Virus record (IMG/VR): IMGVR_UViG_3300045988_142996
Coordinates: 1-64,000 of that record
Length of the DNA stretch: 64,000 nucleotides
Strand: one strand, 5' to 3'
Source: a virus
Numbering within the stretch: position 1 is the first letter of the stretch; the number at the start of each line of letters is the position of its first letter. Position numbers and translations under genes: made by a program. This document shows positions 1 to 64,000 of the stretch, one piece after another. The notes below the pieces were generated by a model that did no database searches, was not told the origin of the DNA, and saw only the letters and a program-made list of their open reading frames with translations.

Positions 1-134
1 AGGCTCCAACCACAGCTTCTTTGTTGAAATGTTAATCAGTTAGATACCGCCAGACGGTTTATTTAGAACGAGGTTACAAGAGCAAAGAAGTCTGTGGTCC
101 TAAGCAGCATTGAATAATATAACGGAGGTATAAA

Positions 135-1310
135 ATGGTCTGTGTCGGAATTGATGTTGCCAAAGATAAGCATGACTGTTGCATTCTCGATTCGGAAGGA
201 ACGACCCTTGTCGATTGCTTTACCATTCCCAACAACATGGATGGTTTCAAAAGTCTGCTACAAACAATCCAAGACTGTTCTCAAAAATCAGACAAAATAA
301 AAGTAGGGCTTGAGGCTACCGGACATTATAGCTACAACATCCTTGGGTTTCTTCTTGACAATGATCTGCCCGTCTATGTCATGAATCCCTTGCATACCAA
401 CCTGTATCGAAAGAGCCTCAGTCTTCGCAAAACTAAAACCGATCGTGTGGATGCAAAAACGATTGCAACTATGCTGTTGTCCGATGTAGACCTCAAGTCC
501 TACACAGATACAGCATATCACAACGAAGAACTAAAGTCACTCACGAGATACCGATTTGATAAAGTTCAGGAACGCGCTAAACTAAAGCAGTCGGTGTCCA
601 GATTGGTTACAATCCTGTTTCCGGAATTGGAACAGCTTGTTTCGTCTATCCACGGCACTTCAATCTACGCACTTCTCAGTGAGTATCCCGGTGCAAAGCA
701 GATTTCAGAAGCTCATCTGACCAGATTAGCTAATATTCTCGTGAAAACATCCAGAGGCCATTACCGAAAAGATAAAGCTACTCATATCCGAGATGCAGCC
801 AGAATATCCATTGGTTCTGTTATGCCTGCTAAGTCTTTGGAATTAAAGCACACCATTAAGCTCATTCAAGAACTTACCTCCGAAATCAATGAAATTGAAG
901 ATGCCATTCGGAAAATCATGGATGAATTGAAACCGCCGATCCTTTCGATTCCCGGAATGGGATTTCATTCTGCTGCGATGATTCTTGCAGAGGTAGGGGA
1001 TTTTTCGAATTTTAACTCTCCTGACAAAGTTTTGGCTTATGCTGGATGTTCTCCCTCCACATACCAGTCAGGAAAACTCACAAACTGCTATGCACACATG
1101 GAAAAGCGTGGCTCTCGTTATCTTCGATACGCTCTTTACACTGCAACCAAATACGTCTGTTACTGGAATCCTGTTTTTACTGAATACCTTACCAAAAAGC
1201 AAGCTGAAGGCAAGCACTACAATGTTGCCCTATCTCATGCCACAAAGAAACTCGTACGACTGATTTACGCTTTGCAGAAGTCCGGTAAAGCATATCTTGC
1301 CGTCACTTGA
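135..1310 (+). CDS. IS110-family (DEDD) transposase/recombinase
   Basis: N-terminus VGIDVAKDKHD...GLEATGHY (DEDD RuvC-like). C-terminus IPGMGFHSAAMILAEVGDFSNF...LAYAGCSPSTYQSGK, typical of the IS110/IS116/IS902 C-terminal domain. RBS GGAGG lies 7 nt upstream. Confidence 0.95.
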   Translation: MVCVGIDVAKDKHDCCILDSEGTTLVDCFTIPNNMDGFKSLLQTIQDCSQKSDKIKVGLEATGHYSYNILGFLLDNDLPVYVMNPLHTNLYRKSLSLRKTKTDRVDAKTIATMLLSDVDLKSYTDTAYHNEELKSLTRYRFDKVQERAKLKQSVSRLVTILFPELEQLVSSIHGTSIYALLSEYPGAKQISEAHLTRLANILVKTSRGHYRKDKATHIRDAARISIGSVMPAKSLELKHTIKLIQELTSEINEIEDAIRKIMDELKPPILSIPGMGFHSAAMILAEVGDFSNFNSPDKVLAYAGCSPSTYQSGKLTNCYAHMEKRGSRYLRYALYTATKYVCYWNPVFTEYLTKKQAEGKHYNVALSHATKKLVRLIYALQKSGKAYLAVT

Positions 1311-1362
1311 TTTTCTCCAGAGCCTGAGTTAAACCTAAGAACAACTTAGCTGGCGCAGCGAA

Positions 1363-1487
1363 CCCTTGACAAACCGAAACATTCAAATGCTATTCTGTTT
1401 TTGCGAGGGTTGGCTGGGCTTGCTTTGCTGTTCTCTCCGTCACCCTCGCTACTCCAAGGCCAGCATTTGAATGATGTTTGTCAGGGG
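1363..1487 (+). ncRNA. Structured 3' non-coding arm of the IS110 element; candidate bridge/seek RNA
   Basis: Nested inverted repeats. The outer arm 1363-1391 (cccttgacaaaccgaaacattcaaatgct) pairs with 1462-1487 (agcatttgaatgatgtttgtcagggg). The inner perfect 8-bp stem is gcgagggt 1403-1410 with accctcgc 1442-1449. Confidence 0.35.
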
Positions 1488-1543
1488 CAGCGGATGGTTG
1501 GCGGATTTTTTCATTTTAGGGCTTGACTTTTAATAGTTAGTCT

Positions 1544-1572
1544 TCCATAATAGAGCAAGGTATTTTCGCGTC
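1544..1572 (-). promoter_or_regulatory. Class-1 promoter-like motif, copy A
   Basis: Minus strand reads GACGCGAAAATACCTTGCTCTATTATGGAAG. It is separated from its presumed gene by the IS110 insertion. Confidence 0.5.
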
Positions 1573-1934
1573 TACACCTCTTTCCGATCAAACACCGTCT
1601 CCCACCTCTCTTTCTTCATCGGTTTCATCCTGATGGCCCACATCAGCTGCCGGACAGTCACCGTCGGATAAAATCCATTTTGATTTTTCTTTTTGGCGTG
1701 TTCGATAAAATACTCCCGGAATCCTTCGTGCATATAGATTTTGTCCGTCAGCCATGGGTCGATGGGGCCCCAGAAAGTCGCTCGGCTCTTCTCATTGAAT
1801 CTTTGCTGGATGACACACAGGCCTTTCCCATGCTCTGCATACAGCGTACAAGTCTGGTACACCGGGTGATTGCATCGGTAGGTCACGCCGTAGTAATGCG
1901 TCCACTCTTCGGACGGCTCGGTATAATATCTCAT
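1572..1934 (-). CDS. Hypothetical phage protein (120 aa)
   Basis: ORF from the track, co-oriented with its neighbours. The start ATG directly follows a terminator T-run and has no obvious RBS. No family recognised. Confidence 0.55.
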   Translation of the reverse strand: MRYYTEPSEEWTHYYGVTYRCNHPVYQTCTLYAEHGKGLCVIQQRFNEKSRATFWGPIDPWLTDKIYMHEGFREYFIEHAKKKNQNGFYPTVTVRQLMWAIRMKPMKKERWETVFDRKEV

Positions 1935-1968
1935 AAAAAAAAGAGGCCGCAGCTTTCGCCACGACCTC
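1934..1968 (-). terminator. Rho-independent terminator (dispersed hairpin family)
   Basis: Minus strand reads GAGGTCGTGGCGAAAGCTGCGGCCTC followed by T8. Confidence 0.65.
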
Positions 1969-1980
1969 CACGGTTCCTCC

Positions 1981-2388
1981 TTACTTTGTCTTCGTCCAGG
2001 TTCCTCTCAGGATCTCACGGCCTTCTTTCCGTCTCTGACTCAGCGGCATAATACCACCAGCGTCATTCACGCCCTCGAACACATCGTTCCAGATATACAG
2101 CGCCATAGTTCCCACAACGCCTGCGATCGATGCGCCGACCTTCCACCATTCAATCTTGCGAGCCTTCTCCGCATTCTCCACGTCCAATTCCACCTGCCGC
2201 TTCTTCAGCTGCAGCTCGTCCTCTTTCGCTTCCTTTGCTTCCCGGCTCTCACGATCCTTCAGACTGGTCTCCTGCATCTTCGCAATGCTGTTCACCGTTG
2301 CCGTATACTCCTCTGTGCCCGGCTTCATCGTTTTCAACGCATCATATGCCATCTCCAGAGCTTCATTTGCCATTTTTTCATTGTCCAT
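1981..2388 (-). CDS. Hypothetical coiled-coil protein with a C-terminal TM helix (135 aa)
   Basis: RBS GGAG lies upstream of ATGGAC. The sequence is K/E-rich and helical, followed by the hydrophobic stretch WWKVGASIAGVVGTMALYIW. Confidence 0.6.
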   Translation of the reverse strand: MDNEKMANEALEMAYDALKTMKPGTEEYTATVNSIAKMQETSLKDRESREAKEAKEDELQLKKRQVELDVENAEKARKIEWWKVGASIAGVVGTMALYIWNDVFEGVNDAGGIMPLSQRRKEGREILRGTWTKTK

Positions 2389-2425
2389 TTTGATTTCTCC
2401 TTTGCAAAATAAATTCGGAGTTTCC

Positions 2426-2453
2426 TCCGTAAAGCAGCGAGTTATTTTCGCGA
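2426..2453 (-). promoter_or_regulatory. Class-1 promoter-like motif, copy B (variant)
   Basis: Minus strand reads TCGCGAAAATAACTCGCTGCTTTACGGAGG. It overlaps the stop of 2442..2690. Confidence 0.4.
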
Positions 2454-2690
2454 TTTGACCTTCTGGACGCGGAGGATCACATAATCGTTCGTTTCCAAAT
2501 TGTCCGGGGACTCGTCCAGATTCAGGAACAGGTGTGCACCATCGTCCTCTTCACCGGTATAGCCAACGATGATCGTCCCGACGGATTCTCGGCTCAGATC
2601 ACGTCGGATGCCCAGTACAACACCAAGGCAGAACCCCAGCACCACGGCAATTCCCGTAAGGATCCAGATCAGATAGCTCATAAGACACAA
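2442..2690 (-). CDS. Small membrane protein (82 aa, N-terminal TM)
   Basis: The N-terminus LIWILTGIAVVLGFCLGVVLGI is hydrophobic. RBS AAAGGAG lies upstream. Confidence 0.55.
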   Translation of the reverse strand: MCLMSYLIWILTGIAVVLGFCLGVVLGIRRDLSRESVGTIIVGYTGEEDDGAHLFLNLDESPDNLETNDYVILRVQKVKSRK

Positions 2691-2734
2691 CTCCTTTTAA
2701 AAATATAAGTGAATGAATGGCTGACTGCGTGATG

Positions 2735-2765
2735 AAAAAATAAGAGCCGATGTTTCCATCAGCTC
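2735..2765 (-). terminator. Rho-independent terminator
   Basis: Minus strand reads GAGCTGATG-GAAA-CATCGGCTC (9-bp stem, GAAA loop) followed by TTATTTTTT. Confidence 0.7.
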
Positions 2766-2777
2766 CATTTTGAAATG

Positions 2778-2885
2778 TTATTTCTTTTTGTTTCTTTTGT
2801 GTTCTCCTTTCCGTTTCTCGATCAGGAGCTTTAAAACCTCCCATAAAATCAATAATACAAAAAGCTGCACTACAAAATTGTACAT
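2778..2885 (-). CDS. Possible 35-aa TM peptide (below the ORF-track cutoff)
   Basis: AAAGGTGG-N8-ATG. Hand translation gives MYNFVVQLFVLLILWEVLKLLIEKRKGEHKRNKKK. It lies between motif C and terminator 2735-2765. Confidence 0.35.
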   Translation of the reverse strand: MYNFVVQLFVLLILWEVLKLLIEKRKGEHKRNKKK

Positions 2886-2900
2886 CAGTCATACCACCTT

Positions 2901-2929
2901 TCATAAAGGTAGCTGAATTTTTCGCGTCA
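2901..2929 (-). promoter_or_regulatory. Class-1 promoter-like motif, copy C
   Basis: Minus strand reads TGACGCGAAAAATTCAGCTACCTTTATGAAAGG, immediately after terminator 2931-2967. Confidence 0.55.
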
Positions 2930-2930
2930 G

Positions 2931-2967
2931 CGCAAAAAGAAAGAGCCGCAGATTTCTCCACGGCTCT
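2931..2967 (-). terminator. Rho-independent terminator (dispersed hairpin family, canonical copy)
   Basis: Minus strand reads AGAGCCGTGGAGAAATCTGCGGCTCT followed by TTCTTTTT. This is identical to 57602-57627. Confidence 0.75.
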
Positions 2968-2973
2968 TAGCCT

Positions 2974-3282
2974 TTAGTAAACGATATACTTCGTATACTG
3001 TTTCTTTTCCACTTGCTTGATTACACCTGCTTTCTTCAGCAGTTCAAAATCACGGATAATCCCGCCCATGTCAAACGCTTCAAATTCAACATTGAAGTCG
3101 CTGCGCTTCAGCTTTCCGTCCTCGTAGTCTCTGATTCGATAGATTCCCTGGCCAATCAGCCTCGGGTCCATCTTGCAGTTCCGACGAACGACTTCCATCA
3201 TCAGCTCGCGCCCTTCAATGCCGTCATCTCTGACGCCCTTGACGATAACGGTCATGTGATTCACTTTGTTGCTCTTAAACAT
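2974..3282 (-). CDS. Hypothetical protein (102 aa)
   Basis: ORF from the track. RBS AAAGGAGAAC lies upstream of the ATG. No family recognised. Confidence 0.6.
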   Translation of the reverse strand: MFKSNKVNHMTVIVKGVRDDGIEGRELMMEVVRRNCKMDPRLIGQGIYRIRDYEDGKLKRSDFNVEFEAFDMGGIIRDFELLKKAGVIKQVEKKQYTKYIVY

Positions 3283-3320
3283 ATTGTGTTCTCCTTTGCA
3301 TTAAAACAGTGAATATTCGT

Positions 3321-3350
3321 TCCATAAAGGTATCTGAATTTTTCGCGTCA
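3321..3350 (-). promoter_or_regulatory. Class-1 promoter-like motif, copy D
   Basis: Minus strand reads TGACGCGAAAAATTCAGATACCTTTATGGAA. The TGA is the stop codon of 3348..3761. Confidence 0.55.
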
Positions 3351-3761
3351 CTGTCGCTCTTTGCTCAGGAGCCAGAAGAAATATCGGTAGTGTTCGTAGT
3401 AAACTTCTCTGCAGCACGGGCAGCCTTTGTTCCTTAAAATATCATACCCGATTCCCTGTGTTACGCCTTCCAGTATGTAAGGAGCCAGCACGGTGTCCAG
3501 ATCGGCAATGCATTTGTCCACAATATCAATGTGGCTGGAGTAGTAAACTCGTGCCAACGCCTGCCGTTCCGTCGGGCTTTCGGGTGGTACGCCTTTGATG
3601 ACGCCCGAAATGTTATGCGGTGACGTCTGCCAACCGTCGATCAGGTTCAGAGCTTTATTCCACTCCGGGTACTGCATACAGAAGTGCTTCAGTTCATAGT
3701 AGCGTTGTTTCGGAATATGATAGGGGTTCTTTTTTGAAAGCTCAGGACGTTCTCTTTTCAT
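3348..3761 (-). CDS. Putative late-transcription regulator (RinA/ArpU/sigma-region-4-like), 137 aa
   Basis: YYELKHFCMQYPEWNKAL...SPTERQALARVYY...ILEGVTQGIGYDIL has the layout of RinA-type activators. The start was moved to MKRERPE (ATGA overlap with the stop of 3758..4006). Confidence 0.45.
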   Translation of the reverse strand: MKRERPELSKKNPYHIPKQRYYELKHFCMQYPEWNKALNLIDGWQTSPHNISGVIKGVPPESPTERQALARVYYSSHIDIVDKCIADLDTVLAPYILEGVTQGIGYDILRNKGCPCCREVYYEHYRYFFWLLSKERQ

Positions 3762-4006
3762 TCTTCGCCCCTCCATTCGTAGCCTGTCTGCTCGAAAAGA
3801 AGCTTCGGCGAAATATAATAATTGATTCTCCCGTATTTTGAGCTCATTTCCTTGAGATCGGTCACGCGCCTGCCGTTTCTCGTGGCCTCCCCAATCGGCA
3901 GCCATCCGGCAATGATACCAGCTCTCACCCATGCCGGATCACGTCCGTAGACCTTTGCTGCCACCCTCACTGGAACAGCACCCAATTTTAACCTAGCTTT
4001 GTCCAT
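3758..4006 (-). CDS. Small HTH DNA-binding protein, excisionase-like (82 aa)
   Basis: It is divergent from the integrase across a 236-bp gap. The sequence VRVAAKVYGRDPAWVRAGIIAGWLPIG...YYISPKLLFEQTGY is Xis/MerR-type HTH-like. Confidence 0.5.
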   Translation of the reverse strand: MDKARLKLGAVPVRVAAKVYGRDPAWVRAGIIAGWLPIGEATRNGRRVTDLKEMSSKYGRINYYISPKLLFEQTGYEWRGEE

Positions 4007-4242
4007 ACTATCGTACTCCTTTTATGTTACTCTAAGCATATCCAGATACGTCTTAGGCATGAAAAGATAATAATGGTAAAACCGGTCGACTGCGTGCTGT
4101 ATTTTATTTAGTTTGCGGCGCAGCATTGACAAGTCTGTGAGAATGGTTTAACCTAGAATAGCTTTTCAAACAGAAAAAGCCCGGGTTGACCGAGCTTTTG
4201 AGTGAAAATGGCAAATTTATACAATGATTGAAGGAGGTTTAC

Positions 4243-5472
4243 ATGCTAAAACTCTGTCCAGAGTGTTGTCTACAAGTGAGCGATAAGGCAGCAACTTGTC
4301 CTCATTGTGGTTACCCGCTCGACCAAACACCCGTTCCAGTCCTGCAGCGCCCCGTTCCACAAAAGCGGCGAATGCATCTTCCGAACGGTTTCGGCAGCAT
4401 CACTGAAGTCCGAACGAAAAATCTTCGTAACCCGTTTTATGTCACTGTTCCTGCCGGAAAAACTCCAGAAGGCCGTCCCATTCGTAAGCCGCTCAAGCCC
4501 AAATCATCTTTTAAGACATATAACGAGGCTTATCAAGCACTGGTGGAATATCACCGAAATCCTTATGACCCAGAAACGATCATCAGCTTTCAGGAGCTAT
4601 ATGATCTCTGGTATCAAGAGCGGGAAAAAGCTAATCCCGATAAGACAACGCTTTGCCGCTATCGGAGCCTTTGGCGGTATTCCGCGCCAATCAAAGATAT
4701 TCCAGTACGCAATCTTCGTGTCCACCATTTAAAAGAATGCGTACTTCATGGAACCGCGGTGAATAATGGAGCAACCGTCGAAATTTCGCCAATCACTGGT
4801 TCAAAGCTAAAATTCATGTACAACCAGCTGTTTGATTATGCTGTTGAAAATGAATACGTAGATAAGAACATCGCCCGCATGTTTAATGTCAACTGCGAAT
4901 TTGAAACGCAGCATGAGCACTTCCCTTATACTGATGAAGAGATCAATATTCTCTGGAAAAATGTAGGAATCTGCGACGTTGCTGACCTGATCCTCATTCA
5001 GTGCTATTCTGGCTGGCGGCCGCAGGAGTTAGTCAAGTTAAAAATAGCAGACGTTCATCTTGACAAGCGTTGGATTCAGGGTGGTATGAAAACAAAAAAT
5101 GGCAAAAATCGCCAGGTGCCTATTCATATGAAAATTATGCCGCTCATTCAGCATCGCTATAAGGAAGCGCAGAGTATCGGTAGCGAATATCTTTTTAATC
5201 ATCATTACAAGCGCTGGCCCGACAGGTGGACTAAATACTCCTATGATTACCTTTCCGATTCGTTTATCGAAACGCTCCCCTTGTTGGGCATCAGCCCAGA
5301 GCATCGTGGACATGATGGCCGCGTGCATTTTGTCACGTTGGCCAAGAAAGCGGAGATGGACGAATATGCTCTCAAGCGAATCGTTGGTCATAAAATCGAT
5401 GACCTTACCGAGCGTGTTTACACTAGGCGTACCGTTGAATGGCTCATCAGCGAGCTTGATAAGATTCCCTGA
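4243..5472 (+). CDS. Tyrosine recombinase / phage integrase with an N-terminal zinc ribbon
   Basis: CPECC...CPHCG zinc ribbon. SGWRPQEL (Arg I), RGHDGRVHF, RIVGH...ERVYTRR (catalytic Tyr region). RBS GAAGGAGG at 4230-4237 precedes the ATG at 4243. The track start at 4228 is a TTG inside the RBS. Confidence 0.9.
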   Translation: MLKLCPECCLQVSDKAATCPHCGYPLDQTPVPVLQRPVPQKRRMHLPNGFGSITEVRTKNLRNPFYVTVPAGKTPEGRPIRKPLKPKSSFKTYNEAYQALVEYHRNPYDPETIISFQELYDLWYQEREKANPDKTTLCRYRSLWRYSAPIKDIPVRNLRVHHLKECVLHGTAVNNGATVEISPITGSKLKFMYNQLFDYAVENEYVDKNIARMFNVNCEFETQHEHFPYTDEEINILWKNVGICDVADLILIQCYSGWRPQELVKLKIADVHLDKRWIQGGMKTKNGKNRQVPIHMKIMPLIQHRYKEAQSIGSEYLFNHHYKRWPDRWTKYSYDYLSDSFIETLPLLGISPEHRGHDGRVHFVTLAKKAEMDEYALKRIVGHKIDDLTERVYTRRTVEWLISELDKIP

Positions 5473-6132
5473 TGTTCTAGCACCAATCCAGCACCGGGTC
5501 AAAATATTACAATTCGAGCTACGTTTTCTTCCATATATTTCCATTTATAGTTATGCACTTTTCATTCACGATTTTTCTTTTTTAAAATGCAGAAAGTTCC
5601 AGTCGGTTCGTGCATTTTTGCGTCAAAACGTAAAAAAGAGCCGTCCTCCCGATTCCTCGAGAGAACAGCTCCATGGTATTGGCTTTATAAAAATCAGATA
5701 GAAATGGTGTTGCAGACGTCGATCAGGACGGGGTCGAGGGTCTTGGTCAAAAATCGCCTGTCGTAAAATATCGCAGCAGTTCGTCATATTTTGCACATCT
5801 ATCTATCACCACTCCATTTCCGTTCTATATTTTTATACGTCGATACGCGTTTGCCTGCTTTTCTGCAAAAAAGTTTCTTTTTAATCACCAATGGAGAAAT
5901 GCTGCGGCTCAAAAAATAAAAGTCCCTGCAACTTTCGCTCACAGCTCCCACTCAGAGCCATAAACGATCGCTGCAGGGGCTTTCTTCATATTACCGGTCA
6001 CTCCATTTTGAATTATATAGACAGTTCCTGCCTTCGGTGAGTGCCAGATGAAACTTTTTCAGGCGGCTTTGGAGAAACATTCAGGTTGGATTCGTATACG
6101 CATCCATTCTCCTTTCCCGCCCGGAATCTCAA

Positions 6133-6384
6133 TCAGTTCTTCTCCAGGGCCTTCAGGCGATCGTATTCCTTGTCCGCAGCGATGGCCGCCTTGCTGAAGG
6201 AGTTGTTCTTCCACCAGGCGATCAGCGCCGCAACAACGGTGATGCCGCTGGTCACGAGCTGATTGACCGTCTCGCTCTCGATGGGCAGCGGACTCTTGCC
6301 AAGGGCGCACAGCACCTGATTCAGCAGAGCCAGCAGCAGACAGAGGGTGCGGGCAATGGTTCCTGCAGAGATGTTAAAATTCAT
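6133..6384 (-). CDS. Holin (phi LC3-like)
   Basis: An 83-aa protein with two TM segments and the motif IAWWKNNSFSKAA. It is the last gene of the lysis cassette. Confidence 0.6.
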   Translation of the reverse strand: MNFNISAGTIARTLCLLLALLNQVLCALGKSPLPIESETVNQLVTSGITVVAALIAWWKNNSFSKAAIAADKEYDRLKALEKN

Positions 6385-6388
6385 AGTA

Positions 6389-6616
6389 TTAGCTCCTTTC
6401 GTGTTCGTATGTTTCGATATCTGACACCCGATGGTTCAGCACCTGAATGTCTCTCTGGATCACAGGGATTTTTTCGGCAAAGCCGTTGTGCTTGCGTACT
6501 TCGCGTGTCAGTTCTTCGATTTTGTATTCCATGACCGCATTCGATCTCGAATTTGCGATCAGGACGCCGATTAGGGTCACTACGCCGCTCAGGACTGCGG
6601 CGATAATCGTTTCCAT
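6389..6616 (-). CDS. Lysis-cassette membrane protein (75 aa; N-terminal TM plus coiled coil, XhlA-like?)
   Basis: TM segment IIAAVLSGVVTLIGVLIA followed by a helical region. It sits between the endolysin and the holin. Confidence 0.45.
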   Translation of the reverse strand: METIIAAVLSGVVTLIGVLIANSRSNAVMEYKIEELTREVRKHNGFAEKIPVIQRDIQVLNHRVSDIETYEHERS

Positions 6617-6622
6617 CGGCGC

Positions 6623-7051
6623 TCACCCCTTCCAACGGCTCTTGTCTTTGCGCACATCCACGTGCACCCAGCCGTTCGCACGGCCAAGACCAGCCGGATA
6701 GAGCCCGATGCCGCCACGGTTCACCAGCAGCGTCTCCGCATAGGCCGCCACGTTTTCCGGGCTGATGCCGGTCACGCGGATGTCCGCCGCTTTGCCGTAA
6801 CAGTGCTGGCTGTAGGTCGCACCGCCAACGGCCTTGTTGTGGTTTGCCGTACGGAAGCCGCTCGTAATGGTCAGCGGCTTGTCAAAATGGACCCGGATCT
6901 GCTCCAGAATATCCACCAGTTCCGTGTCGATGAACATAGGGTCGCTTCCATCCTGACACCGGAATTCCCGCACCTTAAAGTGTTCCGAGAGCTTCCGGTT
7001 TCCGTTCTTCAAAACGGAAAATGCTTCAATGCTCATTTTGATTCCTTTCAT
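6623..7051 (-). CDS. Endolysin, peptidase M15 (zinc D-Ala-D-Ala carboxypeptidase / L-Ala-D-Glu peptidase fold)
   Basis: SGFRTANHNKAVGGATYSQHCYGKAADI ... WVHVD match the M15A zinc ligands and motifs. Confidence 0.85.
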   Translation of the reverse strand: MKGIKMSIEAFSVLKNGNRKLSEHFKVREFRCQDGSDPMFIDTELVDILEQIRVHFDKPLTITSGFRTANHNKAVGGATYSQHCYGKAADIRVTGISPENVAAYAETLLVNRGGIGLYPAGLGRANGWVHVDVRKDKSRWKG

Positions 7052-8931
7052 ACGCCGAAACAGACTGCAAAGGCGAGGGTGTTCCGTCCGTTATAGTTTC
7101 CGCGTCCCGTATCTTCGTTGGTACGGCAGAAATATCCATCGTTGCTCGACGCTTTCGAGCGCATCCACTGCGTACAATTGTTGTCGGGGCTATTGGGGTT
7201 AGCGCAATACTTCGAGCCGCCGTTTGCAAAGTATGCGTACTGTCTCTGGTAGCTTGCCTCGTCCGAGTACGAATATCTGGTCGAGCCGTGCATCTCGTAC
7301 TCGCTCAACAGCCACAGATAGTCCGTCGTCTTGTCGATGCCGAAGGTGTTGCGGGTGTACTTCACACAGGGCTTCATCACAGCACGCAGGTCGGCCGGCA
7401 GCGTACCAAGCTGGCTTCTTGCCAGAGGCTCCAGTGGAGTTCCATTGTTGCCGAGGATGGTGCCGCGCATATAGCTCATGTCCCATCCGCCGTCCGTCGC
7501 GTTGTTCATCGGGCCGCCGCTCAGGGTCGCCAGCTTGCCGTTCGGACACTTCAGGATGAAGTGGATGCCTGCCCCGCTCTCGTACCTTGTGTTGTGCTCA
7601 ATGCCGAGGATCGTAGCATTCAGGTCCGTTGAATAATGCGCATCGTCGTAGCAATTCCCCTCCACATGGATCGTCTTGGAATCTCCTGCCTTGAACATCG
7701 ACGCCGCCAGCTTGTTCGAGCTGATGAAGTCAATGGCTTTCCAGCTGAAGTCATTCAGAGTTGGATCGACTTTGGCATCCATTTTGATGGAAATCGTCCC
7801 CTTCACGGTCACTTCTACCTTCACTTCCGAAAGGCTCGTGTATGACGTTCCGGCAGCCGAAACATCCTCCGTCCGGTTCGTTACGACCGCATTGTAGATG
7901 CTCATGCCACTCGTTGCCGTGCCGGTTATCGTCAGAATATCATTTGCCCTTGCACGCTTTGGTGCGCTGTCCAGTGTCACATTGCTAAGCGAATAGATCA
8001 CATCGTACCATTTGCCCTGCACTGCAGATGCCGTTATTTTGATTTTTCCGGTCACAGTCTCCACATGGATGGAAGCCGACAGCTTATCGTCTGCGATGGC
8101 CACGGCGCTTTTCGTAATGTCCACGCCGCCCATCATCACCGTCACGGTCGAAATATCATACTCGTTGTCGGGTATGATTTTCGCCGTATACGAGGACTCC
8201 TCCAGAACCGCTTCATCCAGATTCTCGTTCCGGCAGTTCGCCAGCTCATTCTCCACCTTGCACAAGCCATAATTCTGCACTCGCACAGCGCATTCTGCAA
8301 CCGTGCCGCCGAGTTCTGCCCGTATCGTACAGGCTCCATTTTTCAGCGCCGTGATCCGTCCGTCGTCGCCGATGCTCACAATGCCTCGCTGGGAAGTCGT
8401 CACCTGAAGCTTGCGGTAGAACGTATCGGCCGGCACAATGCCAACCAGCAGCGAGAAGCTCATGCCCTTCTCCAGTGTTACACTCGTCCGGTTCAGAACC
8501 AGCTGCTTCACGGGGCGGTCGATGCGATCCGGCTGCAGGTTGTACTCCAGCGTGATGGTGGAGTTGCCTTTCTGGCTCTTCCAGGTGTTCACCCAGAGCA
8601 GACCCTTGTAGCAGTGCGCAGGGTTGTCCTCCAGCGCCAGCTCTACACGTTTGCCCTGCAGAGCATCCAGAATCGTCGTATAGGCCGTTTCCCAGTTGTC
8701 CCACCAGTCGTTTTCAACGTAGAACTCAATCTTGCCGGTCCGGTTGTCAAAGATGGGCTTGTGGGTCAGGCTCTGGCTGTAGTCCAGACTGCCGCTCCGG
8801 CCGCCCACGGTCACGAACTTTGTGCGCTCGATCGGCGGCGCGATCACCGGACGGCTGGACGGGATCAGGTGCCAGTCGTCGTAGGTGTTGATAAACCGAT
8901 CATCCACGCGGATGACCACACTGTGATACAT
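7048..8931 (-). CDS. Distal-tail-protein (Dit)-like N-terminus, Big_2 Ig domain and a C-terminal DUF6273-like domain (627 aa)
   Basis: The N-terminus YDDWHLIPSSRPVIAPPIERTKFVTVGGRSGSLDYSQ...FDNRTGKIEFYV is Sipho_tail-like. The Big_2 region is LVLNRTSVTLEKGMSFSL...ITALKNGACTIRAELGG. The C-terminus reads CTQWMRSKASSNDGYF...LAFAVCFGV. Confidence 0.6.
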   Translation of the reverse strand: MYHSVVIRVDDRFINTYDDWHLIPSSRPVIAPPIERTKFVTVGGRSGSLDYSQSLTHKPIFDNRTGKIEFYVENDWWDNWETAYTTILDALQGKRVELALEDNPAHCYKGLLWVNTWKSQKGNSTITLEYNLQPDRIDRPVKQLVLNRTSVTLEKGMSFSLLVGIVPADTFYRKLQVTTSQRGIVSIGDDGRITALKNGACTIRAELGGTVAECAVRVQNYGLCKVENELANCRNENLDEAVLEESSYTAKIIPDNEYDISTVTVMMGGVDITKSAVAIADDKLSASIHVETVTGKIKITASAVQGKWYDVIYSLSNVTLDSAPKRARANDILTITGTATSGMSIYNAVVTNRTEDVSAAGTSYTSLSEVKVEVTVKGTISIKMDAKVDPTLNDFSWKAIDFISSNKLAASMFKAGDSKTIHVEGNCYDDAHYSTDLNATILGIEHNTRYESGAGIHFILKCPNGKLATLSGGPMNNATDGGWDMSYMRGTILGNNGTPLEPLARSQLGTLPADLRAVMKPCVKYTRNTFGIDKTTDYLWLLSEYEMHGSTRYSYSDEASYQRQYAYFANGGSKYCANPNSPDNNCTQWMRSKASSNDGYFCRTNEDTGRGNYNGRNTLAFAVCFGV

Positions 8932-8934
8932 GTC

Positions 8935-11058
8935 TCATCCTCCGTTCTTGATGTAACCGATGGCCGATTGGACCGCATTCCAGGCTTTTCCAGCCGTGGT
9001 AGCACCCGCAGCCAGACTGGCCGTGATGTTCTCTGCCGTGTCGCCGAAGGTGAACTTCTTCTGGTCCAGCGCATCCAGCGGGATCTCTTCCTTTGTGCAC
9101 AGCACCCAGTCGTCGATGCCGTGCGGCACACTCCGGATGCGGGTCTTGCGAAGGAATCCCAGCCGGTCCACGTCCACACCGGCGTCCACAAGGTCACCTG
9201 CGTTGATCTTGATGCCACCGGAAAGGCCGCTGTCCTGCTTGTTCAGCTCGGTCTGTGCCGCCTTTTTCAGTGAGTTCGTGTCCGACTTCTTGCCATCTAC
9301 AATGATGCAGCGCTGGCTCAGGCCATACAGCTCAATGGACTTTTCGTTGTTCACGGTCACTTCGATGGGCTTCGTTTTCTCAAATATCCACCAGCCGGTG
9401 GTCGTGTAGCCGTATGCCTTCACCGAATTCACGATGGAATACGCCTTCATGTAGTACGAAAGGTCCAGCAGGTTCGAGCCGAACTCGATGGTCTGCTCCG
9501 TAATATCCGGCACATCGCTCAGATAGTCCAGATAGCGGTAATATACCTTCAGGCCGTTTTCCATTTTGAAAATCTTGCGCAGACGTAAGATCCCGTTGAA
9601 CTTCTCGACCAGACAGGTATTCAGAGCATCCCAGCAGGTGGTATAGCTCGTCTCATCCTTGTCGTCCTTCTTGTCGTCCGGCTTCGTCACGGTCACATTT
9701 CCCTTCAGGAAAACACGTCCTTCCGTGCGGAAACGGCTGTCCGGACAGGTCGTGGCCAGCGTTACCAGCTCATCCACCGTGTACACCTTGTTTTCCACCT
9801 TGCACGGCATGTCTCCCAGGTACGAGAGTTCTCCGTCGCAGTAGATTTCAAGGTTCAGGTCGTAGTCCGGCGTCATCTCGGTCACATACCCGCACCAGAT
9901 CTCCTGTCCGTCCTCTTCCACAGACACGATCGCTTTCTTCAGCTGAAACAGCTTCCGTGCAGGGTTTGTGACGGGCACTTTGAATGAGAAGCTCCCAGGA
10001 TCGTTCTTTTCCAGAATCAGGTCGGGTTCCAGTACGAACCGGTCTTCCGTGTCGGCGGCATCGTGCAGCAGCTCACGCTTGCTCCAGTAATATCCGTTCC
10101 CTTTTCCGGTAATGGTACCAACGAATACACGGTAGCCGGAACTTACACTCTTATAAAAGGTATAAGTCCCAGTCACTTCCGAGCATCCGTCGGTCACTGT
10201 AACGGTCACGGTATGGTTTGCTTCGCCTTCCAGCTGGTCAAAGGCTTCCTTTGTCAGTTCAAAGGTGTACTTCTCGCCGGAATATCCTTCAAAGGTCCGC
10301 CATACGTTCCCATCCACACTCTCGGTCACGGTCATCACATCGCCGTACTTGTCTCGGATGCTGTATGGCAGCTTGAACGGACTCCGCTTTGCGATCACGC
10401 TCTTCATCTCGAAGTAGCTGCTGGTCAACTCAGGCACGCACTTGTCCCGCAGAATACCTTCCACGTCCAGTGTGCAGTCAGCTGAAATGCACAAACATGC
10501 CATGACGCCGCAGCTGTCGCGCATCGAACGGTTATCCAGACTGACATTTCCCTTGGTGTCGAGCGAAAAGTAATAGGCATAGCACTGGTGCGATTCACCA
10601 TCGCTGTCCTCGTACATTGCTTCGACACGTGTCCAGTAAGTGCTTCCCATCCAGTTTTTCCAGATGGCGTAGCGTACCGTCGGTTCAAGGAGCGGCCCGG
10701 AATAACTGCTGCTGTCAGTATTTAGTTTGAAACCAAATTCCCGATAATGCAGCGCAAACACTTTGTGTGCTCCTGCATCTCCGAGATCCGTCGATTCCAC
10801 AAGGTCACGCTGTTCAAGGCTTTGGAGATAGGTACCTTCCAGATAATCCGACAGAGCGCTGCCTGTGTATGTGTAGTCGCCATAGTAACCGGAATCATTT
10901 ATGAACTGTCTTGCAGGAAGTCCACTTTGACGGACCAGCAAGGTTTTTCCGGCACTGCGATAGTTGTGCATCGCCACGATGAAGTTCACTGCCACGCCGC
11001 TTTCCCGCAGCTGGATGATGCTCCCGGGCTCCATATCGCCCACACGTCTCAATGTCAT
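8935..11058 (-). CDS. Tail-associated lysin / baseplate hub (Tal, prophage-tail-type) with an N-terminal extension
   Basis: LILEKNDPGSFSFKVPVTNPARKLFQLKKAIVSVEEDGQEIWCGYV... is typical of siphophage Tal N-domains. The start was set at MTLRRVG, 5 nt after the TMP stop. The ORF stays open up to 11106. Confidence 0.6.
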   Translation of the reverse strand: MTLRRVGDMEPGSIIQLRESGVAVNFIVAMHNYRSAGKTLLVRQSGLPARQFINDSGYYGDYTYTGSALSDYLEGTYLQSLEQRDLVESTDLGDAGAHKVFALHYREFGFKLNTDSSSYSGPLLEPTVRYAIWKNWMGSTYWTRVEAMYEDSDGESHQCYAYYFSLDTKGNVSLDNRSMRDSCGVMACLCISADCTLDVEGILRDKCVPELTSSYFEMKSVIAKRSPFKLPYSIRDKYGDVMTVTESVDGNVWRTFEGYSGEKYTFELTKEAFDQLEGEANHTVTVTVTDGCSEVTGTYTFYKSVSSGYRVFVGTITGKGNGYYWSKRELLHDAADTEDRFVLEPDLILEKNDPGSFSFKVPVTNPARKLFQLKKAIVSVEEDGQEIWCGYVTEMTPDYDLNLEIYCDGELSYLGDMPCKVENKVYTVDELVTLATTCPDSRFRTEGRVFLKGNVTVTKPDDKKDDKDETSYTTCWDALNTCLVEKFNGILRLRKIFKMENGLKVYYRYLDYLSDVPDITEQTIEFGSNLLDLSYYMKAYSIVNSVKAYGYTTTGWWIFEKTKPIEVTVNNEKSIELYGLSQRCIIVDGKKSDTNSLKKAAQTELNKQDSGLSGGIKINAGDLVDAGVDVDRLGFLRKTRIRSVPHGIDDWVLCTKEEIPLDALDQKKFTFGDTAENITASLAAGATTAGKAWNAVQSAIGYIKNGG

Positions 11059-11062
11059 GGTA

Positions 11063-14000
11063 TCACCTTGCCCTTCTTGCGGCTCTTGCGCCGAGCCCTG
11101 CATCAATCCACCCGATGGTGGTTTTGCCGTCCACTACCACGCTCATGCCGTGGATACTGTCCGCCACGCCGTCCATCCGTCCGCCCAGTGCGTTCACCGC
11201 GTTCAACAGGTCGGCATTGGACTGGGCTTTCACTCCATTTTGAAGTTCTGCCGCAGCATCCACCTGAGCCGCCAGACGTTTCGTTGTGCCGCCGTCCAGA
11301 CTGACATTGTCAAAGGCCCGGTTGATGATATCGGTGCTCTCGTCCACGTCGGTCAGGTCCACTACCGGGCTGATGGTGGGCGTGTACTCGTATTCATCAT
11401 CTGTCACCCGCTTGATGGCACCAACCGCAGCGATCGCAATATTCGTAGCATCGTCGGTCATGTCCTTGATGGCGTCGTCCACGGTGTCCTTGCCGTCGGT
11501 AATGCCGTCCGCAAAGTCCTTGTCAAGGTCAGAACCGGCGTCCTTTGCCGCGTCGGACTGCTTTTTATCCTTTGCATGCTTGATGGCAATGGCCGCAATG
11601 CCGCCCAGCAGCGCCAAAATGATGCCTCCCGCCAGAATAAAGGGCCAGATTTCCGGCAGCAGCCCGATCAGACTGCTGAATGCCCCGCCAATGGTTCCAA
11701 CCACGCCGGTTGCCACTTCAGAGATTCCGCCTGCTCCAGCCAGTAATCCGGTGATCTCGCCGCCTGCGTTCTGCACGATGCCTACGATCTGCCCAAAGCC
11801 CTGTTCCAATGCAGGCAGTGCTTTGTCAAAGAGCTGCCCGACGCCTTCCAGCATCTTCTTGCCCTCGTTGGTGCCCATAAAGTCCAGCGCCGCCGTCACA
11901 GCGGACACTGCCGCACCGGCCCAGTCTCCCTGCAGGGCCGAGACGATAGCTGAGGTGAACTCAGTTCCGATCTCAATGCCCTCGTCGCTGAAGGCCGCGC
12001 CAAATGCATTGGACAGGCCGGTCTTCACGTTTTCCGGCAGGTTCTGCGATGCCTTGTTCCATGCCTTGGTCAGACCCTCGCTCAGGGGTTTCCAGTTCTT
12101 CTGCACGGCATAGGCAAGTTTCACCACCATGGATTTGCCTTCATCTTCCAGATTAAAGGCCTCGGCCAGGTTGGATGCAAAGCCCAGGAAGGCGCTCTGG
12201 GAGGAGAGCAGGTTGTCCTGTGCGGCTTCTTTCTCCTCCCGGGTTGCATTCTCTGAGTTGAGGATCTCCTGATACTTCGCCGTCTCCTTGAGCTGGAAGT
12301 TCATGTTCTTCAGGGCCGTCACCACGCCCAGAATGGACGTCGTCGTGCCCTGGAACTGCGCCTTCTTTGCCTGCTCGCTGTCTTTGCCGTATTCCTCCAC
12401 GGCAGACTTGTAGGCATCCTCCCGCTGAGAGAGGTCGCCGTCGCTGTACACCGTGTTCAGGATGTCCATGCGGCTCTGCATCCGGCTCTGGGCAGTCGAA
12501 ATGGCATCGATCTGTGCGTCGATCAGGTTCAGTTCCTGCTGTGCCAGATCATTTTGAAGTTCCTGTGCCTCGGTGCGGGCGTCCAGCAGATCGTTCCAGG
12601 CTTCCATGGTGCGCATGTCTTCTTCGCCATACTGAGCCTTCAGGGCGTCATACTGCTCCTGCGCTTTGGCCAGCTTTTTCTCCTTGATGGCCAGTTCCGC
12701 CGTCATGTACTCGGTTTCCCGGTTGATCTTGTCGGTTTGGGTGGCTGTTTTGTCGTTCTGTGCCGTCCACAGGCCATATTCCTTTTCCAGCGTGTCGAGG
12801 TCGGTGTCGTAGCGCTTCGTCACGTCGTCAAAGAGGCCCACATACTGCTCTGCCTTCAGGTCGGCCAGACTGGTCTTTTCCTCCAGCAGGTCGAGGTAGG
12901 CCTCTTTGGTCTCGGTCTTATCCTTGCCCCAGCGCTTGGCCAGCTCGTCGTACTTCGCCTGTGCAATGGCCACCCGGTCGGTCTGGTGCTGGATGTCCGC
13001 TGCGGCATTCTCGGTCTTCTTGGCCAGCAGCTCGTCCACCGAGGCACTGTACTGGTTTTCCTTCAGCCACAGGTCGTACTCTTCGTCTACCGTGTCCTTC
13101 AGGGTCTTGTTGGCCGCCAGCTGGGTCTTGTACTTTTCCGTGATCTGTTCGGCTACGGTCTTCTGCTTGGTGGAAGATTTGGTTTTCTTCTTGCCCGTAC
13201 CGGTTCCGCCGGAGCCATCAGTGTTTCCAGAATCCGCATCAGGATTTTCCCGGTTTCCGTACAGCGACGTCCAGTCGAAGCCATCTGCTTTCTTTTTTGC
13301 AGGAATTGCGTTCAAACCGGAATCGCGAAGGTCCATCTGTAACTGGCGTCGTTCCTGCGGAGTCAGAGACGGATCATTTAGTGCATTGCTTAGCTCCTCC
13401 TGGAGACCTTCTTTATAGGCAGCACCAGTTCTCCTGCCAACATCTCTTGCTTCATCCTCAACATCTGATGCCTTATTTTCAAGTCCTTCGATTACGCCAC
13501 CATCGTAATACTCACCATTTTCGATTCCGTCATCTGCATTAGAATGGATACCAACTTCATCTCGGAAAGCATTGTCCATACTCCGAGCGAGAATGGACAT
13601 CGCCGTTTCTGCGGCAGGGGTTCCATTTTGAATTCCCTCAACAAGACCGCTGACAATGTAACCTGCATTTTCGATGGCAAGTCTAGCGGGAGAAGCAATC
13701 CCCCAATAGTCATTGAATGCATCATTTTGGGAATCAGCCAGCTCCTCAACAGCATCGACTGCTTTATCTCCTTCTTTTTCGATGCCTTTGGCGTAGCCTT
13801 CAGCGACATACTCGCCACTGCTTTGAGGATCAACACCATGTTCACTCTTGAATGCACTCTGAATCTTTTCGCCAATCCACTTGCCAAGCGCTCCGAATTT
13901 CGACCCGATATAATTGAATATTGAGCCAATAACAGAATCAATTGTTTCCAAAATCTTAGGAGTACAATTGATTAGCACATCGCACAAAGCATAAATCAGC

Positions 14001-17000
14001 GTTTCCAATGTAGTCTCGATTTTGGGCAAGCATGCAATGAGAACATCGCAAAGAGCTGTAATAACGGCAATAAGGACATTTCCAATTGCAGGTATAGCTT
14101 TAACAATGGCATTGCATACTGCCACAATAATTTCTGCAATACCAGTTGCAATACCACCGATAGCACTGCCAAGACCAGCAATAACTCCCGCAATGAAAAC
14201 GCCAACAGCCGCACCAAGTGATGCAAGCGCGCCAATGAGTGCACTTATCTTTACCGGCATGAGACTTACAGCGGCCATCGTTCCAAGTAGCAATGCAAAA
14301 CTTCCAGCCAGCAGGCCAAGCGCAACAGATACTGCAACCACGATAGGACCCGCAAGTGAGAGCGCGCCAATTGCGATTGCAAAGGTTCCAAGTGCTCCAC
14401 CAAGCGCCAACAAGCCATGACCAATTTCAGTAAGCGACATCTCACCGAGTGCTTTTATCGGAGGAACCAAAGCGTTTAACACCACCGCCATAACCAGGAA
14501 GGATGCAGCGCTGCCCAACGAACCTTTTACGAAAGTCAAAGCGAGACCCATTTCAATCAGGCCGCCTGCCAATGCAGCTAATGCCAAACCGATTTGATCA
14601 ATCGTCATGCTGCCAAGATTAGTCATTGCATTAGACAGTATCAGAATTCCACCTGATAATATTGTCAGTGCGACTGCCGTTGAGAGCATGTGCTCGGCAA
14701 GAGACGATATCACACCAAACACAGCAATCTCTGCCAACAATCCCCCGATGGCGGCAAGGCCCTTTTTGAGATTATCGACTGGCATTTCGCTAAATTTGGA
14801 AACCGATTTTTCCAAGACTGCTAAAGCTGTGGCGAGAATCAGAATTCCAGCCGCCTTCCCAAGCGACAATCCGTTAAACTTGCTTAAAGCAGAAAATGTG
14901 ACAATTTCTGCAAGTAATCCACCAGCCGCAGTGAGTCCTTTCCCTATTTGATCCCACTTGAGATTGCCAAGTTGCTCAACCGCTCCTGCTAAAACACGTA
15001 CCGATGCGGCCATAATCAGCATACTGGTTGCGTGCTTGGTGCCATCTTTTGCCCACCTTGAAATTGCAATTTGAACTGTGACAAGTTCAGCCATCACAGC
15101 GCCAAGCACTATTACTGAACCGAGAAGTTTATCCGAATCAACAGCTGCAATCTTTTTCAACGCAACCGAAAGAATAAGAACCCCTGCGGCCATAGCGACC
15201 ATCGCTGTAGTTCCTTTTCCAACCTTCTTCGTTTTTTTCGTTATTTCATCAAATATCGCAAGCGAAGTCAGAAGTTCCGCAAAAAGTGCTGTCATCGCAG
15301 CCACAGATGCTGCCAATCGCTCCGGTTTCACCAGAGATAGTACAACAAGAGATCCTGCCAAAATGGCCACCGCGGTTGAGATGGTCTTCAGTGTCTCGGC
15401 ATTCTTATTATTTTTCCATGCAGATACAGCATCTCCGAGCTTGTTAAGAAGCTCTGCCACACTGCCAATGGTGTCCTTTATTGTTGAACCGATATCCTTA
15501 AATGCGTTGAAGAATCCCTTGATCCCCGCAATAAGACCAACAATCATCCCTGTATTTGCGAATCCCCAGATGGTATTTCCATCCAGATTTTTAAATGCAC
15601 CCGCCGCGCCACTTCCCAACTCTTTAAAAATTTCTCCGAGCTGGTCGGTCAGCCATTTTAACTTAGGTATCACGAAATCAATAAATCTTTTTATCCAGTC
15701 GCCCACAGTCTTAATCGGATCGAACACAATACTCGTCTTGGCGCCAAGCTCAGCAATCCATTCAATAACCGATTTAATAGCGCCAGATATTGTTTCAAGA
15801 ACCGGGGTGATAGCGCTTGCAATATTCCCAAATGTTTCCGTGATATGAGACGATTTTTCAAGTTCTACGAAATAGTCTCCGAGACCAGCAGCGACTTTCA
15901 TAACACTCTTGGCAACCGGTTCAAATGCTGACAGCACCGTCCAAAGGGTATTTCCTGCTCCTTTGATCACAGTCAGACCCATTTTCAGAACTGCAAATAC
16001 GCCGGAAAATGCACGTTGCAAATACTCCGAGGTACTTTTACTGATGCTCATTTTCTTCGTCAGCTGGTCAAACGATTTTAATGTATCGTAGATGCCACTG
16101 CCCGTCGGTGCCAAAATTCCATTAAAAGCCTCTTTTATTGGAGAAAGAACCGATCCGATTCCCTTTAAAATATTTAGAATTCCCCGAAAGAAATATTCGC
16201 GGCCAGAAGTCTGTGCCATCTGATTTGCAAATTCTTCGATTGAAGATTCACCGTCGTCAATTTTCTTCACATAATTGGCGAAGGCTTCATGGTTCTTTTC
16301 GACTTCGTCCCTGGTGTATCCGAGTTTTTTCAGTTCTGCATCACTTTTATCAAGAAGGATTTCATATCCATCAGCAGCACCTCGAATAGCCTGCTCCAAG
16401 TTATCCGCATCAATCTTTCCCGTCCGTAATGCGACACTAAGCGCTTCCTGAAAAGATCCAGCTTTTTCGATATCGTCATCCGTAATGATTCCAGCCTTAT
16501 TAAAGCCTTCCTGCAATCCTGATTCCAGAATATCTCCAACATCACCGAGGCCGCTTCTCAGCAGTTTCGTCCAGCCGCTATCAAATCCCTCATGGAGAAT
16601 GCTATTTCTAAGATCCTTACCTTCAGCAAACAAGTCATAGAGTTCGTCTGCAAGGTCGCTCCAAAAGCCTTTTGCCTCTTCATAGTCACCAAATATAATT
16701 TCAAAGGTCTGCAGCCAACCCGTGCTCACCGCATCTTTTGTTGCATCGATAGCCTCACCGAAGCTCTTTGCTTCCTGTGCGGCTTTAAACGCTTTTACGG
16801 TGACGTCATCGTACTTATCGGCTAATTCGTCGATAGCCTTCGATGCCGTAGTATACTTATCAGGCTCACGATCCATCAGATCTTTGACTGCCTGCGTGAA
16901 TTCAGCCATCTTGCCAAAGGCCTGCTCCATGACTTCCTTATCCGCCCACTTCTTTGCAAGAGTGGTCTGAAAGGTGCCGACCGTCACTTCGCCTTCTTTA

Positions 17001-17740
17001 ATTTTGCCTAGCTCCACACCAGTTGCAATGATCTGTCGCTTCAATTCTGCAGTAGCAACACCCGCCAGCTCAACCGATTTCCAGTCCATCAGGTTCAGAT
17101 ACCCCTGACTGTAGCTCTGGTTCAGATTGTAAATCACTCGGCTGAACTCACTGGCCCCTTTGCCGGCATAGGCTGTGGCATTGGCAATGCCCATGATCAT
17201 CGGAATCAGTTTGTCAACATCGCCGCCTGCTGCGGTAAGTTGTCCTAAAGATGCCGTCATGTCAGTGAAGCCATAGCTTGTCTCATCCGAGTACCACATC
17301 AGCTTATCGAGGTAAGAGTTCACTTTAGTAATCGACTTACCCGTTGCATTCATGATGGTCTGAACACTTGCTGTCTTTTGCGCGTATTTATCCCAACCTG
17401 CGGATACCTGGTCAATCGACAGGTTTTTTACCAGCCGTTCACCCGCATCTACCACTTGGTTTGTAATTTTGGTTAAGGCGGCTATTCCAGCAATTTCCAA
17501 AGCTGAGAATTTAGAATTTAGGGTCTCAAGTGCCGATGTCATCTGCCCAAAATCAACTTTTTCGGAGGCATTTTCAATCTTGTTGAAACCTTTTTCGGCT
17601 CCGTCGAAACGTAAGCTCTTATTCAGATTTGCCAAACTGGCAAGGGTTTTTTGCACGTTTTGCTCAAATCGCGCATTGTTGAATTGCATTTCCACAACGC
17701 GCTGGTCCACTTCCTGGCTCACTTCGTTACCTCCTTCCAC
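11063..17740 (-). CDS. Tail tape measure protein (2225 aa)
   Basis: TMP core YSDETSYGFTDMTASLGQLTAAGGDVDKLIPMIMGIANATAYAGKGASEF. It also has a long central hydrophobic repeat region and coiled coils. It is positioned upstream of Tal. Confidence 0.9.
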   Translation of the reverse strand: MEGGNEVSQEVDQRVVEMQFNNARFEQNVQKTLASLANLNKSLRFDGAEKGFNKIENASEKVDFGQMTSALETLNSKFSALEIAGIAALTKITNQVVDAGERLVKNLSIDQVSAGWDKYAQKTASVQTIMNATGKSITKVNSYLDKLMWYSDETSYGFTDMTASLGQLTAAGGDVDKLIPMIMGIANATAYAGKGASEFSRVIYNLNQSYSQGYLNLMDWKSVELAGVATAELKRQIIATGVELGKIKEGEVTVGTFQTTLAKKWADKEVMEQAFGKMAEFTQAVKDLMDREPDKYTTASKAIDELADKYDDVTVKAFKAAQEAKSFGEAIDATKDAVSTGWLQTFEIIFGDYEEAKGFWSDLADELYDLFAEGKDLRNSILHEGFDSGWTKLLRSGLGDVGDILESGLQEGFNKAGIITDDDIEKAGSFQEALSVALRTGKIDADNLEQAIRGAADGYEILLDKSDAELKKLGYTRDEVEKNHEAFANYVKKIDDGESSIEEFANQMAQTSGREYFFRGILNILKGIGSVLSPIKEAFNGILAPTGSGIYDTLKSFDQLTKKMSISKSTSEYLQRAFSGVFAVLKMGLTVIKGAGNTLWTVLSAFEPVAKSVMKVAAGLGDYFVELEKSSHITETFGNIASAITPVLETISGAIKSVIEWIAELGAKTSIVFDPIKTVGDWIKRFIDFVIPKLKWLTDQLGEIFKELGSGAAGAFKNLDGNTIWGFANTGMIVGLIAGIKGFFNAFKDIGSTIKDTIGSVAELLNKLGDAVSAWKNNKNAETLKTISTAVAILAGSLVVLSLVKPERLAASVAAMTALFAELLTSLAIFDEITKKTKKVGKGTTAMVAMAAGVLILSVALKKIAAVDSDKLLGSVIVLGAVMAELVTVQIAISRWAKDGTKHATSMLIMAASVRVLAGAVEQLGNLKWDQIGKGLTAAGGLLAEIVTFSALSKFNGLSLGKAAGILILATALAVLEKSVSKFSEMPVDNLKKGLAAIGGLLAEIAVFGVISSLAEHMLSTAVALTILSGGILILSNAMTNLGSMTIDQIGLALAALAGGLIEMGLALTFVKGSLGSAASFLVMAVVLNALVPPIKALGEMSLTEIGHGLLALGGALGTFAIAIGALSLAGPIVVAVSVALGLLAGSFALLLGTMAAVSLMPVKISALIGALASLGAAVGVFIAGVIAGLGSAIGGIATGIAEIIVAVCNAIVKAIPAIGNVLIAVITALCDVLIACLPKIETTLETLIYALCDVLINCTPKILETIDSVIGSIFNYIGSKFGALGKWIGEKIQSAFKSEHGVDPQSSGEYVAEGYAKGIEKEGDKAVDAVEELADSQNDAFNDYWGIASPARLAIENAGYIVSGLVEGIQNGTPAAETAMSILARSMDNAFRDEVGIHSNADDGIENGEYYDGGVIEGLENKASDVEDEARDVGRRTGAAYKEGLQEELSNALNDPSLTPQERRQLQMDLRDSGLNAIPAKKKADGFDWTSLYGNRENPDADSGNTDGSGGTGTGKKKTKSSTKQKTVAEQITEKYKTQLAANKTLKDTVDEEYDLWLKENQYSASVDELLAKKTENAAADIQHQTDRVAIAQAKYDELAKRWGKDKTETKEAYLDLLEEKTSLADLKAEQYVGLFDDVTKRYDTDLDTLEKEYGLWTAQNDKTATQTDKINRETEYMTAELAIKEKKLAKAQEQYDALKAQYGEEDMRTMEAWNDLLDARTEAQELQNDLAQQELNLIDAQIDAISTAQSRMQSRMDILNTVYSDGDLSQREDAYKSAVEEYGKDSEQAKKAQFQGTTTSILGVVTALKNMNFQLKETAKYQEILNSENATREEKEAAQDNLLSSQSAFLGFASNLAEAFNLEDEGKSMVVKLAYAVQKNWKPLSEGLTKAWNKASQNLPENVKTGLSNAFGAAFSDEGIEIGTEFTSAIVSALQGDWAGAAVSAVTAALDFMGTNEGKKMLEGVGQLFDKALPALEQGFGQIVGIVQNAGGEITGLLAGAGGISEVATGVVGTIGGAFSSLIGLLPEIWPFILAGGIILALLGGIAAIAIKHAKDKKQSDAAKDAGSDLDKDFADGITDGKDTVDDAIKDMTDDATNIAIAAVGAIKRVTDDEYEYTPTISPVVDLTDVDESTDIINRAFDNVSLDGGTTKRLAAQVDAAAELQNGVKAQSNADLLNAVNALGGRMDGVADSIHGMSVVVDGKTTIGWIDAGLGARAARRAR

Positions 17741-18102
17741 AGTTCATCCCGGATGGCATCAAACACCGGTTTCATCGCTGGGTTGATGTAATCCACGCCC
17801 TGCACATACCCGCCGTTTCGGGTGCCGTGTCCGTATTGCAAAATCACCGCAATGGGCACGCCGTCCACGATGTTTGCGTTTTTCCAGCAAAGGGTCGCCC
17901 CGGTTTTCTCCATTTTGATTTCGTAGCCCCAGCTGGCGGCGGTCTTTCCCGTTGCCTTCGGGGTGGCTTCTGCCAGCGCTTCCACGCCCTTTTGGCCGTA
18001 CTTTTCCAAGATGGGCCGGATGTTTCTCGTCCGCAGATGGGTCAGAAAGGTCAGGCTTTTCTTAAAGTCACCGCTCTGCCGCATTTCGATCACTCTGCTC
18101 AT
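17719..18102 (-). CDS. HK97 gp10-family-like protein (127 aa)
   Basis: ALAEATPKATGKTAASWGYE...VILQYGHG resembles the gp10 family pattern (AP..TG.L..SW). Its position between the chaperones and the TMP is atypical. Confidence 0.45.
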   Translation of the reverse strand: MSRVIEMRQSGDFKKSLTFLTHLRTRNIRPILEKYGQKGVEALAEATPKATGKTAASWGYEIKMEKTGATLCWKNANIVDGVPIAVILQYGHGTRNGGYVQGVDYINPAMKPVFDAIRDELWKEVTK

Positions 18103-18106
18103 TCCG

Positions 18107-18652
18107 TCACCCCTTCGTGTGGTACTTCGCTTTCCGCATGGCGTTCAGCTCCCGCTGCCGGGCCATCTGTTCCTGCCGTCCCATCTTTTCCCGGGGCATG
18201 TTCTCTTCGCTGCAGGCCCGGATCAGAGTCAAAAGCCGGTTCAAATGCCACTTTTCGCAGCTGAACGGGATGCCGTACTCGCACATCGAGGCGTAGATCG
18301 TCTCTGCGGTCTGGAATCGTGACCGCCGCTTTGCTCCTCTTCGTTCCTTGAAGGTGGTTGCGGTCATCGGGTCGTTCATATATGTCTGAATGGCTGCCAG
18401 GTTCTCCTTCGTCAGCCGCCGGTAAACGTTCGGGTCCACGCCCTGCGTCACGGTCATACACCGGATGTAGTCGTAGAGCTCCGCCTGTGTCTTCGGCTTC
18501 GACGGGTCGAGCCACGGCTTATGCCACTTGCATTCCCATTTGGACAGGGCAAGCAGGCTGTGCTCCAATCGCAGCACCGTAGGTTTTGTGTGCACGAACT
18601 CATTGGTTCGTTCATCCCAGTCTTCCAGGCCGGGTACTGTGATTTCCAGCAT
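18107..18652 (-). CDS. Phage Gp15-family protein (tail-assembly-chaperone-associated), 181 aa
   Basis: LEHSLLALSKWECKWHKPWL matches the remembered Phage_Gp15 signature (hSL.s.sKWE..w.KPF). Confidence 0.5.
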   Translation of the reverse strand: MLEITVPGLEDWDERTNEFVHTKPTVLRLEHSLLALSKWECKWHKPWLDPSKPKTQAELYDYIRCMTVTQGVDPNVYRRLTKENLAAIQTYMNDPMTATTFKERRGAKRRSRFQTAETIYASMCEYGIPFSCEKWHLNRLLTLIRACSEENMPREKMGRQEQMARQRELNAMRKAKYHTKG

Positions 18653-18707
18653 CGCGCTGCCTCCCTGTTTTGTTCAAATGTGGCCCGGTCACCCGGGCAA
18701 ATGATAG

Positions 18708-18743
18708 AAAAATAAAAAGATGCCCGTTTTTTACGCGGGCATC
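18708..18743 (-). terminator. Rho-independent terminator inside the tail operon
   Basis: Minus strand reads GATGCCCGCGTAAAAAACGGGCATC followed by TTTTTATTTTT. A second GC palindrome (GCCCGGtcacCCGGGC) lies at 18682-18697. Confidence 0.7.
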
Positions 18744-18775
18744 CTCGCCGCCAGAGCGGCAAAATCAAGTTTTTA

Positions 18776-19207
18776 TCAGCCCCGGGTCAGAGCAGGGGCT
18801 GCGCTGCCGGTTGCGGCCATCTCCAGAGCAGGGTTTGCGTTCTGGCGCAGGCTTGCAGGGATCACGCCGTTCATAAACTCGGCGCAATACTTCTCGTCGG
18901 TGAACATCTTCATGTAGATCTCGTCGTACACAGGGCTTGCCTCAAAGTCGGCGCGGATGGCATCGTTCTTGTAGAACTTGCGGCCGTCCGGGCTCTTCTC
19001 GCCATAGCTCTTCAGCAGGATCTCCTTGATGAGCTTCTCCAGCTCCTTCTGGCTCTTGGCCCTGATGATGCCGTTGATCTTGTCATCCATGCCGCCGTCG
19101 GTGGTCAGATGCATCTCCATCAGCTCGGCGCGGGTCAGGTTGAAGTAGAAATCCTCGGTACGCTCCACACCGTTGTAATCGGTGTAGGTAATGGTCTTCT
19201 TAAGCAT
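18776..19207 (-). CDS. Tail assembly chaperone (143 aa)
   Basis: ITYTDYNGVERTEDFYFNLTRAELMEM... is a typical siphophage TAC N-terminus. It lies directly downstream of the major tail protein. Confidence 0.6.
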   Translation of the reverse strand: MLKKTITYTDYNGVERTEDFYFNLTRAELMEMHLTTDGGMDDKINGIIRAKSQKELEKLIKEILLKSYGEKSPDGRKFYKNDAIRADFEASPVYDEIYMKMFTDEKYCAEFMNGVIPASLRQNANPALEMAATGSAAPALTRG

Positions 19208-19240
19208 AATGGGTTCTCCTTTGCTCCATTTTGATTTTCA

Positions 19241-19900
19241 TCAGGCGGCTTCCTTCGCCAAAGCGATCAGCTCGTCCGGGGTGGGCAGAGTGGCCTCTGC
19301 GCTTGCGGAGCCGTACAGCTTCTCTTCGATCTTGGCCATCTTCTTGGCATCCAGAACGGTGCTGTCAAAGCTCATGCAGGCCACGGGCTTGTAGCCGGTC
19401 ACAGTCACAGGCACAGTGCCGCACTCCCAGCTGAAGGTCTCAGCATCGGGGCTGTCATTCACGGTCTCGTGGGTGCGCTCGCTGGGCTGTGCAGTGGCGT
19501 TCCATACCACATGGATCACATAGCCGGCGTCGGGGTTCTGGTCGTTGCCCACCTTGGTCTGCCAGCTGAAGCCAAAGGCCTTGCGGGTCTGCTGACCCAG
19601 AGTCACGCCGGGCACCGGGCTGGCGGAGCCGTCGCAGGCTTCCCACTCATCGGGGTAGGTATAAGCCTCCACGGTAAAACCGTAGTCCTCGCCGGAGATC
19701 AGGCGGGCATACTTCTGGTTGTCGGCCCACAGGTCGGTGGGCTCTGCGCCGCTGGGGCTCTCGGTCACGCCAGTCAGGCCATTCCAGGCAACGCCGTTGT
19801 CATAGCCGGAGCCGCCGTCGGCCTTGGGGTACAGCACGCCCTTTTCCACGCCCATGGAGAACTTCCGCGCACCATCAGCATCCCAAATCAGTTTAGGCAT
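19241..19900 (-). CDS. Major tail (tube) protein
   Basis: GVEKGVLYP...YDNGVAWNGLTGVTESPSGAEPTDLWADNQKY...EAYTYPDEWEACDG. The start was set at MPKLIW behind AGGAGG-N8. The ORF stays open up to 19936. Confidence 0.65.
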   Translation of the reverse strand: MPKLIWDADGARKFSMGVEKGVLYPKADGGSGYDNGVAWNGLTGVTESPSGAEPTDLWADNQKYARLISGEDYGFTVEAYTYPDEWEACDGSASPVPGVTLGQQTRKAFGFSWQTKVGNDQNPDAGYVIHVVWNATAQPSERTHETVNDSPDAETFSWECGTVPVTVTGYKPVACMSFDSTVLDAKKMAKIEEKLYGSASAEATLPTPDELIALAKEAA

Positions 19901-19926
19901 AGTCATTTCCTCCTTTGAAAATGATG

Positions 19927-20259
19927 TCAGTACCACACGCTGAATACGTCGTGGTATAAGTTGTCCGAAACAAAATGGCGGTCGTGGGTGCTCTTCTCAA
20001 GCAAACTCACGGCCGCCGTCATTTCACTGTCCGGTTTCGGGTCGATCACGGTAATGGTGTAGTGGACTGTCTGCCGGTACACCTTGTCATTTGCATGCAG
20101 GTTGCGCAGCTTGTTCAGCTCGTACCGGATGCAGGGATACTTCATCTGCAGGTTTGCCGGGGGCTGGTAGTACACATTCTCGCTGCCGCACCGCTGTTTC
20201 ACGATGCTGCGCAGGTACTTGTCCAGCTCGGAGCGTCTCTCACTCAGCTTCACTGCCAT
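19927..20259 (-). CDS. Putative neck / tail-terminator protein (110 aa)
   Basis: Called on its position between the head-closure-like gene and the major tail protein. NVYYQPPANLQMKYPCIRYE resembles tail-completion families. Confidence 0.4.
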   Translation of the reverse strand: MAVKLSERRSELDKYLRSIVKQRCGSENVYYQPPANLQMKYPCIRYELNKLRNLHANDKVYRQTVHYTITVIDPKPDSEMTAAVSLLEKSTHDRHFVSDNLYHDVFSVWY

Positions 20260-20566
20260 GATAAAGCCCTCCCAGCGTCAGCACGACACGCGGGTATTCC
20301 ACCGCCGCATCGGTCACCTTCCACTTGCCGCCGTAAAGCGTCACATACCGGATATCGCAAAAGTGCTCGGTGATGTAAGGGTCTGCGATGACGCTCAGCG
20401 TGTTCGCAAGGCTGATATCATCGTTCACCTTGTCGCCGGACTGTAACCTGCGCGTGTTCCGTGTCAGGTCGCCGTAACAGTCACGCTCTGTTACGATCTC
20501 CGAGTAGACGCTCGGCTCTGTCTCCTGGGTCGTTACGAATCCCAGCTTCCCAAACCACTTGCTCAT
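20240..20566 (-). CDS. Putative head-closure / head-tail adaptor protein (108 aa)
   Basis: Called on position. The C-terminus IRYVTLYGGKWKVTD resembles the head-tail joining pattern. Confidence 0.4.
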   Translation of the reverse strand: MSKWFGKLGFVTTQETEPSVYSEIVTERDCYGDLTRNTRRLQSGDKVNDDISLANTLSVIADPYITEHFCDIRYVTLYGGKWKVTDAAVEYPRVVLTLGGLYHGSEAE

Positions 20567-20653
20567 CTTGCACTTTCACTCCATTTTGAATTTTCTGCGG
20601 CGCTTATGCCAGTTCATCCTTGTTCAGGATAAATTGGTCAAGCACAGCGCCGC

Positions 20654-20929
20654 TCAGGTAGGGTCGCTTGCGGTCCAGGTCACAGCCTTCAGGGTCGAAG
20701 CGGTGTCCATGGTCACCACACCGGCGGTGCCAAAGGCCACGGGCACCAGGTAGTTTGCACCCTCCACGATCACCAGACGGCCCTTCTTGAAGGCGTCCTC
20801 GATTTCAGCGGCAATCACGGTCTCCTTCAGAGCCTTGTCCGCGTACAGCTTGTGGTCAGCGGTCTTGCCGTAGACCATGTAAGTCGCAACGTGCAGATCC
20901 TTGCCATGCTCATAGAACTTCTTCAGCAT
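20654..20929 (-). CDS. Hypothetical head-associated protein (91 aa)
   Basis: ORF immediately downstream of the capsid gene. No family recognised. Confidence 0.5.
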   Translation of the reverse strand: MLKKFYEHGKDLHVATYMVYGKTADHKLYADKALKETVIAAEIEDAFKKGRLVIVEGANYLVPVAFGTAGVVTMDTASTLKAVTWTASDPT

Positions 20930-20946
20930 ATGGTTCTTCCTCCTTC

Positions 20947-22710
20947 TCAGGCAACCTTGTACTCGATGGCCATTGCGCTGAAGGGCACAGTCAGTGCGCC
21001 GGAGCAGCGGGTCTCGATCAGATACTTCTGCTGGTTGTAGTCGATGTCAAAGTCATCGAACATGTTCACGGCACCGCCCTTGTCAGCACCCACGGTGTAG
21101 TCGGTCAGGTTGACCACAATGCCAAACAGCTCGCCGCCCTTGGCACCCTTCAGGCCGGCCATCTGGGGCACGGTCACGATCTCCTTCACACGCATGGCCT
21201 GTGCAACCTCTGCCTCGTTCTTGTACAGGCGGTGGCCGATTTTGTCCTCCAGCAGGAGCATGTCGGTCAGGTTGTCCTCAGTGGTGAACAGGGTCGGGTT
21301 GCCGCTGCCCTTGTAGTCCTTGCGGGCCTTCAGGGAAGCATTCATGGCAGCCTTGATCTTGGTCTCGGTGTCTGCGCCGGAAGCGACCTGGGCCTCCACC
21401 TTGATGGTGTAGAAGTCGTCATCGCTCACAATGGGGCGGATGTTGCCCTCGTTGATCTTGTCATCGGAAGCAGCGTTGCGGCCATCGCCGATCAGGTAGG
21501 CACGAGCCAGCTCCTCGTTCAGCTTGGTGCGCATCTCCTGCTTCAGCCAGGCGATCACGTCAAAGCCGGTGATGTCTGCAATGTCATCGCGGTCCATCTT
21601 CTGCTTCTTGTAAACGGTGGTGGGGCTGGTGGAGCGCTTCAGCAGGCCGAACACCTGTTCCTTCTTGAAGTTGCCCTTGATGTAGCCCTTGGCGCGTGCG
21701 TCCTCCTCGGTCAGGTCAGCGGCCATGCTCTTGACGCGGCTGAAGGGAATATGGTGCACACCGCCCATGACCTTTGCGACCCAGCTCTGGTCGTTGTCAA
21801 TGATGCGGGGCGGGTTGTCCAGCAGGTGATCCTCCGGGAACAGCCATTCCACATCCTCGATGCCGTGGGCGATAAAGGCATCCTTCATACTGCCGCAGCG
21901 CTTGCCGTCTGCCATGGCAGCGTTGACCTCATCCATACTGTGCTTCAGCACGCCCTTCTCGTTGTCATTGTCGAAAACATTACGCTTCACGGTTTCTTCC
22001 TCCTTGTCTGTTTCTGCTGCATCGTCAGTGTCAGAGCCCTTGTTCTTCTTGGTTGCACCGATGATAGCGTAAACCACATTCTTCTGTTCATCAGTCATAC
22101 TGTCGAAGACTTCCTTAACGGTCTTCTCATTACCCTGATTTTCAGTAGCATCTGCCATTTTTTCTTCCTCCTTTTCGTCAGAATGAGTGATCTTTTCTCC
22201 CTCATCCAAAGGGTTGTCGTCCGGGTCCAGGCCATGGGTCAGGCTCAGACCACTGTCGGTATAGATCATGGCTTCGTAGCCATCATCTTCGTTGTAGTCG
22301 GCGCTGTGCTCCACGATCTCGTCGATCAGAGCACCCGGGTTGCATCCGGTCAGCACCAGACTCAGCTCCCGGATTACGCCATGCATCACCGTATTGCCGG
22401 CTTTCTTCAGGCCGTTTGCAAAGATGCTCATGGCATCAATGTCGCCGCAGCGCACCGCTTCCAGGGCCGTCTTGCCGCTTTTGGTGTCGTTCAGCTTCAC
22501 ATAGGCGTACACGCCATCCTTGCCGCGGTTCTGCAAAAGGGCATGGCCGAGTACATATTCCGGGCCGGAGTGATTGTGGTTCCACACCACGGGCACCTTC
22601 TTGCCGTTGTCGCCTGCAAAGGCGTTCGGCGCAATGGTCAGCCCGTCGTAGCACTTGGTGTTCGCCCTGGTCGCCCAGCCGGAAAAGTCATAGTCGAACG
22701 TCATATTCAT
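20947..22710 (-). CDS. Prohead protease (HK97/S78-type) fused to an acidic linker and an HK97-fold major capsid protein (587 aa)
   Basis: Protease N-domain: VPVVWNHNHSGPEYVLGHA...DAMSIFANG...IRELSLVLTGCNPGA. This is followed by an acidic, scaffold-like DE-rich linker. The capsid domain reads PFSRVKSMAADLTEEDARAKGY...FDVIAWLKQEMRTKLNEELARAYLIGDGR. Confidence 0.8.
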   Translation of the reverse strand: MNMTFDYDFSGWATRANTKCYDGLTIAPNAFAGDNGKKVPVVWNHNHSGPEYVLGHALLQNRGKDGVYAYVKLNDTKSGKTALEAVRCGDIDAMSIFANGLKKAGNTVMHGVIRELSLVLTGCNPGALIDEIVEHSADYNEDDGYEAMIYTDSGLSLTHGLDPDDNPLDEGEKITHSDEKEEEKMADATENQGNEKTVKEVFDSMTDEQKNVVYAIIGATKKNKGSDTDDAAETDKEEETVKRNVFDNDNEKGVLKHSMDEVNAAMADGKRCGSMKDAFIAHGIEDVEWLFPEDHLLDNPPRIIDNDQSWVAKVMGGVHHIPFSRVKSMAADLTEEDARAKGYIKGNFKKEQVFGLLKRSTSPTTVYKKQKMDRDDIADITGFDVIAWLKQEMRTKLNEELARAYLIGDGRNAASDDKINEGNIRPIVSDDDFYTIKVEAQVASGADTETKIKAAMNASLKARKDYKGSGNPTLFTTEDNLTDMLLLEDKIGHRLYKNEAEVAQAMRVKEIVTVPQMAGLKGAKGGELFGIVVNLTDYTVGADKGGAVNMFDDFDIDYNQQKYLIETRCSGALTVPFSAMAIEYKVA

Positions 22711-22761
22711 TCCTTTCTGTGGAGCACGGGTTGCGGCTCCCAGCGTCTATCTCGCTTCCGC

Positions 22762-24030
22762 TCATATCCTGCTGGCCGCGGCCCGAGCCAGAAGCCGGTC
22801 CACCGTTTCCTTGCCGCCTGCCATGGCGGTATTCTGCGCCTCTTCCGGGCTCTGGTTCAGGTTCTTGTTGCTCAACTCATCCGCACGCGGGTCTTTCGAG
22901 GGCTTCAGCCCGATCACCTGCCGGAACTCGTTGGAGCTCATGATCTCGTTGCGGGTAAACTTGTCCGCCATCTCGGCCACCGTACCAATGGGTGCCAGCT
23001 TGAACGGGTCACGGAAGAACAGGATGCTCTGGCCTTGACTTCTTGCGGTCTTGGTCAGGAACTTCCGCTTCATCTCGTCCACGATCGCGCTGATGATAGG
23101 CTCCACGATGCGGTTGTAGTAGTTGGTCATCGCCGCCTCGTCCGCTGTCCCGTTCATGATCTCGATGGTAATACCCAATTGACTGTAAAACATGTTCGTC
23201 AGGTATTCGATCTGCTTCAGAAGGTTGTTTTCGAGGCTGCGATTCAACTGCGTCACCCGCTCGGTGCCGTCCGTCCACGCAATGCCGTATTTCGAGTCCC
23301 GGAGCTGCTCTTCGATCTCCCGCCGGCGCTTGTTTGCCTGCTCTCTGCGGGCTTCACTCTTCACCACATAGGGCAGCTGAATGATCAGGTCCAGCTTTCC
23401 GGCACCGGCCTGCTCGTCTACCACGTCCAGAAGGCTCAGCTTCCGGATCAGGCGCTGCATCGTGCTGTTCGGCTCGTTCATAATGGCGTAGAACGGGTTC
23501 TCGATCAGCGCCACGGTCTTTTTCGGCAGAACCAGTTCTTCCTTCTGGCCGGTCCGGTCGTTGTAAAGCCGCACCCGTACGTGTTCGGGGTACCATTCCA
23601 GCACCTTACCCACCCGCATGGAGTAGATCTTGTAGCCACTGCTCTTGCTGGGGTCGTAGTCCGCTTCCACCGGCACCACGGCCACCACACCCTCGTCCAG
23701 CATGCTCATCACAATGTCCTGAATGAGCCCCCGCCCGGTCTGGTCGATGTTGGCTTCTAAATTCAGGCAAGAATTAAGGCCCGAATCGATGACCGAATCA
23801 AACCGGCCATTGTCATCGAGCCTTACATGCTGTATCGTGATGGCGCTGCAGTCCATCGAAATGCGGTTGTATACGCTGGTCACAAAAGTGCGTTCGTTGC
23901 CACGCGTCAGCCGCACCCGGTCAGGCCGGTAGCTGTACCCGCCTGCATATCCTCCAAAGTTCGGGGGAGGGTCCCGGTTCAGAAAAGCGTTCCAGGCGTG
24001 CTTCAGCCGGGAACCAAGATTCATTTCCAT
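22762..24030 (-). CDS. Portal protein
   Basis: About 420 aa, lying upstream of the protease-capsid gene, with a portal-like sequence (YSYRPDRVRL...SVYNRISMDCSAI...). The start was set at MEMNLGS behind GAGGAAGGG. The track start at 24051 is a TTG. Confidence 0.75.
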   Translation of the reverse strand: MEMNLGSRLKHAWNAFLNRDPPPNFGGYAGGYSYRPDRVRLTRGNERTFVTSVYNRISMDCSAITIQHVRLDDNGRFDSVIDSGLNSCLNLEANIDQTGRGLIQDIVMSMLDEGVVAVVPVEADYDPSKSSGYKIYSMRVGKVLEWYPEHVRVRLYNDRTGQKEELVLPKKTVALIENPFYAIMNEPNSTMQRLIRKLSLLDVVDEQAGAGKLDLIIQLPYVVKSEARREQANKRRREIEEQLRDSKYGIAWTDGTERVTQLNRSLENNLLKQIEYLTNMFYSQLGITIEIMNGTADEAAMTNYYNRIVEPIISAIVDEMKRKFLTKTARSQGQSILFFRDPFKLAPIGTVAEMADKFTRNEIMSSNEFRQVIGLKPSKDPRADELSNKNLNQSPEEAQNTAMAGGKETVDRLLARAAASRI

Positions 24031-24065
24031 TTTGAATTTTCCCTTCCTCAAAAGCGCAGGAGTGG

Positions 24066-24524
24066 TTAAACCAGCATGCTACGATCATAGCGTTCGCTGG
24101 TTACTTTCATAACTGCCGAGATTGCTGTAGCGGCCATTCCTTTTTGAATCACTTGAGAATCAACAATGTTTTTTCCAATTTTTGTCACGGCTCCATAGTT
24201 ATTGTAGAGCGTATTGATGGTTCCAAGTGCCGTTGCTGCTGTTCCTGCAATCCCGATTGCCTGCTTAATCCTATCTGGTTTTGCAATCAAGGATTCATAC
24301 TGTTTTTCTTTTTGCAAACGGTTGATTTTTGCATTAAGCTCCGAATCGCTCAATTCTCTGACGCTCTTTTTCTCGTGTGCGTGGGTATAGTCAGGGTGGT
24401 CATTCTGCTGATATCTCTTTTTGCCTTCTGCTGTTAAGCTGCCATCCTTATTCTGATAGCGTCGGGCACCCCACTTCTGACCTTTGATGCCCCAATGATA
24501 AAGTTCATCATTATATATGGTCAT
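24066..24524 (-). CDS. Hypothetical protein with an N-terminal ELYHWGIKGQKWGARRYQ motif (152 aa)
   Basis: RBS AAAGGAGGTGG lies upstream of MTIYNDELYHWGIKGQKWGARR. The C-terminal part is Gly/Ala/Thr-rich and hydrophobic. Confidence 0.65.
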   Translation of the reverse strand: MTIYNDELYHWGIKGQKWGARRYQNKDGSLTAEGKKRYQQNDHPDYTHAHEKKSVRELSDSELNAKINRLQKEKQYESLIAKPDRIKQAIGIAGTAATALGTINTLYNNYGAVTKIGKNIVDSQVIQKGMAATAISAVMKVTSERYDRSMLV

Positions 24525-24593
24525 ATTCCACCTCCTTTGCCGATAAACAAAAAGCGCACCAGCAATGAAGCTGATGCGCTCTGTCAAAAGTAT

Positions 24594-24800
24594 TTACGGG
24601 ATAATATCCAAAATGGACTCGCACATTTTTCCGATTTCGTTCGGGAAATAATTGTCATCCAGACCTCGGTATTCAAGTTCGTCGCCGACCCGCTCTTCGA
24701 TATCCGCCCATTCATCAGAAAAATCATTGATTTTAGTATAATCGTAGTTGAGCCCCAAACTTCTTAAAAACTCAATCTGTTTCTCGGTAAGCATACTCAA
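24594..24800 (-). CDS. Small acidic protein (68 aa); candidate immunity/antitoxin for 24801..25289
   Basis: Its start abuts the stop of the upstream toxin-like gene with no gap. It is D/E-rich (DFSDEWADIEERVGDELEYRGLDDNYF). Confidence 0.45.
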   Translation of the reverse strand: MSMLTEKQIEFLRSLGLNYDYTKINDFSDEWADIEERVGDELEYRGLDDNYFPNEIGKMCESILDIIP

Positions 24801-25289
24801 TCACCTTTTCGTGTATTTTCGGATTGCGTCATGCCCTGTTTTCCAAACAGTTGTGATGCACCCGTTCTCTGGATTTACATTTACCGTTGCGTACTGTCCA
24901 ATGAATCGCTGGCTTGGCTGGCCTTTTTCATTGTAGCGTACTTTTATTTTATCAGCATTTAATGGCTTTTGCAATGCATCCAGCATACCGTCAAGAGTAA
25001 CCTGTCGTGTTTTATCCTGTGTGCGAGCCAAGGCATGAATCGAGAGTCCTTTTACAAGTACACCATTTGATGTATAGAACGGTTTTCGGAATTTCCGTGC
25101 CGCTCGAGCCTCAATTGAATACCGATCATGCTCAAGCTGCTCTTTCGTTCTCCGCACACCCCACTTCATACCCTTAATGCCGTAGTGCCACAGCTCTTGA
25201 GTACCATCAGTCCATCTCCACATTTGGTGGCATCCTCTTTCTATCTGTTCTATTGCGTTTGTAACCATCCACGTGTTATACTTATTCAA
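24801..25289 (-). CDS. Protein with a WHYGIKGMKWGVRR motif and a C-terminal RelE/BrnT/DUF4258-like toxin-type domain (162 aa)
   Basis: The C-terminus SIHALARTQDKTRQVTLDGMLDAL...FIGQYATVNVNPENGCITTVWKT follows the H-A-x-x-R ... ITT(V/Y) pattern of small RNase toxins. Confidence 0.45.
   Translation of the reverse strand: MNKYNTWMVTNAIEQIERGCHQMWRWTDGTQELWHYGIKGMKWGVRRTKEQLEHDRYSIEARAARKFRKPFYTSNGVLVKGLSIHALARTQDKTRQVTLDGMLDALQKPLNADKIKVRYNEKGQPSQRFIGQYATVNVNPENGCITTVWKTGHDAIRKYTKR
25253..25282 (+). promoter_or_regulatory. Sigma-A-like promoter for the plus-strand cassette
   Basis: TTGCGT (25253-58), an 18-nt spacer ending in TGT, then TATACT (25277-82), about 48 nt upstream of the ATG at 25330. 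Confidence 0.4.
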
Positions 25290-25329
25290 ACCACTTTTTG
25301 CGATTATTTAACTCGAGGAGGTTCAGATC

Positions 25330-26385
25330 ATGTCCGATTCCGAAATGCTTTCCACTCAGTCTTCCAGCTGCGAGATCACATTATGTGATATTCCACTGGA
25401 CTTCGGCGATGCAATGCGATTCCATAAAATTGAATTTCCTGAGCAAGCCGGACTTGCGGCCAACTTGCTTCTTCGGCTTGTTCCTGCTGAACTCGCAGTG
25501 GGGGCAGCATCGAGCACCTATGTTCTTCGGTTTCCAAAAGGTATTCAGGGTTCTCTTATGAACTTGCATCAGGGTGGACAGTCTACCGTTATGAAGGATG
25601 CTACCGGACATTTTGTAGGAACTGCATCGTTATATCGCACTGATCCGGTATCACTGGCAACTTTCCAGGTGTTTAGCATTGCATCTTTTGCGACAGGACA
25701 GTATTTTCTTGCAGACATCAGCTCAAAACTCACCGAAGTCAATAAGAAGCTAGATGACCTTCTTGCATTTCTGCAGACCTCAAAGCGCACAGAACTTCTC
25801 TCCGAGCTGACGTTTGTGAAATATGCATTGGCAAATTATTCAACGATTATGCTTAATGATGCTCAGTGCATTGCAACGATTGGAAATCTTCAGCGTGCAA
25901 AAACCAAAGCGATTGCTGATATAGAGTTTTATACCGAGCAGCTCGAGAGTGCAGTCGCTGGCAAGTCGAATGAGAGCCAAGCTCAAATTGTTTTGCAGAA
26001 TAAGCAGGGGGTTGATCTCGCCTCTCAACTTTATGCTATCAGCGGAATTATGGAAACCTACTATTCACAAAATTGGAACGAGTCCTATCTTGCAAATATC
26101 AAAGCGGATGCCAAACCTCTTTTCGCTCTTACGCAAAACCGCATGATTGGTGCTTTGAGAACATTCTCTGATAAGGTGACCAAAGAGCTTGAGGCCCGGA
26201 AGAAAAATCCTCTTACTAAAAACGAGGTTTCCAAAAAAGAGTGCGAAGTTCTGCGAGTATGTGACGCTCTAAATTCTCAAGCTGAATCTCCGCTTCTTAT
26301 TTTGATGACGGATGCTCTGAATAAGCCTTCAAGGGAAACAGAGCTTTATCTTCGTCCAGACGGTAGTGTCTACCAAAAGATTTAA
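25330..26385 (+). CDS. Unknown 351-aa protein (first gene of the opposite-strand accessory cassette)
   Basis: A strong RBS GAGGAGG-N7-ATG. The N-terminal third looks beta-rich and the C-terminal two thirds are long helices. No family recognised by eye. Confidence 0.85.
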   Translation: MSDSEMLSTQSSSCEITLCDIPLDFGDAMRFHKIEFPEQAGLAANLLLRLVPAELAVGAASSTYVLRFPKGIQGSLMNLHQGGQSTVMKDATGHFVGTASLYRTDPVSLATFQVFSIASFATGQYFLADISSKLTEVNKKLDDLLAFLQTSKRTELLSELTFVKYALANYSTIMLNDAQCIATIGNLQRAKTKAIADIEFYTEQLESAVAGKSNESQAQIVLQNKQGVDLASQLYAISGIMETYYSQNWNESYLANIKADAKPLFALTQNRMIGALRTFSDKVTKELEARKKNPLTKNEVSKKECEVLRVCDALNSQAESPLLILMTDALNKPSRETELYLRPDGSVYQKI

Positions 26386-26417
26386 TCATCGTGAGGAAAA
26401 ATAGAAAGGAGCATTTC

Positions 26418-26951
26418 ATGACTGTCGTTTGTCCCAGCTGCGGAAAGAAACTTCAAGTTCTCGATGACAAACCAACGAATGGAAAATGCGGAAGTTGCGG
26501 TGTCTCTTTCACCGTTGAGTACACGGCTGACGAAACCGCCATTGTTTCAGTCAAGACAGAAAAGACATTTTGGGAAAAACATCCTAAAATAGCTAAGGGC
26601 TTCGCAGCTGTATTGGGAGTTGGCTTTTTAGCCGGTGTGACTTGGCTTGCCGTCAAACCTAAAATCGACGAGTTCGCCAATGATTCTCCCATAGTAGAAG
26701 ACAATCAGTCTGATACAGCCCCCACTGCCACTTGCGTTGAAGTTAATAATGACAAGGCGCAGGATGATGCCACTTATGAGCAAAAAGAAATTCCTGTAAG
26801 CGGTGGCAAAGTGAAACTATCCGGAAATCGTCATGCATCTCAAAAGAAACGTGAAACAGCTGCTGAAAATGGTTATGCAGATTTAGCACCCGATGAAACC
26901 TGGCGTGTTCCGTCAACGAGGGTTATTGAAACCCCAGTCAAAGAATCTTGA
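26418..26951 (+). CDS. Zinc-ribbon protein with one TM helix (177 aa)
   Basis: CPSCGKK...CGSCG ribbon, TM segment GFAAVLGVGFLAGVTWLAV, and an acidic/polar tail. RBS AAAGGAG lies before the ATG at 26418 (the track start at 26391 is a GTG). Its stop abuts the TerL stop. Confidence 0.75.
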   Translation: MTVVCPSCGKKLQVLDDKPTNGKCGSCGVSFTVEYTADETAIVSVKTEKTFWEKHPKIAKGFAAVLGVGFLAGVTWLAVKPKIDEFANDSPIVEDNQSDTAPTATCVEVNNDKAQDDATYEQKEIPVSGGKVKLSGNRHASQKKRETAAENGYADLAPDETWRVPSTRVIETPVKES

Positions 26952-28697
26952 TCACTCAAACGCATCCCGGTTATTCTTATAAGCTACATACGCATCCATC
27001 ATAGCGGCAACCGCATCGATCTTCTGATCATACCTCTGTTTCAGAAGCTTGCGGTTGCCGTTTGTGTCTTCCAGGGTAATGCAGTTGCCCATAGCAAATT
27101 GCATCAGTTGCTCGTCAAACAGCAGTTTTCGCTGTTCGCTCAGCTTCTTCAGCTCGCCCAGCGGCACGCTCTCTGTCTTTGCGCCCTGGATCACCTTCTC
27201 GATGGCATACTCGCCGTTCTCTCTGGCCCATCGTTCCACAAAGTCCTTTGCGTTATAGGGGTCGTAGCCGAAAGACCGTACGTCGTACCCGCTGTTCTCG
27301 ATAAAGTGGTCAAGGTCGTCGTACACTTCCATCATGTCCAGCACGGTGCCTTCCAGCACCACAAGTGTTCCCTCCCGCATGAACTCGTCATACTTCTGCC
27401 GCATTGCAATGGGCAGCTTCGAGAGGGTGTAGCTCGTAATGTAGTCCCTCGTCTTCACGCCGAAATATCCGTGCTCCATCGGGAACAGGAAGGTAAACGC
27501 GCAAAAGTCGTCGCCCTGGCTGAGGTCTGCGCCCATGCTGCACGCCATCTGCCAGAAGTCCCGGTGCCGGTGCGGCAGGGTCTCCTCGTAGGGGAAGAAG
27601 TAGGTGTAACCCTCCATCGGGATGCCGAAGCGCTTTGCCAGGATGTCATTCCGGCTGGCAGGAGCCTTCTCGGCGCGTTCAACGTCCAGCTGGTAGGCTT
27701 CGTAGCTCACTGTGGCTCCCAGGTTCGGGTTCGCCTTCACCCACATGCTGGGGTCATTTACCTCGTCGATGCTGTCCAGCTTGTAGTACCAGATGGACAC
27801 ATGCGGGTTCACATAGTCGCCCTTCAGGATGCTCATCAATTCCATTTTGATGTCGTCACCGCAGCCGTTGCGCACCGTGCCCTCGCTGCTGGTGGCTACG
27901 ATCAGGTAATCCTCCACCTTGCAGCTACCCTGCTCGATAGCGCCAATGGGGTCTTCCCGGATGGGGCACGAGAGCCATTCATCCACTGTGGCCACCTTGT
28001 CTCTCCGTCCCTGCAGCTTGTCGATGCTCATGGGGCGGATTTCCAAAAGGCTGTTGGTCAGGAAGTTCTCGATGCCCTTCTTCGTGCTGGCCAGCTTCAC
28101 CCGCGCCGACTGGGAGCCGGTAGTGTTCTGCATGCTGCCTTCGGTCATAAAACGGTACAGCGGACCGCGGCTCCGCGCCAGTGCCGTGCGGATGGGGCTC
28201 AGCACCTCTTCCGCCTGCTTCATGGTGGGAGCCGTCGTGATCTGTTGCGTCGTGTGTCCGTCCACTGCAAGGAAGTATTGCTGGATGCAGCTGTCGTAGA
28301 TGCTCTTTGCCGCGCCTCGTGCCACGATCAGATACTGCTTGCGGACAAGGCGGTGCTTGATGCGCTTCTGGATGTACCTGCCGCCATGGCCGTCGGGGTT
28401 GGGCTTGTAGATGGTGCGTTCTTCAAAGTAGTACCATCCGAAGATTTCCTCCGCCCATAGCTTGAAGGTGTCCAGCAACTTCATGTCACTGCCGTCGGTC
28501 AGGGTCAGTTCCCGTTCACAGAACTTCACAAAGCCATCCATGGCCTTGTCGTCGTAGTAGATACCCGGATTTGCGATAAGATCATCGATCCGGTTCATCT
28601 CCATGGAGATTTCCCTGCAGACAGGAATTTCGCCTCGCAGCACGGCCTCCCGGAAACGGCCGTAATATTTTGGCGTAGCCGTGTTCGAGAGTGCCAT
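26952..28697 (-). CDS. Terminase large subunit
   Basis: A 581-aa protein with the Terminase_1-like layout: an ATPase region (YLIVARGAAKSIYDS) and a C-terminal nuclease region. It is the only terminase-sized ATPase in the genome. Confidence 0.8.
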   Translation of the reverse strand: MALSNTATPKYYGRFREAVLRGEIPVCREISMEMNRIDDLIANPGIYYDDKAMDGFVKFCERELTLTDGSDMKLLDTFKLWAEEIFGWYYFEERTIYKPNPDGHGGRYIQKRIKHRLVRKQYLIVARGAAKSIYDSCIQQYFLAVDGHTTQQITTAPTMKQAEEVLSPIRTALARSRGPLYRFMTEGSMQNTTGSQSARVKLASTKKGIENFLTNSLLEIRPMSIDKLQGRRDKVATVDEWLSCPIREDPIGAIEQGSCKVEDYLIVATSSEGTVRNGCGDDIKMELMSILKGDYVNPHVSIWYYKLDSIDEVNDPSMWVKANPNLGATVSYEAYQLDVERAEKAPASRNDILAKRFGIPMEGYTYFFPYEETLPHRHRDFWQMACSMGADLSQGDDFCAFTFLFPMEHGYFGVKTRDYITSYTLSKLPIAMRQKYDEFMREGTLVVLEGTVLDMMEVYDDLDHFIENSGYDVRSFGYDPYNAKDFVERWARENGEYAIEKVIQGAKTESVPLGELKKLSEQRKLLFDEQLMQFAMGNCITLEDTNGNRKLLKQRYDQKIDAVAAMMDAYVAYKNNRDAFE

Positions 28698-28785
28698 GGT
28701 TTATGCTCCTATCAGATTTTCCCGATCATCCACCAATGCCGATTAAGATACACCGGCTTTAGTCCGTCATGCTTAGCCTCCTAGC

Positions 28786-29913
28786 TTACCGCTTGTCCTG
28801 CTGGGCCAGCAGCTGGGTCTCGGTCAGCAGTTCGGCAAGGGTGGGGTAGTGGTAGCCGGTGAGCCAGATCTCTACGGTGTAGCCGCCGGTCGACGTTTCT
28901 GTTGCAAAGTGCAGGGTCCCGTTTGTCTGGAAAGTCGTGTTGGATGCGAAAATTCCAGTGCCATTTCCGTAGTTATGATTGGCGGTGCAGCCTTTTGCAA
29001 TGTCTACTTCCTCGCCGTACCCGCCGGTACTGCTGTTATATTTCGTCTTGACGTGCACGTAGTCCAGGCCGTCTGGCATTTTGATATCGTAGGTCTTCCA
29101 CCTTTTTCCGGTTTCTTCGTAGTGGTTCCACACCAGCCGGGGCTCCGACTTTACCGCCACGGCGGCAGCGATCTTATCATTGAGGGTCTTGCCGCTGAGG
29201 GTGCCGTCCGGGGCAATGTCCAGATAGTCGCCCACCTTGACGCCGCCCAGCTGGGCCGCCGTGGCGGCAGGCAGGGCGCACTGCTCTGCTGCAGACAGCG
29301 TGCCGTCAGGGGCAATATTCAAGCCAGTTCCTACTTTAACGCCGCCCAGCGTGGTTGCCGTGGCGGCAGGCAGGGCGTACTGCTCTGCTGCAGACAGCGT
29401 GCCGTCAGGGGCAATATTCAAGCCAGTTCCTACTTTAACGCCGCCAAGCGTGGTTGCCGTGGCCGGCGGCAAGGTGTAGGGCGTAGTACCCACGGCCAAT
29501 GGTCCAAATGCCATTAAAAGGTCCTCCCTTATGATGTAATAGTATGCAGCCAACGCCGCCGTGGGGATATGCTTTGCTCGCAAACGGAGCACGCCGGGCA
29601 GACTTTCAGAGCTAGAGAGAAAACATGCTGTCTCTGCGACATTTTGACCTGCCGGAGTAATTTCGACTGCCACCACATCGTTCTCCGTCAGACCAGAGAC
29701 AGGGATGTCCACATAATATGGATAACCATAATCCCCGTCTTGCTGCCAGCCTGTGGTCGGGATGGTGAAAGCAGTAAGTGCAACCTTATCTGCCTTGGCC
29801 TTGTCCAATGCTGAAACTGCACCAGACACAGTGACCGTCAGCGTGCTCAACTCCTGCAGCACTCGCTCCGAAACATCTCGCAGGCCGGCCAGAATGGTCT
29901 GAAAGCTACTCAT
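28786..29913 (-). CDS. Tail fibre protein with 3 x 33-aa tandem repeats
   Basis: The unit TATTLGGVKVGTGLNIAPDGTLSAAEQYALPAA is repeated about three times. Confidence 0.65.
   Translation of the reverse strand: MSSFQTILAGLRDVSERVLQELSTLTVTVSGAVSALDKAKADKVALTAFTIPTTGWQQDGDYGYPYYVDIPVSGLTENDVVAVEITPAGQNVAETACFLSSSESLPGVLRLRAKHIPTAALAAYYYIIREDLLMAFGPLAVGTTPYTLPPATATTLGGVKVGTGLNIAPDGTLSAAEQYALPAATATTLGGVKVGTGLNIAPDGTLSAAEQCALPAATAAQLGGVKVGDYLDIAPDGTLSGKTLNDKIAAAVAVKSEPRLVWNHYEETGKRWKTYDIKMPDGLDYVHVKTKYNSSTGGYGEEVDIAKGCTANHNYGNGTGIFASNTTFQTNGTLHFATETSTGGYTVEIWLTGYHYPTLAELLTETQLLAQQDKR
29182..29478. repeat. 99-bp in-frame tandem repeat, 3 units
   Basis: ctgctctgctgcagacagcgtgccgtcaggggcaatattcaagccagttcctactttaacgccgcc starts at both 29281 and 29380. 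A diverged third unit lies at 29182-29280. Confidence 0.85.
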
Positions 29914-29916
29914 TGA

Positions 29917-30861
29917 TTATGCCTCCGCAAATACCTCGTCCAGCATGGCCTTCACCTCGGCGGAAGTTGCCAGGACCAGGCCATCGAGCTTGGTCTTATC
30001 GGCGGCAGACATCAGACCTGCATTGGTAGCAGTAGCCTCGCCATAGGAAACGAGAGGCTGCCAGGTGCCATCGCCACGCAGGAACTTACCCTGTGCCCCG
30101 GCAGGAGGTGCGGGTACCAGACCGTTTGTGCCAGCAGCAGAAGACGTTGCACCGCTCATGGGAGAATAGGTAGTATTGGTGCCAGGAATGCCCAGACCTG
30201 TAATATCCTCCTTCGTCACCGGCGCAACTTCGGTAACATGACCGTAGGCATCCACCGTCACCTTGTACAGGCCGCTGCTTCGTGCCGTATAAGTCGGATG
30301 GGTGTACTTGTTTGCACCCTCGGCAATCCCGGCCAGCTTGGCACTCTCAGCATCGGTCATCAGACGCTTGCCGTTTTCTTTCTGCACATAACCGCTCAGG
30401 TCAACGGTGGTGTCGTCCAGCTGCTCCATGGTGTAGCTACCGTTTGTGCCCTTGATCTTGGCGTAGATGTCGTAGTGCTTGGTCTTGGGGTTCAGCACCA
30501 GGTACATCACGTTTTCGGTGGCACTGTCCACACCGGGTACGGTATCAACCTTCTGGAAGCTGGCATGGCCAGTCTTGGCGATGGCCGTCTGAATAGCAGA
30601 TGCCACCTGTGCGCTGGTCTGCCAAGAGCTATCATTGGTCAGCTGACTGGTCTTGGTGGGCACGGTAATATCCACAGCCTTGGCGTTGACTGCCTGTGCC
30701 TGACCATTGACCTTGATGGTCTCGATGACGTTTGCCTGACCACCTTTGTTTTCCAGAGCCTTCACGCGTGCCTTCAGTGCTTCGTCTCTTGCTTTCTGGC
30801 GATTTGCCAGGTCCTGAAGGTCACGCAGTTCAGGAATATGCGATAAATCGTAAGTTGCCAT
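29917..30861 (-). CDS. Tail fibre protein (314 aa)
   Basis: GLVPAPPAGAQGKFLRGDGTWQP and AGLMSAADKTKLDG are motifs common in Firmicute phage fibre proteins. Confidence 0.65.
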   Translation of the reverse strand: MATYDLSHIPELRDLQDLANRQKARDEALKARVKALENKGGQANVIETIKVNGQAQAVNAKAVDITVPTKTSQLTNDSSWQTSAQVASAIQTAIAKTGHASFQKVDTVPGVDSATENVMYLVLNPKTKHYDIYAKIKGTNGSYTMEQLDDTTVDLSGYVQKENGKRLMTDAESAKLAGIAEGANKYTHPTYTARSSGLYKVTVDAYGHVTEVAPVTKEDITGLGIPGTNTTYSPMSGATSSAAGTNGLVPAPPAGAQGKFLRGDGTWQPLVSYGEATATNAGLMSAADKTKLDGLVLATSAEVKAMLDEVFAEA

Positions 30862-31337
30862 TAGTCTTCCTCCTTAAAAATCTCATCCAACATTTCTTTT
30901 ACTTCTTCGGCACTTGCAACCCGGATGTTGATTCCGGCCACTTCTCTCACAAATGCCTCCCACGCCGGTGTTCCGGGCCGAGGAAGCTGTCCATCTTCTG
31001 TTCCACTATTTGCAGCAACAATATACATGAGGTCCGCACTGGTGATCGTCACACCGTCACCATCGGTCCCCTCGAAAGTGCATACGCCCTTTCCTGCATT
31101 TTGTGTCACGATATCCGGAACGTCAACGAACCCATCCTTTACCAGGGATGTCCCCAGCGTTTTCCCACATGCAGTATGCCAACAGACCCGCACAGTAAGG
31201 TTCTCCCATTCACCACGAGGGTCTATGGCAAGACGGTAAACTCCACGATTTCCGGCGTATCCGAGTGCCAAAGCAATCGTATTGCCGGGCGGTTGGGCCG
31301 TCCCATTTGAGCGCAGCGTGACAGCAAGATCTATCAT
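30861..31337 (-). CDS. Fibre-associated protein (158 aa) sharing a C-terminal motif with 29917..30861
   Basis: The start was set at MIDLAVTL, 4 nt after the upstream stop. The C-terminus ASAEEVKEMLDEIFKEED compares with ATSAEVKAMLDEVFAEA. Confidence 0.5.
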   Translation of the reverse strand: MIDLAVTLRSNGTAQPPGNTIALALGYAGNRGVYRLAIDPRGEWENLTVRVCWHTACGKTLGTSLVKDGFVDVPDIVTQNAGKGVCTFEGTDGDGVTITSADLMYIVAANSGTEDGQLPRPGTPAWEAFVREVAGINIRVASAEEVKEMLDEIFKEED

Positions 31338-31341
31338 GTCG

Positions 31342-32658
31342 TCACCCCTTTTGCTTAATATCCGGTTCCAACAAGACAACGGCGATCGTAAGCTCCTTTG
31401 TCGGTTTTGTTTTCGACCAGAACTTAAGTGCGCCATCCAACGCCTGACAGGTCCCATATAGGCCTGCTGCGATCGCAGATGGGACATCGTCCGGCTCGAC
31501 AGTTGCGATCGGAACCAGAAACGCCGTGCATTCCGCTTTTTCGAGCGTACAGGAATATGCGGCATCCGAATCACTTTTGCTCCACCTCGTCACGGGGATC
31601 TTCACAAGTTGTGAACCGATAACCCCTCCGTTATAGGAGGTTGTGATGCTGTCCAGCAGTTTGACTACGTTCGTTTCGCTGGTCTTTGCAGCATTTGCGC
31701 TGGTGGCGGCTCCCGACTCACTCGCCTTTGCGGCGGTTGCGCTAGATGCAGCCTCGGCGGCACTGCTCTGAGATGCCGTGGCACTGGAATTTGCTTTTGT
31801 CGCACTGCCAGCGGCATTTGTCTCGCTGACTTTAGCCGCATCGGCACTGGTAGCCGACTCTGTTGCCGAGTTCTTTGCGTTCTTCTCTGACGACTCCGCA
31901 GCGGTTGCGGCTTCGGTAGCAGCATTGGCGCTGGTAGCAGCATTTGACTCGCTAACTTTAGCGGCTTGCTCACTACTCGAAGCGGCAGTTTGACTGACCT
32001 TTGCCGCACGGGCACTGGTTGCCGCTGCTTCTGCGCTTGTGCCGGACGAATCTGCGTAGGATTTTGCGTTCCGCTCGGCATTGGCGGCTTCGGCAGCACT
32101 TCGTGAAGCAGCCGCTGCTGCATCTTCTGCCCCGGTCACCAGCGTACCGGAATAGATCATCAGGTCGTTCTTCAGATGCGTCAGATAATCCACAATCTCC
32201 GGTATATCCCCACCTTCGTAGGGTTCCAAACCTTCAAGCACAGTTCCTGCGCCGAGGGTGGTGTGGTAAGCCTTCTGGACGACCCCGTCGACATCCGTCA
32301 TAAAGCAGTTCACCACGAACAGAACGGTTCCTTTAACCATCGTAGCATCTGCGGCCACGGTCCAGATAAAGCAGAAGCTGTCAGTCTCCACGGTCTTTTC
32401 CGTTACCGTAAAATAATTGATGTCGCCGTCCGCATTCTGGTAGTTGATCCTGATGCAAAATTCGGACAAGTCAGACCCATGATAAAAGCGATTCATCCGG
32501 AACCGCACGCGGTTCACATCCTTGTCTCCTTCTACGCCCAGAACAACGCCTCGTTCAGGAACGGTGATGATACGCAAATGCTCGTCAATGATGAACGAAA
32601 GCTCGTCATCGCATCCTGCCTGATTTGCTGATTCCAGCAGCTCGTCAATACTCGCCAT
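31342..32658 (-). CDS. Fibre / BppU-like protein with a long Ala/Ser/Thr-rich repeat stalk (438 aa)
   Basis: The N-terminal ~150 aa is paralogous to 32673..33128. This is followed by about 170 aa of ...SAEAAATSARAAKVSQTAASSSEQAAKVSESNAATSANAA... repeats. Confidence 0.6.
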   Translation of the reverse strand: MASIDELLESANQAGCDDELSFIIDEHLRIITVPERGVVLGVEGDKDVNRVRFRMNRFYHGSDLSEFCIRINYQNADGDINYFTVTEKTVETDSFCFIWTVAADATMVKGTVLFVVNCFMTDVDGVVQKAYHTTLGAGTVLEGLEPYEGGDIPEIVDYLTHLKNDLMIYSGTLVTGAEDAAAAASRSAAEAANAERNAKSYADSSGTSAEAAATSARAAKVSQTAASSSEQAAKVSESNAATSANAATEAATAAESSEKNAKNSATESATSADAAKVSETNAAGSATKANSSATASQSSAAEAASSATAAKASESGAATSANAAKTSETNVVKLLDSITTSYNGGVIGSQLVKIPVTRWSKSDSDAAYSCTLEKAECTAFLVPIATVEPDDVPSAIAAGLYGTCQALDGALKFWSKTKPTKELTIAVVLLEPDIKQKG

Positions 32659-32672
32659 TCGTTCACTTCCTT

Positions 32673-33128
32673 TCAAAGATTATCGTTTACAAGCCCTTCC
32701 AGACTCACACCATTTCCGATAGTGGTCCCAAATGCCTGTTCGATTTTTCCGTTTGCTCCTCTTTTCACGCAATAGACAGTGAATTGCACAGTGCCTTTGT
32801 AGGAGACCACGTCTTTCCCCACGATCCACGTGAAGCTGATTGCATCATCAGTGACCGTTTTGTCCACCGCATCAAAGCCGCCACGCTCATTCTCGGCATT
32901 ATCGTAAAGAACTTGGATCTCAAAGTCCGAAAGATCGGTTCCACGATAATACCGTGACATCCGGAACCGGACGAGATTCACGTCTTTGTCTCCCTCTACG
33001 CCCAGAACAACGCCTCGTTCGGGAACTGAGATCAGTCGAAGGTCTTTGTCGATCACAAAGCACAGTTCTTCTTCATCCCGATTCGGCTCGACCATGGCTG
33101 CCAGAACTTCTTCCACACTCGCCATCAC
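32673..33128 (-). CDS. BppU-N-like protein (151 aa), paralog of the N-terminus of 31342..32658
   Basis: ISVPERGVVLGVEGDKDVNLVRFRMSRYYRGTDLSDF compares with ITVPERGVVLGVEGDKDVNRVRFRMNRFYHGSDLSEF. Confidence 0.6.
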   Translation of the reverse strand: MMASVEEVLAAMVEPNRDEEELCFVIDKDLRLISVPERGVVLGVEGDKDVNLVRFRMSRYYRGTDLSDFEIQVLYDNAENERGGFDAVDKTVTDDAISFTWIVGKDVVSYKGTVQFTVYCVKRGANGKIEQAFGTTIGNGVSLEGLVNDNL

Positions 33129-33427
33129 GCCACCTGCTCAACCAACACCGGATTTGTCTTCATCCGGGTCTTGCCGGTCTGACCGATCAGTTGTACTTTA
33201 AAGCTTCTGCCGTCGGTCACATCATCGGGCACAGTGCACTCAAAGTCGGCATTCAGCGCAACAGCGTATTCGTCATTGAACACCATGACTTTCTTTGCAT
33301 AGAGCCAATCATTGTCTCTCAATTGCACATGGCAGCACAGATACCCTTTGCTTCCGGCCATGATGCCGGAAAAATCGCCCTGCTTGGAAAGTTTCTGTCC
33401 TTCCACTGCAAACATCAGTTTCCGCAT
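33125..33427 (-). CDS. Hypothetical structural-module protein (100 aa)
   Basis: ORF from the track. Its ends overlap both neighbours. No family recognised. Confidence 0.5.
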   Translation of the reverse strand: MRKLMFAVEGQKLSKQGDFSGIMAGSKGYLCCHVQLRDNDWLYAKKVMVFNDEYAVALNADFECTVPDDVTDGRSFKVQLIGQTGKTRMKTNPVLVEQVA

Positions 33428-33768
33428 CTAACTTCCTCCTTATCGCATTCGGTGTACAGCCGCCATTCCAGCTCGCTGATCATGCTCTTGGTCGCATCCA
33501 TCACGCTGCTGGACTGAGGAGGATCGAACAGCAGACGAACTTTCATTGCCACGTAGCTTTTCACAGCTTCGATGTCAGCTTTGTTCTTACAGAAATCACT
33601 CCAGGTCGCCGTGGCGTCAACGATACCAAAACCCTCCTGCGGTCCTACGCCCATTTGACGAAGGATCATCAGCACGCTGTTGATGTGCATGATAAGGTCG
33701 GTATCAAAGGCCGTGTACTCCTCGGTCAGCCCGAGCAGCTTCTTCACTGAGGTCAGGATACTGTCCAT
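33415..33768 (-). CDS. Head-tail connector-like protein (gp6 / Gp19-Gp15-Gp42 family-like), 117 aa
   Basis: SVKKLLGLTEEYTAFDTDLIMHINSVLMILRQMGV matches the vK..LGI....FD.dLi..In pattern. Confidence 0.5.
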   Translation of the reverse strand: MDSILTSVKKLLGLTEEYTAFDTDLIMHINSVLMILRQMGVGPQEGFGIVDATATWSDFCKNKADIEAVKSYVAMKVRLLFDPPQSSSVMDATKSMISELEWRLYTECDKEEVRCGN

Positions 33769-33783
33769 TTTGATTTATCTCCT

Positions 33784-34047
33784 TTAGTCTGCGATGCGCT
33801 GGTTGTCCCACTTCTTGTAGGCATCCAGATAGGTCTCACACTTGTCGCCGTTGTGCGTGACCTCGTAATACATCCCGTCGGATACAGTGGTGCTCACAAG
33901 CGCCTTCCAGTTCTGCAGGGTTTTGCTGAACCATACGATGAACACGTCCTCCATCGTCAGCTTCTTGCCGTCGGTCACGTCCACATGGGCGTTAAAGTAG
34001 TCCACCACCAGCTGCTTTGCGCGGTTCATCATAGCTTCGTTGTTCAT
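33784..34047 (-). CDS. Hypothetical protein (87 aa)
   Basis: ORF from the track with an RBS GGAGGAAAAC upstream. Confidence 0.5.
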   Translation of the reverse strand: MNNEAMMNRAKQLVVDYFNAHVDVTDGKKLTMEDVFIVWFSKTLQNWKALVSTTVSDGMYYEVTHNGDKCETYLDAYKKWDNQRIAD

Positions 34048-34065
34048 TTTGTTTTCCTCCTTTTA

Positions 34066-34266
34066 TCATTCCTCATGGTCCATTACACCTTCGGATGCAA
34101 TGGCTGCATTTGCCCAGAACAATGCCTCATCCAACTTCGTCAGCGCCAGACTGCGCTCACGGCTCGGTGCAATACACTGCACCATGTGTTCTGCCTCCTG
34201 CATCTTCAGCCGCAGGTTCGTGCTGTATGCTGCTTCCGCAACATTAAACTTTCGTACCGGATACAT
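34066..34266 (-). CDS. Hypothetical protein (66 aa)
   Basis: The start was set at MYPVRKF behind GGAGGAAATGAG. The sequence includes SLALTKLDEALFWANAAI. Confidence 0.45.
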   Translation of the reverse strand: MYPVRKFNVAEAAYSTNLRLKMQEAEHMVQCIAPSRERSLALTKLDEALFWANAAIASEGVMDHEE

Positions 34267-34267
34267 C

Positions 34268-34720
34268 TCATTTCCTCCAAGGACAGGTATCGCCCGGGCG
34301 TCTCTCTGCAAATGCAGGCTTTAAGATCGTGTCATCTCCGTAGTGGATGGCTTTGTGAGTGCGGTCGCTCACGCAGATCACATTCTCCGGATCGAGCAGC
34401 GCATCTGTATGACCAATCACGTCTTCTTTCGTCAGCGGGTTCAGATGGTGGATAATAATGCGCGGCCGGACGGGTTTGCCGTTTTGTATCACCCAATCTG
34501 TGATCTCGCGGTCAGGACAGCCAAGGTCACATCCCGCATCCCGTACAATGATCTTGTCCCGGAACTGCCGCCATTCTCTCGACTGGTAAAAGCTCTGGTT
34601 CAGATATCGGTCAAAGCCGAATGTGTCATAGCCCACCGTTCCATGCAACTGCAGGTAATGGAACCGATCATCAAATGTCTGTAAGCGGATGAGCTCTGAG
34701 TATCTTTTAAGTGTACTCAT
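34268..34720 (-). CDS. HNH endonuclease (packaging-associated type)
   Basis: IIIHHLNP...VICVSDRTHKAIHYG is an HNH core. The start was set at MSTLKRY. It overlaps the stop of 34707..35048. Confidence 0.75.
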   Translation of the reverse strand: MSTLKRYSELIRLQTFDDRFHYLQLHGTVGYDTFGFDRYLNQSFYQSREWRQFRDKIIVRDAGCDLGCPDREITDWVIQNGKPVRPRIIIHHLNPLTKEDVIGHTDALLDPENVICVSDRTHKAIHYGDDTILKPAFAERRPGDTCPWRK

Positions 34721-35048
34721 CGGGTTCTTCCTCATCCTGCCCGTTGTAGATACGCATTGCCCGGATGGCCTCTGCATACATTTCTTCGGTATTCTTGGCT
34801 GCCTGCAGCGCTTCGGTCTTTGCACGCAGGAGCTTGTTTTCTTCTTCCAGTTTTTCTTTTTCCAGCTCGGACTTGAACGTAGCCAGTTTCAGAAAATGTG
34901 TCGTCTCTGCTGAAGATGCAGTGCCTTCCCGCAGCCGCTTCTCCACCAGATCCATCGCCAGAGATATCATCTGGTTTTCTCGTGCTTCTGGAGACAACGC
35001 CGGCCGCATTCCGACATCCTCGCCAGATGAGACCTTTCTTGTCTTCAT
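34707..35048 (-). CDS. Possible small terminase / packaging-initiation protein (113 aa)
   Basis: This is the first late gene after the IR-rich non-coding region and lies directly upstream of the HNH gene. It contains EGTASSAETTHFLKLATFKSELEKEKLEEENKLLRAK (a helical, coiled-coil tail). The assignment rests on position only. Confidence 0.3.
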   Translation of the reverse strand: MKTRKVSSGEDVGMRPALSPEARENQMISLAMDLVEKRLREGTASSAETTHFLKLATFKSELEKEKLEEENKLLRAKTEALQAAKNTEEMYAEAIRAMRIYNGQDEEEPDEYT

Positions 35049-35133
35049 GGGTTTTCATTCCTTTCGCAAGGGTTTTGGGCCGAACTGCCCTTGATTCTGT
35101 TTTGTTATGGCGGCTTCTACAGCACTTATAGAG

Positions 35134-35288
35134 CTTTTGTAAGGGCTTATGAGAGCTGCTTGAGAAAATCTGTGAAAACGATGCCTGCAAAGCATTGAAA
35201 GGAGAAATTTTGTTAAGCAAAAGGAGGTTAAAGTCTGAGAACCCATCATAGGAGGTTGTGTCCACTATCTCATAAGCCCTTACAAAAG
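35134..35288. repeat. Perfect 20-bp inverted repeat separated by 115 bp
   Basis: cttttgtaagggcttatgag (35134-35153) is the exact reverse complement of ctcataagcccttacaaaag (35269-35288). The palindrome gattgctcagcaatc follows at about 35293. Confidence 0.85.
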
Positions 35289-35410
35289 CCCTGATTGCTC
35301 AGCAATCAAAGCCTTTTATCCCCGGAGATTGATGCTGAGCCTTGGTCTACACCCCAAAGCCCAAATATCAATTTTACCCCCGGGGAAATATTAAAGACCG
35401 GCGCGATTTA

Positions 35411-35442
35411 GGGAGGGGGTGTGTTTTTCGGGACCCCCTCCC
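35411..35442. other. GC-rich perfect 10-bp hairpin
   Basis: gggagggggt-N12-accccctccc. There is no T-run on either strand. It lies just downstream of the last early/middle gene. Confidence 0.8.
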
Positions 35443-35459
35443 CTGTCTAATGGATAGAT

Positions 35460-35729
35460 TTACGCCGCAGTCGTGTCATTTTCTGCATCGGGGAGGGTCT
35501 TTTTGACCTTCCGGTACAGGTTTAAAGGATCATCACGAATGATCTGATCGATTGTACGCTCAATTTCATAGGCGTTTTCGTTATCCGTGAGCTGATCCGA
35601 GGTATAAGAGAGCCGTGCGAGGAGTCCACAGGAGTTATAACCGTGGTCGCAGTCAAAACGATACCACTGATCGAACTGGTCGTGCGGATCGTAAGGATTA
35701 TCGACCGTGGTAATGAAACAACGAACCAT
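35460..35729 (-). CDS. Hypothetical protein (89 aa)
   Basis: ORF from the track, following the 920-aa gene. No family recognised. Confidence 0.55.
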   Translation of the reverse strand: MVRCFITTVDNPYDPHDQFDQWYRFDCDHGYNSCGLLARLSYTSDQLTDNENAYEIERTIDQIIRDDPLNLYRKVKKTLPDAENDTTAA

Positions 35730-35750
35730 AATTTTCGCTTCCTTTCGACC

Positions 35751-38513
35751 TTATTTCTTCAGTGCATCATAAATCGTGGATTTCGGAACATTACAGGCTT
35801 CAGCAACTTCGGCATAGCTGTAACCCATGTCAAGCATTGCTCGTGCTTTGCTCAATTTGGCATTAGAAAGCGTTGTCGATGCTTTCGGCATTGCGCGTTT
35901 GATGATTTCAGAAGAATCAGAACTGTTCAGAAACTTCGTCAACATCGAATCCGAAATTGCATGATTCTGAACAGCTTCCCATTCCTTGTCCGTAAAGACG
36001 ATCTTGGAGTTCCGACCGCTTGCACCAACAGAATCTCGTGCACGCTGCATCTCAACAGCAGAGATCTTCTTGATCTCTTTCTTGTCGGCTTTGCGATCAA
36101 GGCCTTGTGCTTCGATTTTTGCATTGATGTTGGCGTTTGCAATAATCATGGCACGCCGTTCTTTTGGCTTGTTGGTCAGAACTGCCTGATACTTTGCTTT
36201 CAAGGACTCAACCTCTGCCGCATACTTCTTGGCCGCTGCCGGATCACGCCGGATGCCCTTCATATTGACGGCTTCCTTGCGTGCCTGATTAGTCAGAGCC
36301 TTCAGGCCATTGGCAAAGTCTGCGTACAACTCCTCCTGCTTTGTGCCAGAGGACAAGGTATGGACATCTTTGATCATAGAGATGCGACTTACCTCATCTT
36401 CAGCCACATGCACATTACCCTTCTCGTCCTTGTAGGTACGGCCACTCTCCTTGTAGATGAGTTCGCCGGTCTCCTTGTCGATACGTGTGCTGCCACGACG
36501 CTCAGGAACACGGACGGTCTGCTTGCGACGGGACAGCAGCGTGGATGCACCACCGTACTTCGTATTGCCGTCTTCATCCACCCGGATCTGGTACTTCTGC
36601 TTCAGCTCCTGGATGCCGTTTTCACGCTCAGACCTCTTGTAGTCCAGGCCATGCTTCTCAGCATCAATGACAACCATAGAGTGGCGCACTGCTCGCTCCA
36701 GATCTTCTGGCGTTGCACCACGCAAGGTCATGTCCGTAATCAGGTTCGAGATAATTCCCATCTCTTTCTGCTTCTCATCCTTCTTCATGAGACGAACATT
36801 GTTGGGGTTGCCTTCCGGAACAGAGTAGGCAGTCTTGGGGTCGAAGTTCTTCAGACCAGGAAGCGGATTCGTTGAGTTGATACGAACCTTATCGCTCATC
36901 GGGATAGCCATAACGGTATCGCCATCAAAGTCTGCACCAGACAGCCGCTCTGCGACCTTCGCGTTGATGCCGATGGCGTCCTGAATCGCGCCCAAATTGC
37001 GCTTACCACTGAGGTTCTTGTTGTTGACAGTCACAACGGGAATCTCAAATGTGCCTGCATGCGGATAACGAATCAGTGCAAGCTGTGTTCCGTTCTCGTA
37101 TGTAGGGCAATAGGCTTCTTTCTCACTGATGTTATTCAGCGGAAGGATGACCTTCGTTGACTGACCGGGAAATGCAGACGCTTTCAGGGTCATGGACGTG
37201 CCTTCACACTGGTCAGCAAAGTCCATCAGCATTTTTTTCTTGACAGTCGGGTTCGTGTAATGCATGATCTCATCGTACTCGGCCTTATAGTCAGCCATAG
37301 TGAGGTCAAGCTGGCGTTTGATGAGCGGAACGGGCTGCTTGGACAGGAACTGCGAAGAAACATTCTTCGACATCGTGTCCCAGTCGCCTTCTTCTTTCAG
37401 CTTATTGATGGGAGAAAGATGCTCTTTGCCGTCGGCACCAATATAAGTGCTCTGGCCGTTCGCTTTGATGGCTGCACCGAACGGGTTATCCGGATCATCC
37501 TTGATGGGCTTGAAGACCTTCATCTTGGGTGTACCAGAAGGCTTATTGGTATTAAAGACAATATCAACACCCTTCGGCAGGTCATCAGAATATACGGCCA
37601 TGCCCTTCAGGTAGTGGCTGTCATCCACCATGATACGAACCTGCGCATAATGGGAATTGCCCAAATCCAAATCAGGAACGCCGCGGCGAATCTCCATAAC
37701 ACCGTCTTTTGCAAGGCCGCCTTCGTCGCCATAGCGCACCGCCACACGATCAGAGCTCATGCTCACAGGACGCTGTAGTTTTTTGAAGCTGTCTCCACCA
37801 TCGTCGGAATGATAGTCGCCAAGGGACTGAATCTCACTCTGATGCTTGTAGGCATAGCTCTGATCGAACTCAGGCTTGCCCAGAACGGTGATATTTGTCT
37901 GCTGACGAGGATTGGTCGGCTGCTTGATGCCGACACCATAGCGCTTATAGCCGTATTCCGCTTCCAGAATATAAACAGCCTCATCCAGCTTGCCTTCCGA
38001 GACGCCAAGCGTAAGGTTGGAACCTTCGGAAATATCAATCATGCCTTTCTTGTCAACTTCCTTCTTCAGGACGTCAGCAATCTTTTCAGCCTGATCTTTC
38101 TTGGTTCCAACGCCATTCTGGTACATGGAGCGGACCGTCGATTCGGACAGGTTCAACTTCTGGCCGATTTCAGTCCAGCCTTTGCCATCTTCTTTCAGTG
38201 CACGAATCTGATCCCACTGCAGCGCTTTACGGTCATGGCCGGCTTTGGCTCTTGCCACACGAAACTCGCTGGCACCCAGCTTGTACTCATCGGGCAGAGT
38301 CGCATTGATGGCCTCAAGGATCTCATTTTCACTCATGCCCTGAGTCTTCAGCTTATCGATTCGAGAAATAAAATCGCCCGAATGCTGGTAAGGCGTCTCG
38401 CCACTACCCCAGGGATAACGGCCAGAATGACGCTTGGTGCCGTAATGCTCCAGCGTATCGCCGCCGTATTCAATACCAAAATAGCTCGAAATATCTTTTT
38501 CAACTGGATTCAT
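35751..38513 (-). CDS. 920-aa protein with a two-barrel RNA-polymerase-type catalytic signature (YonO/RdRP-like?) and HTH domains
   Basis: LALIRYPHAGTFEIP...AERLSGADFDGDTVMAIPM. The DFDGD is at nt 36918-36932, verified by hand. There are two HTH-like segments and an N-terminal HYGTKRHSGRYPWGSG motif. Confidence 0.5.
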   Translation of the reverse strand: MNPVEKDISSYFGIEYGGDTLEHYGTKRHSGRYPWGSGETPYQHSGDFISRIDKLKTQGMSENEILEAINATLPDEYKLGASEFRVARAKAGHDRKALQWDQIRALKEDGKGWTEIGQKLNLSESTVRSMYQNGVGTKKDQAEKIADVLKKEVDKKGMIDISEGSNLTLGVSEGKLDEAVYILEAEYGYKRYGVGIKQPTNPRQQTNITVLGKPEFDQSYAYKHQSEIQSLGDYHSDDGGDSFKKLQRPVSMSSDRVAVRYGDEGGLAKDGVMEIRRGVPDLDLGNSHYAQVRIMVDDSHYLKGMAVYSDDLPKGVDIVFNTNKPSGTPKMKVFKPIKDDPDNPFGAAIKANGQSTYIGADGKEHLSPINKLKEEGDWDTMSKNVSSQFLSKQPVPLIKRQLDLTMADYKAEYDEIMHYTNPTVKKKMLMDFADQCEGTSMTLKASAFPGQSTKVILPLNNISEKEAYCPTYENGTQLALIRYPHAGTFEIPVVTVNNKNLSGKRNLGAIQDAIGINAKVAERLSGADFDGDTVMAIPMSDKVRINSTNPLPGLKNFDPKTAYSVPEGNPNNVRLMKKDEKQKEMGIISNLITDMTLRGATPEDLERAVRHSMVVIDAEKHGLDYKRSERENGIQELKQKYQIRVDEDGNTKYGGASTLLSRRKQTVRVPERRGSTRIDKETGELIYKESGRTYKDEKGNVHVAEDEVSRISMIKDVHTLSSGTKQEELYADFANGLKALTNQARKEAVNMKGIRRDPAAAKKYAAEVESLKAKYQAVLTNKPKERRAMIIANANINAKIEAQGLDRKADKKEIKKISAVEMQRARDSVGASGRNSKIVFTDKEWEAVQNHAISDSMLTKFLNSSDSSEIIKRAMPKASTTLSNAKLSKARAMLDMGYSYAEVAEACNVPKSTIYDALKK

Positions 38514-38514
38514 G

Positions 38515-39069
38515 TCAGCACCCCATCTTCAGCTTTGCAATAATCGGATCAAACTCACGGATCTTCTCCATCACAACGTTGACATCATCCGCCTCAGGTG
38601 TGGCGATAATAATATCATCAGACTGATAGATGCGATTCTCGATCTGAATTTTCTCCGGCTTCACACGATATTCCAGACAGAACAGAGCATCGTAAATCAG
38701 CAGCTGTTCCATATGCGCCGGAATCACCCCCGTTTTAAGGTCGTGGATCCGAAGAATATCATCGCGGAAACAAATCGAGTCTGCTGTCCCAAAGCAATTC
38801 TCAGAATAATAGAGCACCTGCTCAGGGGTCATGCGGAATCCAATGGCGTCGTTGACATAACTGTTCAACGTCTTCTTCGAGCGCGGCAGCTTCTGGCCAA
38901 GAGAAATGCACTTTGCTGCAAACTCGTGCAGTTCGGTGCCTTTCTGCGCAGCCATGAAGCTGGTATAGGCCGCTGCAATTTTCTCGGGATCGTAATTGAT
39001 CCAATGATACTTACTAGCGCCGAGAAATGCGTGTTGGCCTGTCAGACGCGAATGATCGTTGAAGGTCAT
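38515..39069 (-). CDS. PD-(D/E)XK nuclease (DUF2800/Cas4-like, without a Cys cluster)
   Basis: GASKYH..., GTELHEF, GTADSICF...LRIHDLKTGVIPAHMEQLLIYDAL matches D...(D/E)xK plus the QxxxY pattern. Confidence 0.6.
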   Translation of the reverse strand: MTFNDHSRLTGQHAFLGASKYHWINYDPEKIAAAYTSFMAAQKGTELHEFAAKCISLGQKLPRSKKTLNSYVNDAIGFRMTPEQVLYYSENCFGTADSICFRDDILRIHDLKTGVIPAHMEQLLIYDALFCLEYRVKPEKIQIENRIYQSDDIIIATPEADDVNVVMEKIREFDPIIAKLKMGC

Positions 39070-39331
39070 CCAAAATCTCCTCCTTATTTTCCGGGTAAAT
39101 GAACGCAGCGTAGCTCATCCGGTTCATGAGATCAACGTAGTAATCTTGATTCGGACGATGCGGTGCATTTGCAGAGCGTTTGCCTTCAAGCGCTGCCCAC
39201 TTGTCTCCGCACAAAACCAAGAGATCAGGCATTCCCTGAATCTCGTTTGGATCAATGTGCAGAACAATGCAGCCCGGAAAGCGCTCTTTGAGTTCTCTTA
39301 CCAGGTTTGTTTTGAATCGGTTCTCCAGCAT
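39014..39331 (-). CDS. VRR-NUC-type nuclease
   Basis: GMPDLLVLCGDKWAALEGKR (PD...ExK). The start was set at MLENRF behind GGAGGAG. Confidence 0.65.
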   Translation of the reverse strand: MLENRFKTNLVRELKERFPGCIVLHIDPNEIQGMPDLLVLCGDKWAALEGKRSANAPHRPNQDYYVDLMNRMSYAAFIYPENKEEILDDLQRSFASDRPTRISRR

Positions 39332-39384
39332 AAAATCTCCTCCAAAAAGAAAAAGAGCAGCGTGCAAAGACACACTCTCTCCTC

Positions 39385-39413
39385 TTCATAAAAGAGCATG
39401 TATTTTACGCGTT
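39385..39413 (-). promoter_or_regulatory. Class-1 promoter-like motif, copy L (variant CGCGTAAAAT)
   Basis: Minus strand reads AACGCGTAAAATACATGCTCTTTTATGAAGAGG. Confidence 0.4.
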
Positions 39414-39419
39414 TGTTTT

Positions 39420-39445
39420 TGTCGGTAGATGTCGGTTTTTGTCGG
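39420..39445. repeat. Three TGTCGG direct repeats at an exact 10-bp period (0A-box-like)
   Basis: tgtcgg occurs at 39420, 39430 and 39440. The third reads TTTGTCGGAA, one mismatch from the extended Spo0A box TTTGTCGAAA. Confidence 0.6.
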
Positions 39446-39454
39446 AAAACTTGC

Positions 39455-39484
39455 AAAAGAAAAAGACGCAGATTGCTCTGCGTC
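39455..39484 (-). terminator. Rho-independent terminator
   Basis: Minus strand reads GACGCAG-AGCAAT-CTGCGTC followed by TTTTTCTTTT. Confidence 0.7.
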
Positions 39485-39507
39485 TTCGTCGTGTTTATTT
39501 GAGAATA

Positions 39508-39870
39508 TCAATCCTCATGGGTATGTTCTGCATAGAAATAGTACCAATCCGGAACACCAGCCAGAAGCCGTCTTCCATCATCGTACTCAAACTTACCGTA
39601 GTCTTCGTTCAGTTCAAGGTTAGCGGACTCGTATTCATCAAGCTCGATGACCTGATCGATTTCGTCCTCCGTTTTCGTGATGTTGCAGGGCGGACAAGCC
39701 CAATATCCGGGAACTTCTTCTATCATGTTTCGTCCGCAGGTGCACACCGGAACCTTTGTGTGAATCTCGCGGTACCGGTTCGCATAACAGTGGACAACAT
39801 TCCCTGCTGCATCAGTGGTGGTCCATTCTTCAAAGCCATTGTCATTGATAAAGCGGTCCATGTAAGCCAT
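39508..39870 (-). CDS. Hypothetical Cys-rich protein (120 aa)
   Basis: It contains VPVCTCGRNMIEEVPGYWACPPCN and an acidic C-terminus. Confidence 0.55.
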   Translation of the reverse strand: MAYMDRFINDNGFEEWTTTDAAGNVVHCYANRYREIHTKVPVCTCGRNMIEEVPGYWACPPCNITKTEDEIDQVIELDEYESANLELNEDYGKFEYDDGRRLLAGVPDWYYFYAEHTHED

Positions 39871-39918
39871 CTTTACTACCTCATAAGCATCTAATCGGTG
39901 TGTGCATCATTTAAATCA

Positions 39919-39947
39919 AGTATACAACGCTGGTTGGGTTCTTACAA
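39919..39947 (-). promoter_or_regulatory. Sigma-A-like promoter for the 39870-to-35460 operon
   Basis: Minus strand reads TTGTAA (39947-39942), a 17-nt spacer, then TATACT (39924-39919), about 48 nt upstream of the ATG at 39870. Confidence 0.5.
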
Positions 39948-40002
39948 GATTTTCGCCTTGAACTTTTCGTTAATTTGGGTCGTTTTTCGTCTCTGCCCAA
40001 AA

Positions 40003-40301
40003 GCCCACTTTTATTTTCTACTTATATATATTTTTTTCATTTTTAATAAATAAATAAGAAAAAAAGTGGGCAAGTGGGCAAAATGGCTTTTTCTTCCAAA
40101 AATATAACGTATTTACGCAATATTTTATCCAAAATTCGTGCCCACTTTTGGTTTTAAAAGTGGGCAGAAAGTGGGCTTTTGGCCAGAAATTGTGAATATT
40201 TTGTGAACAAACGGTCATTTTCGTCTATTCTAGAATAGAATTTCACGTCTCTGACACACAAAACCCAAAACAAAAGTGGGCACGAATTTCAAAAGTGGGC
40301 A
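40003..40301. repeat. Iteron array: at least 8 copies of (A)AGTGGGC(A) in both orientations in an AT-rich, non-coding 440 bp
   Basis: Copies lie at 40003-10 (reverse), 40065-72, 40073-80, 40139-48 (reverse), 40157-66, 40168-77, 40272-82 and 40291-301. Confidence 0.85.
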
Positions 40302-40336
40302 AAAGAAAAAGGCCCTGAATTTTACTCCAGAGCCTT
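40301..40336 (-). terminator. Rho-independent terminator
   Basis: Minus strand reads AAGGCTCTG-N10-CAGGGCCTT followed by TTTCTTTT, directly after the stop of 40343..40690. Confidence 0.65.
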
Positions 40337-40342
40337 TATTAT

Positions 40343-40690
40343 TTATTCGCCGCGCCATTCCATGATGATATTGGATGGGTGACTATAATAGCCTTTATTT
40401 TTCCCTTCCGTTTGAAAGGTAATACTAGCATATCCCTTTGCTGGATAGTAGCGGTAGGAGTCGACATAGCCCTCCATGATAAGGTTTCCCCCGGGAGTAT
40501 AAAGCCAGGCATAATATGGAGATTGTTTTCCAGAATCGCAGAAGAACCCATTGTCCTCCAGCATTCCCCAGGATGTTATTGTTCCGTTTGTCGCTTCATC
40601 CAAAACGTCCACGGTTTCCGCATAACAAGGAACTGTCACGGAAAACATTAGGAGCGCTGCGATTACGGCCACCATAATATTCTTTTTCAT
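40343..40690 (-). CDS. Secreted protein with a signal peptide (115 aa)
   Basis: MKKNIMVAVIAALLMFSVTVPCYA-ETVD is signal-peptide-like. RBS AAAAAGGAGGG. Confidence 0.6.
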   Translation of the reverse strand: MKKNIMVAVIAALLMFSVTVPCYAETVDVLDEATNGTITSWGMLEDNGFFCDSGKQSPYYAWLYTPGGNLIMEGYVDSYRYYPAKGYASITFQTEGKNKGYYSHPSNIIMEWRGE

Positions 40691-40758
40691 TAAACGTCCC
40701 TCCTTTTTGTCTAAAAATAACATAAATTCTAACTGCTGTCAATGCCAATTTTCATCAG

Positions 40759-41097
40759 TTATTTCTCCAAACCCATCAAATATTCCGCACTCCGATAGAC
40801 AAAATATCGCGGTGCAGGCGGTCGAACAAGTGCTTTTCTCGTGACATCTTCCATGCCAGATTGCTTTGTCCGCCACCCAATCGAGATGCAATGCCGGATA
40901 TTCCGCTCCATTCTTTCCGGATTTGCCGCGTATTTTTGCCCGAGTTGTTCGTAATAAATGTACATGTGCGCCGGCTGTTCATCCTCCAGCAAAGCATCCG
41001 TGACCATGTCGATCAGCTCACCAAGCGGATTAAATCCCATCAACCATGGTTCAATGCCGACGCTTTTCAGATAATCATAGGTTCGAGGTCGCATCAA
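40759..41097 (-). CDS. Spo0A C-terminal (DNA-binding) domain-like protein (112 aa)
   Basis: LGQKYAANPERMERNIRHCISIGW compares with the Spo0A sequence [24 protein letters not shown]. Confidence 0.55.
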   Translation of the reverse strand: MMRPRTYDYLKSVGIEPWLMGFNPLGELIDMVTDALLEDEQPAHMYIYYEQLGQKYAANPERMERNIRHCISIGWRTKQSGMEDVTRKALVRPPAPRYFVYRSAEYLMGLEK

Positions 41098-41106
41098 ATC
41101 ACCACC

Positions 41107-41298
41107 TCACAGATGAATCACACAGGCCGTCAGAGCCGAGCAGCCAAGCATGACAATGATCCAGAAAATATCTTTCGGATGCACAATGATATGTACTTCT
41201 CCATCGATTTTCCTGAGATGAGTGCCGATTTTAAATCCCATACTGAGTCCATGCCAGTAGAGACAGCACATCAAAGCAAAGAGTAGAAATCTCATCAT
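41107..41298 (-). CDS. Small membrane protein (63 aa)
   Basis: Two hydrophobic segments. It is translationally coupled to its neighbours. Confidence 0.5.
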   Translation of the reverse strand: MMRFLLFALMCCLYWHGLSMGFKIGTHLRKIDGEVHIIVHPKDIFWIIVMLGCSALTACVIHL

Positions 41299-41504
41299 GT
41301 GGGCATCTCCAATCCTTCTCGGATGTCGTTTTTGATATACTCAGTCTCGCCAAGGGTCTTACGCCACTGAATAATTGCCCTATCCAAAGCAGCTTTTGAT
41401 ACACCGTCATTCCTTGCAAAGATTAGTGACTGAGAATATGACCAACTCCCATCGACATAACGTCCTGCCAAAATATTAGCAGCATCGGCCTCGTCAATCT
41501 TCAT
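41295..41504 (-). CDS. Hypothetical protein (69 aa)
   Basis: ORF from the track, with 4-nt overlaps on both sides. Confidence 0.5.
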   Translation of the reverse strand: MKIDEADAANILAGRYVDGSWSYSQSLIFARNDGVSKAALDRAIIQWRKTLGETEYIKNDIREGLEMPT

Positions 41505-41887
41505 GAACGAACCTCCACGTCCGGCAGAATATCCGTATGGAAATAGAGCTTGTAGTGGTACGGATCAGTATGGGTGCCGGTAATATCCTCAACAACATAC
41601 ATCGTGTATTCATTCAAATACACATAGTTCTTCTTGTATTCGTTCGGGCCGGTCTTCACGGTGCAAACCAATTCGCTGTGGCCGTTGTTTGAGATGGACA
41701 TAGCACCTTCCATCTCAAGAACAACTTTGTCCGTACGCGCGTTATAGACCGTGATTCGGCGCTCCGCTTCAAAGTAGTCAGCCTGTTTCGAGAGGTTCTG
41801 GTTCACCTTGTCGGCTTCAGAGCACCCGCACAGGCACCCCACCAGCATCATCAGACATACAAAGACACAAATAATACGGTTTTTCAT
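41501..41887 (-). CDS. Lipoprotein (128 aa)
   Basis: MKNRIICVFVCLMMLVGCLCGC-SEADK (lipobox-like). Confidence 0.6.
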   Translation of the reverse strand: MKNRIICVFVCLMMLVGCLCGCSEADKVNQNLSKQADYFEAERRITVYNARTDKVVLEMEGAMSISNNGHSELVCTVKTGPNEYKKNYVYLNEYTMYVVEDITGTHTDPYHYKLYFHTDILPDVEVRS

Positions 41888-41894
41888 TGTTACT

Positions 41895-42038
41895 TCACCT
41901 CAATATCAAATAAACCAGAAGCAAGAGCCATCCGATATATATGATGGTTCTCTGCTTTTCTTCGCTAATGTTCTCAGCGAAAGACATTCCAATGGCAATG
42001 GCCTGCCAAATAATGCTTATAAGCAGCACAGTTCGCAT
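41895..42038 (-). CDS. Possible 47-aa membrane peptide (below the ORF-track cutoff)
   Basis: The ATG overlaps the thyX stop (ATGA). Hand translation gives MRTVLLISIIWQAIAIGMSFAENISEEKQRTIIYIGWLLLLVYLILR. Confidence 0.4.
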   Translation of the reverse strand: MRTVLLISIIWQAIAIGMSFAENISEEKQRTIIYIGWLLLLVYLILR

Positions 42039-42754
42039 CACTTCACTGCACTGCCTTTCCGTGTCTGTTCATCCTCGGGCCAGTACGTGTAAATATCATC
42101 GAAGACCACCGGGATCTTCTTCTGTACCTCTTTCAGCAGCGGGCACATAAGCTCCCGCATCTGAGGATGGGCCGCCACAAGAGTACGCAGTTTGAAGATG
42201 TTGCGCCACTCACGGTAGTTGGCAGTCACCACAATCTCAGTTTTCAGGCACAGCGGCAGCACGCAGCGGGCCTGTTCGGGACGCATACCGAGTGCAATCA
42301 TATCCTTATAAAGGATTTCCGCAGATTCGCAGGAATCAAGCCAAGTGCTGCCAGGCGTATATTCTGCGCTTTCACAGTTCTTGTCAGTGTCGGTCACATC
42401 AATATAAAACGGCCGAATAAAGCTCAGCTCCCCGCCAAACTTTTCCTTCGAGTAGTTGCAGTACCGGGTGCTCTCCTGTGCAAAGCTCGCAATGCGATGC
42501 CGCACCAGCTCATTCGCCACACCACGGTCGCACGTAAACAGCACGCTCAGCTGAGAATGCTCCAGCATAGCCTCATGCCCCTGCTTCACCAGAAAGCCCA
42601 CCAGCTTCTTTGCCGACTCACCGTCCGGCGTGATCTTGTCCTCGCTCTTGTAGCAGACCCGCGCCACTCGCTCGATCTGCTGCAGCTCCTTGATGCCGCC
42701 CTCAGAAATATCAGTGAGGATTTCGTACTTAGGTTCAACGATTTTCATAATCAA
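42038..42754 (-). CDS. thyX: FAD-dependent thymidylate synthase ThyX
   Basis: ThyX motif RHRIASFAQESTRY, with HEAMLEH upstream. Confidence 0.9.
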   Translation of the reverse strand: MIMKIVEPKYEILTDISEGGIKELQQIERVARVCYKSEDKITPDGESAKKLVGFLVKQGHEAMLEHSQLSVLFTCDRGVANELVRHRIASFAQESTRYCNYSKEKFGGELSFIRPFYIDVTDTDKNCESAEYTPGSTWLDSCESAEILYKDMIALGMRPEQARCVLPLCLKTEIVVTANYREWRNIFKLRTLVAAHPQMRELMCPLLKEVQKKIPVVFDDIYTYWPEDEQTRKGSAVK

Positions 42755-43110
42755 TTCTTCTCCTTTTTTGTCAAATAATCAAATGCTTCAGCCTCAAGGC
42801 CGTGCAACCAGCTTTTTTCCTCTGTAAGCCAGCCCAGTACGCCTTTTGCGAGAACCTCAGGCTTCCGTTCGCACAAGCGGCAGGGCCCCATGCACCAGGG
42901 TTCCCCGCAACCGCTTTTCTTGTGCTTTCGGTCAGGCGAAATCGCCCAAGTTTCGCCGTTCCAATAATTTATGATGCCCCCGTAAAATACGGGATCGTTG
43001 ACGGTTGGGTCTGCAGGCACAAAAGCCGACGTGAACCCAGGGATCTTATCAGCCTTGTCAAGACCGAGCAATTCGATTCGCCGAAGGTATTCTTCCTTAG
43101 AAATTCTCAC
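42751..43110 (-). CDS. Hypothetical Cys-rich protein (119 aa)
   Basis: ORF from the track. It contains SGCGEPWCMGPCRLCE. Confidence 0.55.
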   Translation of the reverse strand: MRISKEEYLRRIELLGLDKADKIPGFTSAFVPADPTVNDPVFYGGIINYWNGETWAISPDRKHKKSGCGEPWCMGPCRLCERKPEVLAKGVLGWLTEEKSWLHGLEAEAFDYLTKKEKN

Positions 43111-43161
43111 AGTAAATTTTCCTTTCTTACGTCCAAACTTCTTCTGTAGGATTCCAGCACT

Positions 43162-43305
43162 TCACACCAAAATCCTGAACATCGTAAACCAAATCACCTT
43201 CAGCGTAACCGTAACGATGATCAGCCACGCGCAGATAACTATGGTCATAGCCAGCATATGGCCGAGGAACACTCCGAGCTTCGTCCAAATATCATTCATT
43301 TCCAT
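43162..43305 (-). CDS. Possible small membrane peptide (47 aa)
   Basis: The hydrophobic core is LGVFLGHMLAMTIVICAWLIIVTVTL. The start choice (43305 or 43299) is uncertain. The track ORF extends to 43395. Confidence 0.3.
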   Translation of the reverse strand: MEMNDIWTKLGVFLGHMLAMTIVICAWLIIVTVTLKVIWFTMFRILV

Positions 43306-43492
43306 CAACCCTTTCAAAGCCCGCAAAGTCTCCAAAGCCGATATTCCCATGTTCGCAGTGATGAACCGGTTTATATTTTTCCAATTCAGGTACATGATTT
43401 AGGGCATCTCCTAACCCCACATAGCATAAACCATCATTGAATTTTTCCCCACACAAACTGCATTTGTAGGCTGAAAAATAGAATGTTGTCAC
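43292..43492 (-). CDS. Small Cys/His-rich protein (66 aa)
   Basis: The GTG start lies behind GAGGAGG-N8. It contains CSLCGEKF...HHCEHG. Confidence 0.4.
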   Translation of the reverse strand: MTTFYFSAYKCSLCGEKFNDGLCYVGLGDALNHVPELEKYKPVHHCEHGNIGFGDFAGFERVDGNE

Positions 43493-43698
43493 CCAACACG
43501 CCTCCTCACAGCATCCACCCGGCACTCCGCCGCGTTCAGCTCAAAGATGGCTGCCGTGACGAATTCCGGGTCGCAGTTTTCAAAGTGATTCCGCGCCACC
43601 TCCAGGTCACGCAAAGCCTCTCGCAGCGTGTTAACCGTTGCCGGAATCGGCTCCATGCGGAATATCTTTTTGACATACTCAGCGATTTTTCGCAGCAT
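43489..43698 (-). CDS. Hypothetical protein (69 aa)
   Basis: The start was set at MLRKIAEY behind GGAGGTG. Confidence 0.45.
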   Translation of the reverse strand: MLRKIAEYVKKIFRMEPIPATVNTLREALRDLEVARNHFENCDPEFVTAAIFELNAAECRVDAVRRRVG

Positions 43699-44056
43699 TT
43701 CTACACCTCCACATCTTTGTGACTTGACGAGCCGTGAGCCAGCCCTCAACATCATCATGACCAAGCAGCTGCGCACCCATCACCTCGATAAGCCCCTGCT
43801 CAAAGCCATAGGAACCCCAACCCCAAACACCATCCCAGATACGATTTCCCGAAGCATCATATGCAACAATTTGCTCACCACCATCGTGCCGTCCGCCCGG
43901 AAGAAACTCCTGATTGTCCGGTCTATCCATCTCAGGCCAACGACGTCCATAAGTATGCAGAACCTTAGCGTGCTTCAGCAGAATATCCAGTTTCTGCATC
44001 TCGGTCATGTGGTTCCAAACCCGGAGTTTCCAGGTTTTCTTAGACATGTTTCTCAT
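43679..44056 (-). CDS. Hypothetical protein (125 aa)
   Basis: The start was set at MRNMSKKTWKL behind GAAAGGAAA. The 163-aa track ORF probably over-extends. Confidence 0.45.
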   Translation of the reverse strand: MRNMSKKTWKLRVWNHMTEMQKLDILLKHAKVLHTYGRRWPEMDRPDNQEFLPGGRHDGGEQIVAYDASGNRIWDGVWGWGSYGFEQGLIEVMGAQLLGHDDVEGWLTARQVTKMWRCRNAAKNR

Positions 44057-44204
44057 TTCTGCATTTCCTTTCGTCAGCCTCCATGGTCTTTGCGATTTTA
44101 TGCTGAATATAAAGCACGCAGCCAGCCTGGCTATCACACCCGAATGAAGCCAACAGTCCAGCAATAGCATTCAGAGAGTTCAAATCCTCTTCAGTAAATA
44201 TCAT
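44040..44204 (-). CDS. Possible 54-aa protein (below the ORF-track cutoff)
   Basis: Hand translation gives MIFTEEDLNSLNAIAGLLASFGCDSQAGCVLYIQHKIAKTMEADERKCRNEKHV. It fills the gap after 44212..44439. Confidence 0.35.
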   Translation of the reverse strand: MIFTEEDLNSLNAIAGLLASFGCDSQAGCVLYIQHKIAKTMEADERKCRNEKHV

Positions 44205-44211
44205 TTAGCGT

Positions 44212-44439
44212 TCACTGTTCCTCCTGATACTCTATGATTTTGGTCACTTCACTCTGAACCTGGCGTAAGAAATCACACGCAACCGAACAACCACATTCCC
44301 CCAATGCCTCAGCGATATTGCCCAAACTATCCATATCGGTTCTTGTGAGATTAACTTTAGGAATAACTTCGATGTTCTCTTCTGTGATGAACGGTGTATA
44401 GTCTCCACAATGGCAACATTTAATGTTCATGCGTTGCAT
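44212..44439 (-). CDS. Small Cys-rich protein (75 aa)
   Basis: The start was set at MQRMNIKCCHCG behind GAAGGGAG. Confidence 0.45.
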   Translation of the reverse strand: MQRMNIKCCHCGDYTPFITEENIEVIPKVNLTRTDMDSLGNIAEALGECGCSVACDFLRQVQSEVTKIIEYQEEQ

Positions 44440-44746
44440 ACAAACATCTCCCTTCAATGGTAAAAACAAAGAGCCGCATATTTCTCCACGGCTCGATACC
44501 TTTAGATTTTTTCACCAACTCATCATGTTCCTTTCTTGTGATATACCCATTAAAATAAGCTGAGGTCAGTCCATCCCAACGGCCCTGACGGTGTCCGCTT
44601 TTGTATCCGGCATCCCAAGTGGCCTTCCATTTCTTGTATCCCATCGTGTTAATCTTCAACTTGATGTAATCCACTTCAGCCAGCACCAAGCCAATAGCGG
44701 CACACATACCGACCATTTTGACAACAACTTTAAATGCTTTTTTCAT
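44420..44746 (-). CDS. Membrane-anchored protein (108 aa)
   Basis: N-terminal TM segment MVGMCAAIGLVLAEV. Its 3' end runs through hairpin 44471-44494. Confidence 0.5.
   Translation of the reverse strand: MKKAFKVVVKMVGMCAAIGLVLAEVDYIKLKINTMGYKKWKATWDAGYKSGHRQGRWDGLTSAYFNGYITRKEHDELVKKSKGIEPWRNMRLFVFTIEGRCLYATHEH
44462..44494 (-). terminator. Terminator-like hairpin (dispersed family, variant)
   Basis: Minus strand reads GAGCCGTGGAGAAATATGCGGCTC followed by TTTGTTTTT. Confidence 0.55.
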
Positions 44747-44777
44747 AGTAAATATCTCCTTTCAAATATGAGTTCAC

Positions 44778-44806
44778 CTCATAAAGGAGACTGTTATTTT
44801 CGCGTT
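44778..44806 (-). promoter_or_regulatory. Class-1 promoter-like motif, copy E
   Basis: Minus strand reads AACGCGAAAATAACAGTCTCCTTTATGAGG. It overlaps the stop of 44794..44955. Confidence 0.45.
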
Positions 44807-44955
44807 TTCTCCTCAAACTTCACGGGCTTTACCGTACCCTCCCGTGCATACTCCGTCAGGCACTCGTTGCAAGGCTCGTCCGTCTCCAGCACCTTGAAGT
44901 TCTTGCACTTCGGGCAGTAGGACGCATAATTTACTTCGCGCATCCAGTCATTCAT
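44794..44955 (-). CDS. Possible 53-aa zinc-ribbon protein (below the ORF-track cutoff)
   Basis: ATGA overlap with the stop of 44952..45665. Hand translation gives MNDWMREVNYASYCPKCKNFKVLETDEPCNECLTEYAREGTVKPVKFEEKTRK. Confidence 0.45.
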   Translation of the reverse strand: MNDWMREVNYASYCPKCKNFKVLETDEPCNECLTEYAREGTVKPVKFEEKTRK

Positions 44956-45665
44956 TTTTTCGCCTCCTCAATCGCAAAATGTGCAGTCTTTTCACGGCAG
45001 CAAGGGCACATCGCGATTTTAACGTCGCTTTCATAAAGGTACGGTATATCATCCCATGCCTGCTTGTAAAACTTATGTACGTCGCCGCACTTCAGGCATC
45101 TGGTGCGTACAGCGAGCTTGTCCAACGACTCTTGCTTAACTTCTGTCGAAAACCTATAATCCTCCTCCGGTACCATAGAATATTCACGGCAGTTTGGACA
45201 TTGAATTAAGGCTGTCGGGCATTCGCGCATCAGGTCGTCATATGCACGCTTAGGGTGTGTCTCCCGTGCGCCACAAATTTTGCAAATAAGCGTAACTTTA
45301 GGCTTCACATTTTTATCTTTCCGGGCCTCTTCCACCTTCACCGCAAACCTATCATCCAACTCCGGGTGAGTCTCCCGCTGGTTCAATGCCCAGAGCAGGT
45401 TCCAGCAGGCAGCGCGCAGGTGGTCCTCATCGTTCATACCGACCATGTACTTTGCCAGATGCCGAGAAGCACTGTCCAGAAGCGAATGCAGCGGGATACC
45501 CTTATCCACGTTGTGCTCGCCGTACTTCAGCGCACCTTCCTCGCAGTGCTTGCTGACCTCCATGATGCCATACCAAGGTAAGAGATCCATTCTGCCCTTC
45601 CCTGCATGCATATCACGCTTGGCACCGGTTTCAAATTCGGTGCGGTCTCCAGAATCCTTAATCAT
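44952..45665 (-). CDS. dATP/dGTP pyrophosphohydrolase-like domain (DUF5664 / MazG-like) fused to zinc ribbons
   Basis: DSGDRTEFETGAKRDMHAGKGRMDLLPW...EEGALKYGEHNVDKGIP...SASRHLAKYMVGMNDEDHLRAACWNLLWAL. The C-terminus has CKICG...CPNC...CLKCG...CPCC. Confidence 0.65.
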   Translation of the reverse strand: MIKDSGDRTEFETGAKRDMHAGKGRMDLLPWYGIMEVSKHCEEGALKYGEHNVDKGIPLHSLLDSASRHLAKYMVGMNDEDHLRAACWNLLWALNQRETHPELDDRFAVKVEEARKDKNVKPKVTLICKICGARETHPKRAYDDLMRECPTALIQCPNCREYSMVPEEDYRFSTEVKQESLDKLAVRTRCLKCGDVHKFYKQAWDDIPYLYESDVKIAMCPCCREKTAHFAIEEAKK

Positions 45666-46005
45666 TTTTTAACCCTCCAAAGTTTTTCACAAATTCGTCG
45701 ATGCTTGACGTGGCATCCAAAAGCGCAGCTCCTAAATCTGCGAGTCCTGCGTTTAGGAAATAACCGCTCTTAACAAGGCCTTCGTATCTCAGAGCTACTT
45801 TTTTACCCCGTTTAATTTTTTCTCCCGGAATCATGTAGCGAACATTTGTGCACATGCTCCAGCGCCAGTCCATCATTTTATTGTAATCTGCCCGGTTGTT
45901 CGGAGCGGCACGAAAGAACTTGCTTAACATAACGGTAGTTCCGCCAAAGCCGTTCCTGCGCCTGTAAATCTGCTTCAGATGCTTCTTAGACAGGTTTTTC
46001 ATCAA
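45658..46005 (-). CDS. Hypothetical basic protein (115 aa)
   Basis: ORF from the track, overlapping its neighbours. Confidence 0.5.
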   Translation of the reverse strand: MMKNLSKKHLKQIYRRRNGFGGTTVMLSKFFRAAPNNRADYNKMMDWRWSMCTNVRYMIPGEKIKRGKKVALRYEGLVKSGYFLNAGLADLGAALLDATSSIDEFVKNFGGLKND

Positions 46006-46247
46006 GTAACCTCCAATACCTGCTCCGGCGAATAAATGCCGAAGAAATTATACGCACCAAGCTCCTCCAGTGAGACTCCGATAAAATATCCATCCTTACC
46101 GCAGAATGTCACATAGTCTAAGCCAATTTCCGTTGGATTGCGAAAAATGTACATTTTTAGTGCATTTCCAAATGTTCTATATTCCTTGCACCTGCTTTTC
46201 AGCATCCGGTCGATTCGCTTGATTGTTTTCTTCGATGGGTTGCACAT
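46002..46247 (-). CDS. Hypothetical protein (81 aa)
   Basis: ORF from the track, translationally coupled. Confidence 0.5.
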   Translation of the reverse strand: MCNPSKKTIKRIDRMLKSRCKEYRTFGNALKMYIFRNPTEIGLDYVTFCGKDGYFIGVSLEELGAYNFFGIYSPEQVLEVT

Positions 46248-46462
46248 TACTTGACACGCCCCTTCAAAATATCCATCACCTTCATAATCAGATCGCAGTA
46301 TTCGGTGCCATAGATCTTTGCGTCATTTCCTTCATGATGGCGCTCTTCTTCCTCGAAGTGATCCGCGCAAGGGATTTCGATGTTCTTTTCATCAAGCAAA
46401 TCCTCGAAAGCGTCCACAACTGCATAGGCGAGTTCTCTTTCGATGTCCATTTTAAATTCCAT
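46247..46462 (-). CDS. Hypothetical acidic protein (71 aa)
   Basis: ORF from the track, translationally coupled. Confidence 0.5.
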   Translation of the reverse strand: MEFKMDIERELAYAVVDAFEDLLDEKNIEIPCADHFEEEERHHEGNDAKIYGTEYCDLIMKVMDILKGRVK

Positions 46463-47669
46463 AAAATTTCCTTTCGTTGAACTTTTTCTTTTCCATCAGG
46501 GCTCTGCCGATTGCAAGATCAATACCAGCCCTGCTCTTCAAGTGATAGAAATACAAATCGGTATACGGCGTGTTCAGCCTGTCAATACGCCCAGATGCTT
46601 GCTCCATCACCTTGTAGGAGTAATTTTGGCTGTAAAATATAATGGTGTCCGTCTTGATGCAGTTCCAGCCTTCTGCCCCGGCATTATACTGCACAAGATA
46701 GACCCACTTCTTACCATCCGGTATCGGCTGATGCTTGTGTCCATTCCACTGCGCCACCTCAACATCTTTGTCATATGCCAGATTCAGCAGAATATCCAGC
46801 TCATAGTCAAAGTTGTAGAAGACGATAGCTCGCGGATGTGTCTTGCAAATATCCAGCATTGCATCTGCCCTGCTCGGATCGGTGTTCACAAGTTTGCGCA
46901 GCAGATAACAGAACTCGCTGGCAGTTTCGATTGGCCGGTTCTCATACGGGTTCCAGCGGGATTTGTGAATCTCCTTGTACTTCAGCCGGTCAAAGCCCAC
47001 ATACACTGTCTCATGGTGCTGCACGGTATGCCGCTTGAAGTCCATATCCACCAGAATTCGATCACGCAGCCTGACAAGCCGGGTTGTGTTGATGTATCGA
47101 TCAATTTTCGGGAACTTCGAGAACCGCGAGTAGACGATATGCTCGTTTTTGAACTGTGTCCTATTCTTGTAGAATCCGTTTGCAACGAATACCGGAATAT
47201 AATCTGTCCAGCAATCGCCTGGCGTAGCACTCAGAAGGATCCAGTCATTCTCTTTTGTGATCTTCAAGAATGACTTGACCCACTGTCCATCGCCAACCAC
47301 ACGCTGTTCATCAAATATAAAGAAGGCATCTTTTGCTCCGACATACTTATGAACATTGTTCCAGGAATCGACTACAACTTTGTGCTTATACATCCGCGCG
47401 CTCTCGTCCGTAGTCATCATGAAAGGGATCATCTCTTCTTCCCATTCCAAGGTATCTCGCTTGCGGGCAGTCGTGATGATATACAAATCTTGCGGAGGAT
47501 CATGCATTTTTACATACCGCTTGGTATTCACCCGACCGCCGTTCTTGATATAGTAGTAAGCCAGTCCAGTCCGGCTCTTTCCGCTGCCGACACCACCGCA
47601 CAGAATGCAGCCATTTTTCATTCGGTTGACTGCATCCAGCTGGTAGTCGTAGAGATTTACTCCAGACAA
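46452..47669 (-). CDS. SF2 (SNF2/DEAD-like) helicase
   Basis: Motif I CGGVGSGKS, motif II FIFDEQR, motif III LLSATPG and motif VI QASGRIDR. Confidence 0.75.
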   Translation of the reverse strand: MSGVNLYDYQLDAVNRMKNGCILCGGVGSGKSRTGLAYYYIKNGGRVNTKRYVKMHDPPQDLYIITTARKRDTLEWEEEMIPFMMTTDESARMYKHKVVVDSWNNVHKYVGAKDAFFIFDEQRVVGDGQWVKSFLKITKENDWILLSATPGDCWTDYIPVFVANGFYKNRTQFKNEHIVYSRFSKFPKIDRYINTTRLVRLRDRILVDMDFKRHTVQHHETVYVGFDRLKYKEIHKSRWNPYENRPIETASEFCYLLRKLVNTDPSRADAMLDICKTHPRAIVFYNFDYELDILLNLAYDKDVEVAQWNGHKHQPIPDGKKWVYLVQYNAGAEGWNCIKTDTIIFYSQNYSYKVMEQASGRIDRLNTPYTDLYFYHLKSRAGIDLAIGRALMEKKKFNERKFYGI

Positions 47670-47676
47670 ATATCTT

Positions 47677-47847
47677 TCACCTCAGTTCCATATGCACATG
47701 AATGGAAGCCGGACTACAGCGATTCTCGTATGCCAGCAACGCAATTGTGGCTTCCTCTTCTTCCTCGCCCTCACCGAACAACGTATAGGCAAATAGTTCT
47801 TTTCCGTTATACTCAAAGACCTTCCAAGTGCACCATTTTTCTTTCAT
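47677..47847 (-). CDS. Hypothetical protein (56 aa)
   Basis: The start was set at MKEKWCTW, after terminator 47862-47894 and GGAGG. Confidence 0.4.
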   Translation of the reverse strand: MKEKWCTWKVFEYNGKELFAYTLFGEGEEEEEATIALLAYENRCSPASIHVHMELR

Positions 47848-47861
47848 TTCTGCGCCTCCAT

Positions 47862-47894
47862 AAAAAGAAAGAGCCGCAGATTTCTCCACAGCTC
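47862..47894 (-). terminator. Terminator hairpin (dispersed family, one stem mismatch)
   Basis: Minus strand reads GAGCTGTGGAGAAATCTGCGGCTC followed by TTTCTTTTT. Confidence 0.55.
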
Positions 47895-47903
47895 AATGCC
47901 TTG

Positions 47904-48182
47904 TCAGTAAAGTTGAATGCCTTGTGTTTCCAGTATGTTCTTGAAAATAGCGCAGTTTTCGATTGTGCTCCGATACATACTCGCCTTAAAGTCATTACGC
48001 AGTCCGTGATAATTATCAATCGCGTACACCGTTTCCACGCTGGGATTTCTCATCTTCAGCATGGAAGCCTGATATACGATATTGGTAATCGTAATCTCTT
48101 CCTCAGTAATGAAATGGTAGGCAAGCACCTTGTACATCTTGTCTGCTCCACCAAGTCCATAAATATAAACCTGTCTGGTCAT
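47904..48182 (-). CDS. Hypothetical protein (92 aa)
   Basis: ORF from the track with an RBS AAAGGAGATGG upstream. Confidence 0.55.
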   Translation of the reverse strand: MTRQVYIYGLGGADKMYKVLAYHFITEEEITITNIVYQASMLKMRNPSVETVYAIDNYHGLRNDFKASMYRSTIENCAIFKNILETQGIQLY

Positions 48183-48196
48183 TCAAACCATCTCCT

Positions 48197-48226
48197 TTCA
48201 TAAAAGACTATGATTTTTTCGCGTCA
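48197..48226 (-). promoter_or_regulatory. Class-1 promoter-like motif, copy F
   Basis: Minus strand reads TGACGCGAAAAAATCATAGTCTTTTATGAAAGG. It overlaps the last codons of 48208..48372. Confidence 0.5.
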
Positions 48227-48372
48227 GTAGGGCAATATTTCATCTTGAGCATTGACAGTTCAATGATAGTGTCGATATCTTCCAGCTCGTCTTTCATTGA
48301 AAAAGACTTTCTCAACTTGCCGTTTTCGATCACAATGTTCTGCGCTGCAGTGAGCGCTTCGTAGATAGTCAT
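48208..48372 (-). CDS. Hypothetical protein (54 aa)
   Basis: The start was set at MTIYEALTAAQ, 4 nt after the stop of 48377..48658. The track ORF over-extends to 48510. Confidence 0.4.
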   Translation of the reverse strand: MTIYEALTAAQNIVIENGKLRKSFSMKDELEDIDTIIELSMLKMKYCPTDAKKS

Positions 48373-48376
48373 GTTT

Positions 48377-48658
48377 TCACCCCTCTTCATCATAGAGATT
48401 CGGGCAGAAGCTGGTGTAGAAGTAGATGCTGAAGAGATGCACGCCCTTCTCCATATCCTCATCCACAGCTGCAACCTCTTCGCGGCCAATGAGCTCGTCA
48501 TAGATATCATTGTAGTGCTCCATCAGCCACTCATTGGGCATCTCCGAGAACGCGGCAAGATCATCCTCCACACCGAAAATCCAGTTGCCATAGTTGGTGC
48601 TCTCAGTGCCATGCTCAACCATATAATCCACGATTTCTTTCACTTTCAGTTCGTCCAT
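48377..48658 (-). CDS. Hypothetical acidic protein (93 aa)
   Basis: ORF from the track with an RBS AAGGAGAAAAC upstream. Confidence 0.55.
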   Translation of the reverse strand: MDELKVKEIVDYMVEHGTESTNYGNWIFGVEDDLAAFSEMPNEWLMEHYNDIYDELIGREEVAAVDEDMEKGVHLFSIYFYTSFCPNLYDEEG

Positions 48659-48699
48659 AATGTTTTCTCCTTACATTATTATAATAGGGCTCTCGCCCA

Positions 48700-48778
48700 T
48701 GGTGGGTCAGGCAGGATTTGAACCCGCGATCAAGCAGTTATGAGCTGCCAGCTTTTAACCCGGCTAAGCTACTGACCC
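48700..48778 (-). tRNA. tRNA with anticodon CAT (Met, or Ile2 if lysidine-modified), with an encoded CCA
   Basis: Folded by hand: GGGTCAG-TA-GCTT-AGCCGGGTTAA-AAGC-T-GGCAG-CTCATAA-CTGCT-TGATC-GCGGG-TTCAAAT-CCTGC-CTGACCC-A-CCA. The acceptor stem is a perfect 7 bp and the T-loop is GGTTCAAATCC. The anticodon stem lacks the three G:C pairs of initiator tRNAs. Confidence 0.85.
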
Positions 48779-48816
48779 AAATAAAAAGAGAGCCTGCGCT
48801 ACACCGCAAGCTCTCT
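48779..48816 (-). terminator. Terminator hairpin abutting the tRNA 5' end
   Basis: Minus strand reads AGAGAGC-N16-GCTCTCT followed by TTTTTATTT, then the tRNA begins. Confidence 0.55.
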
Positions 48817-48924
48817 CGAAAATATAAAACCGAGCCGTCACCTCAGAGAACGCCATTTGCGACGTGGGCACTCACCGTCTGGAGCATTCAACCGAGGACC
48901 GACCCCGGCACTCGGAAATATCAA

Positions 48925-49287
48925 TTAGACAAAGCGCTTCATACGCTTCTTAACAACATCAGGCGCGACATAGGCAATGTCAACCAGATACTGCGGAATG
49001 TTATAGGTCTTTGCCGTGTAGTTCTCGACGATGCAGCCATCGAACTCCTTGTCCTTATCATAGATACCGATAAATGCATCCGCATCGGCCATCTTCTTGA
49101 CGGACTCTCCCAGATACCACAGGCGCTGGCTTGCACATTCGGGAGCATCCTCTTCGATAAAAGTCGGGATAACCTCGAACTCCGTATCGAAAACAGCTTC
49201 CGCGATTCTGTGCATCTGCTCCATCGTTGCTTTGATTTCTGCATCCGAGCGACCGCGCATCGGGCAGCTGATAAACAGTTTTTCCAT
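48925..49287 (-). CDS. DUF4406 / nucleoside 2-deoxyribosyltransferase-like protein
   Basis: KLFISCPMRGRSDAEI...WYLGESVKKMADADAFIG resembles the DUF4406 pattern (ISGPM.G ... AD). Confidence 0.4.
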   Translation of the reverse strand: MEKLFISCPMRGRSDAEIKATMEQMHRIAEAVFDTEFEVIPTFIEEDAPECASQRLWYLGESVKKMADADAFIGIYDKDKEFDGCIVENYTAKTYNIPQYLVDIAYVAPDVVKKRMKRFV

Positions 49288-49296
49288 GTATCCTCC

Positions 49297-49830
49297 TTAG
49301 AACGGCATATCGTTCGGGTCGTTGGGCTCGGCCATATCTGCGTCTGGTGCTGCATTCACATGTGCATAACGCTCTGCGTAAGGATCCGGGTCGGCATCCT
49401 GCTCAACGTACATCACATCGGCGTACAGGGTGAACTCGCCAGGAGCGTTGCGTTTCTCAACAAGGTTTGCCTGACAGCAGACATTTTTGACACGAATGAA
49501 GTCCAGCTGACCGATAGTTTCAGGTGTGCACAGCAGACGCTTACCCTGCAGAGTGATCCAGTAGACGTGCGGCGGCCACTTGGAGTCCATGTTGACCGTG
49601 ACGGGAACATAGTAGGTAGGCGTAAAGCCGTCGTCATAGGTACGTTCCGGATTCGGATGGGTCTCCTTGACGTTGATGCCCATCGCCCGCATATCCATGG
49701 CCTGCTCGACCGTGGGAATCACGATATTGACCCGGCGCTTGTCCGAGCCAAAGCGGTCCCGGGTGGGGTCACCGGAGAAGTTGGTATCGAAAATGAAACG
49801 GGTATCGTCAATGTTAACCTTCTGACGCAT
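49297..49830 (-). CDS. Single-stranded DNA-binding protein (gp2.5/DUF2815-like) with an acidic C-terminal tail
   Basis: The C-terminus ...DADMAEPNDPNDMPF is the hallmark acidic D-x-P-F SSB tail. It lies in the replication module. Confidence 0.55.
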   Translation of the reverse strand: MRQKVNIDDTRFIFDTNFSGDPTRDRFGSDKRRVNIVIPTVEQAMDMRAMGINVKETHPNPERTYDDGFTPTYYVPVTVNMDSKWPPHVYWITLQGKRLLCTPETIGQLDFIRVKNVCCQANLVEKRNAPGEFTLYADVMYVEQDADPDPYAERYAHVNAAPDADMAEPNDPNDMPF

Positions 49831-49873
49831 AAATATAAGTCTCCTTACTTATTTATAATGTGTGTTTTGCCTT

Positions 49874-50302
49874 TTACTCTCCGCGCTCAGCTTTGCTGGC
49901 GACAATATGGGCAAGCTCATGCACGGTCTTGGTCGCGATTGCTGCCTCCTTCTTTTTCTTCTTGGGGTACTGCTTGAAAACCTTATGGAAGTGGTTGTCA
50001 TTGCCCGCCATCTTCTTCACGATGGCCATGGCGAGACCTTTCTCCATATCGTAGCTGTCTTCCGGGCCGCACTTCACAACGGTCTTGGTGCCATCTGACC
50101 ACAGAACAATGGTTGCTGGGTCATTGAAGATGACCTTGCGGATGCTGACACGGCACATGCCGAACAGCACGATATCATTCTTCTTGGCCAGTTCCGTGGA
50201 CTGGCGGCCATAGTCAACCGCCATTGCGATTGTTCTGTCATTTACAAACATCGCCGTGGACAGATCATTGCACATATTCCAATTCCAGTAATTCTTTCTC
50301 AT
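49874..50302 (-). CDS. Hypothetical protein (142 aa)
   Basis: ORF from the track. It contains VIFNDPATIVLWSDGTKTVVKC...EKGLAMAIVKK, a motif remembered from Firmicute phages but not named here. Confidence 0.55.
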   Translation of the reverse strand: MRKNYWNWNMCNDLSTAMFVNDRTIAMAVDYGRQSTELAKKNDIVLFGMCRVSIRKVIFNDPATIVLWSDGTKTVVKCGPEDSYDMEKGLAMAIVKKMAGNDNHFHKVFKQYPKKKKKEAAIATKTVHELAHIVASKAERGE

Positions 50303-53300
50303 TTATCTCACCTCGAAATTTCTTGCTGCTTCGTCCTGAATATCAGTCCAGGGCATATCGGGTTTCTGCCAAGGCGGCTCACCAGCGTCATCTGCTACGA
50401 ACCACTCGAAGTTCCCATGTTTAGCGATGGCATCCGCAGCATCATCCGCCATCTTGTCAAAGTAGGAACGATCCACCATGTCCTCCATCTGGAGTTCATG
50501 AACCATCTCACTTTCCAGCCAGCGATAGCCTTTCGTCCCCGTCACCGCTGCATATGTCTTCTCTCCAGCATCATTGACACCAGATTCCCGGACAAGTAAA
50601 GCGCCACCAGAGCCAGGCTTTACAGGGCAGAACGAGCCAACACGGCCAACGAAAATATAATTGTGCTCGCCTTCCGGGAGGTCTTCGTTTTTGTCCAGAT
50701 AGATTGCGCCTTTGGAAACAGTTTTCGTCTGGCACAAATCTGCAAACACAATCGGCTCATGCGAGAAGAGCGTCTTGAACACATACGGAATCTGGAACTG
50801 CGTGCCGGTCGCCGTCCATTCCTTGCTGTGCTCTCCGTTCTTCTCGGGAGTATAGCCATACTGACTCTGACACTGATCCGCATCCAGATACCGGGCAATG
50901 TACACTGCGTCGTTCACCAGGCACATCTTTTCGTAGGTGGCCTCATGCTCGAAGGTGTAGCCGTATTTCTCGGCAAACTTCGTGCAGAAATCAATGATTT
51001 CCGGTGTTGCATCAGGGATCTTGATAGAATCCGTCTTGATGTGCGCCACCGTGAAGCCACGCTGCTGGACCTCATCCTGCAAAGTGCGCATGAACAAAGC
51101 ACCGCGCAGCGCAACGATGTTGTTGGCGTTCTTGCGATTCCGGAACGGATTCTCAAAGGTTGCCGACGTTAAGCCGTACACCGAGTTGATGGCGATTTTC
51201 AGCGCCTGCGACAATGCTTTTGCCTGCTTCGGGTCGTCCAGATACTTTGCCAGCTTTCCATTGAAGAGCTTCTTTGCCTTGTCGTACTCCTTGTGCTTAA
51301 CGTAGATACGAACATCCATCAGGTCGTTGAAGTTTTTGGTGTACTCACCGAAGTAATTCAGAGCGACAGCAGAATGCGGGTGCAGGGACGCAACATCCAG
51401 CAGCGCAACATTCCAGTACATACCGGGTTCAGCATAGACATAGCCACCCAAACCCAAGTCCGTACCACGGAACATGTTGTGCATCCGACCATCCTCACCG
51501 CGCACCCACTCATAGCCCGGAAAGGCATTGAGATAGGGATTCTTGGTGAGAATATCAGGTTCCACTTCGACCAGGTCATCCGATTCGCCAGTGGCCAGAT
51601 CCGTATACACCAGCCGAGGATTCTTCTCCTTTCCAAAGATGATACGGGTGGTCAGACTGTTGGTGGTGTCATTGACCGTCATACCAGCCACGTCTGCCAG
51701 AATCTCACGAGCGATGAAATCTGCATGGCGCGCATTGAAGACAGCTTCCGTCGCCAGAACGTCATTGTCGCAATACCGTGCAACCTCTTCCCATTTTTCT
51801 TCCGGCACAGGCTGATCCCAAGGAAGTCCAAGTTCCTGATGGTGAATGCCAAGCTCGATCTCGAACTTCTTCAGGCTCTGCTTCTTGGCACTGAAATCAT
51901 AAATATCAGTGTAGGAGAAGTTATACGCCTCGCCAAAGAAGCCCGTATGCTGGTTGATGATCTGCTGAGACAAGTCATAAATTGCCTCGACGGACCACCC
52001 AATCATACGGGCATAGAGAATATGGTTGTCGTACTTGCGGTTGTTGAAGCCAATCAGACGATACTGCGAGAGTTTTGCAATATCATCCGCACTGGGATTG
52101 ATCATGCGATAGACCGTAGTGTTTTCTTTTTCCGGTGTACTCTGGAACTTCCAGTTGACCAGAAGCAGGTTTGGGAACACTTCACAGTCAAAGAAGACGA
52201 TCGGTGCTTCGCATGTAACAGTTTCTGTCGGCTCCTTGGATTTGAAATGCATCTTAGACACGATTTTCAGGCACGCATCCGCCTGATTCGAGCTGGATGC
52301 CGCAAAGCCCAGGATCGCATTGCGCATATCGTCCACATCATAGGTAAGGTCGCTGTTATAAGCATCCTCCAGAATTTTGTAGATGAAGTCGATGGACGGC
52401 TTGGTATAGGGATGAATTTCTTTGTTGAGATTGCGCATGATGAGGATTCGCAGCGCTTTCTCACTCTGGACACGATCGGTGCTAACCATTTTTTCTCCCT
52501 TCACTGGTAATCCGGAGCTGATGGGTGCTACCGGAATATCATTGCATTTTGAGAGCTTTCTCCGCAGTGAGCTCTTGCCCGTGAACACTTTGACCTCGAT
52601 GTGCTCGTCGTAGATCCGGCTGAGTTTGGATGCGTCACCGGAGTAAATATAATGCAGGTGAATGCCCGCACCCGATTTGCTCAGCTCAGCATAGGTTCTC
52701 GGCCATTTGCTGGCGGCTTCGAGATTCCGCTCAAAGGACTTCTTGCCATCCTCTCCCGGAATATCAAAGTCAATGACGATGTGGTTCTCTGGTACTTTCA
52801 CATAGTGCAGTCGGCTGGTGTCTAAATCCGACAGCTTTGTACGAACCTTCTCCCAGTAGTCCGTCGGAGTGCCGTTTTCCTTGGCATACTGAGCCGGGCA
52901 GTCCTTGCAAATATCATCCAAAACTGAATGCTGTATCTTGAAATTGATCCAAGATGCCTGCTTCTCGGGCTCGACCGTTCCAAAAGCAGACTTCTTCTCG
53001 AACTTTTCCGTCTTGAATCCGCTGTAGTAGCTTCGGATGCGCTCGCCACTGTCAGTATTGACACGCTCCTTATACTCACGGAAGTAGTTCATAAGTTCTT
53101 CCTTGAACACCCGCCGAGAGCTCATATACGGAACGTTCGTGCTGGTACAGAAGTTCTTGTACATCTCCCATGCCACCTGCAGGGATACGCCATCTTCCTT
53201 TTTGAAGACGTAGTAGCTGTCCTCCACAAAGTTGTACATGTCGTTGGAAGCACTCAGCATGCGAATTGGAATATAATCGTCATAGGCATGCTTATTGTTC

Positions 53301-54298
53301 TCGTAGACATTCCGACAGTACCAAGCGATGGCACCCAGTTCAAAGTCGATTTGAGAGACCAGTTCCTCATACTTTTTGGCAGGCACTTTATTGCCGGTAG
53401 GCTCTACGTCGATCAGGCGTCGAACAATACCCGACTTCGCATTGGTGATTTTCACAGGACTGTTCGTACCAAGAATCAGGAAGCATTTGAATCGGTTCTC
53501 ATAGGCGGACTTGAACTTCTCGTTGACCGTCATAGATTCGTGAGAAACCAACGAGTTGATGCGGGTGTTGTCTTCAATGCGGCTCAGATCACCATCGTGC
53601 TGGATTGCAATCAGCGGGTTCGAGCGAAAGGCTTCCAGCGCAAATGCGTTTGAGGATGAACCCAGGACTTTCGCATCGAAGGGCGCAAAATATCCAGCGA
53701 ACAGCTTCTGAATGACATTGATGACGGTAGATTTACCTGTACCCGGAGCACCATACATGACAAGGAACTTCTGAATCTTCTTAGAGTCACCATTTACGAT
53801 TGCTCCGATGGCCCATTCGATCTTCATCCGCTCCGTCGGTGCATACAGTACGCTCAACAGCTCGTCCCAGGCTTTGATACTCCCCTGCTCCAGTGGATAA
53901 GGAAGCCGCTTGGATGCGTAATCTTCCTTTCGCACTTCAGTGTTGGAGAATATCAATTTCTCGTCGAGCATGGTAAAAGAGTCCCGCATCTGACGCTGAC
54001 AGTATTTGTGCCAGAGATCGATCATTCCGGACTCTGCATCCCACATGTGAAGCACCCGGTAATTATCAAAGTCACACTTGTGCTCTTCCGCATAGTTGTC
54101 CAGCTCCCGGTCAATCAGCTGGAGCGCGTCCTGCTCATCCGTAGACCACAAGCCACGCTCCTCCAGCCAAATCGCATAGAAGTCCCCGCCTCGAATCATC
54201 AAGTCCTTAGAATGCTTGATGATCAGTTTGGGATAGATTTCAATCACCCCGTGTTTGCCCGTTCTGCGAGCAATGAAAAGGAAATCAATCATTGGCAA
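50303..54298 (-). CDS. Replicase fusion of SF3 (D5/P4-type) helicase, AEP primase-polymerase and family-B DNA polymerase (1331 aa)
   Basis: Walker A GAPGTGKS (aa 183-190). AEP motifs VIDFD (508-512) and SGAGIHLHY (542-550). Exo I FDCEV (703), Exo II NNRKYD (752), Exo III YCDND (842). PolB motif A DVASLHPHS (968), motif B KIAINSVYG (1034), motif C KTDS (1088). Confidence 0.85.
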   Translation of the reverse strand: MPMIDFLFIARRTGKHGVIEIYPKLIIKHSKDLMIRGGDFYAIWLEERGLWSTDEQDALQLIDRELDNYAEEHKCDFDNYRVLHMWDAESGMIDLWHKYCQRQMRDSFTMLDEKLIFSNTEVRKEDYASKRLPYPLEQGSIKAWDELLSVLYAPTERMKIEWAIGAIVNGDSKKIQKFLVMYGAPGTGKSTVINVIQKLFAGYFAPFDAKVLGSSSNAFALEAFRSNPLIAIQHDGDLSRIEDNTRINSLVSHESMTVNEKFKSAYENRFKCFLILGTNSPVKITNAKSGIVRRLIDVEPTGNKVPAKKYEELVSQIDFELGAIAWYCRNVYENNKHAYDDYIPIRMLSASNDMYNFVEDSYYVFKKEDGVSLQVAWEMYKNFCTSTNVPYMSSRRVFKEELMNYFREYKERVNTDSGERIRSYYSGFKTEKFEKKSAFGTVEPEKQASWINFKIQHSVLDDICKDCPAQYAKENGTPTDYWEKVRTKLSDLDTSRLHYVKVPENHIVIDFDIPGEDGKKSFERNLEAASKWPRTYAELSKSGAGIHLHYIYSGDASKLSRIYDEHIEVKVFTGKSSLRRKLSKCNDIPVAPISSGLPVKGEKMVSTDRVQSEKALRILIMRNLNKEIHPYTKPSIDFIYKILEDAYNSDLTYDVDDMRNAILGFAASSSNQADACLKIVSKMHFKSKEPTETVTCEAPIVFFDCEVFPNLLLVNWKFQSTPEKENTTVYRMINPSADDIAKLSQYRLIGFNNRKYDNHILYARMIGWSVEAIYDLSQQIINQHTGFFGEAYNFSYTDIYDFSAKKQSLKKFEIELGIHHQELGLPWDQPVPEEKWEEVARYCDNDVLATEAVFNARHADFIAREILADVAGMTVNDTTNSLTTRIIFGKEKNPRLVYTDLATGESDDLVEVEPDILTKNPYLNAFPGYEWVRGEDGRMHNMFRGTDLGLGGYVYAEPGMYWNVALLDVASLHPHSAVALNYFGEYTKNFNDLMDVRIYVKHKEYDKAKKLFNGKLAKYLDDPKQAKALSQALKIAINSVYGLTSATFENPFRNRKNANNIVALRGALFMRTLQDEVQQRGFTVAHIKTDSIKIPDATPEIIDFCTKFAEKYGYTFEHEATYEKMCLVNDAVYIARYLDADQCQSQYGYTPEKNGEHSKEWTATGTQFQIPYVFKTLFSHEPIVFADLCQTKTVSKGAIYLDKNEDLPEGEHNYIFVGRVGSFCPVKPGSGGALLVRESGVNDAGEKTYAAVTGTKGYRWLESEMVHELQMEDMVDRSYFDKMADDAADAIAKHGNFEWFVADDAGEPPWQKPDMPWTDIQDEAARNFEVR

Positions 54299-54327
54299 TC
54301 AATTTCCTCCTTTCTTCGAGGCAAATA

Positions 54328-54627
54328 TCAATCGTTGGGCTTCTCGTTGGACAGCTTCGCATGGCCATCGCAATGGACGGTCTTCTCAGCCTCCGCCTGC
54401 TTCATCTTGTTTAGTTCGGCAAGCGTGGCGTCATGTTTCTCAGCCAGGTCATCACGATCCTTCTTTGCTTCAACGCACTTCTTGCACTCCATGCCCAGTG
54501 TCTTCACCAGCAGGTAGACAATGCCTGCCATACCGAGGAGAGCCAGGTTCTTCTTGAAGAGCTTAGCCTTGTAACGGTCGAGTGCGCATTCGGTCTGAGC
54601 CAGCTGATAGTAGATGTTGCTTTCCAT
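54328..54627 (-). CDS. Membrane/coiled-coil protein (99 aa)
   Basis: The start was set at MESNIYYQ behind GAGGAGG. TM segment LALLGMAGIVYLLV. Confidence 0.5.
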   Translation of the reverse strand: MESNIYYQLAQTECALDRYKAKLFKKNLALLGMAGIVYLLVKTLGMECKKCVEAKKDRDDLAEKHDATLAELNKMKQAEAEKTVHCDGHAKLSNEKPND

Positions 54628-54640
54628 AATAAAGTCCTCC

Positions 54641-55207
54641 TCAAATATCATTTTCATTGATGTACGCCATCATCTGATACCAGATGTCCAGCGTACGCAT
54701 ATCTTCTTTCGGGTTTTGCAGGGTGAACAGACCGCCTGCACCGTTGGGCTGGTAGTCTCTGCGACGGAAACGTTCCATCACAAACTCTGCACGGCTGCGA
54801 TGAAAACGGTTATCATCCATAGCGGCAAGACCAAGGCTCACCACCATATTCCAGAACCACTGCCCAGCACGATAGCCGGCGTTCGGGTCTTCCATGATCT
54901 GCTCCTCGCAACGAAGTGCCAGAGCAACCATCATTTCGAGCATACTGCACTCTTTACCCCGAAGTGCAATATTGACGTTGTTACCCGGAATATCAGGGTG
55001 CTCGTCCATAAAGCGACCACGCAGGTTTGTTCCGTCTACTGCACGGTTTTCGTCCATCTCGTTGTCCGGGAGGAAGTCCGTGTCGTAGAGAAATTGGAGC
55101 AAATATCGAAACGAAAGGTTGCGGGGCTCCCATTTCCCGCAAACCAGTTCATAGAGCCAGTCGAAATATCTCTTTTCGACGTCGGCTCGCAGTTCATCAA
55201 TCGTCAT
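54641..55207 (-). CDS. Conserved-looking hypothetical protein (188 aa)
   Basis: ORF from the track. No family named. Confidence 0.6.
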   Translation of the reverse strand: MTIDELRADVEKRYFDWLYELVCGKWEPRNLSFRYLLQFLYDTDFLPDNEMDENRAVDGTNLRGRFMDEHPDIPGNNVNIALRGKECSMLEMMVALALRCEEQIMEDPNAGYRAGQWFWNMVVSLGLAAMDDNRFHRSRAEFVMERFRRRDYQPNGAGGLFTLQNPKEDMRTLDIWYQMMAYINENDI

Positions 55208-55745
55208 AGTCCTCCTCTTCCCGCTCCGGATATACGTCTGCGTAATTCTGGAGCGCCTTCACTACTTCAAAGTCCTTGTGATAGGTGTGGTTGCGCACAT
55301 GAATCCCGTCCGGCATGAACTTACCCATAGAATCCAGCGCCTTCTGACCGACAACAGCTTCGATATTGTCCACCTTGGTGCCGTCACTGTCGTAAGCCAG
55401 CACCCCATCTGCAAAAAGGGTCAGGAAGCTGCTTTCGTAGTCGTCATCCGCACCGAACTCATCCGGCTCGATAATCTCGATTGGCTCCAGCGGCGGCTTA
55501 TCTGGCTTTTCCGGGTCATCCACCTGGCGATACGGCCCGGAAATCAGCTCAACAGCCTTTTTCTGAGCCTCCTCCTTCACACGCTCGTCCATGGTCTGCT
55601 CCCTCTTTTTGTAGTGCTCGCGAACATCGGCGATCTGCTCATCTGCAAACGCCTGATACTTCTTGCGCATCGCACAATGCATGAAAAAAGCACCAGCCGC
55701 AAAGCCAGTGCTAACCAGAAAAATATCACGAATCCAGCTTTTCAT
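55197..55745 (-). CDS. Membrane-anchored acidic protein (182 aa)
   Basis: N-terminal TM segment IFLVSTGFAAGAFFMHCA. The remainder is acidic. Confidence 0.55.
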   Translation of the reverse strand: MKSWIRDIFLVSTGFAAGAFFMHCAMRKKYQAFADEQIADVREHYKKREQTMDERVKEEAQKKAVELISGPYRQVDDPEKPDKPPLEPIEIIEPDEFGADDDYESSFLTLFADGVLAYDSDGTKVDNIEAVVGQKALDSMGKFMPDGIHVRNHTYHKDFEVVKALQNYADVYPEREEEDYDD

Positions 55746-55896
55746 TGGAATCTCCTTCTTTGACGGTCATCATAGTGAACGCAAGTCCTCCGAAAAAGAG
55801 AGACACGCTCATCAGAACGCCGCCAATAATGTGTCTTTTGCGTTGGGTATCGGTCAGGTAGTCCAGAAACAGGAACATGTTTTCCAAACTGCTCAT
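55726..55896 (-). CDS. Small membrane protein (56 aa)
   Basis: The start was set at MSSLENMF. TM segment IIGGVLMSVSLFFGGLAFTMM. Confidence 0.4.
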   Translation of the reverse strand: MSSLENMFLFLDYLTDTQRKRHIIGGVLMSVSLFFGGLAFTMMTVKEGDSNEKLDS

Positions 55897-55906
55897 ACAA
55901 ATATCC

Positions 55907-55996
55907 TCAATTAGAAAGGACGGCCAGACCAGATAAGAAGCATACTCCGGCCATGGCTGCGAACACATAAGACAAAGTCCTTACAACTCTGGTCAT
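55907..55996 (-). CDS. Possible 29-aa TM peptide (below the ORF-track cutoff)
   Basis: AAAGGAGGATTCGCT-ATG. Hand translation gives MTRVVRTLSYVFAAMAGVCFLSGLAVLSN. Confidence 0.35.
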   Translation of the reverse strand: MTRVVRTLSYVFAAMAGVCFLSGLAVLSN

Positions 55997-56020
55997 AGCG
56001 AATCCTCCTTTAAATATCCA

Positions 56021-56944
56021 TCAGATCTTATTGACAATTGGGCCATCAACATTGAAATGCAGCACGACCGAGCGGTCACCCTGCATCTTGTCCAGACCGA
56101 ACTTCACACAGTTGGACAGTTCTTCATTGTTGGGATCATAGACCCAGCCAACGAGCTGACCGTTGGGCTTATAGATCTGCTGGCCATTGTTGTAGCGACC
56201 GATCATGCGGTAAACTTCGTTCAGGAAAAGATAACCGCGCATCCGAAGCTGGTTGTTTGCATGCGTCTCCACCATGCTCAGAAATGCTTTGTTCAGCTGC
56301 GCGTCCGGTTCCCAGGTATCGACCATCTCATCAAAAATCAGGTCGTACGGCGAGTGTTCGCCATCGGTTTCATCAATGTAGGACTTGACAACCTCCTCGG
56401 TGCCATCTTCGTTGATGACCTTAGACTCAACTTCAACTGCCTTAACGCCATGCTCGATCTCGTGCTGGACACGCTCACCAAAGCGCTCCGACACACGACC
56501 CTTGTACTCGTTGAATGCCTTGTCCAGCGTAACATAAGCTGCGGTCAGAGCAGCATTGCGCTTCTGCAGGATATGATTCGAGCCAACCATGCAGCCGAGA
56601 GACAGAGTACCCAGGATGACTGCCGGCGCATAGAGCTTTACCAGCTTCACGCCGGTCTGCACATAAACCGTGGTCAGATCCTTCTTGGCGTCCTCTTCAG
56701 TGTACTCGGCACCTTCCTTGACCTCAACCTTGCCATCCTTCACATCGTGGATGGTTGCAACGCTGGACTGGTGCGCAGACATAATATCATTGACCTTCAG
56801 AGTTGCCTTGCAGGCCATGACAGCGCTGGTCACAGCACCAACGGCACCGCAGACCATCAGAATCTCAGGGCTATGCTTGCCCAGCTTGAACTTTGCTTTT
56901 GCTGCAAAACGGCTTGCTTTGACCATAATATCGTTCATTTTCAT
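56021..56944 (-). CDS. Membrane-anchored protein, paralog 1 of 3 (307 aa)
   Basis: HSPEILMVCGAVGAVTSAVMACKATLK ... KRNAALTAAYVTLDKAFNEYKGRVSERFGE. It is homologous to 58053..58808 and 59407..60156. Confidence 0.7.
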   Translation of the reverse strand: MKMNDIMVKASRFAAKAKFKLGKHSPEILMVCGAVGAVTSAVMACKATLKVNDIMSAHQSSVATIHDVKDGKVEVKEGAEYTEEDAKKDLTTVYVQTGVKLVKLYAPAVILGTLSLGCMVGSNHILQKRNAALTAAYVTLDKAFNEYKGRVSERFGERVQHEIEHGVKAVEVESKVINEDGTEEVVKSYIDETDGEHSPYDLIFDEMVDTWEPDAQLNKAFLSMVETHANNQLRMRGYLFLNEVYRMIGRYNNGQQIYKPNGQLVGWVYDPNNEELSNCVKFGLDKMQGDRSVVLHFNVDGPIVNKI

Positions 56945-56960
56945 AAATATCTTTCCTTTC

Positions 56961-57581
56961 TCAGTTGTTAAAAGCGACGGGCTTCGGCAGCCGGATAATA
57001 TAACCGCCGCTCACGGGCTGCACATAGGCACGGCCCTGAATCTCGTACCAGCCGTACTTATTATCCGTATAGTTCGAGGTCATGCCGACCAGATCATAGA
57101 AGTCAGCGACCGACACGCTTCCGTACGTAGCGACCGCATCGGCCATCTGACTCAGGACTTCCTCCGCATCGCCCCGTGAGGAGAAAATCACATCCTGATA
57201 GTTGATGGGCGTGGCAACAGCCGGCCGTGCAGTGTTGTTCCGGTTGGAATACTGGTTATAAGAAACCCGGCTGGGGGTTGCATAGCTCGTGCCAGAAGGT
57301 GCTCTGGGATGGTCATCACCGAACATCACCATATTGATCGTCTTCCAGACCAGATCTACAATGACATTTTTCAGCGAAGGAATCGCAACATCTTTGACGA
57401 TATGATCCCGAACGGTCTTCAGGTCCTCCGCGATGAACATACCTGCGACCTTCTGAATATCATTTTTCTCCTTGGTCACAACTTTGCCAGTGGTTACCTT
57501 CTCGAACTTTTTCTCATGCTTTTCGGCATTTCCGGTCGTAATGGAGTTCTTCGGCAATTCAATATTTGCCATTGGATTCAC
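56961..57581 (-). CDS. Hypothetical protein (206 aa)
   Basis: ORF from the track with an RBS GAGAGGTGA upstream. Confidence 0.6.
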   Translation of the reverse strand: MNPMANIELPKNSITTGNAEKHEKKFEKVTTGKVVTKEKNDIQKVAGMFIAEDLKTVRDHIVKDVAIPSLKNVIVDLVWKTINMVMFGDDHPRAPSGTSYATPSRVSYNQYSNRNNTARPAVATPINYQDVIFSSRGDAEEVLSQMADAVATYGSVSVADFYDLVGMTSNYTDNKYGWYEIQGRAYVQPVSGGYIIRLPKPVAFNN

Positions 57582-57589
57582 CTCTCAAA

Positions 57590-57627
57590 AATAAAAAGGT
57601 AAGAGCCGCAGATTTCTCCACGGCTCT
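57590..57627 (-). terminator. Rho-independent terminator (dispersed hairpin family, canonical copy)
   Basis: Minus strand reads AGAGCCGTGGAGAAATCTGCGGCTCT followed by TACCTTTTTATTTTT. Confidence 0.75.
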
Positions 57628-57644
57628 CGCCCGAACCATTCACA

Positions 57645-57977
57645 TTAGTTTTCTTCTTCAGTCTCTTCGACCTCGTTGAAGTCAGCATCCTCGATCTCTT
57701 CCGGTTCGTCCTTCACGATCTTCACCGGGCACTGGAACTTGATGTGCTTCTTCGGCTTCTTCTCCTTCTCAACCTTCTTCTCGCCCTTGCGATTCTTCAG
57801 TTTGTTTGCAGCCCATACAACGCCGCCAACAACTGCCGCACCGCCAAGAACGAACAAGGGGTTGATGCCAGAGTTCTCAACCTCTGCCTGCACCTCATTG
57901 TTCTCTGTAACCACGGGAGTCACTTCGTTAGAAGTTTCCTCGGTAGTAACCTCGTTCATGTTGTTCATTTCGTCCAT
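57645..57977 (-). CDS. Acidic protein with a central TM helix (110 aa)
   Basis: TM segment LFVLGGAAVVGGVVWA flanked by E-rich termini. Confidence 0.55.
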   Translation of the reverse strand: MDEMNNMNEVTTEETSNEVTPVVTENNEVQAEVENSGINPLFVLGGAAVVGGVVWAANKLKNRKGEKKVEKEKKPKKHIKFQCPVKIVKDEPEEIEDADFNEVEETEEEN

Positions 57978-58023
57978 AGTAATAATCTCCTTTCAAGATT
58001 TGTCCAATGTAAACCTTATTGGT

Positions 58024-58052
58024 TCCATAAAGCAGGGTGAATTTTTCGCGTC
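58024..58052 (-). promoter_or_regulatory. Class-1 promoter-like motif, copy G
   Basis: Minus strand reads GACGCGAAAAATTCACCCTGCTTTATGGAAC. Confidence 0.55.
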
Positions 58053-58808
58053 TCACACGCCAAAATAGTGCGGCATTTCAACGTAATTGACAACCAGGCA
58101 GGGCTGCCCTTCTTCGTCCAGGCGAGAAGCATAGCAGGTTTCGATGTAACCGCGATCAATGTCCCAGCCCATCGTATCGCCGAGCTTCATCTCATCGAGG
58201 CCGATCAGGTCATACCACTCATTCAGACTCATACGCATATCATCCCGCAGTTGACGGTTGAAGTCATTGACCGCCTTGTCGATCTGGTTCTTCGTGGCAA
58301 CAAAATATCTGCTGCTCAGCGAGTCAAAGCACTTGATCTGACCGGCAGCATTGTTCACAACCAGTGACTTCGGCTCCGGCACCTTCTGCTGCTGTTCGAT
58401 GGCCACCGACTGTCGAATCTCGCGCTCCTTATCCTCGCCAATGGTCTCCAGAACTTTATCGCGGTAGGAACGCATCGTGCTCTCGCTCAGAGTATAAGCT
58501 GCAGTCAAAGCAGCATTGCGACGTGCATTCACACCGCTGGCACCGATGATGCAGGCAGTCGATACGGCGAAGCTGACCACCGTCGGAATATAAACCGGCG
58601 CTGCCGTCTTGATGATCTCCTTTGCTTCCAGCTTTTCAACACCCAGTTCCTGCTTCTTATCCTCCAGCAGGATTATGGCTTTCGGCGTCGCCTTGATGGC
58701 AAAAATCACGGAGGATGCTGCCCCCGCGATGCCTAGGCCCACAAGAATCTCCGGGCTGTGCTGTTTTGCGCCCTTCCAGAGTGCGTTTGCAAATGCTTTG
58801 AGTTTCAT
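58053..58808 (-). CDS. Membrane-anchored protein, paralog 2 of 3 (251 aa)
   Basis: The start was set at MKLKAFANAL, after terminator 58833-58867 and AGGAGG. It contains HSPEILVGLGIAGAASSVIFAIKATPK ... RRNAALTAAYTLSESTMRSYRDKVLETIGE. Confidence 0.7.
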   Translation of the reverse strand: MKLKAFANALWKGAKQHSPEILVGLGIAGAASSVIFAIKATPKAIILLEDKKQELGVEKLEAKEIIKTAAPVYIPTVVSFAVSTACIIGASGVNARRNAALTAAYTLSESTMRSYRDKVLETIGEDKEREIRQSVAIEQQQKVPEPKSLVVNNAAGQIKCFDSLSSRYFVATKNQIDKAVNDFNRQLRDDMRMSLNEWYDLIGLDEMKLGDTMGWDIDRGYIETCYASRLDEEGQPCLVVNYVEMPHYFGV

Positions 58809-58832
58809 TGTTGTTCTTACCTCCTGAAAATA

Positions 58833-58867
58833 TAAAAGAAAAGAGCCGCAGCTTTCGCCACGACTCT
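58833..58867 (-). terminator. Rho-independent terminator (dispersed hairpin family, variant)
   Basis: Minus strand reads AGAGTCGTGGCGAAAGCTGCGGCTCT followed by TTTCTTTTAT. Confidence 0.65.
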
Positions 58868-58877
58868 CGTCTTGCAC

Positions 58878-59120
58878 TTAAATGTGCCCGGTCTCCACCA
58901 TATTCTTGAACCGGATCTCGCTTTCCTGTTCGATCATGATTTCATCCTTGTGAAGGATGTCCCAACGATACCGAACATACTCATACAGTCGAACCGGCTG
59001 TAAAGCAATCGTAATCGCCAACCCCATCAGGGTATAGATCACCTGCTTTGCACACCGCTTCAACTGATTCCATGTCAGTTTGTCGATTTCCTTCCAGAAC
59101 TCGTAATCATAATTGTGCAT
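58878..59120 (-). CDS. Hypothetical protein (80 aa)
   Basis: The start was set at MHNYDYEFW behind AAAGGAG. Confidence 0.5.
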   Translation of the reverse strand: MHNYDYEFWKEIDKLTWNQLKRCAKQVIYTLMGLAITIALQPVRLYEYVRYRWDILHKDEIMIEQESEIRFKNMVETGHI

Positions 59121-59150
59121 AATAAAATCTCCTTTCAATTTGTGGATTCT

Positions 59151-59179
59151 TCCATAATGCAGAGAGATTTTTTCGCGTC
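59151..59179 (-). promoter_or_regulatory. Class-1 promoter-like motif, copy H
   Basis: Minus strand reads GACGCGAAAAAATCTCTCTGCATTATGGAAG. Confidence 0.55.
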
Positions 59180-59184
59180 TTGAC

Positions 59185-59213
59185 GAAAAGAAAGAGAGGC
59201 ATCACTGCCCCTC
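59185..59213 (-). terminator. Rho-independent terminator
   Basis: Minus strand reads GAGGGGCA-GTGA-TGCCTCTC (one mismatch) followed by TTTCTTTTC. It includes the stop codon of 59202..59366. Confidence 0.55.
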
Positions 59214-59366
59214 AGACTTTTTGCTCTCGGCGAGCTTCTTATCGACTGCTTCGTCGATTCGTGCATCCAGGTCTTTGTCCTCGGCATAATCCTGCAGTAT
59301 CGTGCCGATAAAGCCTACGACCATGCCTGCCATGCCCAGAATTCTCCAAATGTTCGTCTTATTCAC
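59202..59366 (-). CDS. Small membrane protein (54 aa)
   Basis: The GTG start lies behind AAGGAGGTG-N6. TM segment ILGMAGMVVGFIGTIL. The track ORF over-extends across motif I. Confidence 0.45.
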   Translation of the reverse strand: MNKTNIWRILGMAGMVVGFIGTILQDYAEDKDLDARIDEAVDKKLAESKKSEGQ

Positions 59367-59380
59367 AAGTCTCACCTCCT

Positions 59381-59409
59381 TCATAATGGCCCTGGTATTT
59401 TTCGCGTCA
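59381..59409 (-). promoter_or_regulatory. Class-1 promoter-like motif, copy I
   Basis: Minus strand reads TGACGCGAAAAATACCAGGGCCATTATGAAGG. The TGA is the stop of 59407..60156. Confidence 0.5.
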
Positions 59410-60156
59410 GAACGGCTGTCCCGGCTCATAATTTTCCCAATCCTTCACAGGATCGGCCCAAGGGCTGAAGTAATATACTGTCAGGCCATCGTCTGTTTTC
59501 TGTTCATCGCATTCCACATCCAGCCAGAAGTATTCCCATTCATCCACCATCTGGTCGATGCACCAGCCACGCGATTCCGGATCTGGCTGATAATCAAGAC
59601 CCAGCAATTCGCACCATGCTTCAAGCGAAACACCACCGTCCAGAGCCAACTTCTTGTTCAACATATAGGCAGCTTCATAAACTTGAGCCATCGTTGCATT
59701 GAAATATCTTTTCGTGTACGGCTCGTAAAAGAGCTTTATCGCATCGCCATTTTTGTCAAGAGGCATTTCTTCGACTTTTCGATGAATATCATGCTCCATC
59801 TCTTCGCCGACCTGCTCTGCTACCTTTTTGCGATAGGCACTGTAGGTCTGCTGAACCGCAATGTATGCCGCCATGAGCTCTTTCTGGGTCTTTTTGTTCA
59901 GGCAGTTCGAGCCCATAATGCAGGCAATCGTGCCAACGCCCACGACAGCGGCCAGAATATAATAACGCCAGCATGTCTCGACCGTTTCCTTCCTGGTCAT
60001 GGGTTCATTTTGGTTCAGGTCGATCAGGCTTTGTGCCTTCGTAGTAGCTTTTGCCGTCTCAACAGCCGTCACCACCACGCCTGCAGCAGCGACCACAGAC
60101 AGGATCGTTGCGCCGTGCTTGCTGATGTACGAGACAATCTTTTTGCTCAGTTTCAT
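59407..60156 (-). CDS. Membrane-anchored protein, paralog 3 of 3 (249 aa)
   Basis: The start was set at MKLSKKIVSY behind AAAGGAG. It contains HGATILSVVAAAGVVVTAVETAKATTK ... KKTQKELMAAYIAVQQTYSAYRKKVAEQVGE. Confidence 0.7.
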   Translation of the reverse strand: MKLSKKIVSYISKHGATILSVVAAAGVVVTAVETAKATTKAQSLIDLNQNEPMTRKETVETCWRYYILAAVVGVGTIACIMGSNCLNKKTQKELMAAYIAVQQTYSAYRKKVAEQVGEEMEHDIHRKVEEMPLDKNGDAIKLFYEPYTKRYFNATMAQVYEAAYMLNKKLALDGGVSLEAWCELLGLDYQPDPESRGWCIDQMVDEWEYFWLDVECDEQKTDDGLTVYYFSPWADPVKDWENYEPGQPF

Positions 60157-60172
60157 TGTTGTTCTCCTTTTA

Positions 60173-60523
60173 TCAATGATGGGTTCTCCAACGGTTTCGG
60201 TTTGATGCATTCACAATGCCTCTCGGATATCCAACCATAAGACAGGCCGGCACAGCGTCATTGCGCAGAAATATCCGTCCCGCCCTCTCATGAACTCCGA
60301 GGGCGAGCTTGTTGGCATCAATAAAATCCCGGATGCCTGCAACGATCGCGCGGCTGTTGGGCCGATCCTGTTCATTCAGTACAACTTCCATAATGAACGC
60401 TCCACTGTAAACAAATTCGCTGACAATGCTGCGAACATCCACCTTGTCAACTTTTTGCTTTGGCTCATAGGAAGCATTGTACATTGCCGTGAATTCTTCC
60501 GAGCTGATGCTTTTCAGTTCCAT
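60173..60523 (-). CDS. Hypothetical protein (116 aa)
   Basis: The start was set at MELKSISSEEF behind AAAGGAG. Confidence 0.55.
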   Translation of the reverse strand: MELKSISSEEFTAMYNASYEPKQKVDKVDVRSIVSEFVYSGAFIMEVVLNEQDRPNSRAIVAGIRDFIDANKLALGVHERAGRIFLRNDAVPACLMVGYPRGIVNASNRNRWRTHH

Positions 60524-60534
60524 GATTGCTCCTT

Positions 60535-60759
60535 TCACAGCACACCGGCCTTCGACAAAATATCAATCAGGGCTTCCTGGGTCATTTCGGCGTCGATATC
60601 CAAGTGTACTCTGACCATTTTAGTTTTGTCTGTGTAGTTTACCCGAAGGTCGTTCAGCTGAACGAGGGCGTCGATTCCCTGCTTTTTGATTGCTTTGCCT
60701 ACTGCTGCCGAAACCAGCCGGCGCAAAAATCCAGATTGAATGTGCATAATGTCCTCCAT
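60535..60759 (-). CDS. Hypothetical protein (74 aa)
   Basis: RBS AAAGGAGAACC upstream of the ATG. Confidence 0.55.
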   Translation of the reverse strand: MEDIMHIQSGFLRRLVSAAVGKAIKKQGIDALVQLNDLRVNYTDKTKMVRVHLDIDAEMTQEALIDILSKAGVL

Positions 60760-60810
60760 GATGGTTCTCCTTTCAAAGTTAAAAATAAAAAAGGCAGAGG
60801 GCGAATCTTT

Positions 60811-60996
60811 TTAGAATTCGTACTCTTCCTGATTTGCTTTCTGAATTTTCTTCAGTTCCTTGCGCTCCTTCCACTTCTCCCATGCCACAATGCCGCCGAT
60901 GAGTGCGCAATACACTCCGGCGACAACGCCACACAGTTTGAAGTAAGTACCCCAAGTCCACTGCTTGTTCATAAAGTTCTTAATTGCTTTCATCAT
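60811..60996 (-). CDS. Small membrane protein (61 aa)
   Basis: The start was set at MMKAIKNF behind AAAGGAG, downstream of motif J. TM segment CGVVAGVYCALIGGIVAW. Confidence 0.5.
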   Translation of the reverse strand: MMKAIKNFMNKQWTWGTYFKLCGVVAGVYCALIGGIVAWEKWKERKELKKIQKANQEEYEF

Positions 60997-61030
60997 AGTA
61001 ATTTCTCCTTTCAATGTAAGCCCTCTTACC

Positions 61031-61059
61031 TTCATAAAGCATCGTGATTTTTTCGCGTT
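61031..61059 (-). promoter_or_regulatory. Class-1 promoter-like motif, copy J
   Basis: Minus strand reads AACGCGAAAAAATCACGATGCTTTATGAAGG. Confidence 0.55.
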
Positions 61060-61063
61060 TGGT

Positions 61064-61098
61064 AAAAAGAAAAGAGCCTACGATTTCTCGTAAGCTCT
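61064..61098 (-). terminator. Rho-independent terminator
   Basis: Minus strand reads AGAGCTTACGAGAAATCGTAGGCTCT followed by TTTCTTTTT. Confidence 0.7.
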
Positions 61099-61146
61099 TT
61101 GAGATAAGGCTAAATATCAATTCGTGTACCGGTTTCCGTTAAATCC

Positions 61147-61278
61147 TTAGTTCTTCGACGGCCGGAACAGTCCCACCAGAACCCAGATGACCAGACCAAT
61201 TGTCAGTCCGATCACTGCGGTCACAATGACCTGCCCAACCGTTACGCTCGTATTCCAGATTTTCTTCAAAATATCCAT
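61147..61278 (-). CDS. Possible 43-aa TM peptide (below the ORF-track cutoff)
   Basis: AAGGAGAAGTACG-ATG. Hand translation gives MDILKKIWNTSVTVGQVIVTAVIGLTIGLVIWVLVGLFRPSKN. It replaces track ORF 61139..61375, which runs through motif K and a terminator. Confidence 0.45.
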   Translation of the reverse strand: MDILKKIWNTSVTVGQVIVTAVIGLTIGLVIWVLVGLFRPSKN

Positions 61279-61306
61279 CGTACTTCTCCTTTTGCTTGGG
61301 CCTTAT

Positions 61307-61335
61307 CCCATAAGACGAGGAGAATTTTTCGCGTA
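61307..61335 (-). promoter_or_regulatory. Class-1 promoter-like motif, copy K
   Basis: Minus strand reads TACGCGAAAAATTCTCCTCGTCTTATGGGAT. Confidence 0.5.
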
Positions 61336-61344
61336 AAAGAAAAA

Positions 61345-61370
61345 AGAGCCTGTGATTCCTCACAAGCTCT
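61345..61370 (-). terminator. Rho-independent terminator
   Basis: Minus strand reads AGAGCTTGTGAGGAATCACAGGCTCT followed by TTTTTTCTTTT. Confidence 0.7.
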
Positions 61371-61378
61371 CTCAAATA

Positions 61379-61717
61379 TCAATTGTCCATTGCTGCTTTA
61401 AATTCCTCCACGGTCATTTCCACACGCGGTGCAGCATCTTCTGCTTTCAGGAGGCCATCCCGCACAAGACCAGTCAAAATATCAATCTCAACCTTGTGCT
61501 TGGCGATTTTCTCCTGCGCTTTCTTTTGCTCACGCTCAATCCAGTCTTTATCAACAGGGCACCATGAGCGACAATCGGGATATCTTTCGTTTCCACACTT
61601 GTTGCACATCATACGATGACGCCCCAAATCCGGGATCTCTTCCTGATATTCTTTAATATAAGTTGTCCACTTTCCGTTTTTCTTCACAGGAACGATCATG
61701 TGAGATGTCACTTGCAT
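61379..61717 (-). CDS. Hypothetical Cys-containing protein (112 aa)
   Basis: The start was set at MQVTSHMIV behind GGGAGG. It contains CNKCGNERYPDCRSWC. Confidence 0.55.
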   Translation of the reverse strand: MQVTSHMIVPVKKNGKWTTYIKEYQEEIPDLGRHRMMCNKCGNERYPDCRSWCPVDKDWIEREQKKAQEKIAKHKVEIDILTGLVRDGLLKAEDAAPRVEMTVEEFKAAMDN

Positions 61718-61806
61718 GTATTTCGCCTCCCTTTGTTTCATTATAGCATGACCGAAACAAAAGCAAAAGACCATGTTTCAGATCTTTTGCTCTTCCAGAG
61801 TTGAAA

Positions 61807-62001
61807 TTAGGAAATCAACGTCTGGTAACGTGCGTTCAGACGCTCCATGGTATCTGCATCAGTGTCAACATAGATGTGGAACTCCATTCGGTTCTTGGCG
61901 TTTATCACGCTTTCAATAACCAACTTGTTGTATCCTTCATCATGCAACATTCTCATGCCAATGCCGAGTTGTCTGTCGCTCTTTGCCAGAAGGCATTCCA
62001 T
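61807..62001 (-). CDS. Hypothetical protein (64 aa); first gene downstream of the IS110 insertion
   Basis: GAGGAGGTGAGAGTT-ATG. On the minus strand its upstream region is interrupted by the IS element. Confidence 0.5.
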   Translation of the reverse strand: MECLLAKSDRQLGIGMRMLHDEGYNKLVIESVINAKNRMEFHIYVDTDADTMERLNARYQTLIS

Positions 62002-62256
62002 AACTCTCACCTCCTCGTATTATAAAAGAGTAGTATTTATAGACCGCTCTCCAGCGGTATGCTACACTGTATGGGATGCTGTGGATTGGTGAACACCTCC
62101 TACCGCAAAGACGGTTTGACGAAGGCTCCAACCACAGCTTCTTTGTTGAAATGTTAATCAGTTAGATACCGCCAGACGGTTTATTTAGAACGAGGTTACA
62201 AGAGCAAAGAAGTCTGTGGTCCTAAGCAGCATTGAATAATATAACGGAGGTATAAA

Positions 62257-63432
62257 ATGGTCTGTGTCGGAATTGATGTTGCCAAAGATAAGCATGACTG
62301 TTGCATTCTCGATTCGGAAGGAACGACCCTTGTCGATTGCTTTACCATTCCCAACAACATGGATGGTTTCAAAAGTCTGCTACAAACAATCCAAGACTGT
62401 TCTCAAAAATCAGACAAAATAAAAGTAGGGCTTGAGGCTACCGGACATTATAGCTACAACATCCTTGGGTTTCTTCTTGACAATGATCTGCCCGTCTATG
62501 TCATGAATCCCTTGCATACCAACCTGTATCGAAAGAGCCTCAGTCTTCGCAAAACTAAAACCGATCGTGTGGATGCAAAAACGATTGCAACTATGCTGTT
62601 GTCCGATGTAGACCTCAAGTCCTACACAGATACAGCATATCACAACGAAGAACTAAAGTCACTCACGAGATACCGATTTGATAAAGTTCAGGAACGCGCT
62701 AAACTAAAGCAGTCGGTGTCCAGATTGGTTACAATCCTGTTTCCGGAATTGGAACAGCTTGTTTCGTCTATCCACGGCACTTCAATCTACGCACTTCTCA
62801 GTGAGTATCCCGGTGCAAAGCAGATTTCAGAAGCTCATCTGACCAGATTAGCTAATATTCTCGTGAAAACATCCAGAGGCCATTACCGAAAAGATAAAGC
62901 TACTCATATCCGAGATGCAGCCAGAATATCCATTGGTTCTGTTATGCCTGCTAAGTCTTTGGAATTAAAGCACACCATTAAGCTCATTCAAGAACTTACC
63001 TCCGAAATCAATGAAATTGAAGATGCCATTCGGAAAATCATGGATGAATTGAAACCGCCGATCCTTTCGATTCCCGGAATGGGATTTCATTCTGCTGCGA
63101 TGATTCTTGCAGAGGTAGGGGATTTTTCGAATTTTAACTCTCCTGACAAAGTTTTGGCTTATGCTGGATGTTCTCCCTCCACATACCAGTCAGGAAAACT
63201 CACAAACTGCTATGCACACATGGAAAAGCGTGGCTCTCGTTATCTTCGATACGCTCTTTACACTGCAACCAAATACGTCTGTTACTGGAATCCTGTTTTT
63301 ACTGAATACCTTACCAAAAAGCAAGCTGAAGGCAAGCACTACAATGTTGCCCTATCTCATGCCACAAAGAAACTCGTACGACTGATTTACGCTTTGCAGA
63401 AGTCCGGTAAAGCATATCTTGCCGTCACTTGA
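62257..63432 (+). CDS. IS110-family transposase (same gene as 135..1310)
   Basis: The 391-aa translation is identical. Confidence 0.95.
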   Translation: MVCVGIDVAKDKHDCCILDSEGTTLVDCFTIPNNMDGFKSLLQTIQDCSQKSDKIKVGLEATGHYSYNILGFLLDNDLPVYVMNPLHTNLYRKSLSLRKTKTDRVDAKTIATMLLSDVDLKSYTDTAYHNEELKSLTRYRFDKVQERAKLKQSVSRLVTILFPELEQLVSSIHGTSIYALLSEYPGAKQISEAHLTRLANILVKTSRGHYRKDKATHIRDAARISIGSVMPAKSLELKHTIKLIQELTSEINEIEDAIRKIMDELKPPILSIPGMGFHSAAMILAEVGDFSNFNSPDKVLAYAGCSPSTYQSGKLTNCYAHMEKRGSRYLRYALYTATKYVCYWNPVFTEYLTKKQAEGKHYNVALSHATKKLVRLIYALQKSGKAYLAVT

Positions 63433-63484
63433 TTTTCTCCAGAGCCTGAGTTAAACCTAAGAACAACTTAGCTGGCGCAGCGAA

Positions 63485-63609
63485 CCCTTGACAAACCGAA
63501 ACATTCAAATGCTATTCTGTTTTTGCGAGGGTTGGCTGGGCTTGCTTTGCTGTTCTCTCCGTCACCCTCGCTACTCCAAGGCCAGCATTTGAATGATGTT
63601 TGTCAGGGG
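63485..63609 (+). ncRNA. Structured 3' arm of IS110 (equals 1363-1487); candidate bridge/seek RNA
   Basis: The same nested inverted repeats as 1363-1487. Confidence 0.35.
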
Positions 63610-63693
63610 CAGCGGATGGTTGGCGGATTTTTTCATTTTAGGGCTTGACTTTTAATAGTTAGTCTTCCATAATAGAGCAAGGTATTTTCGCGT

Positions 63694-64000
63694 CTACACC
63701 TCTTTCCGATCAAACACCGTCTCCCACCTCTCTTTCTTCATCGGTTTCATCCTGATGGCCCACATCAGCTGCCGGACAGTCACCGTCGGATAAAATCCAT
63801 TTTGATTTTTCTTTTTGGCGTGTTCGATAAAATACTCCCGGAATCCTTCGTGCATATAGATTTTGTCCGTCAGCCATGGGTCGATGGGGCCCCAGAAAGT
63901 CGCTCGGCTCTTCTCATTGAATCTTTGCTGGATGACACACAGGCCTTTCCCATGCTCTGCATACAGCGTACAAGTCTGGTACACCGGGTGATTGCATCGG
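63694..64000 (-). CDS. Hypothetical phage protein, truncated by the window end (equals 1572..1878)
   Basis: Identical to the C-terminal part of 1572..1934. Confidence 0.55.
   Translation of the reverse strand, partial: RCNHPVYQTCTLYAEHGKGLCVIQQRFNEKSRATFWGPIDPWLTDKIYMHEGFREYFIEHAKKKNQNGFYPTVTVRQLMWAIRMKPMKKERWETVFDRKEV

Follow-up and report, generated by a model that had tools for sequence, protein, structure and literature searches.

The late genes of this gut phage are marked on one strand by a short word, TCAAAATGG, and so are those of hundreds of distantly related phages encoding the same unusual phage RNA polymerase (RNAP). The reading we favour, at about even confidence, is that the motif is a compact late promoter or initiator of this two-barrel polymerase.

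Enrichment, strand and module specificity of the word

The analysed stretch of 64,000 nucleotides (the window) consisted of a genome of 62,122 bp, circularly permuted within the window, and 1,878 bp of wrap-around; the copy at 63796-63805 is therefore a duplicate of that at 1674-1683. The 10-mer TCAAAATGGA occurred 14 times on the coding strand of the genome and once on the opposite strand, a coding-strand bias of 14:1. The expectation was approximately 0.28 for both strands together with dinucleotide shuffles and 0.27 for the coding strand with an order-3 Markov model. The original prediction had put it too low, at 0.06 per strand; enrichment was still about 50-fold, and none of the shuffles reached the observed count. 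All 15 of the plus-strand CCATTTTGA positions it listed were present, and 14 of them extended to TCAAAATGGA on the minus strand. The opposite-strand copy was indeed single and was located at 6882..6891 (plus strand) instead of 6892-6901, antisense in the gene 6623..7036, which occupies the endolysin position by synteny. One-mismatch variants numbered 9 vs approximately 7 by chance, so the word is sharply defined. A logo of 56 independent contexts gave the full motif as a compact 13-mer, AAWTCAAAATGGA; neither a further spaced element nor a -35 element or TG extension accompanied it.

The word kept to the late module and pointed in the same direction as the genes. The early half was filled by a second, complementary mark, TGATATTT, on the same strand as the late word. 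This early mark (T-GATATT-T) is -10-like. Early-region words differed between lineages, and the late word was common to them. In the window and in FP_oengus, 3-4 copies were also located past the integrase, in the accessory region. A probable cos region (35370..35450, minus strand), recognised by its similarity to sequences conserved at the right and left ends of linear relatives, sits between the RNAP end of the genome and the late module.

The site classes originally described (start codons, intergenic, in-frame Met and out-of-frame QNG) held, and all of the following copies are on the minus strand. Three copies coincided with start codons. The first past the RNAP gene, approximately 2 kb downstream of it, was 33764..33773, with its ATG (33768-33766) starting the connector gene 33415..33768 (a match to Pfam Phage_connect_2); the others started the portal gene 22762..24030 (24026..24035) and the gene 1981..2388 (2384..2393). 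AGGAG was present upstream of the first and the last of these. In four copies the ATG was an in-frame Met codon: 27841..27850, at codon 285 (D-D-I-K-M-E-L) of the large terminase gene 26952..28697 and the most deeply conserved copy of all; 17909..17918, within 17719..18102, an HK97 gp10-like neck gene by synteny; 9560..9569, within the tail gene 8935..11058; and 7778..7787, within the tail gene 7048..8931. A 9-mer only, TCAAAATGGT at 44713..44721 (codon 11 of the early gene 44420..44746), joined this class as the sole coding-strand copy in the early half. Three copies were out of frame: 1674..1683 within the small ORF 1572..1733, 13622..13631 (I-Q-N-G) within the tape measure gene 11063..17722, and 11234..11243 (L-Q-N-G-V-K) near the 3' end of the latter, with the next tail gene 180 nt downstream. 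Four copies were intergenic. Gene 20240..20566 starts 18 nt downstream of copy 20580..20589 (TTCAAAATGGAGTGAAAG), whose GGAG could be its Shine-Dalgarno (SD) sequence, and gene 18776..19207 starts 22 nt downstream of copy 19225..19234. Past the lysis genes, 6002..6011 is directly preceded by TATAAT and reads ATG-GAG-TGA, with the next ATG 14 nt on. At 2764..2773, GGAGC begins a terminator-like hairpin with a T-run after it.

Conservation, selection on placement and host independence

The motif and the two-barrel RNAP gene co-occurred across phages of two bacterial phyla. The original prediction had proposed a comparison with related phages, and the motif was present in relatives, partly at homologous positions. 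The copies at 20580, 17909, 9560, 6002 and 2764 were homologous to FP_oengus 44213, 47004, 55410, 58115 and 2441, respectively, and the copy at 11234 had homologues at FP_oengus 53631 and in the tape measure protein (TMP) gene of P092 at 13593, making this TMP LQNG copy common to all three phages. The 9-mer marked the late module in relatives from Lactococcus, Streptomyces, Arthrobacter and Gordonia and from oral and gut metagenomes. Close relatives (n = 80) gave 79 vs 0 for the 10-mer, with no word upstream of the RNAP gene and the first copies 1-2 kb past it. In relatives with an RNAP of 47-63% identity and a GC content of 35-57%, the values were 84 vs 2 downstream of the RNAP gene, with approximately 1 expected. 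An exception was the lineage L121/L122/L124, with 8-11 copies upstream of that gene. Unbiased word discovery returned the word as the top late-region word of saliva phage D_HF4_2 and yielded TCAAAATG from the late region of Lactococcus P092; Scap1, Circum and Kenosha had 3-4 copies apiece vs approximately 0.1 expected. Two Faecalibacterium phages, which share the host and do not encode the polymerase, contained no copies. Since the word was absent from these and present across hosts, it is not host-related.

The codon-aware shuffle suggested with the original prediction left the enrichment standing: synonymous-codon shuffles kept on average 1.4 of the 7 intragenic copies, and all 7 in 0 of 1000 shuffles. 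At the terminase copy site, 86 of 94 loci read ATCAAAATGGA, and ATC-AAA was found in 26 of 29 dereplicated lineages vs 4.9 expected, while flanking codons varied. By this sequence comparison, the terminase-internal copy is held by synonymous-site selection. There is next to no chance that composition, codon usage or conserved peptides (IKME, LQNG) gave rise to the word as a side effect, or that the phage carries it as a host-genome word akin to Chi, uptake or KOPS sequences. Several copies do coincide with the conserved peptides DxIKMEL in the large terminase (TerL) and LQNG(V/L/I)K in TMP, and control phages show a low coding-strand background of the bare 8-mer CAAAATGG. However, chance was excluded by shuffles and Markov models, most copies were lost with the proteins held fixed, synonymous constraint was found within the word only, half of all copies sit either at a start codon or outside coding sequence, and the word is missing from the two same-host phages yet conserved across the hosts of two phyla. 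This explanation was rejected on the codon shuffle, the same-host phages and the TerL synonymous-site test.

Placement was gene-specific. The motif ATG was the capsid start codon in 17 of 23 lineages and the portal start codon in 15 of 25 dereplicated lineages; it was the start of the HNH gene in 0 of 34. In 41% or more of 124 independent copies, the ATG probably served as a start codon. Approximately 20% of copies were out of frame within ORFs yet kept across lineages. It is unlikely, though by no means far-fetched, that the word acts in mRNA (UCAAAAUGG), as a translation-initiation operator or enhancer or as a processing site of late messages. Its reader would then be a conserved phage RNA-binding protein or nuclease that raises, represses or times capsid, portal and late translation, and internal in-frame copies, such as that in TerL, would be internal initiation sites. 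T4 RegA operators, which overlap AUGs, are a known analogue. The gene-specific start-codon placement at capsid and portal, the restriction to the sense strand, a position fixed relative to the ATG and variable relative to the SD, and GGNGA approximately 9-10 nt upstream of the in-frame ATG in TerL are all consistent with it. The conserved out-of-frame copies (TMP LQNG) and non-coding copies far from any start argue against it, no RNA-binding regulator or ribonuclease was recognised among the approximately 40 proteins scanned, and a conspicuous lineage-defining gene beside the late module would be left unused.

The two-barrel polymerase as candidate reader

That gene (35751..38513, minus strand) encodes the proposed reader, a single-subunit two-barrel RNA polymerase of 920 aa, identified with Pfam, alignments, an AlphaFold2 (AF2) model and Foldseek (bioRxiv 10.1101/842583). 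It is of the QDE-1/YonO-like type with helix-turn-helix (HTH) domains and is located just upstream of the late genes in the window and in relatives. The DFDGD loop at residues 528-532 was invariant in alignments. A sigma-70 region-4-like HTH was found at approximately residues 104-133 and a C-terminal HTH at 891-919. The AF2 model (pLDDT 84) matched QDE-1, RDR2 and Thermus phage P74 gp62. Among the approximately 40 proteins scanned, no RinA-, ArpU- or sigma-like protein and no other sigma-like or activator-like late factor was recognised. The late promoter originally proposed, for a phage RNAP-like or RinA-like factor, is thus favoured in its RNAP form, on account of the late confinement and gene orientation of the word, its co-occurrence with the RNAP and its absence from RNAP-less phages of the same host; a RinA-like factor was not found. 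Of the other two roles suggested with the original prediction, strand-specific nicking and binding by a packaging or regulatory protein, neither is favoured over it.

We infer three things: that this polymerase reads the word, that the word works at the DNA level, and the sites of transcription initiation. Early genes would be transcribed by host RNAP via lineage-specific TATAAT-type promoters, with the phage polymerase gene as the final gene of this host-transcribed block. The polymerase would bind the 13-bp word, perhaps via its HTH modules, and initiate in or beside the A-tract. Copies in the terminase gene, at the portal start and at the capsid start would add transcripts stepwise, giving an output of capsid > portal > terminase, and distal genes would be re-supplied by the copies near the end of the tape measure gene and by those that lie between one tail gene and the next. 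A word over a start codon would produce a leaderless or very short-leader transcript, and where a G follows (GGAG), the word itself may provide the SD sequence.

Several observations stand against the promoter reading. About half of the copies are in ORFs, the first five late-side genes past cos have no upstream copy, a terminator-like hairpin directly follows copy 2764, and copies occur upstream of the RNAP gene in L121/L122/L124 and in the accessory region in the window and FP_oengus. The start-codon copies keep a normal SD upstream, so leaderless translation is not needed by those genes. The word's co-occurrence with the RNAP cannot be told apart from one with other parts of the conserved core, e.g., TerL.

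The core CAAAAT+GG could also pass for a weak sigma-A -10 element. It is distinctly improbable that the word (T-CAAAAT-GG) is a -10-like element used without a -35 by host sigma-A RNAP with the help of a phage late factor, in the manner of T4 late promoters (TATAAATA) with gp55, and that the two-barrel polymerase serves another promoter class. CAAAAT has both key -10 positions (A-11, T-7), with GG at -6/-5, the word lines up with TATAAT+GAGAA in the early-class promoters of relatives, and the early mark is -10-like as well. Sigma-A -10 recognition is universal and could account for conservation across phyla. However, the invariant C at -12 and T at -13 are not sigma-A-like, both a -35 element and a TG extension are absent, and same-host phages that use host RNAP do not have the word. 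Were transcription to start approximately 7 nt downstream, a copy placed over the start codon of the capsid or portal gene could not express that gene, although this placement is preferred. No sigma-like or gp55-like factor was found among the approximately 40 proteins scanned.

Still less probable, and in our view very unlikely, is a DNA signal outside transcription: strand-specific virion nick sites, as in T5 and Pseudomonas phage tf, or recognition by a nuclease or primase-polymerase, with the HNH endonuclease, a Cas4/RecB-like exonuclease and the primase-polymerase as candidate readers. The word is exact, strand-specific, present in and outside genes at approximately 14 copies per genome and under nucleotide-level selection, and the phage encodes a conserved HNH endonuclease and nucleases; the tf nick consensus has a similar copy number. 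This would leave unexplained why the word is restricted to the late module and why it prefers the capsid and portal start codons and is absent from that of HNH, and a different word occupies the same strand in the early half. Sequence comparison found no resemblance between the word and the cos site, and an HNH gene adjoining the terminase is the usual cos-cutting helper. The T5 and tf nick consensus, like the word, consists of exact short one-strand words in approximately 14 copies in and outside genes; we know of no reported link of those nick sites to temporal gene class or start codons.

Comparison with known systems

Returning to the phage polymerase as reader, the Thermus phage P23-45 encodes two two-barrel RNAPs, gp96 (vRNAP), with an AT-rich motif, and gp64 (nvRNAP), with a GC-rich motif; each comes with a short motif of its own, whose occurrence follows that of the polymerase (PMC10770324). 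Both P23-45 and this phage encode a two-barrel polymerase not of the T7 type, which is supported by the P74 gp62 structural match, and both have approximately 7-14 copies of a short, phage-specific, gene-oriented motif that tracks the polymerase among relatives. The P23-45 motifs lie upstream of mapped pre-early and early starts, whereas the word here marks late genes, as judged from sequence. Unlike those motifs, the word is only 9-13 nt long, often on start codons or in ORFs, and invariant across two phyla. YonO of the Bacillus prophage SPbeta transcribes late genes from a promoter that is still unknown, with a single mapped start for one long operon (PMC5467207). YonO and the enzyme of this phage are both single-chain two-barrel RNAPs of temperate Firmicute phages, with their genes just ahead of the late (structural and lysis) genes; no sequence similarity was detectable between them, and the enzyme here has added HTH domains, unlike YonO.

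The T7 group likewise has approximately 15 near-identical, co-oriented sites, its polymerase is made after host-driven early transcription, and its initially transcribed GGGAGA is SD-like, as is ATGGAG here. T7 promoters, however, are 23 bp long and lie almost exclusively between genes, and the polymerase that reads them is unrelated (Pol I-like). The poxvirus late initiator TAAAT(G) and the yeast pGKL UCS promoters are very short and read by virus-encoded two-barrel polymerases, and, as here, an A-run is joined straight to the ATG start codon. The poxvirus element requires an A/T-rich upstream core at a fixed spacing, and its mRNAs carry poly(A) heads made by slippage; such an upstream element was not seen here, and the poxvirus and pGKL hosts are eukaryotic. 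At T4 late promoters (TATAAATA), gp55/gp33 act with host core RNAP as the reader; these promoters are late-class elements of 8-9 bp without a -35, in dozens of copies and often within upstream ORFs, all of which resembles the word; their sequences are unrelated, and they depend on the host core enzyme with a sigma-like phage protein, none of which was found here. The SAS of Cluster K mycobacteriophages are asymmetric repeated 13-mers at the translation starts of some genes, a property shared with the word in actinophages. They lie upstream of the start codon, include the ribosome-binding site and are intergenic only, whereas the word includes the ATG, also occurs in ORFs and is module-specific.

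The motif is ancient and supercluster-wide. In its full form AAWTCAAAATGGA, it would be a cis-acting signal of the late module, read by a phage-encoded factor that extends across the supercluster.

Distribution of the late word in the window

The window comprised a 62,122-bp genome plus 1,878 bp repeating its start. Positions 1–1878 and 62123–64000 were identical, so that features of the first 1.9 kb appear twice; the assembly is either circularly closed or terminally redundant. A gene map built by codon-usage scoring placed nearly all genes on the minus strand. The nearest described phage was the Faecalibacterium phage FP_oengus (a fifth of the late region aligned at approximately 76% nucleotide identity), and gene order was assigned by synteny with its annotation. 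A gap following the RNA polymerase operon (35140–35460, minus strand) is the probable cos because it matched both physical ends of linear relatives, a similarity that puts the site at about 35.37–35.45 kb. The gap also contained a G/C hairpin (GGGAGGGGGTCCC...CCCCCTCCC), a CCCCGGGGG hairpin and a long-range inverted repeat (TTGTAAGGGCTTATGAGA ... TCTCATAAGCCCTTACAA) with arms approximately 110 nt apart. On the virion map that follows from this position, cos is succeeded by the late genes (35.0 to 6.0 kb, minus strand), the integrase on the opposite strand (4243..5472), small accessory genes with an IS110 transposase, the early and replication genes (62 to 40 kb) followed by nucleases, and finally the gene for a 920-aa polymerase (38513..35751), one small gene and cos again. 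The IS110-family transposase (135–1310, plus strand, equal to 62257–63432; DEDD_Tnp_IS110 and Transposase_20) had inserted, on the opposite strand, where the accessory genes meet the early region. Two plus-strand genes at 25330–26951 split the minus-strand late module between terminase and portal; their products (351 and 177 aa) had no informative Pfam match. A strong terminator-like hairpin was present on the minus strand at 24582–24551.

The 10-mer TCAAAATGGA, originally predicted to be strand-specific, occurred at 14 distinct sites on the minus strand, which is the coding strand, and at one site on the plus strand. The single opposite-strand copy had been foreseen, but its position proved to be 6882–6891 and not 6892–6901. 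The 9-mer TCAAAATGG, hereafter the late word, had an additional copy at 44713, and a match at 63796 was the wrap copy of 1674. Enrichment over chance was upheld, although the expectation of about 0.06 copies per strand had been too low: dinucleotide shuffles gave approximately 0.28 and an order-3 Markov model 0.27. Variants with one mismatch were at chance frequency, not above it. The word also withstood the codon-aware shuffle on which the original prediction had staked it. This shuffle, which holds every protein and the codon usage of each gene fixed, kept on average 1.4 of the 7 intragenic copies and all seven in 0 of 1000 trials. Most intragenic copies were thereby removed, so selection acts on the nucleotide sequence itself. 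An origin of the word in chance or composition was ruled out by this shuffle together with the dinucleotide shuffles and the Markov model.

As had been claimed, copies fell both at gene starts or in non-coding DNA and, in differing frames, inside genes. Seven of the 14 were on start codons (three) or intergenic (four), whereas only 12% of the genome is non-coding; the intragenic copies comprised four with in-frame Met codons and three out of frame. Among 124 independent copies, approximately 56% were on a start codon or in non-coding DNA and approximately 44% were internal. An operator or processing site acting at the mRNA level in late translation-initiation regions remains a rival reading, since a start or in-frame AUG forms part of half of the copies; the conserved out-of-frame copies speak against it. 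A general role in supplying a Shine–Dalgarno sequence (GGAG) to a downstream start was rejected, as this was true for only 3 of the 124 independent copies.

Over 56 independent contexts, the full motif was A-A-W-T-C-A-A-A-A-T-G-G-A, and no second, spaced element was found across them. A −10-like element for host sigma-A plus a phage factor also remains among the explanations, in that CAAAAT followed by GG retains A−11, T−7 and G−5. However, C−12 was invariant, and CAAAAT shared 4 of 6 positions with TATAAT, having a fixed C in place of the expected T. Nothing was conserved upstream of −4 in the 56 contexts, in conflict with a sigma-70/sigma-A arrangement of −35 and −10 elements at 16–18 nt. 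Furthermore, transcription starting downstream would be of no use to capsid or portal, and scans of approximately 40 window proteins revealed no such phage factor.

Conservation and placement in related phages

FP_oengus carried 17 copies of the 9-mer on the coding strand and one on the other strand. Conservation at homologous positions in a related phage was borne out for six FP_oengus late-module copies, the others being lineage-specific; totals for FP_oengus and the window were alike (13 against 11). The sole opposite-strand copy (window 6882–6891, plus strand; FP_oengus 57101, minus strand) was antisense within the gene at the endolysin position in both phages, at positions that were not homologous. 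In close relatives, opposite-strand 9-mers were found at two to three conserved places, where the 10-mer never occurred. An antisense role in the lysis cassette is conceivable.

In 80 viral contigs with a polymerase 74–99% identical to that of the window, the 10-mer had 79 coding-strand copies and none on the opposite strand. Close relatives had no copy in the 10 kb upstream of the polymerase gene or within it, and the word started 1–2 kb downstream. The stretches downstream of the polymerase gene in 51 metagenomic loci (polymerase 47–63% identical, GC 35–57%), 258 kb in all, held 84 coding-strand copies of the 9-mer and two on the opposite strand, where chance would give about one on each. 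With strand counts of 14:1, 79:0 and 84:2, the word had the same orientation as the genes and was restricted to one module, except in one lineage (L121) and in the accessory region beyond the integrase. In L121 and its companions L122 and L124 (polymerase 52–53% identical), 8–11 TCAAAATGG copies preceded the polymerase gene, the majority overlapping start codons in the form SD-TCAAA-ATG-G. One of them abutted an early-type CGCGAAAAA...TTTATGG unit, and the terminase-internal copy was lost (ATT-AAG).

Unbiased word discovery in the saliva phage D_HF4_2 returned TCAAAATGG as the top late-region word (6 vs 0), and in Lactococcus phage P092 TCAAAATG was found 11 vs 0 times in the late region; the early-region words of both were wholly unlike those of the window. 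Streptomyces phage Scap1, Arthrobacter phage Circum and Gordonia phage Kenosha had 3–4 late-module 9-mers each (approximately 0.1 expected). The word was thus found in all polymerase-bearing lineages examined, from five host genera and metagenomes. FP_Taranis and FP_Lagaffe, which infect the same host species and are without the polymerase, had zero copies on both strands; the bare 8-mer CAAAATGG was rare in them, mostly internal and never preceded by T. Being present across hosts and missing from polymerase-less phages of the same host, the word is a property of the phage lineage rather than of the host. A host-derived word of the Chi, KOPS/SRS or DNA uptake type was rejected on the zero count in these controls and the presence in Lactococcus, Streptomyces, Arthrobacter and Gordonia phages. 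Integrase-anchored loci, taken as a route into the host chromosome, offered one usable locus, the far side of which appeared to be phage DNA and not host. The polymerase was always accompanied by the rest of a conserved core, so the word co-occurs with that core as much as with the polymerase. The identity of the large terminase (TerL) was bimodal, 57–78% in polymerase-bearing phages and otherwise ≤30%, which precludes a comparison with polymerase-less TerL. The TerL of the window (26952–28697, minus strand) was 72–78% identical in protein to the terminases of Streptomyces, Arthrobacter and Gordonia phages, far better conserved than the polymerase in these phages (about 42%).

In TerL, the peptide D-x-I-K-M-E-L was invariant. 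The codons of D, x, E and L varied freely; Ile was ATC and Lys was AAA in 26 of 29 dereplicated lineages, with 4.9 expected from each phage's own terminase codon usage. The constraint also held in the Streptomyces phage, where AAA makes up just 10% of terminase Lys codons. Regulatory words inside phage structural genes can therefore outlast very deep divergence. Counted in dereplicated lineages, the ATG of the motif was the start codon of the capsid/protease gene in 17 of 23 and of the portal gene in 15 of 25, as opposed to 1 of 23 for the terminase, 3 of 35 for the connector, 0 of 34 for the HNH endonuclease and 1 of 17 for the first gene after cos. Placement is therefore gene-specific. It favours genes with products needed in the largest amounts, a pattern not expected if the word merely sat where it was cheapest. 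Strand-specific nick sites, or another nuclease or primase signal, remain as a further alternative. The exactness and strand bias are compatible with such a signal (T5/tf-type consensus), but the module restriction and the gene-specific placement on start codons are at odds with it. A cos or pac signal was rejected, as the located cos region was unrelated to the motif. The late-word finding is real, statistically overwhelming and evolutionarily deep.

The early word and early promoters

The early side was marked by a second word, (T)GATATT(T), located on the minus strand mostly at 35–62 kb plus 3.4 kb (e.g., 35363, 38030, 48916, 54323 and 61374). GATATTT had a strand ratio of 43:1 in the window, and TGATATTT one of 691:22 in close relatives. 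The early word ran through the early side and stopped roughly 1 kb beyond the polymerase gene, and it was mutually exclusive in position with TCAAAATGG. Both words are of the form T-[G/C]-A-W-A-W-T. Intragenic copies of the early word were all in the frame xxT-GAT-ATT-Txx, and the word as a whole had no flanking information. In many distant gut lineages the early word was found on the early side only (171:20 vs 19:12), and it was not present in Scap1 and D_HF4_2. A replication-strand signal was rejected, as the late word never flips strand and shares its strand with the different word of the early half.

Early-class promoters of four lineages shared one architecture, consisting of a CGC(G/A)AAAA-like box, approximately 12–13 nt and a TATAAT-like hexamer. 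In the window, ten near-identical promoter-like units ((G)ACGCGAAAA-N12-yTTTATGRAAG) were located at ACGCGAAA sites on the minus strand (starts at 61327, 61051, 59400, 59171, 58044, 48217, 44798, 3341, 2920 and 1564), usually directly after terminator-like T-run hairpins. The early regions of D_HF4_2, Scap1 and FP_oengus had a CGCRAAAA box, then TATAAT/TATAGT, then GAGAA; P092 differed in having a contiguous TTTTACATACCCTATAATG unit, and a tRNA-like sequence followed two of its early promoters. An early-type promoter preceded each of three DUF6353 paralogues (56021–56944, 58053–58808 and 59407–60156, minus strand), and the same three were present in FP_oengus. A Spo0A_C-like DNA-binding protein (Pfam E 1e-9) was encoded at 40759–41094 (minus strand). 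Adjoining its gene were approximately nine GCCCACTT repeats in both orientations (40003–40300), a possible origin or operator. Given the likeness between the Spo0A 0A-box core TGNCGAA and the CGCGAA box of the early promoters, the protein might be their activator.

The candidate reader and the proposed function

In the 920-aa protein (35751..38513, minus strand), the catalytic DxDGD metal-binding loop (D528-F-D-G-D532) was invariant in 5 and in 37 diverse homologues. Pfam detected helix-turn-helix (HTH) domains, one sigma-70 region-4-like near residue 110 and a second at the C-terminus. A PDB sequence-profile search returned HTH modules only, and the fold is therefore shown by modelling. The AF2 model (pLDDT 84.3, pTM 0.73) matched QDE-1 (E 1.6e-8), RDR2 and Thermus phage P74 gp62 (E 5e-7; P74-26 non-virion RNA polymerase) in Foldseek and, more weakly, Pol II, ASFV RNAP, AR9 nvRNAP and the crAss-like virion polymerase gp66; TM-scores were low over the full length (about 0.3), the match being to the core only. 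The model thus points to a two-barrel polymerase fold of the QDE-1/YonO-like single-chain branch, with DNA-templated, promoter-specific RNA synthesis as the predicted activity. Homologues at 36–44% identity were found in 251 sequenced phages (hosts Arthrobacter, Gordonia, Streptomyces, Lactococcus, Curtobacterium, Microbacterium and Rhodococcus) and in gut and oral viral genomes, and the polymerase was also present in thousands of variants of Faecalibacterium prophages; clustered at 50% identity, it falls into 825 groups. It was the last gene before the late module in every genome inspected. Scans of approximately 40 other window proteins revealed no sigma factor, RinA/ArpU-type activator, nickase or methyltransferase, and gave only the HNH endonuclease by the packaging genes and the Spo0A_C-like protein by the iteron cluster. 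For the FP_oengus protein, RdRP-like motifs, HTH domains and the distribution have been reported, with promoters not addressed (bioRxiv 10.1101/842583). We found no report of polymerase activity in the literature on this lineage, nor of the literal motif, YonO-type promoters, or transcriptomes or transcription start sites of related phages.

No word in the whole group other than TCAAAATGG is at once conserved, late-specific and oriented, and the simplest model is that it serves as the late promoter or initiator of the phage polymerase. Its action as DNA, its recognition by the polymerase and the point at which RNA would begin are all inferred. The two-barrel polymerases of P23-45 use short private motifs, and motif and polymerase co-occur (PMC10770324); similarly, motif presence tracks polymerase presence here. 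YonO, the only distant relative of this polymerase to have been studied, transcribes the SPbeta late genes, its promoter being still undefined (PMC5467207). The preference for the capsid and portal start codons is easier to reconcile with RNA synthesis starting at the AUG or immediately ahead of it than with a start several bases further on. The late initiator of poxviruses is TAAATG, and the proposed initiation at the AUG resembles this start-codon-containing element. The mycobacteriophage SAS is a 13-bp repeat a few bases upstream of start codons, RBS included, and intergenic only. The late word, unlike SAS, includes the ATG, lies downstream of the Shine–Dalgarno sequence at variable distance and is intragenic in approximately 44% of copies. 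A phage tRNA with anticodon CAT (48700–48778, minus strand) had a paired G1-C72 and no GGG/CCC anticodon stem, features that rule out an initiator tRNA. It is thus not linked to AUG-centred initiation, and by its sequence would be of the elongator Met or Ile2 type.

Under the promoter model, the host enzyme would transcribe the early genes, which is plausible since the early promoters fit host sigma-A, perhaps with an activator, and the polymerase gene would close the early block. Copies in the terminase and at the portal and capsid starts would then add transcripts stepwise and grade gene dosage, and the tail genes would be re-supplied from those within and beyond the long tape measure gene. 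Several observations fit less well: the accessory region beyond the integrase holds 3–4 copies in the window and FP_oengus, one copy leads directly into a terminator-like hairpin, the first five genes after cos are without a preceding copy, and one lineage has 8–11 copies upstream of the polymerase gene. The late word is best classed as a candidate late promoter, hitherto undescribed, for a family of two-barrel phage RNA polymerases that is itself uncharacterised. Its unusual features are the very small size, the overlap with the start codon and the upkeep inside coding sequence. A more far-reaching proposal, which we regard as rather unlikely, is a minimal initiator-type promoter that includes the start codon, is read by the polymerase and yields late mRNAs for capsid, portal and other genes that start at the AUG or a few bases ahead of it and are leaderless or slippage-headed, forming with the early word a two-word, strand-specific temporal code that runs through coding sequences and is conserved in phages from Actinobacteria to Firmicutes.

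The promoter and activity of this RdRP/QDE-1-like phage polymerase, the signature gene of a very large phage group, are undescribed. A candidate recognition word of 9–13 nt, invariant across the group, makes the polymerase–promoter question directly testable, with AAWTCAAAATGGA as the form named for polymerase templates. If confirmed, the late word would explain graded late gene dosage in polymerase-bearing phages, help to annotate prophages of a key commensal that are abundant in the gut, and offer an orthogonal transcription unit of very small size that works in both Firmicutes and Actinobacteria.

Follow-up and report, generated by a model that had tools for sequence, protein, structure and literature searches.

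What are two plus-strand genes doing amid the head and packaging genes of a temperate phage? The question is raised by the window, the 64,000-nucleotide stretch of viral DNA analyzed here, which comes from a temperate gut siphophage of the Faecalibacterium type, Oengus-like. A sequence-only reading had proposed that the two genes, located between those of the portal protein and the large terminase subunit (TerL), form a defence or superinfection-exclusion cassette that pairs a soluble sensor with a membrane zinc-ribbon effector. The explanation that we favor, with a probability of about 0.6, is that the TerL-portal junction is an accessory hotspot with exchangeable cargo, and that the first gene product, X351, is a stand-alone immunity candidate while the second, ZnR, is separate from it.

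Gene content of the TerL-portal junction

The features of the locus are as follows.

22762..24051, minus strand: portal protein, bounding the hotspot on the left (Pfam Phage_portal; phrog_12, E=5e-43)
24000..27000, no strand: low-GC variable island representing an accessory-gene hotspot, from GC and gene-content differences among relatives
24066..24587, minus strand: second DUF7211-motif protein, 173 aa (152 aa from an internal ATG); phrog_32444
24594..24800, minus strand: 68-aa acidic protein (net charge -11), immunity-like, directly downstream of the DUF7211 gene
24801..25289, minus strand: DUF7211-motif protein (Pfam DUF7211, E=1.9e-10; gene call of L198)
25253..25282, plus strand: sigma-A-type promoter of the cargo slot, read from the sequence and conserved in relatives
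25315..25321, plus strand: ribosome-binding site of X351, GAGGAGG, 8 nt ahead of ATG 25330 and invariant in all aligned relatives
25330..26385, plus strand: X351, 351 aa, from a large family that carries no annotation; candidate for single-gene immunity against phages, from homologs, structural model and contexts
26405..26411, plus strand: ribosome-binding site of the ZnR gene, AAAGGAG, preceding ATG 26418
26418..26951, plus strand: ZnR, 177-aa zinc-ribbon/transmembrane (TM) protein with 3 homolog clusters; always abuts the TerL stop
26952..28697, minus strand: TerL, right boundary of the hotspot (Pfam TerL_nuclease, E=1.6e-36; phrog_9, E=7e-108)

Both plus-strand ORFs (25330-26385 and 26418-26951) were confirmed between the portal and TerL genes where the sequence-only reading had placed them, with the stop codon of ZnR (TGA, 26949-26951) directly abutting that of TerL (26952-26954). 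An integrase and an IS110 transposase, which had been named as the only other plus-strand genes, were recognized by Pfam, as were TerL and the portal protein, and the other long plus-strand ORFs that we tested had no family support. The pair had also been described as AT-rich. The GC content over the X351 and ZnR genes is indeed low (0.42 to 0.46, versus 0.56 to 0.60 in the flanks), but the low-GC island is wider than claimed. It spans approximately 24000-27000, with values of 0.41 to 0.46, and also contains three minus-strand genes, so that the plus-strand pair makes up only half of the variable region.

The first of the minus-strand genes in the island (24801..25289) is divergent from the cargo promoter. 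Its product probably starts at ATG 25223 and is then a basic protein (+14) of 140 aa. Its equivalent in L001-5 carries Ntox50, and in L001 the Ntox50 gene is followed by a 59-aa ORF in a position analogous to that of the 68-aa acidic gene. We considered X351 as an immunity protein for the DUF7211/Ntox50 toxins and rejected this assignment: X351 is conserved while the toxin C termini vary, the acidic ORFs directly downstream fit such a role better, and X351 is found in R-M and BREX loci devoid of DUF7211.

We compared the junction among related phages. Its gene content varies among relatives with 78 to 95% identical TerL proteins, and we counted five combinations of cargo. The closest relatives of the window phage, which are 91 to 95% identical to it in TerL and portal, hold other cargo and lack X351. 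Elsewhere the slot contains X351 alone (L001-10, L022-27, and gp68 of FP_oengus), X351 with an unrelated 66-aa TM protein (L036), a 168-aa TM protein with ZnR (L011), or two zinc-ribbon/TM proteins (L014). Ten lineages, including the isolate FP_oengus, have X351 in the TerL-adjacent slot, and in each of them it is encoded opposite to the late operon. As cargo is swapped or absent from one relative to the next, the junction behaves as a swappable slot, and the description of its content as moron-type accessory cargo holds, given its reversed orientation, its own conserved promoter, an atypical GC content and presence/absence polymorphism. We also observed a second cargo slot, upstream of a pair of genes for proteins of 184 and 920 aa, and an Acb2/Tad1-like anti-defence gene in the window phage.

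A conserved promoter in front of the cargo

The promoter read in front of X351 is present as claimed, with a -35 element TTGCGT (25253-25258), an 18-nt spacer and a -10 element TATACT (25277-25282). A TG at 25274-25275 in the spacer creates an extended -10 (TGtTATACT). The -35, spacing and -10 are the same in 8 relatives with diverged flanks. This architecture is also retained in L011 despite its different cargo, which makes 9 loci in all, and L014, another locus with other cargo, retains an extended -10, TGCTATAAT. A generic promoter scan made no call at 25253-25282 because the -35 element matches at just 3 of 6 positions. With ATG 25223, the start used in the L198 gene call, as the start of the divergent minus-strand gene, the promoter lies within a true intergenic region of 106 nt. 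The strong ribosome-binding sites attributed to both cargo genes were found as well. X351 is probably expressed in the lysogen.

ZnR is a rare passenger

ZnR was confirmed to be a zinc-ribbon protein, with CxxC motifs at residues 5 to 8 and 23 to 26, and to have one TM helix at approximately 61 to 83 (KD 1.99). The helix is followed by a tail of 90 residues, the last 55 or so of which are conserved, and the dN/dS ratio of 0.11 to 0.16 indicates purifying selection. Only 3 clusters of homologs were found among 5.8 billion proteins. Searches of Pfam, PHROGs and PADLOC returned just weak, generic zinc-ribbon matches and revealed no homology to characterized superinfection-exclusion (Sie) proteins.

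The two genes had been viewed as a conserved cassette. X351 and ZnR are found together only in L198 and L199, near-identical copies of the window phage (96 to 98% DNA identity to the window). Other X351-bearing relatives lack ZnR, and ZnR has other upstream partners elsewhere, namely, unrelated membrane proteins. Neither the conserved cassette nor the pairing of a soluble sensor with a membrane zinc-ribbon effector withstood this comparison, and ZnR is a rare, independently acquired passenger unrelated to X351. Like proteins of the Sie type, it is small, membrane-anchored and placed behind the conserved cargo promoter, and it is a candidate for a membrane-anchored superinfection-exclusion or surface-conversion factor.

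We also looked for kin of ZnR next to X351 homologs. The 66-aa ORF that follows X351 in L036 has no similarity to ZnR and was rejected as a remnant of it. Small CxxC proteins beside other homologs were discarded as well, as they are devoid of a TM helix, gave no match to ZnR in BLAST searches across the loci and vary in position.

X351 belongs to a large family confined to gut Clostridia

A word search identified 86 clusters of X351 homologs, and the family comprises at least 1,670 clusters at 50% identity. It is confined to the dominant Clostridia of the human gut. The homologs are nearly all full length (340 to 380 aa), and dN/dS ratios of 0.07 to 0.08 show purifying selection. A third homolog search, with an X351 profile, yielded no new distant, context-rich proteins. 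We compared X351 and 60 diverse members of the family with Pfam (2025), NCBIfam (2026), PADLOC (v2.0.0) and PHROGs and obtained no significant match. In the PADLOC check that had been recommended, no model matched X351 or ZnR: the window X351 had 0 matches, and the 60 members had only 5 scattered single matches, at E values of 2e-3 or weaker. Sequence searches of the PDB with the single sequence and with a profile gave nothing under E=0.1. A relationship with Vip3A_N (E=0.019) was judged to be noise.

We modeled X351 with AF2, initially from 38 sequences (pLDDT 67.5) and then, with a better and now confident result, from 60 diverse sequences (pLDDT 79.5). The predicted layout comprises a small beta domain (residues ~15 to 101), a long, partly hydrophobic helix (107 to 145) that bears a conserved S-x-A-T-G-Q-Y-F motif, a helical bundle (151 to 334) and a C-terminal beta hairpin (337 to 350). 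No TM segment was detected in X351 (maximal KD19, 1.50). The Foldseek comparison that had also been advised, performed twice against the PDB and once against BFVD, retrieved generic helical bundles only and no PDB fold match, and the sole BFVD match is another uncharacterized siphovirus protein. "Jumbo phage Killer B" was dismissed as a structural analogue, with a nonsignificant E value of 0.48. The cytoplasmic domain of CorA likewise begins with a mixed beta domain at the N terminus and continues into very long helices, a weak resemblance. Pfam CorA was matched by 2 of the 60 family members (best E=2e-4), which we judged to be noise, and the first model matched CorA/MRS2 in Foldseek with E values of 0.2 or worse and TM-scores of 0.12 to 0.19. 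These matches vanished with the better model, and X351 has neither a GMN motif nor C-terminal TM helices; a CorA/MRS2-like nature was thus rejected. Having no PADLOC, Pfam, NCBIfam or PHROG match and no structural analogue, X351 offers no mechanistic anchor.

Conservation along X351 is uneven. Residues 251 to 335 are hypervariable, with a mean pairwise identity of 37% compared with 62 to 69% in the core, and they appear to be replaced as a module: in the homolog P0006 the identity is 94% for the core and 56% for this segment, and the corresponding values for P0030 and P0033 are 72 to 73% and 27%. A hypervariable, shuffled segment fits an arms race or an antagonistic interface. The window protein has a Cys at the nearly invariant Arg180, and this allele might therefore be impaired.

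X351 homologs are embedded in defence operons

The surroundings of X351 outside the phage slot bear on its candidate function. In L028 and L031, X351 lies inside a BREX operon, in the order BrxB-BrxC-[X351]-PglX. In L090 and its group it is inserted in a type I R-M operon, HsdR-[X351]-HsdM-HsdS, and overlaps hsdR by 4 nt. It is often the sole inserted gene, as in these hsdR-hsdM or brxC-pglX gaps. Association with type I R-M was found in at least 5 lineages, including L106, in which X351 is upstream of HsdR/S/M, and the X351-bearing R-M locus of L070 has a Septu PtuAB downstream. X351 also adjoins McrBC (L098), is followed by HEPN after an HTH gene (HTH-[X351]-HEPN, L051; HTH_26-[X351]-GmrSD_N-HEPN, L061), lies near NERD nucleases (L089 and L071), or shares an island with a kinase/NB-ARC STAND protein and AAA_21 (L018). 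It is found in defence islands on mobilizable elements and in further phage hotspots too.

To our reading, not all copies are in such company. Solitary chromosomal copies occur among housekeeping genes, devoid of phage genes. About half of the X351 lineages are phage-borne. We also sampled 31 lineages from metagenomes without selection, calling ORFs crudely and comparing them with a limited panel of reference proteins; 3 of the lineages were on contigs too short to classify. Of the 31, 15 were in phages, and 9 of the 16 non-phage lineages were at most three genes away from known defence genes. No partner gene of X351 was conserved across the 69 lineages surveyed. X351 is codirectional with its phage neighbors in the largest phage group, and a role that benefits the phage is thus possible there. 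An identical copy of X351 persists in a degraded prophage whose portal and capsid genes are lost, but this is weak evidence, since TerL is retained as well.

There is precedent for genes inside type I R-M or BREX operons being defence modules, namely, TgvAB in the type I R-M locus of V. cholerae, BrxU in BREX, and Hma-embedded candidates (10.1101/2024.04.04.588119), and in P2 a hotspot for defence genes lies next to cos and the portal gene (PMC9122126). The guilt by association is strong, and we infer defence as the candidate function of X351. The idea of a defence cassette thus survives for X351 by itself, embedded in R-M and BREX operons and beside McrBC, GmrSD/HEPN, NERD and STAND genes, and not for a two-gene system.

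Alternative explanations

The proposal that X351, as a soluble infection sensor, and ZnR, as a membrane effector, make up one abortive-infection system draws on the fact that their genes are on the same strand, 32 nt apart, and share one promoter. In addition, a small CxxC..CxxC protein comes after some phage homologs of X351, in 9 of the 69 lineages (e.g., L032, L039 and L181). However, ZnR has 3 clusters of homologs and X351 has 1,670, the pair is limited to near-identical copies of the window phage, X351 is inserted alone in R-M and BREX operons, and the small CxxC neighbors, which resemble ZnR neither in sequence nor in having a TM helix, lie on either side of X351. The co-occurrence data have largely refuted a two-gene system already, and we consider it very improbable. 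Even less credible is a role of X351 as a conserved virion, assembly or packaging accessory, such as a coiled-coil scaffold or a terminase cofactor. Its position next to TerL in the same slot in 10 lineages and its long helical architecture would agree with such a role, and the sequence-only reading had itself held that a conserved virion or assembly protein at this junction in all relatives would refute a defence cassette. Yet the TerL-adjacent copies have their own promoter and always oppose the late operon, X351 is absent from the closest relatives and present in R-M, BREX and chromosomal loci that contain no phage genes, and no PHROG structural family matches it.

Two further explanations are unlikely to a lesser degree. 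X351 could be a counter-defence or modulatory factor, acting in restriction alleviation or as a regulatory subunit, with which phages and mobile elements would tune R-M- or BREX-type immunity, rather than an immunity effector. It is mostly phage-borne, its links are specifically with systems based on methylation (type I R-M, BREX and McrBC), and the same phage carries the Acb2/Tad1-like gene. We nevertheless find this doubtful: a host that translationally coupled an inhibitor into its hsdR-hsdM or brxC-pglX operon would be working against itself, X351 is also found beside unrelated defence types (HEPN, NERD, STAND and Septu) and solitary on the chromosome, and it has neither a DNA-mimic-like acidic composition nor a DNA-binding domain. 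Somewhat less doubtful, although still improbable, is that X351 is a selfish or host-fitness moron, either a toxin-like addiction module, which an Xre HTH antitoxin sometimes accompanies, or a gene for lysogenic conversion, and that it accumulates in hotspots and defence islands just because insertions are tolerated there. On mobilizable elements an HTH_26 gene overlaps the start of X351 by 4 nt, an arrangement typical of type II TA systems, solitary copies exist among housekeeping genes, and X351 matches no defence HMM. In contrast, the HTH gene is missing beside most X351 copies, and embedding inside operons, rather than simple adjacency, together with the hypervariable, shuffled segment fits an antagonistic interface better. 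Many TA-like modules are themselves abortive-infection defences, and this explanation therefore overlaps with that of X351 as an immunity protein.

Comparison with known systems

The closest parallel to the slot comes from P2-like prophages and P4 satellites, whose defence hotspots (with old, tin and PARIS, among others; Rousset et al. 2022, PMC9122126) also consist of a variable slot beside packaging genes in a temperate phage. The P2 hotspot, between gpA and the portal gene gpQ and beside cos, holds short, exchangeable, mostly uncharacterized cargo that protects the lysogen (PMC9122126). Like X351, P2/P4-hotspot cargo occurs outside phages too. The present slot differs in its host (Firmicutes/Oscillospiraceae), its phage type and its position between TerL and portal. 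It also has a conserved outward promoter and shares its island with DUF7211 toxin-like genes, and none of its cargo proteins is homologous to a P2/P4 hotspot system in PADLOC.

The placement of X351 homologs within operons is the one by which R-M- and BREX-embedded defence genes, i.e., PrrC, TgvAB, BrxU and the Hma-embedded PADLOC candidates, were found. PrrC is embedded in the EcoprrI R-M operon (PMC1484252). Unlike PrrC/RloC, X351 matches no ABC-ATPase or anticodon nuclease in Pfam, NCBIfam or PADLOC, and the operon position is all that they have in common. Nor does it contain GmrSD (DUF262/DUF1524) or another enzymatic domain as embedded systems do; it is a single protein of about 350 aa, with a beta domain and a helical bundle, carried mostly by phages. 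The anti-anti-restriction abortive-infection system PARIS (AriA/AriB) has a similar distribution, in prophage and satellite hotspots and with restriction-type systems. By analogy, this likeness suggests that X351 might follow a "second line behind restriction" logic. PARIS has two genes, for the ABC ATPase AriA and the TOPRIM protein AriB, whereas X351 is one gene that matches neither; in PADLOC, just 1 of the 60 family members matched unrelated models at all, at an E value of about 1e-3. That X351 senses anti-restriction proteins is pure conjecture.

Morons of the lambda rexAB/sieB type adjoin the lysogeny switch, and in one lineage (L112) X351 adjoins a prophage repressor of the cI/LexA type. 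Lactococcal Sie2009-type membrane proteins resemble ZnR and its alternative partners in being small, membrane-anchored and behind a prophage promoter. In contrast with these Sie and Rex systems, to which no relationship was found in PHROGs, Pfam or PADLOC, the window locus is in the head-packaging module and not in the immunity region.

A possible mechanism and its implications

In the mechanism that we propose, the conserved sigma-A-type promoter would fire against the late operon and drive whichever exchangeable cargo lies behind it. X351, as a stand-alone module, would most likely protect the lysogen from competing phages or other invading DNA. Speculatively, its shuffled helices (residues 251 to 335) would be the likeliest specificity or sensor surface, and the conserved, partly hydrophobic helix 107-131, with its S-x-ATGQYF motif, might form the effector part together with the bundle. 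X351 might then switch conformation and either bind and block a phage component or cause membrane damage of the abortive-infection type, which is likewise speculative. A bolder version, to which we give little credence, is that X351 founds a new family of non-enzymatic, single-protein immunity as a back-up to restriction-type defence, following a logic like that of PrrC or PARIS. The protein would stay latent until a phage counter-measure or component engages residues 251 to 335, whereupon the hydrophobic helix and the bundle would switch, bringing the cell to arrest or blocking the handling of phage DNA. Temperate gut phages such as Oengus, which according to reports are present in as many as 40% of human viromes, would spread it among Faecalibacterium strains, where it would serve as a weapon against competing phages.

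Adjacency in one genome had suggested a two-gene system, which the comparative data do not support. If the X351 family confers immunity, it would represent a defence module that is widespread, with no fewer than 1,670 clusters at 50% identity, and whose fold is unclassified. To our knowledge, almost no defence systems have been validated in gut Clostridia, whose phage-host dynamics are poorly understood. The TerL-portal slot and the second slot could be mined for cargo, as the P2/P4 hotspots were. If our interpretation is correct, X351 on Oengus-like prophages would help determine which phages infect the key commensal Faecalibacterium prausnitzii.

Organization of the island between the portal and TerL genes

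The window belongs to a Faecalibacterium/Oscillospiraceae-type temperate siphophage, whose closest cultured relative is Faecalibacterium phage FP_oengus. Bases 1-1878 are identical to 62123-64000 (1,878 bases, period 62,122 bp). From this repeat, the 64-kb window appears to be a 62.1-kb sequence, circular or circularly permuted, that was wrapped round to fill its length; the IS110 transposase ORF falls in the duplicated part and is one gene, not two. A 3-kb island separates the portal and TerL genes. Its GC content of 0.41 to 0.46, against 0.56 to 0.60 in the flanks, bears out the low GC that the sequence-only reading had judged by eye. It holds five genes, three on the minus strand and two, X351 and ZnR, on the plus strand, where the only other supported genes are those of the integrase and the IS110 transposase. 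The opposite-strand placement of this pair within the packaging/head module is real and non-random.

Features of the window
135-1310, plus, IS110 transposase (second ORF copy at 62257-63432)
4228-5472, plus, integrase
22762-24051, minus, portal (Pfam and PHROGs)
24066-25289, minus, two DUF7211-motif genes flanking a 68-aa acidic ORF
25330-26385, plus, X351, 351 aa
26418-26951, plus, ZnR, 177-aa zinc-ribbon/TM protein
26952-28697, minus, TerL (Pfam and PHROGs)
35751-39069, minus, 184-aa DUF2800-like gene and 920-aa HTH gene

In its minus-strand half, the island resembles a polymorphic toxin/immunity array, with proteins that are possibly packaged into, or ejected from, the capsid. The DUF7211 motif is short and N-terminal (W/YGIKGMKWGVRR), the C-terminal parts are variable and basic (net +11 and +14), and the acidic ORF (-11) directly follows the first motif-bearing protein. 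Relatives carry one to four DUF7211-type genes; a counterpart (locus L001, 6286-7916) bears an Ntox50 toxin domain and is followed by a 59-aa ORF. On the other side of the portal gene, a single ORF (20947-22710, minus) encodes a 587-aa head protein that weakly matches both Peptidase_S78 (prohead protease) and Phage_capsid. It appears to be a fusion of protease and major capsid protein, and FP_oengus gp71 has the same annotation.

The first description is borne out for the RBSs, the TTGCGT-N18-TATACT hexamers and the stop codons that abut at 26951/26952; the -10 is, in addition, extended (TG). Although a generic scan did not call this site, the promoter is supported by its conservation: the -35, spacing, -10 and GAGGAGG RBS are kept in eight relatives whose X351 proteins are 48 to 87% identical, while the surroundings diverge. 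The same architecture occurs in L011, and the extended -10 in L014, both with different cargo. Both X351 and ZnR are under purifying selection (dN/dS 0.07 to 0.16).

Association of X351 with ZnR

The two genes had been proposed to form a sensor/effector system of the abortive-infection kind. Co-occurrence data contradict this two-gene model. For ZnR, 5.8 billion proteins yielded only three homolog clusters. Its gene ends against the TerL stop codon in every one of them, but the gene upstream varies: L011 has a 168-aa protein whose N terminus bears a TM segment, L014 has a 248-aa zinc-ribbon/TM/ectodomain protein, and X351 takes this place only in L198 and L199, which share 96 to 98% DNA identity with the window. 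TerL lies directly downstream of X351 (48 to 87% identity) in the slot of L001-10, L022-27 and FP_oengus (gp68), and in L036 an unrelated 66-aa TM protein intervenes. X351 is entirely missing from the relatives closest by TerL and portal (91 to 95% identity). The changing partners of ZnR, the X351 loci devoid of ZnR and the absence of X351 from the closest relatives show that the locus is a slot for cargo, equipped with its own promoter, and that the two genes were combined recently. The description that suits ZnR best is that of a rare cargo protein, independent of X351 and anchored in the membrane; an exclusion or surface-conversion role would be plausible for it by analogy only.

In L014, two zinc-ribbon/TM proteins in tandem fill the hotspot (7239-7985 and 8001-8546); automatic gene calling had shortened the first, of 248 aa, to 102 aa. 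L006, L008 and L010 (about 7000-11700) hold a degraded prophage adjoining pfkA and dnaE-like host genes. It has lost the capsid gene, the upstream modules and most of the portal gene (the first ~73 codons are left). TerL and a DUF7211 gene are retained, as is X351, whose protein sequence is the same as in intact phages (L007, L009).

Sequence and predicted structure of the X351 family

Neither X351 nor any of 60 diverse relatives was recognized by Pfam, PHROGs, NCBIfam (June 2026 release, which has no X351 model) or the defence library PADLOC v2.0.0, so that the defence identity sought for the cassette in PADLOC was not found for X351. A sequence search of the PDB gave no match either. Clustered at 50% identity, the family retrieved by an exhaustive profile search numbers 1,670 clusters, 270 of them at E<=1e-30. 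Nearly all are full length (340 to 380 aa), and the named hosts are Faecalibacterium, Lawsonibacter, Ruminococcus, Ruthenibacterium and Subdoligranulum.

The AlphaFold2 model built from a diverse alignment is confident (pLDDT 79.5, pTM 0.77). It comprises a small beta domain (residues 15-101), a very long helix (107-145), a helical bundle extending to residue 334 and a C-terminal hairpin. The first half of the long helix is hydrophobic and holds the most conserved motif of the family, S-x-A-T-G-Q-Y-F; no TM segment was found. With both X351 models, Foldseek retrieved no PDB entry at E<=1e-3, and the sole BFVD match is another uncharacterized siphovirus protein. In the phage clade, the core is 62 to 69% identical on average, against only 37% for residues 251-335, which are swapped between otherwise close alleles. 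At codon 180 of the window gene (25867-25869), Cys replaces the Arg found in at least 90% of the family (Q-R-x-A-T motif). The relative P0001, a protein 99% identical, shares this Cys, which is thus a lineage variant rather than a sequencing error and might affect activity.

Genomic contexts of X351

We classified the neighbors of X351 in 185 loci, de-replicated at 90% identity to 69 lineages, with simple ORF calls and a limited set of reference proteins. Ten lineages are TerL adjacent, and in each of these X351 is on the other strand from the late genes. The majority of the phage-borne homologs (33 of the 69 lineages) occupy a second phage hotspot, with X351 just upstream of and co-directional with a conserved pair of genes, one DUF2800-like (185 aa) and one HTH (~900 aa); in the window, this hotspot corresponds to the pair at 35751-39069 plus its upstream region, about 39070-41500. 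One lineage (14 loci) lies beside a cI/LexA-type repressor. Other loci, outside phages, place X351 among defence genes.

X351 beside or within defence genes
L028, L031: BrxB-BrxC-[X351]-PglX
L090 and related loci: HsdR-[X351]-HsdM-HsdS, 4-nt overlap with hsdR
L070: HsdR-[X351]-HsdM-HsdS type, Septu PtuAB downstream
L106: X351 upstream of HsdR/S/M
L098: X351 beside McrBC
L061: HTH_26-[X351]-GmrSD_N-HEPN
L051: HTH-[X351]-HEPN, relaxase adjoining
L089, L071: NERD nucleases as neighbors
L018: kinase/NB-ARC STAND and AAA_21 island

Among 31 metagenomic lineages that were not pre-selected as viral, 15 are in phages, and 9 of the 16 others lie at most three genes from recognized defence genes; the non-phage remainder is solitary or on short contigs.

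Mobilizable elements that encode Mob_Pre-type relaxases or a serine recombinase have an HTH_26 (Xre-type) gene of 66-88 aa ahead of X351 (L061, 942-2251; L069, 142-1448; also L051, L067 and L106). This HTH gene overlaps the X351 start by 4 nt in L061 and L069, a toxin-antitoxin-like or dedicated-regulator layout. A small HTH gene related to these precedes the BREX operon of L028.

A 66-aa ORF of the window (34069-34266, minus) is 100% identical to an L198 gene bearing Pfam Acb2_Tad1_hairpin, an anti-CBASS/anti-Thoeris sponge fold. Judging from this identity, the phage probably carries an anti-defence gene alongside its candidate defence cargo.

Function of X351

X351 is very probably accessory cargo rather than a head-module component. 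Its opposite strand and own promoter, its absence from the closest relatives and its occurrence in loci that lack phage genes exclude a role in the virion or its assembly. X351 fits the pattern of a mobile defence module borne as a moron by a prophage, on three features taken together: the occurrence of a single-gene module in phage hotspots, R-M/BREX operons and mobilizable defence islands; its hypervariable, shuffled segment; and the constitutive-looking promoter of the slot. PrrC, TgvAB, BrxU and the Hma-embedded candidates were recognized by their position within R-M and BREX operons (PMC1484252; 10.1101/2024.04.04.588119), and X351 homologs are placed in the same way. In P2-like prophages, a defence hotspot adjoins cos and the portal gene (PMC9122126). 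We give an immunity function of X351 a probability of about 0.6. The sequence-only proposal of a prophage-borne moron and candidate defence system was right in kind for one gene, X351, but wrong as to a two-gene architecture.

The phage bias of the family and its link to methylation-based systems could also reflect a counter-defence or modulator protein. That role is hard to reconcile with the translational coupling of X351 inside host R-M and BREX operons, and with neighbors that belong to unrelated defence types. A selfish, toxin-antitoxin-like module is suggested by the Xre HTH gene overlapping the X351 start codon on some mobilizable elements, and it overlaps conceptually with abortive-infection defence. 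The homology searches gave no anchor for the mechanism; a weak working guess is that the variable helices may provide the surface for specificity, with the hydrophobic conserved helix and the bundle as the effector part.

The X351 family is new and unannotated, in an arrangement of a well-known kind. The main interest lies in a testable and well-supported defence candidate from a phage lineage that is prevalent in the human gut.
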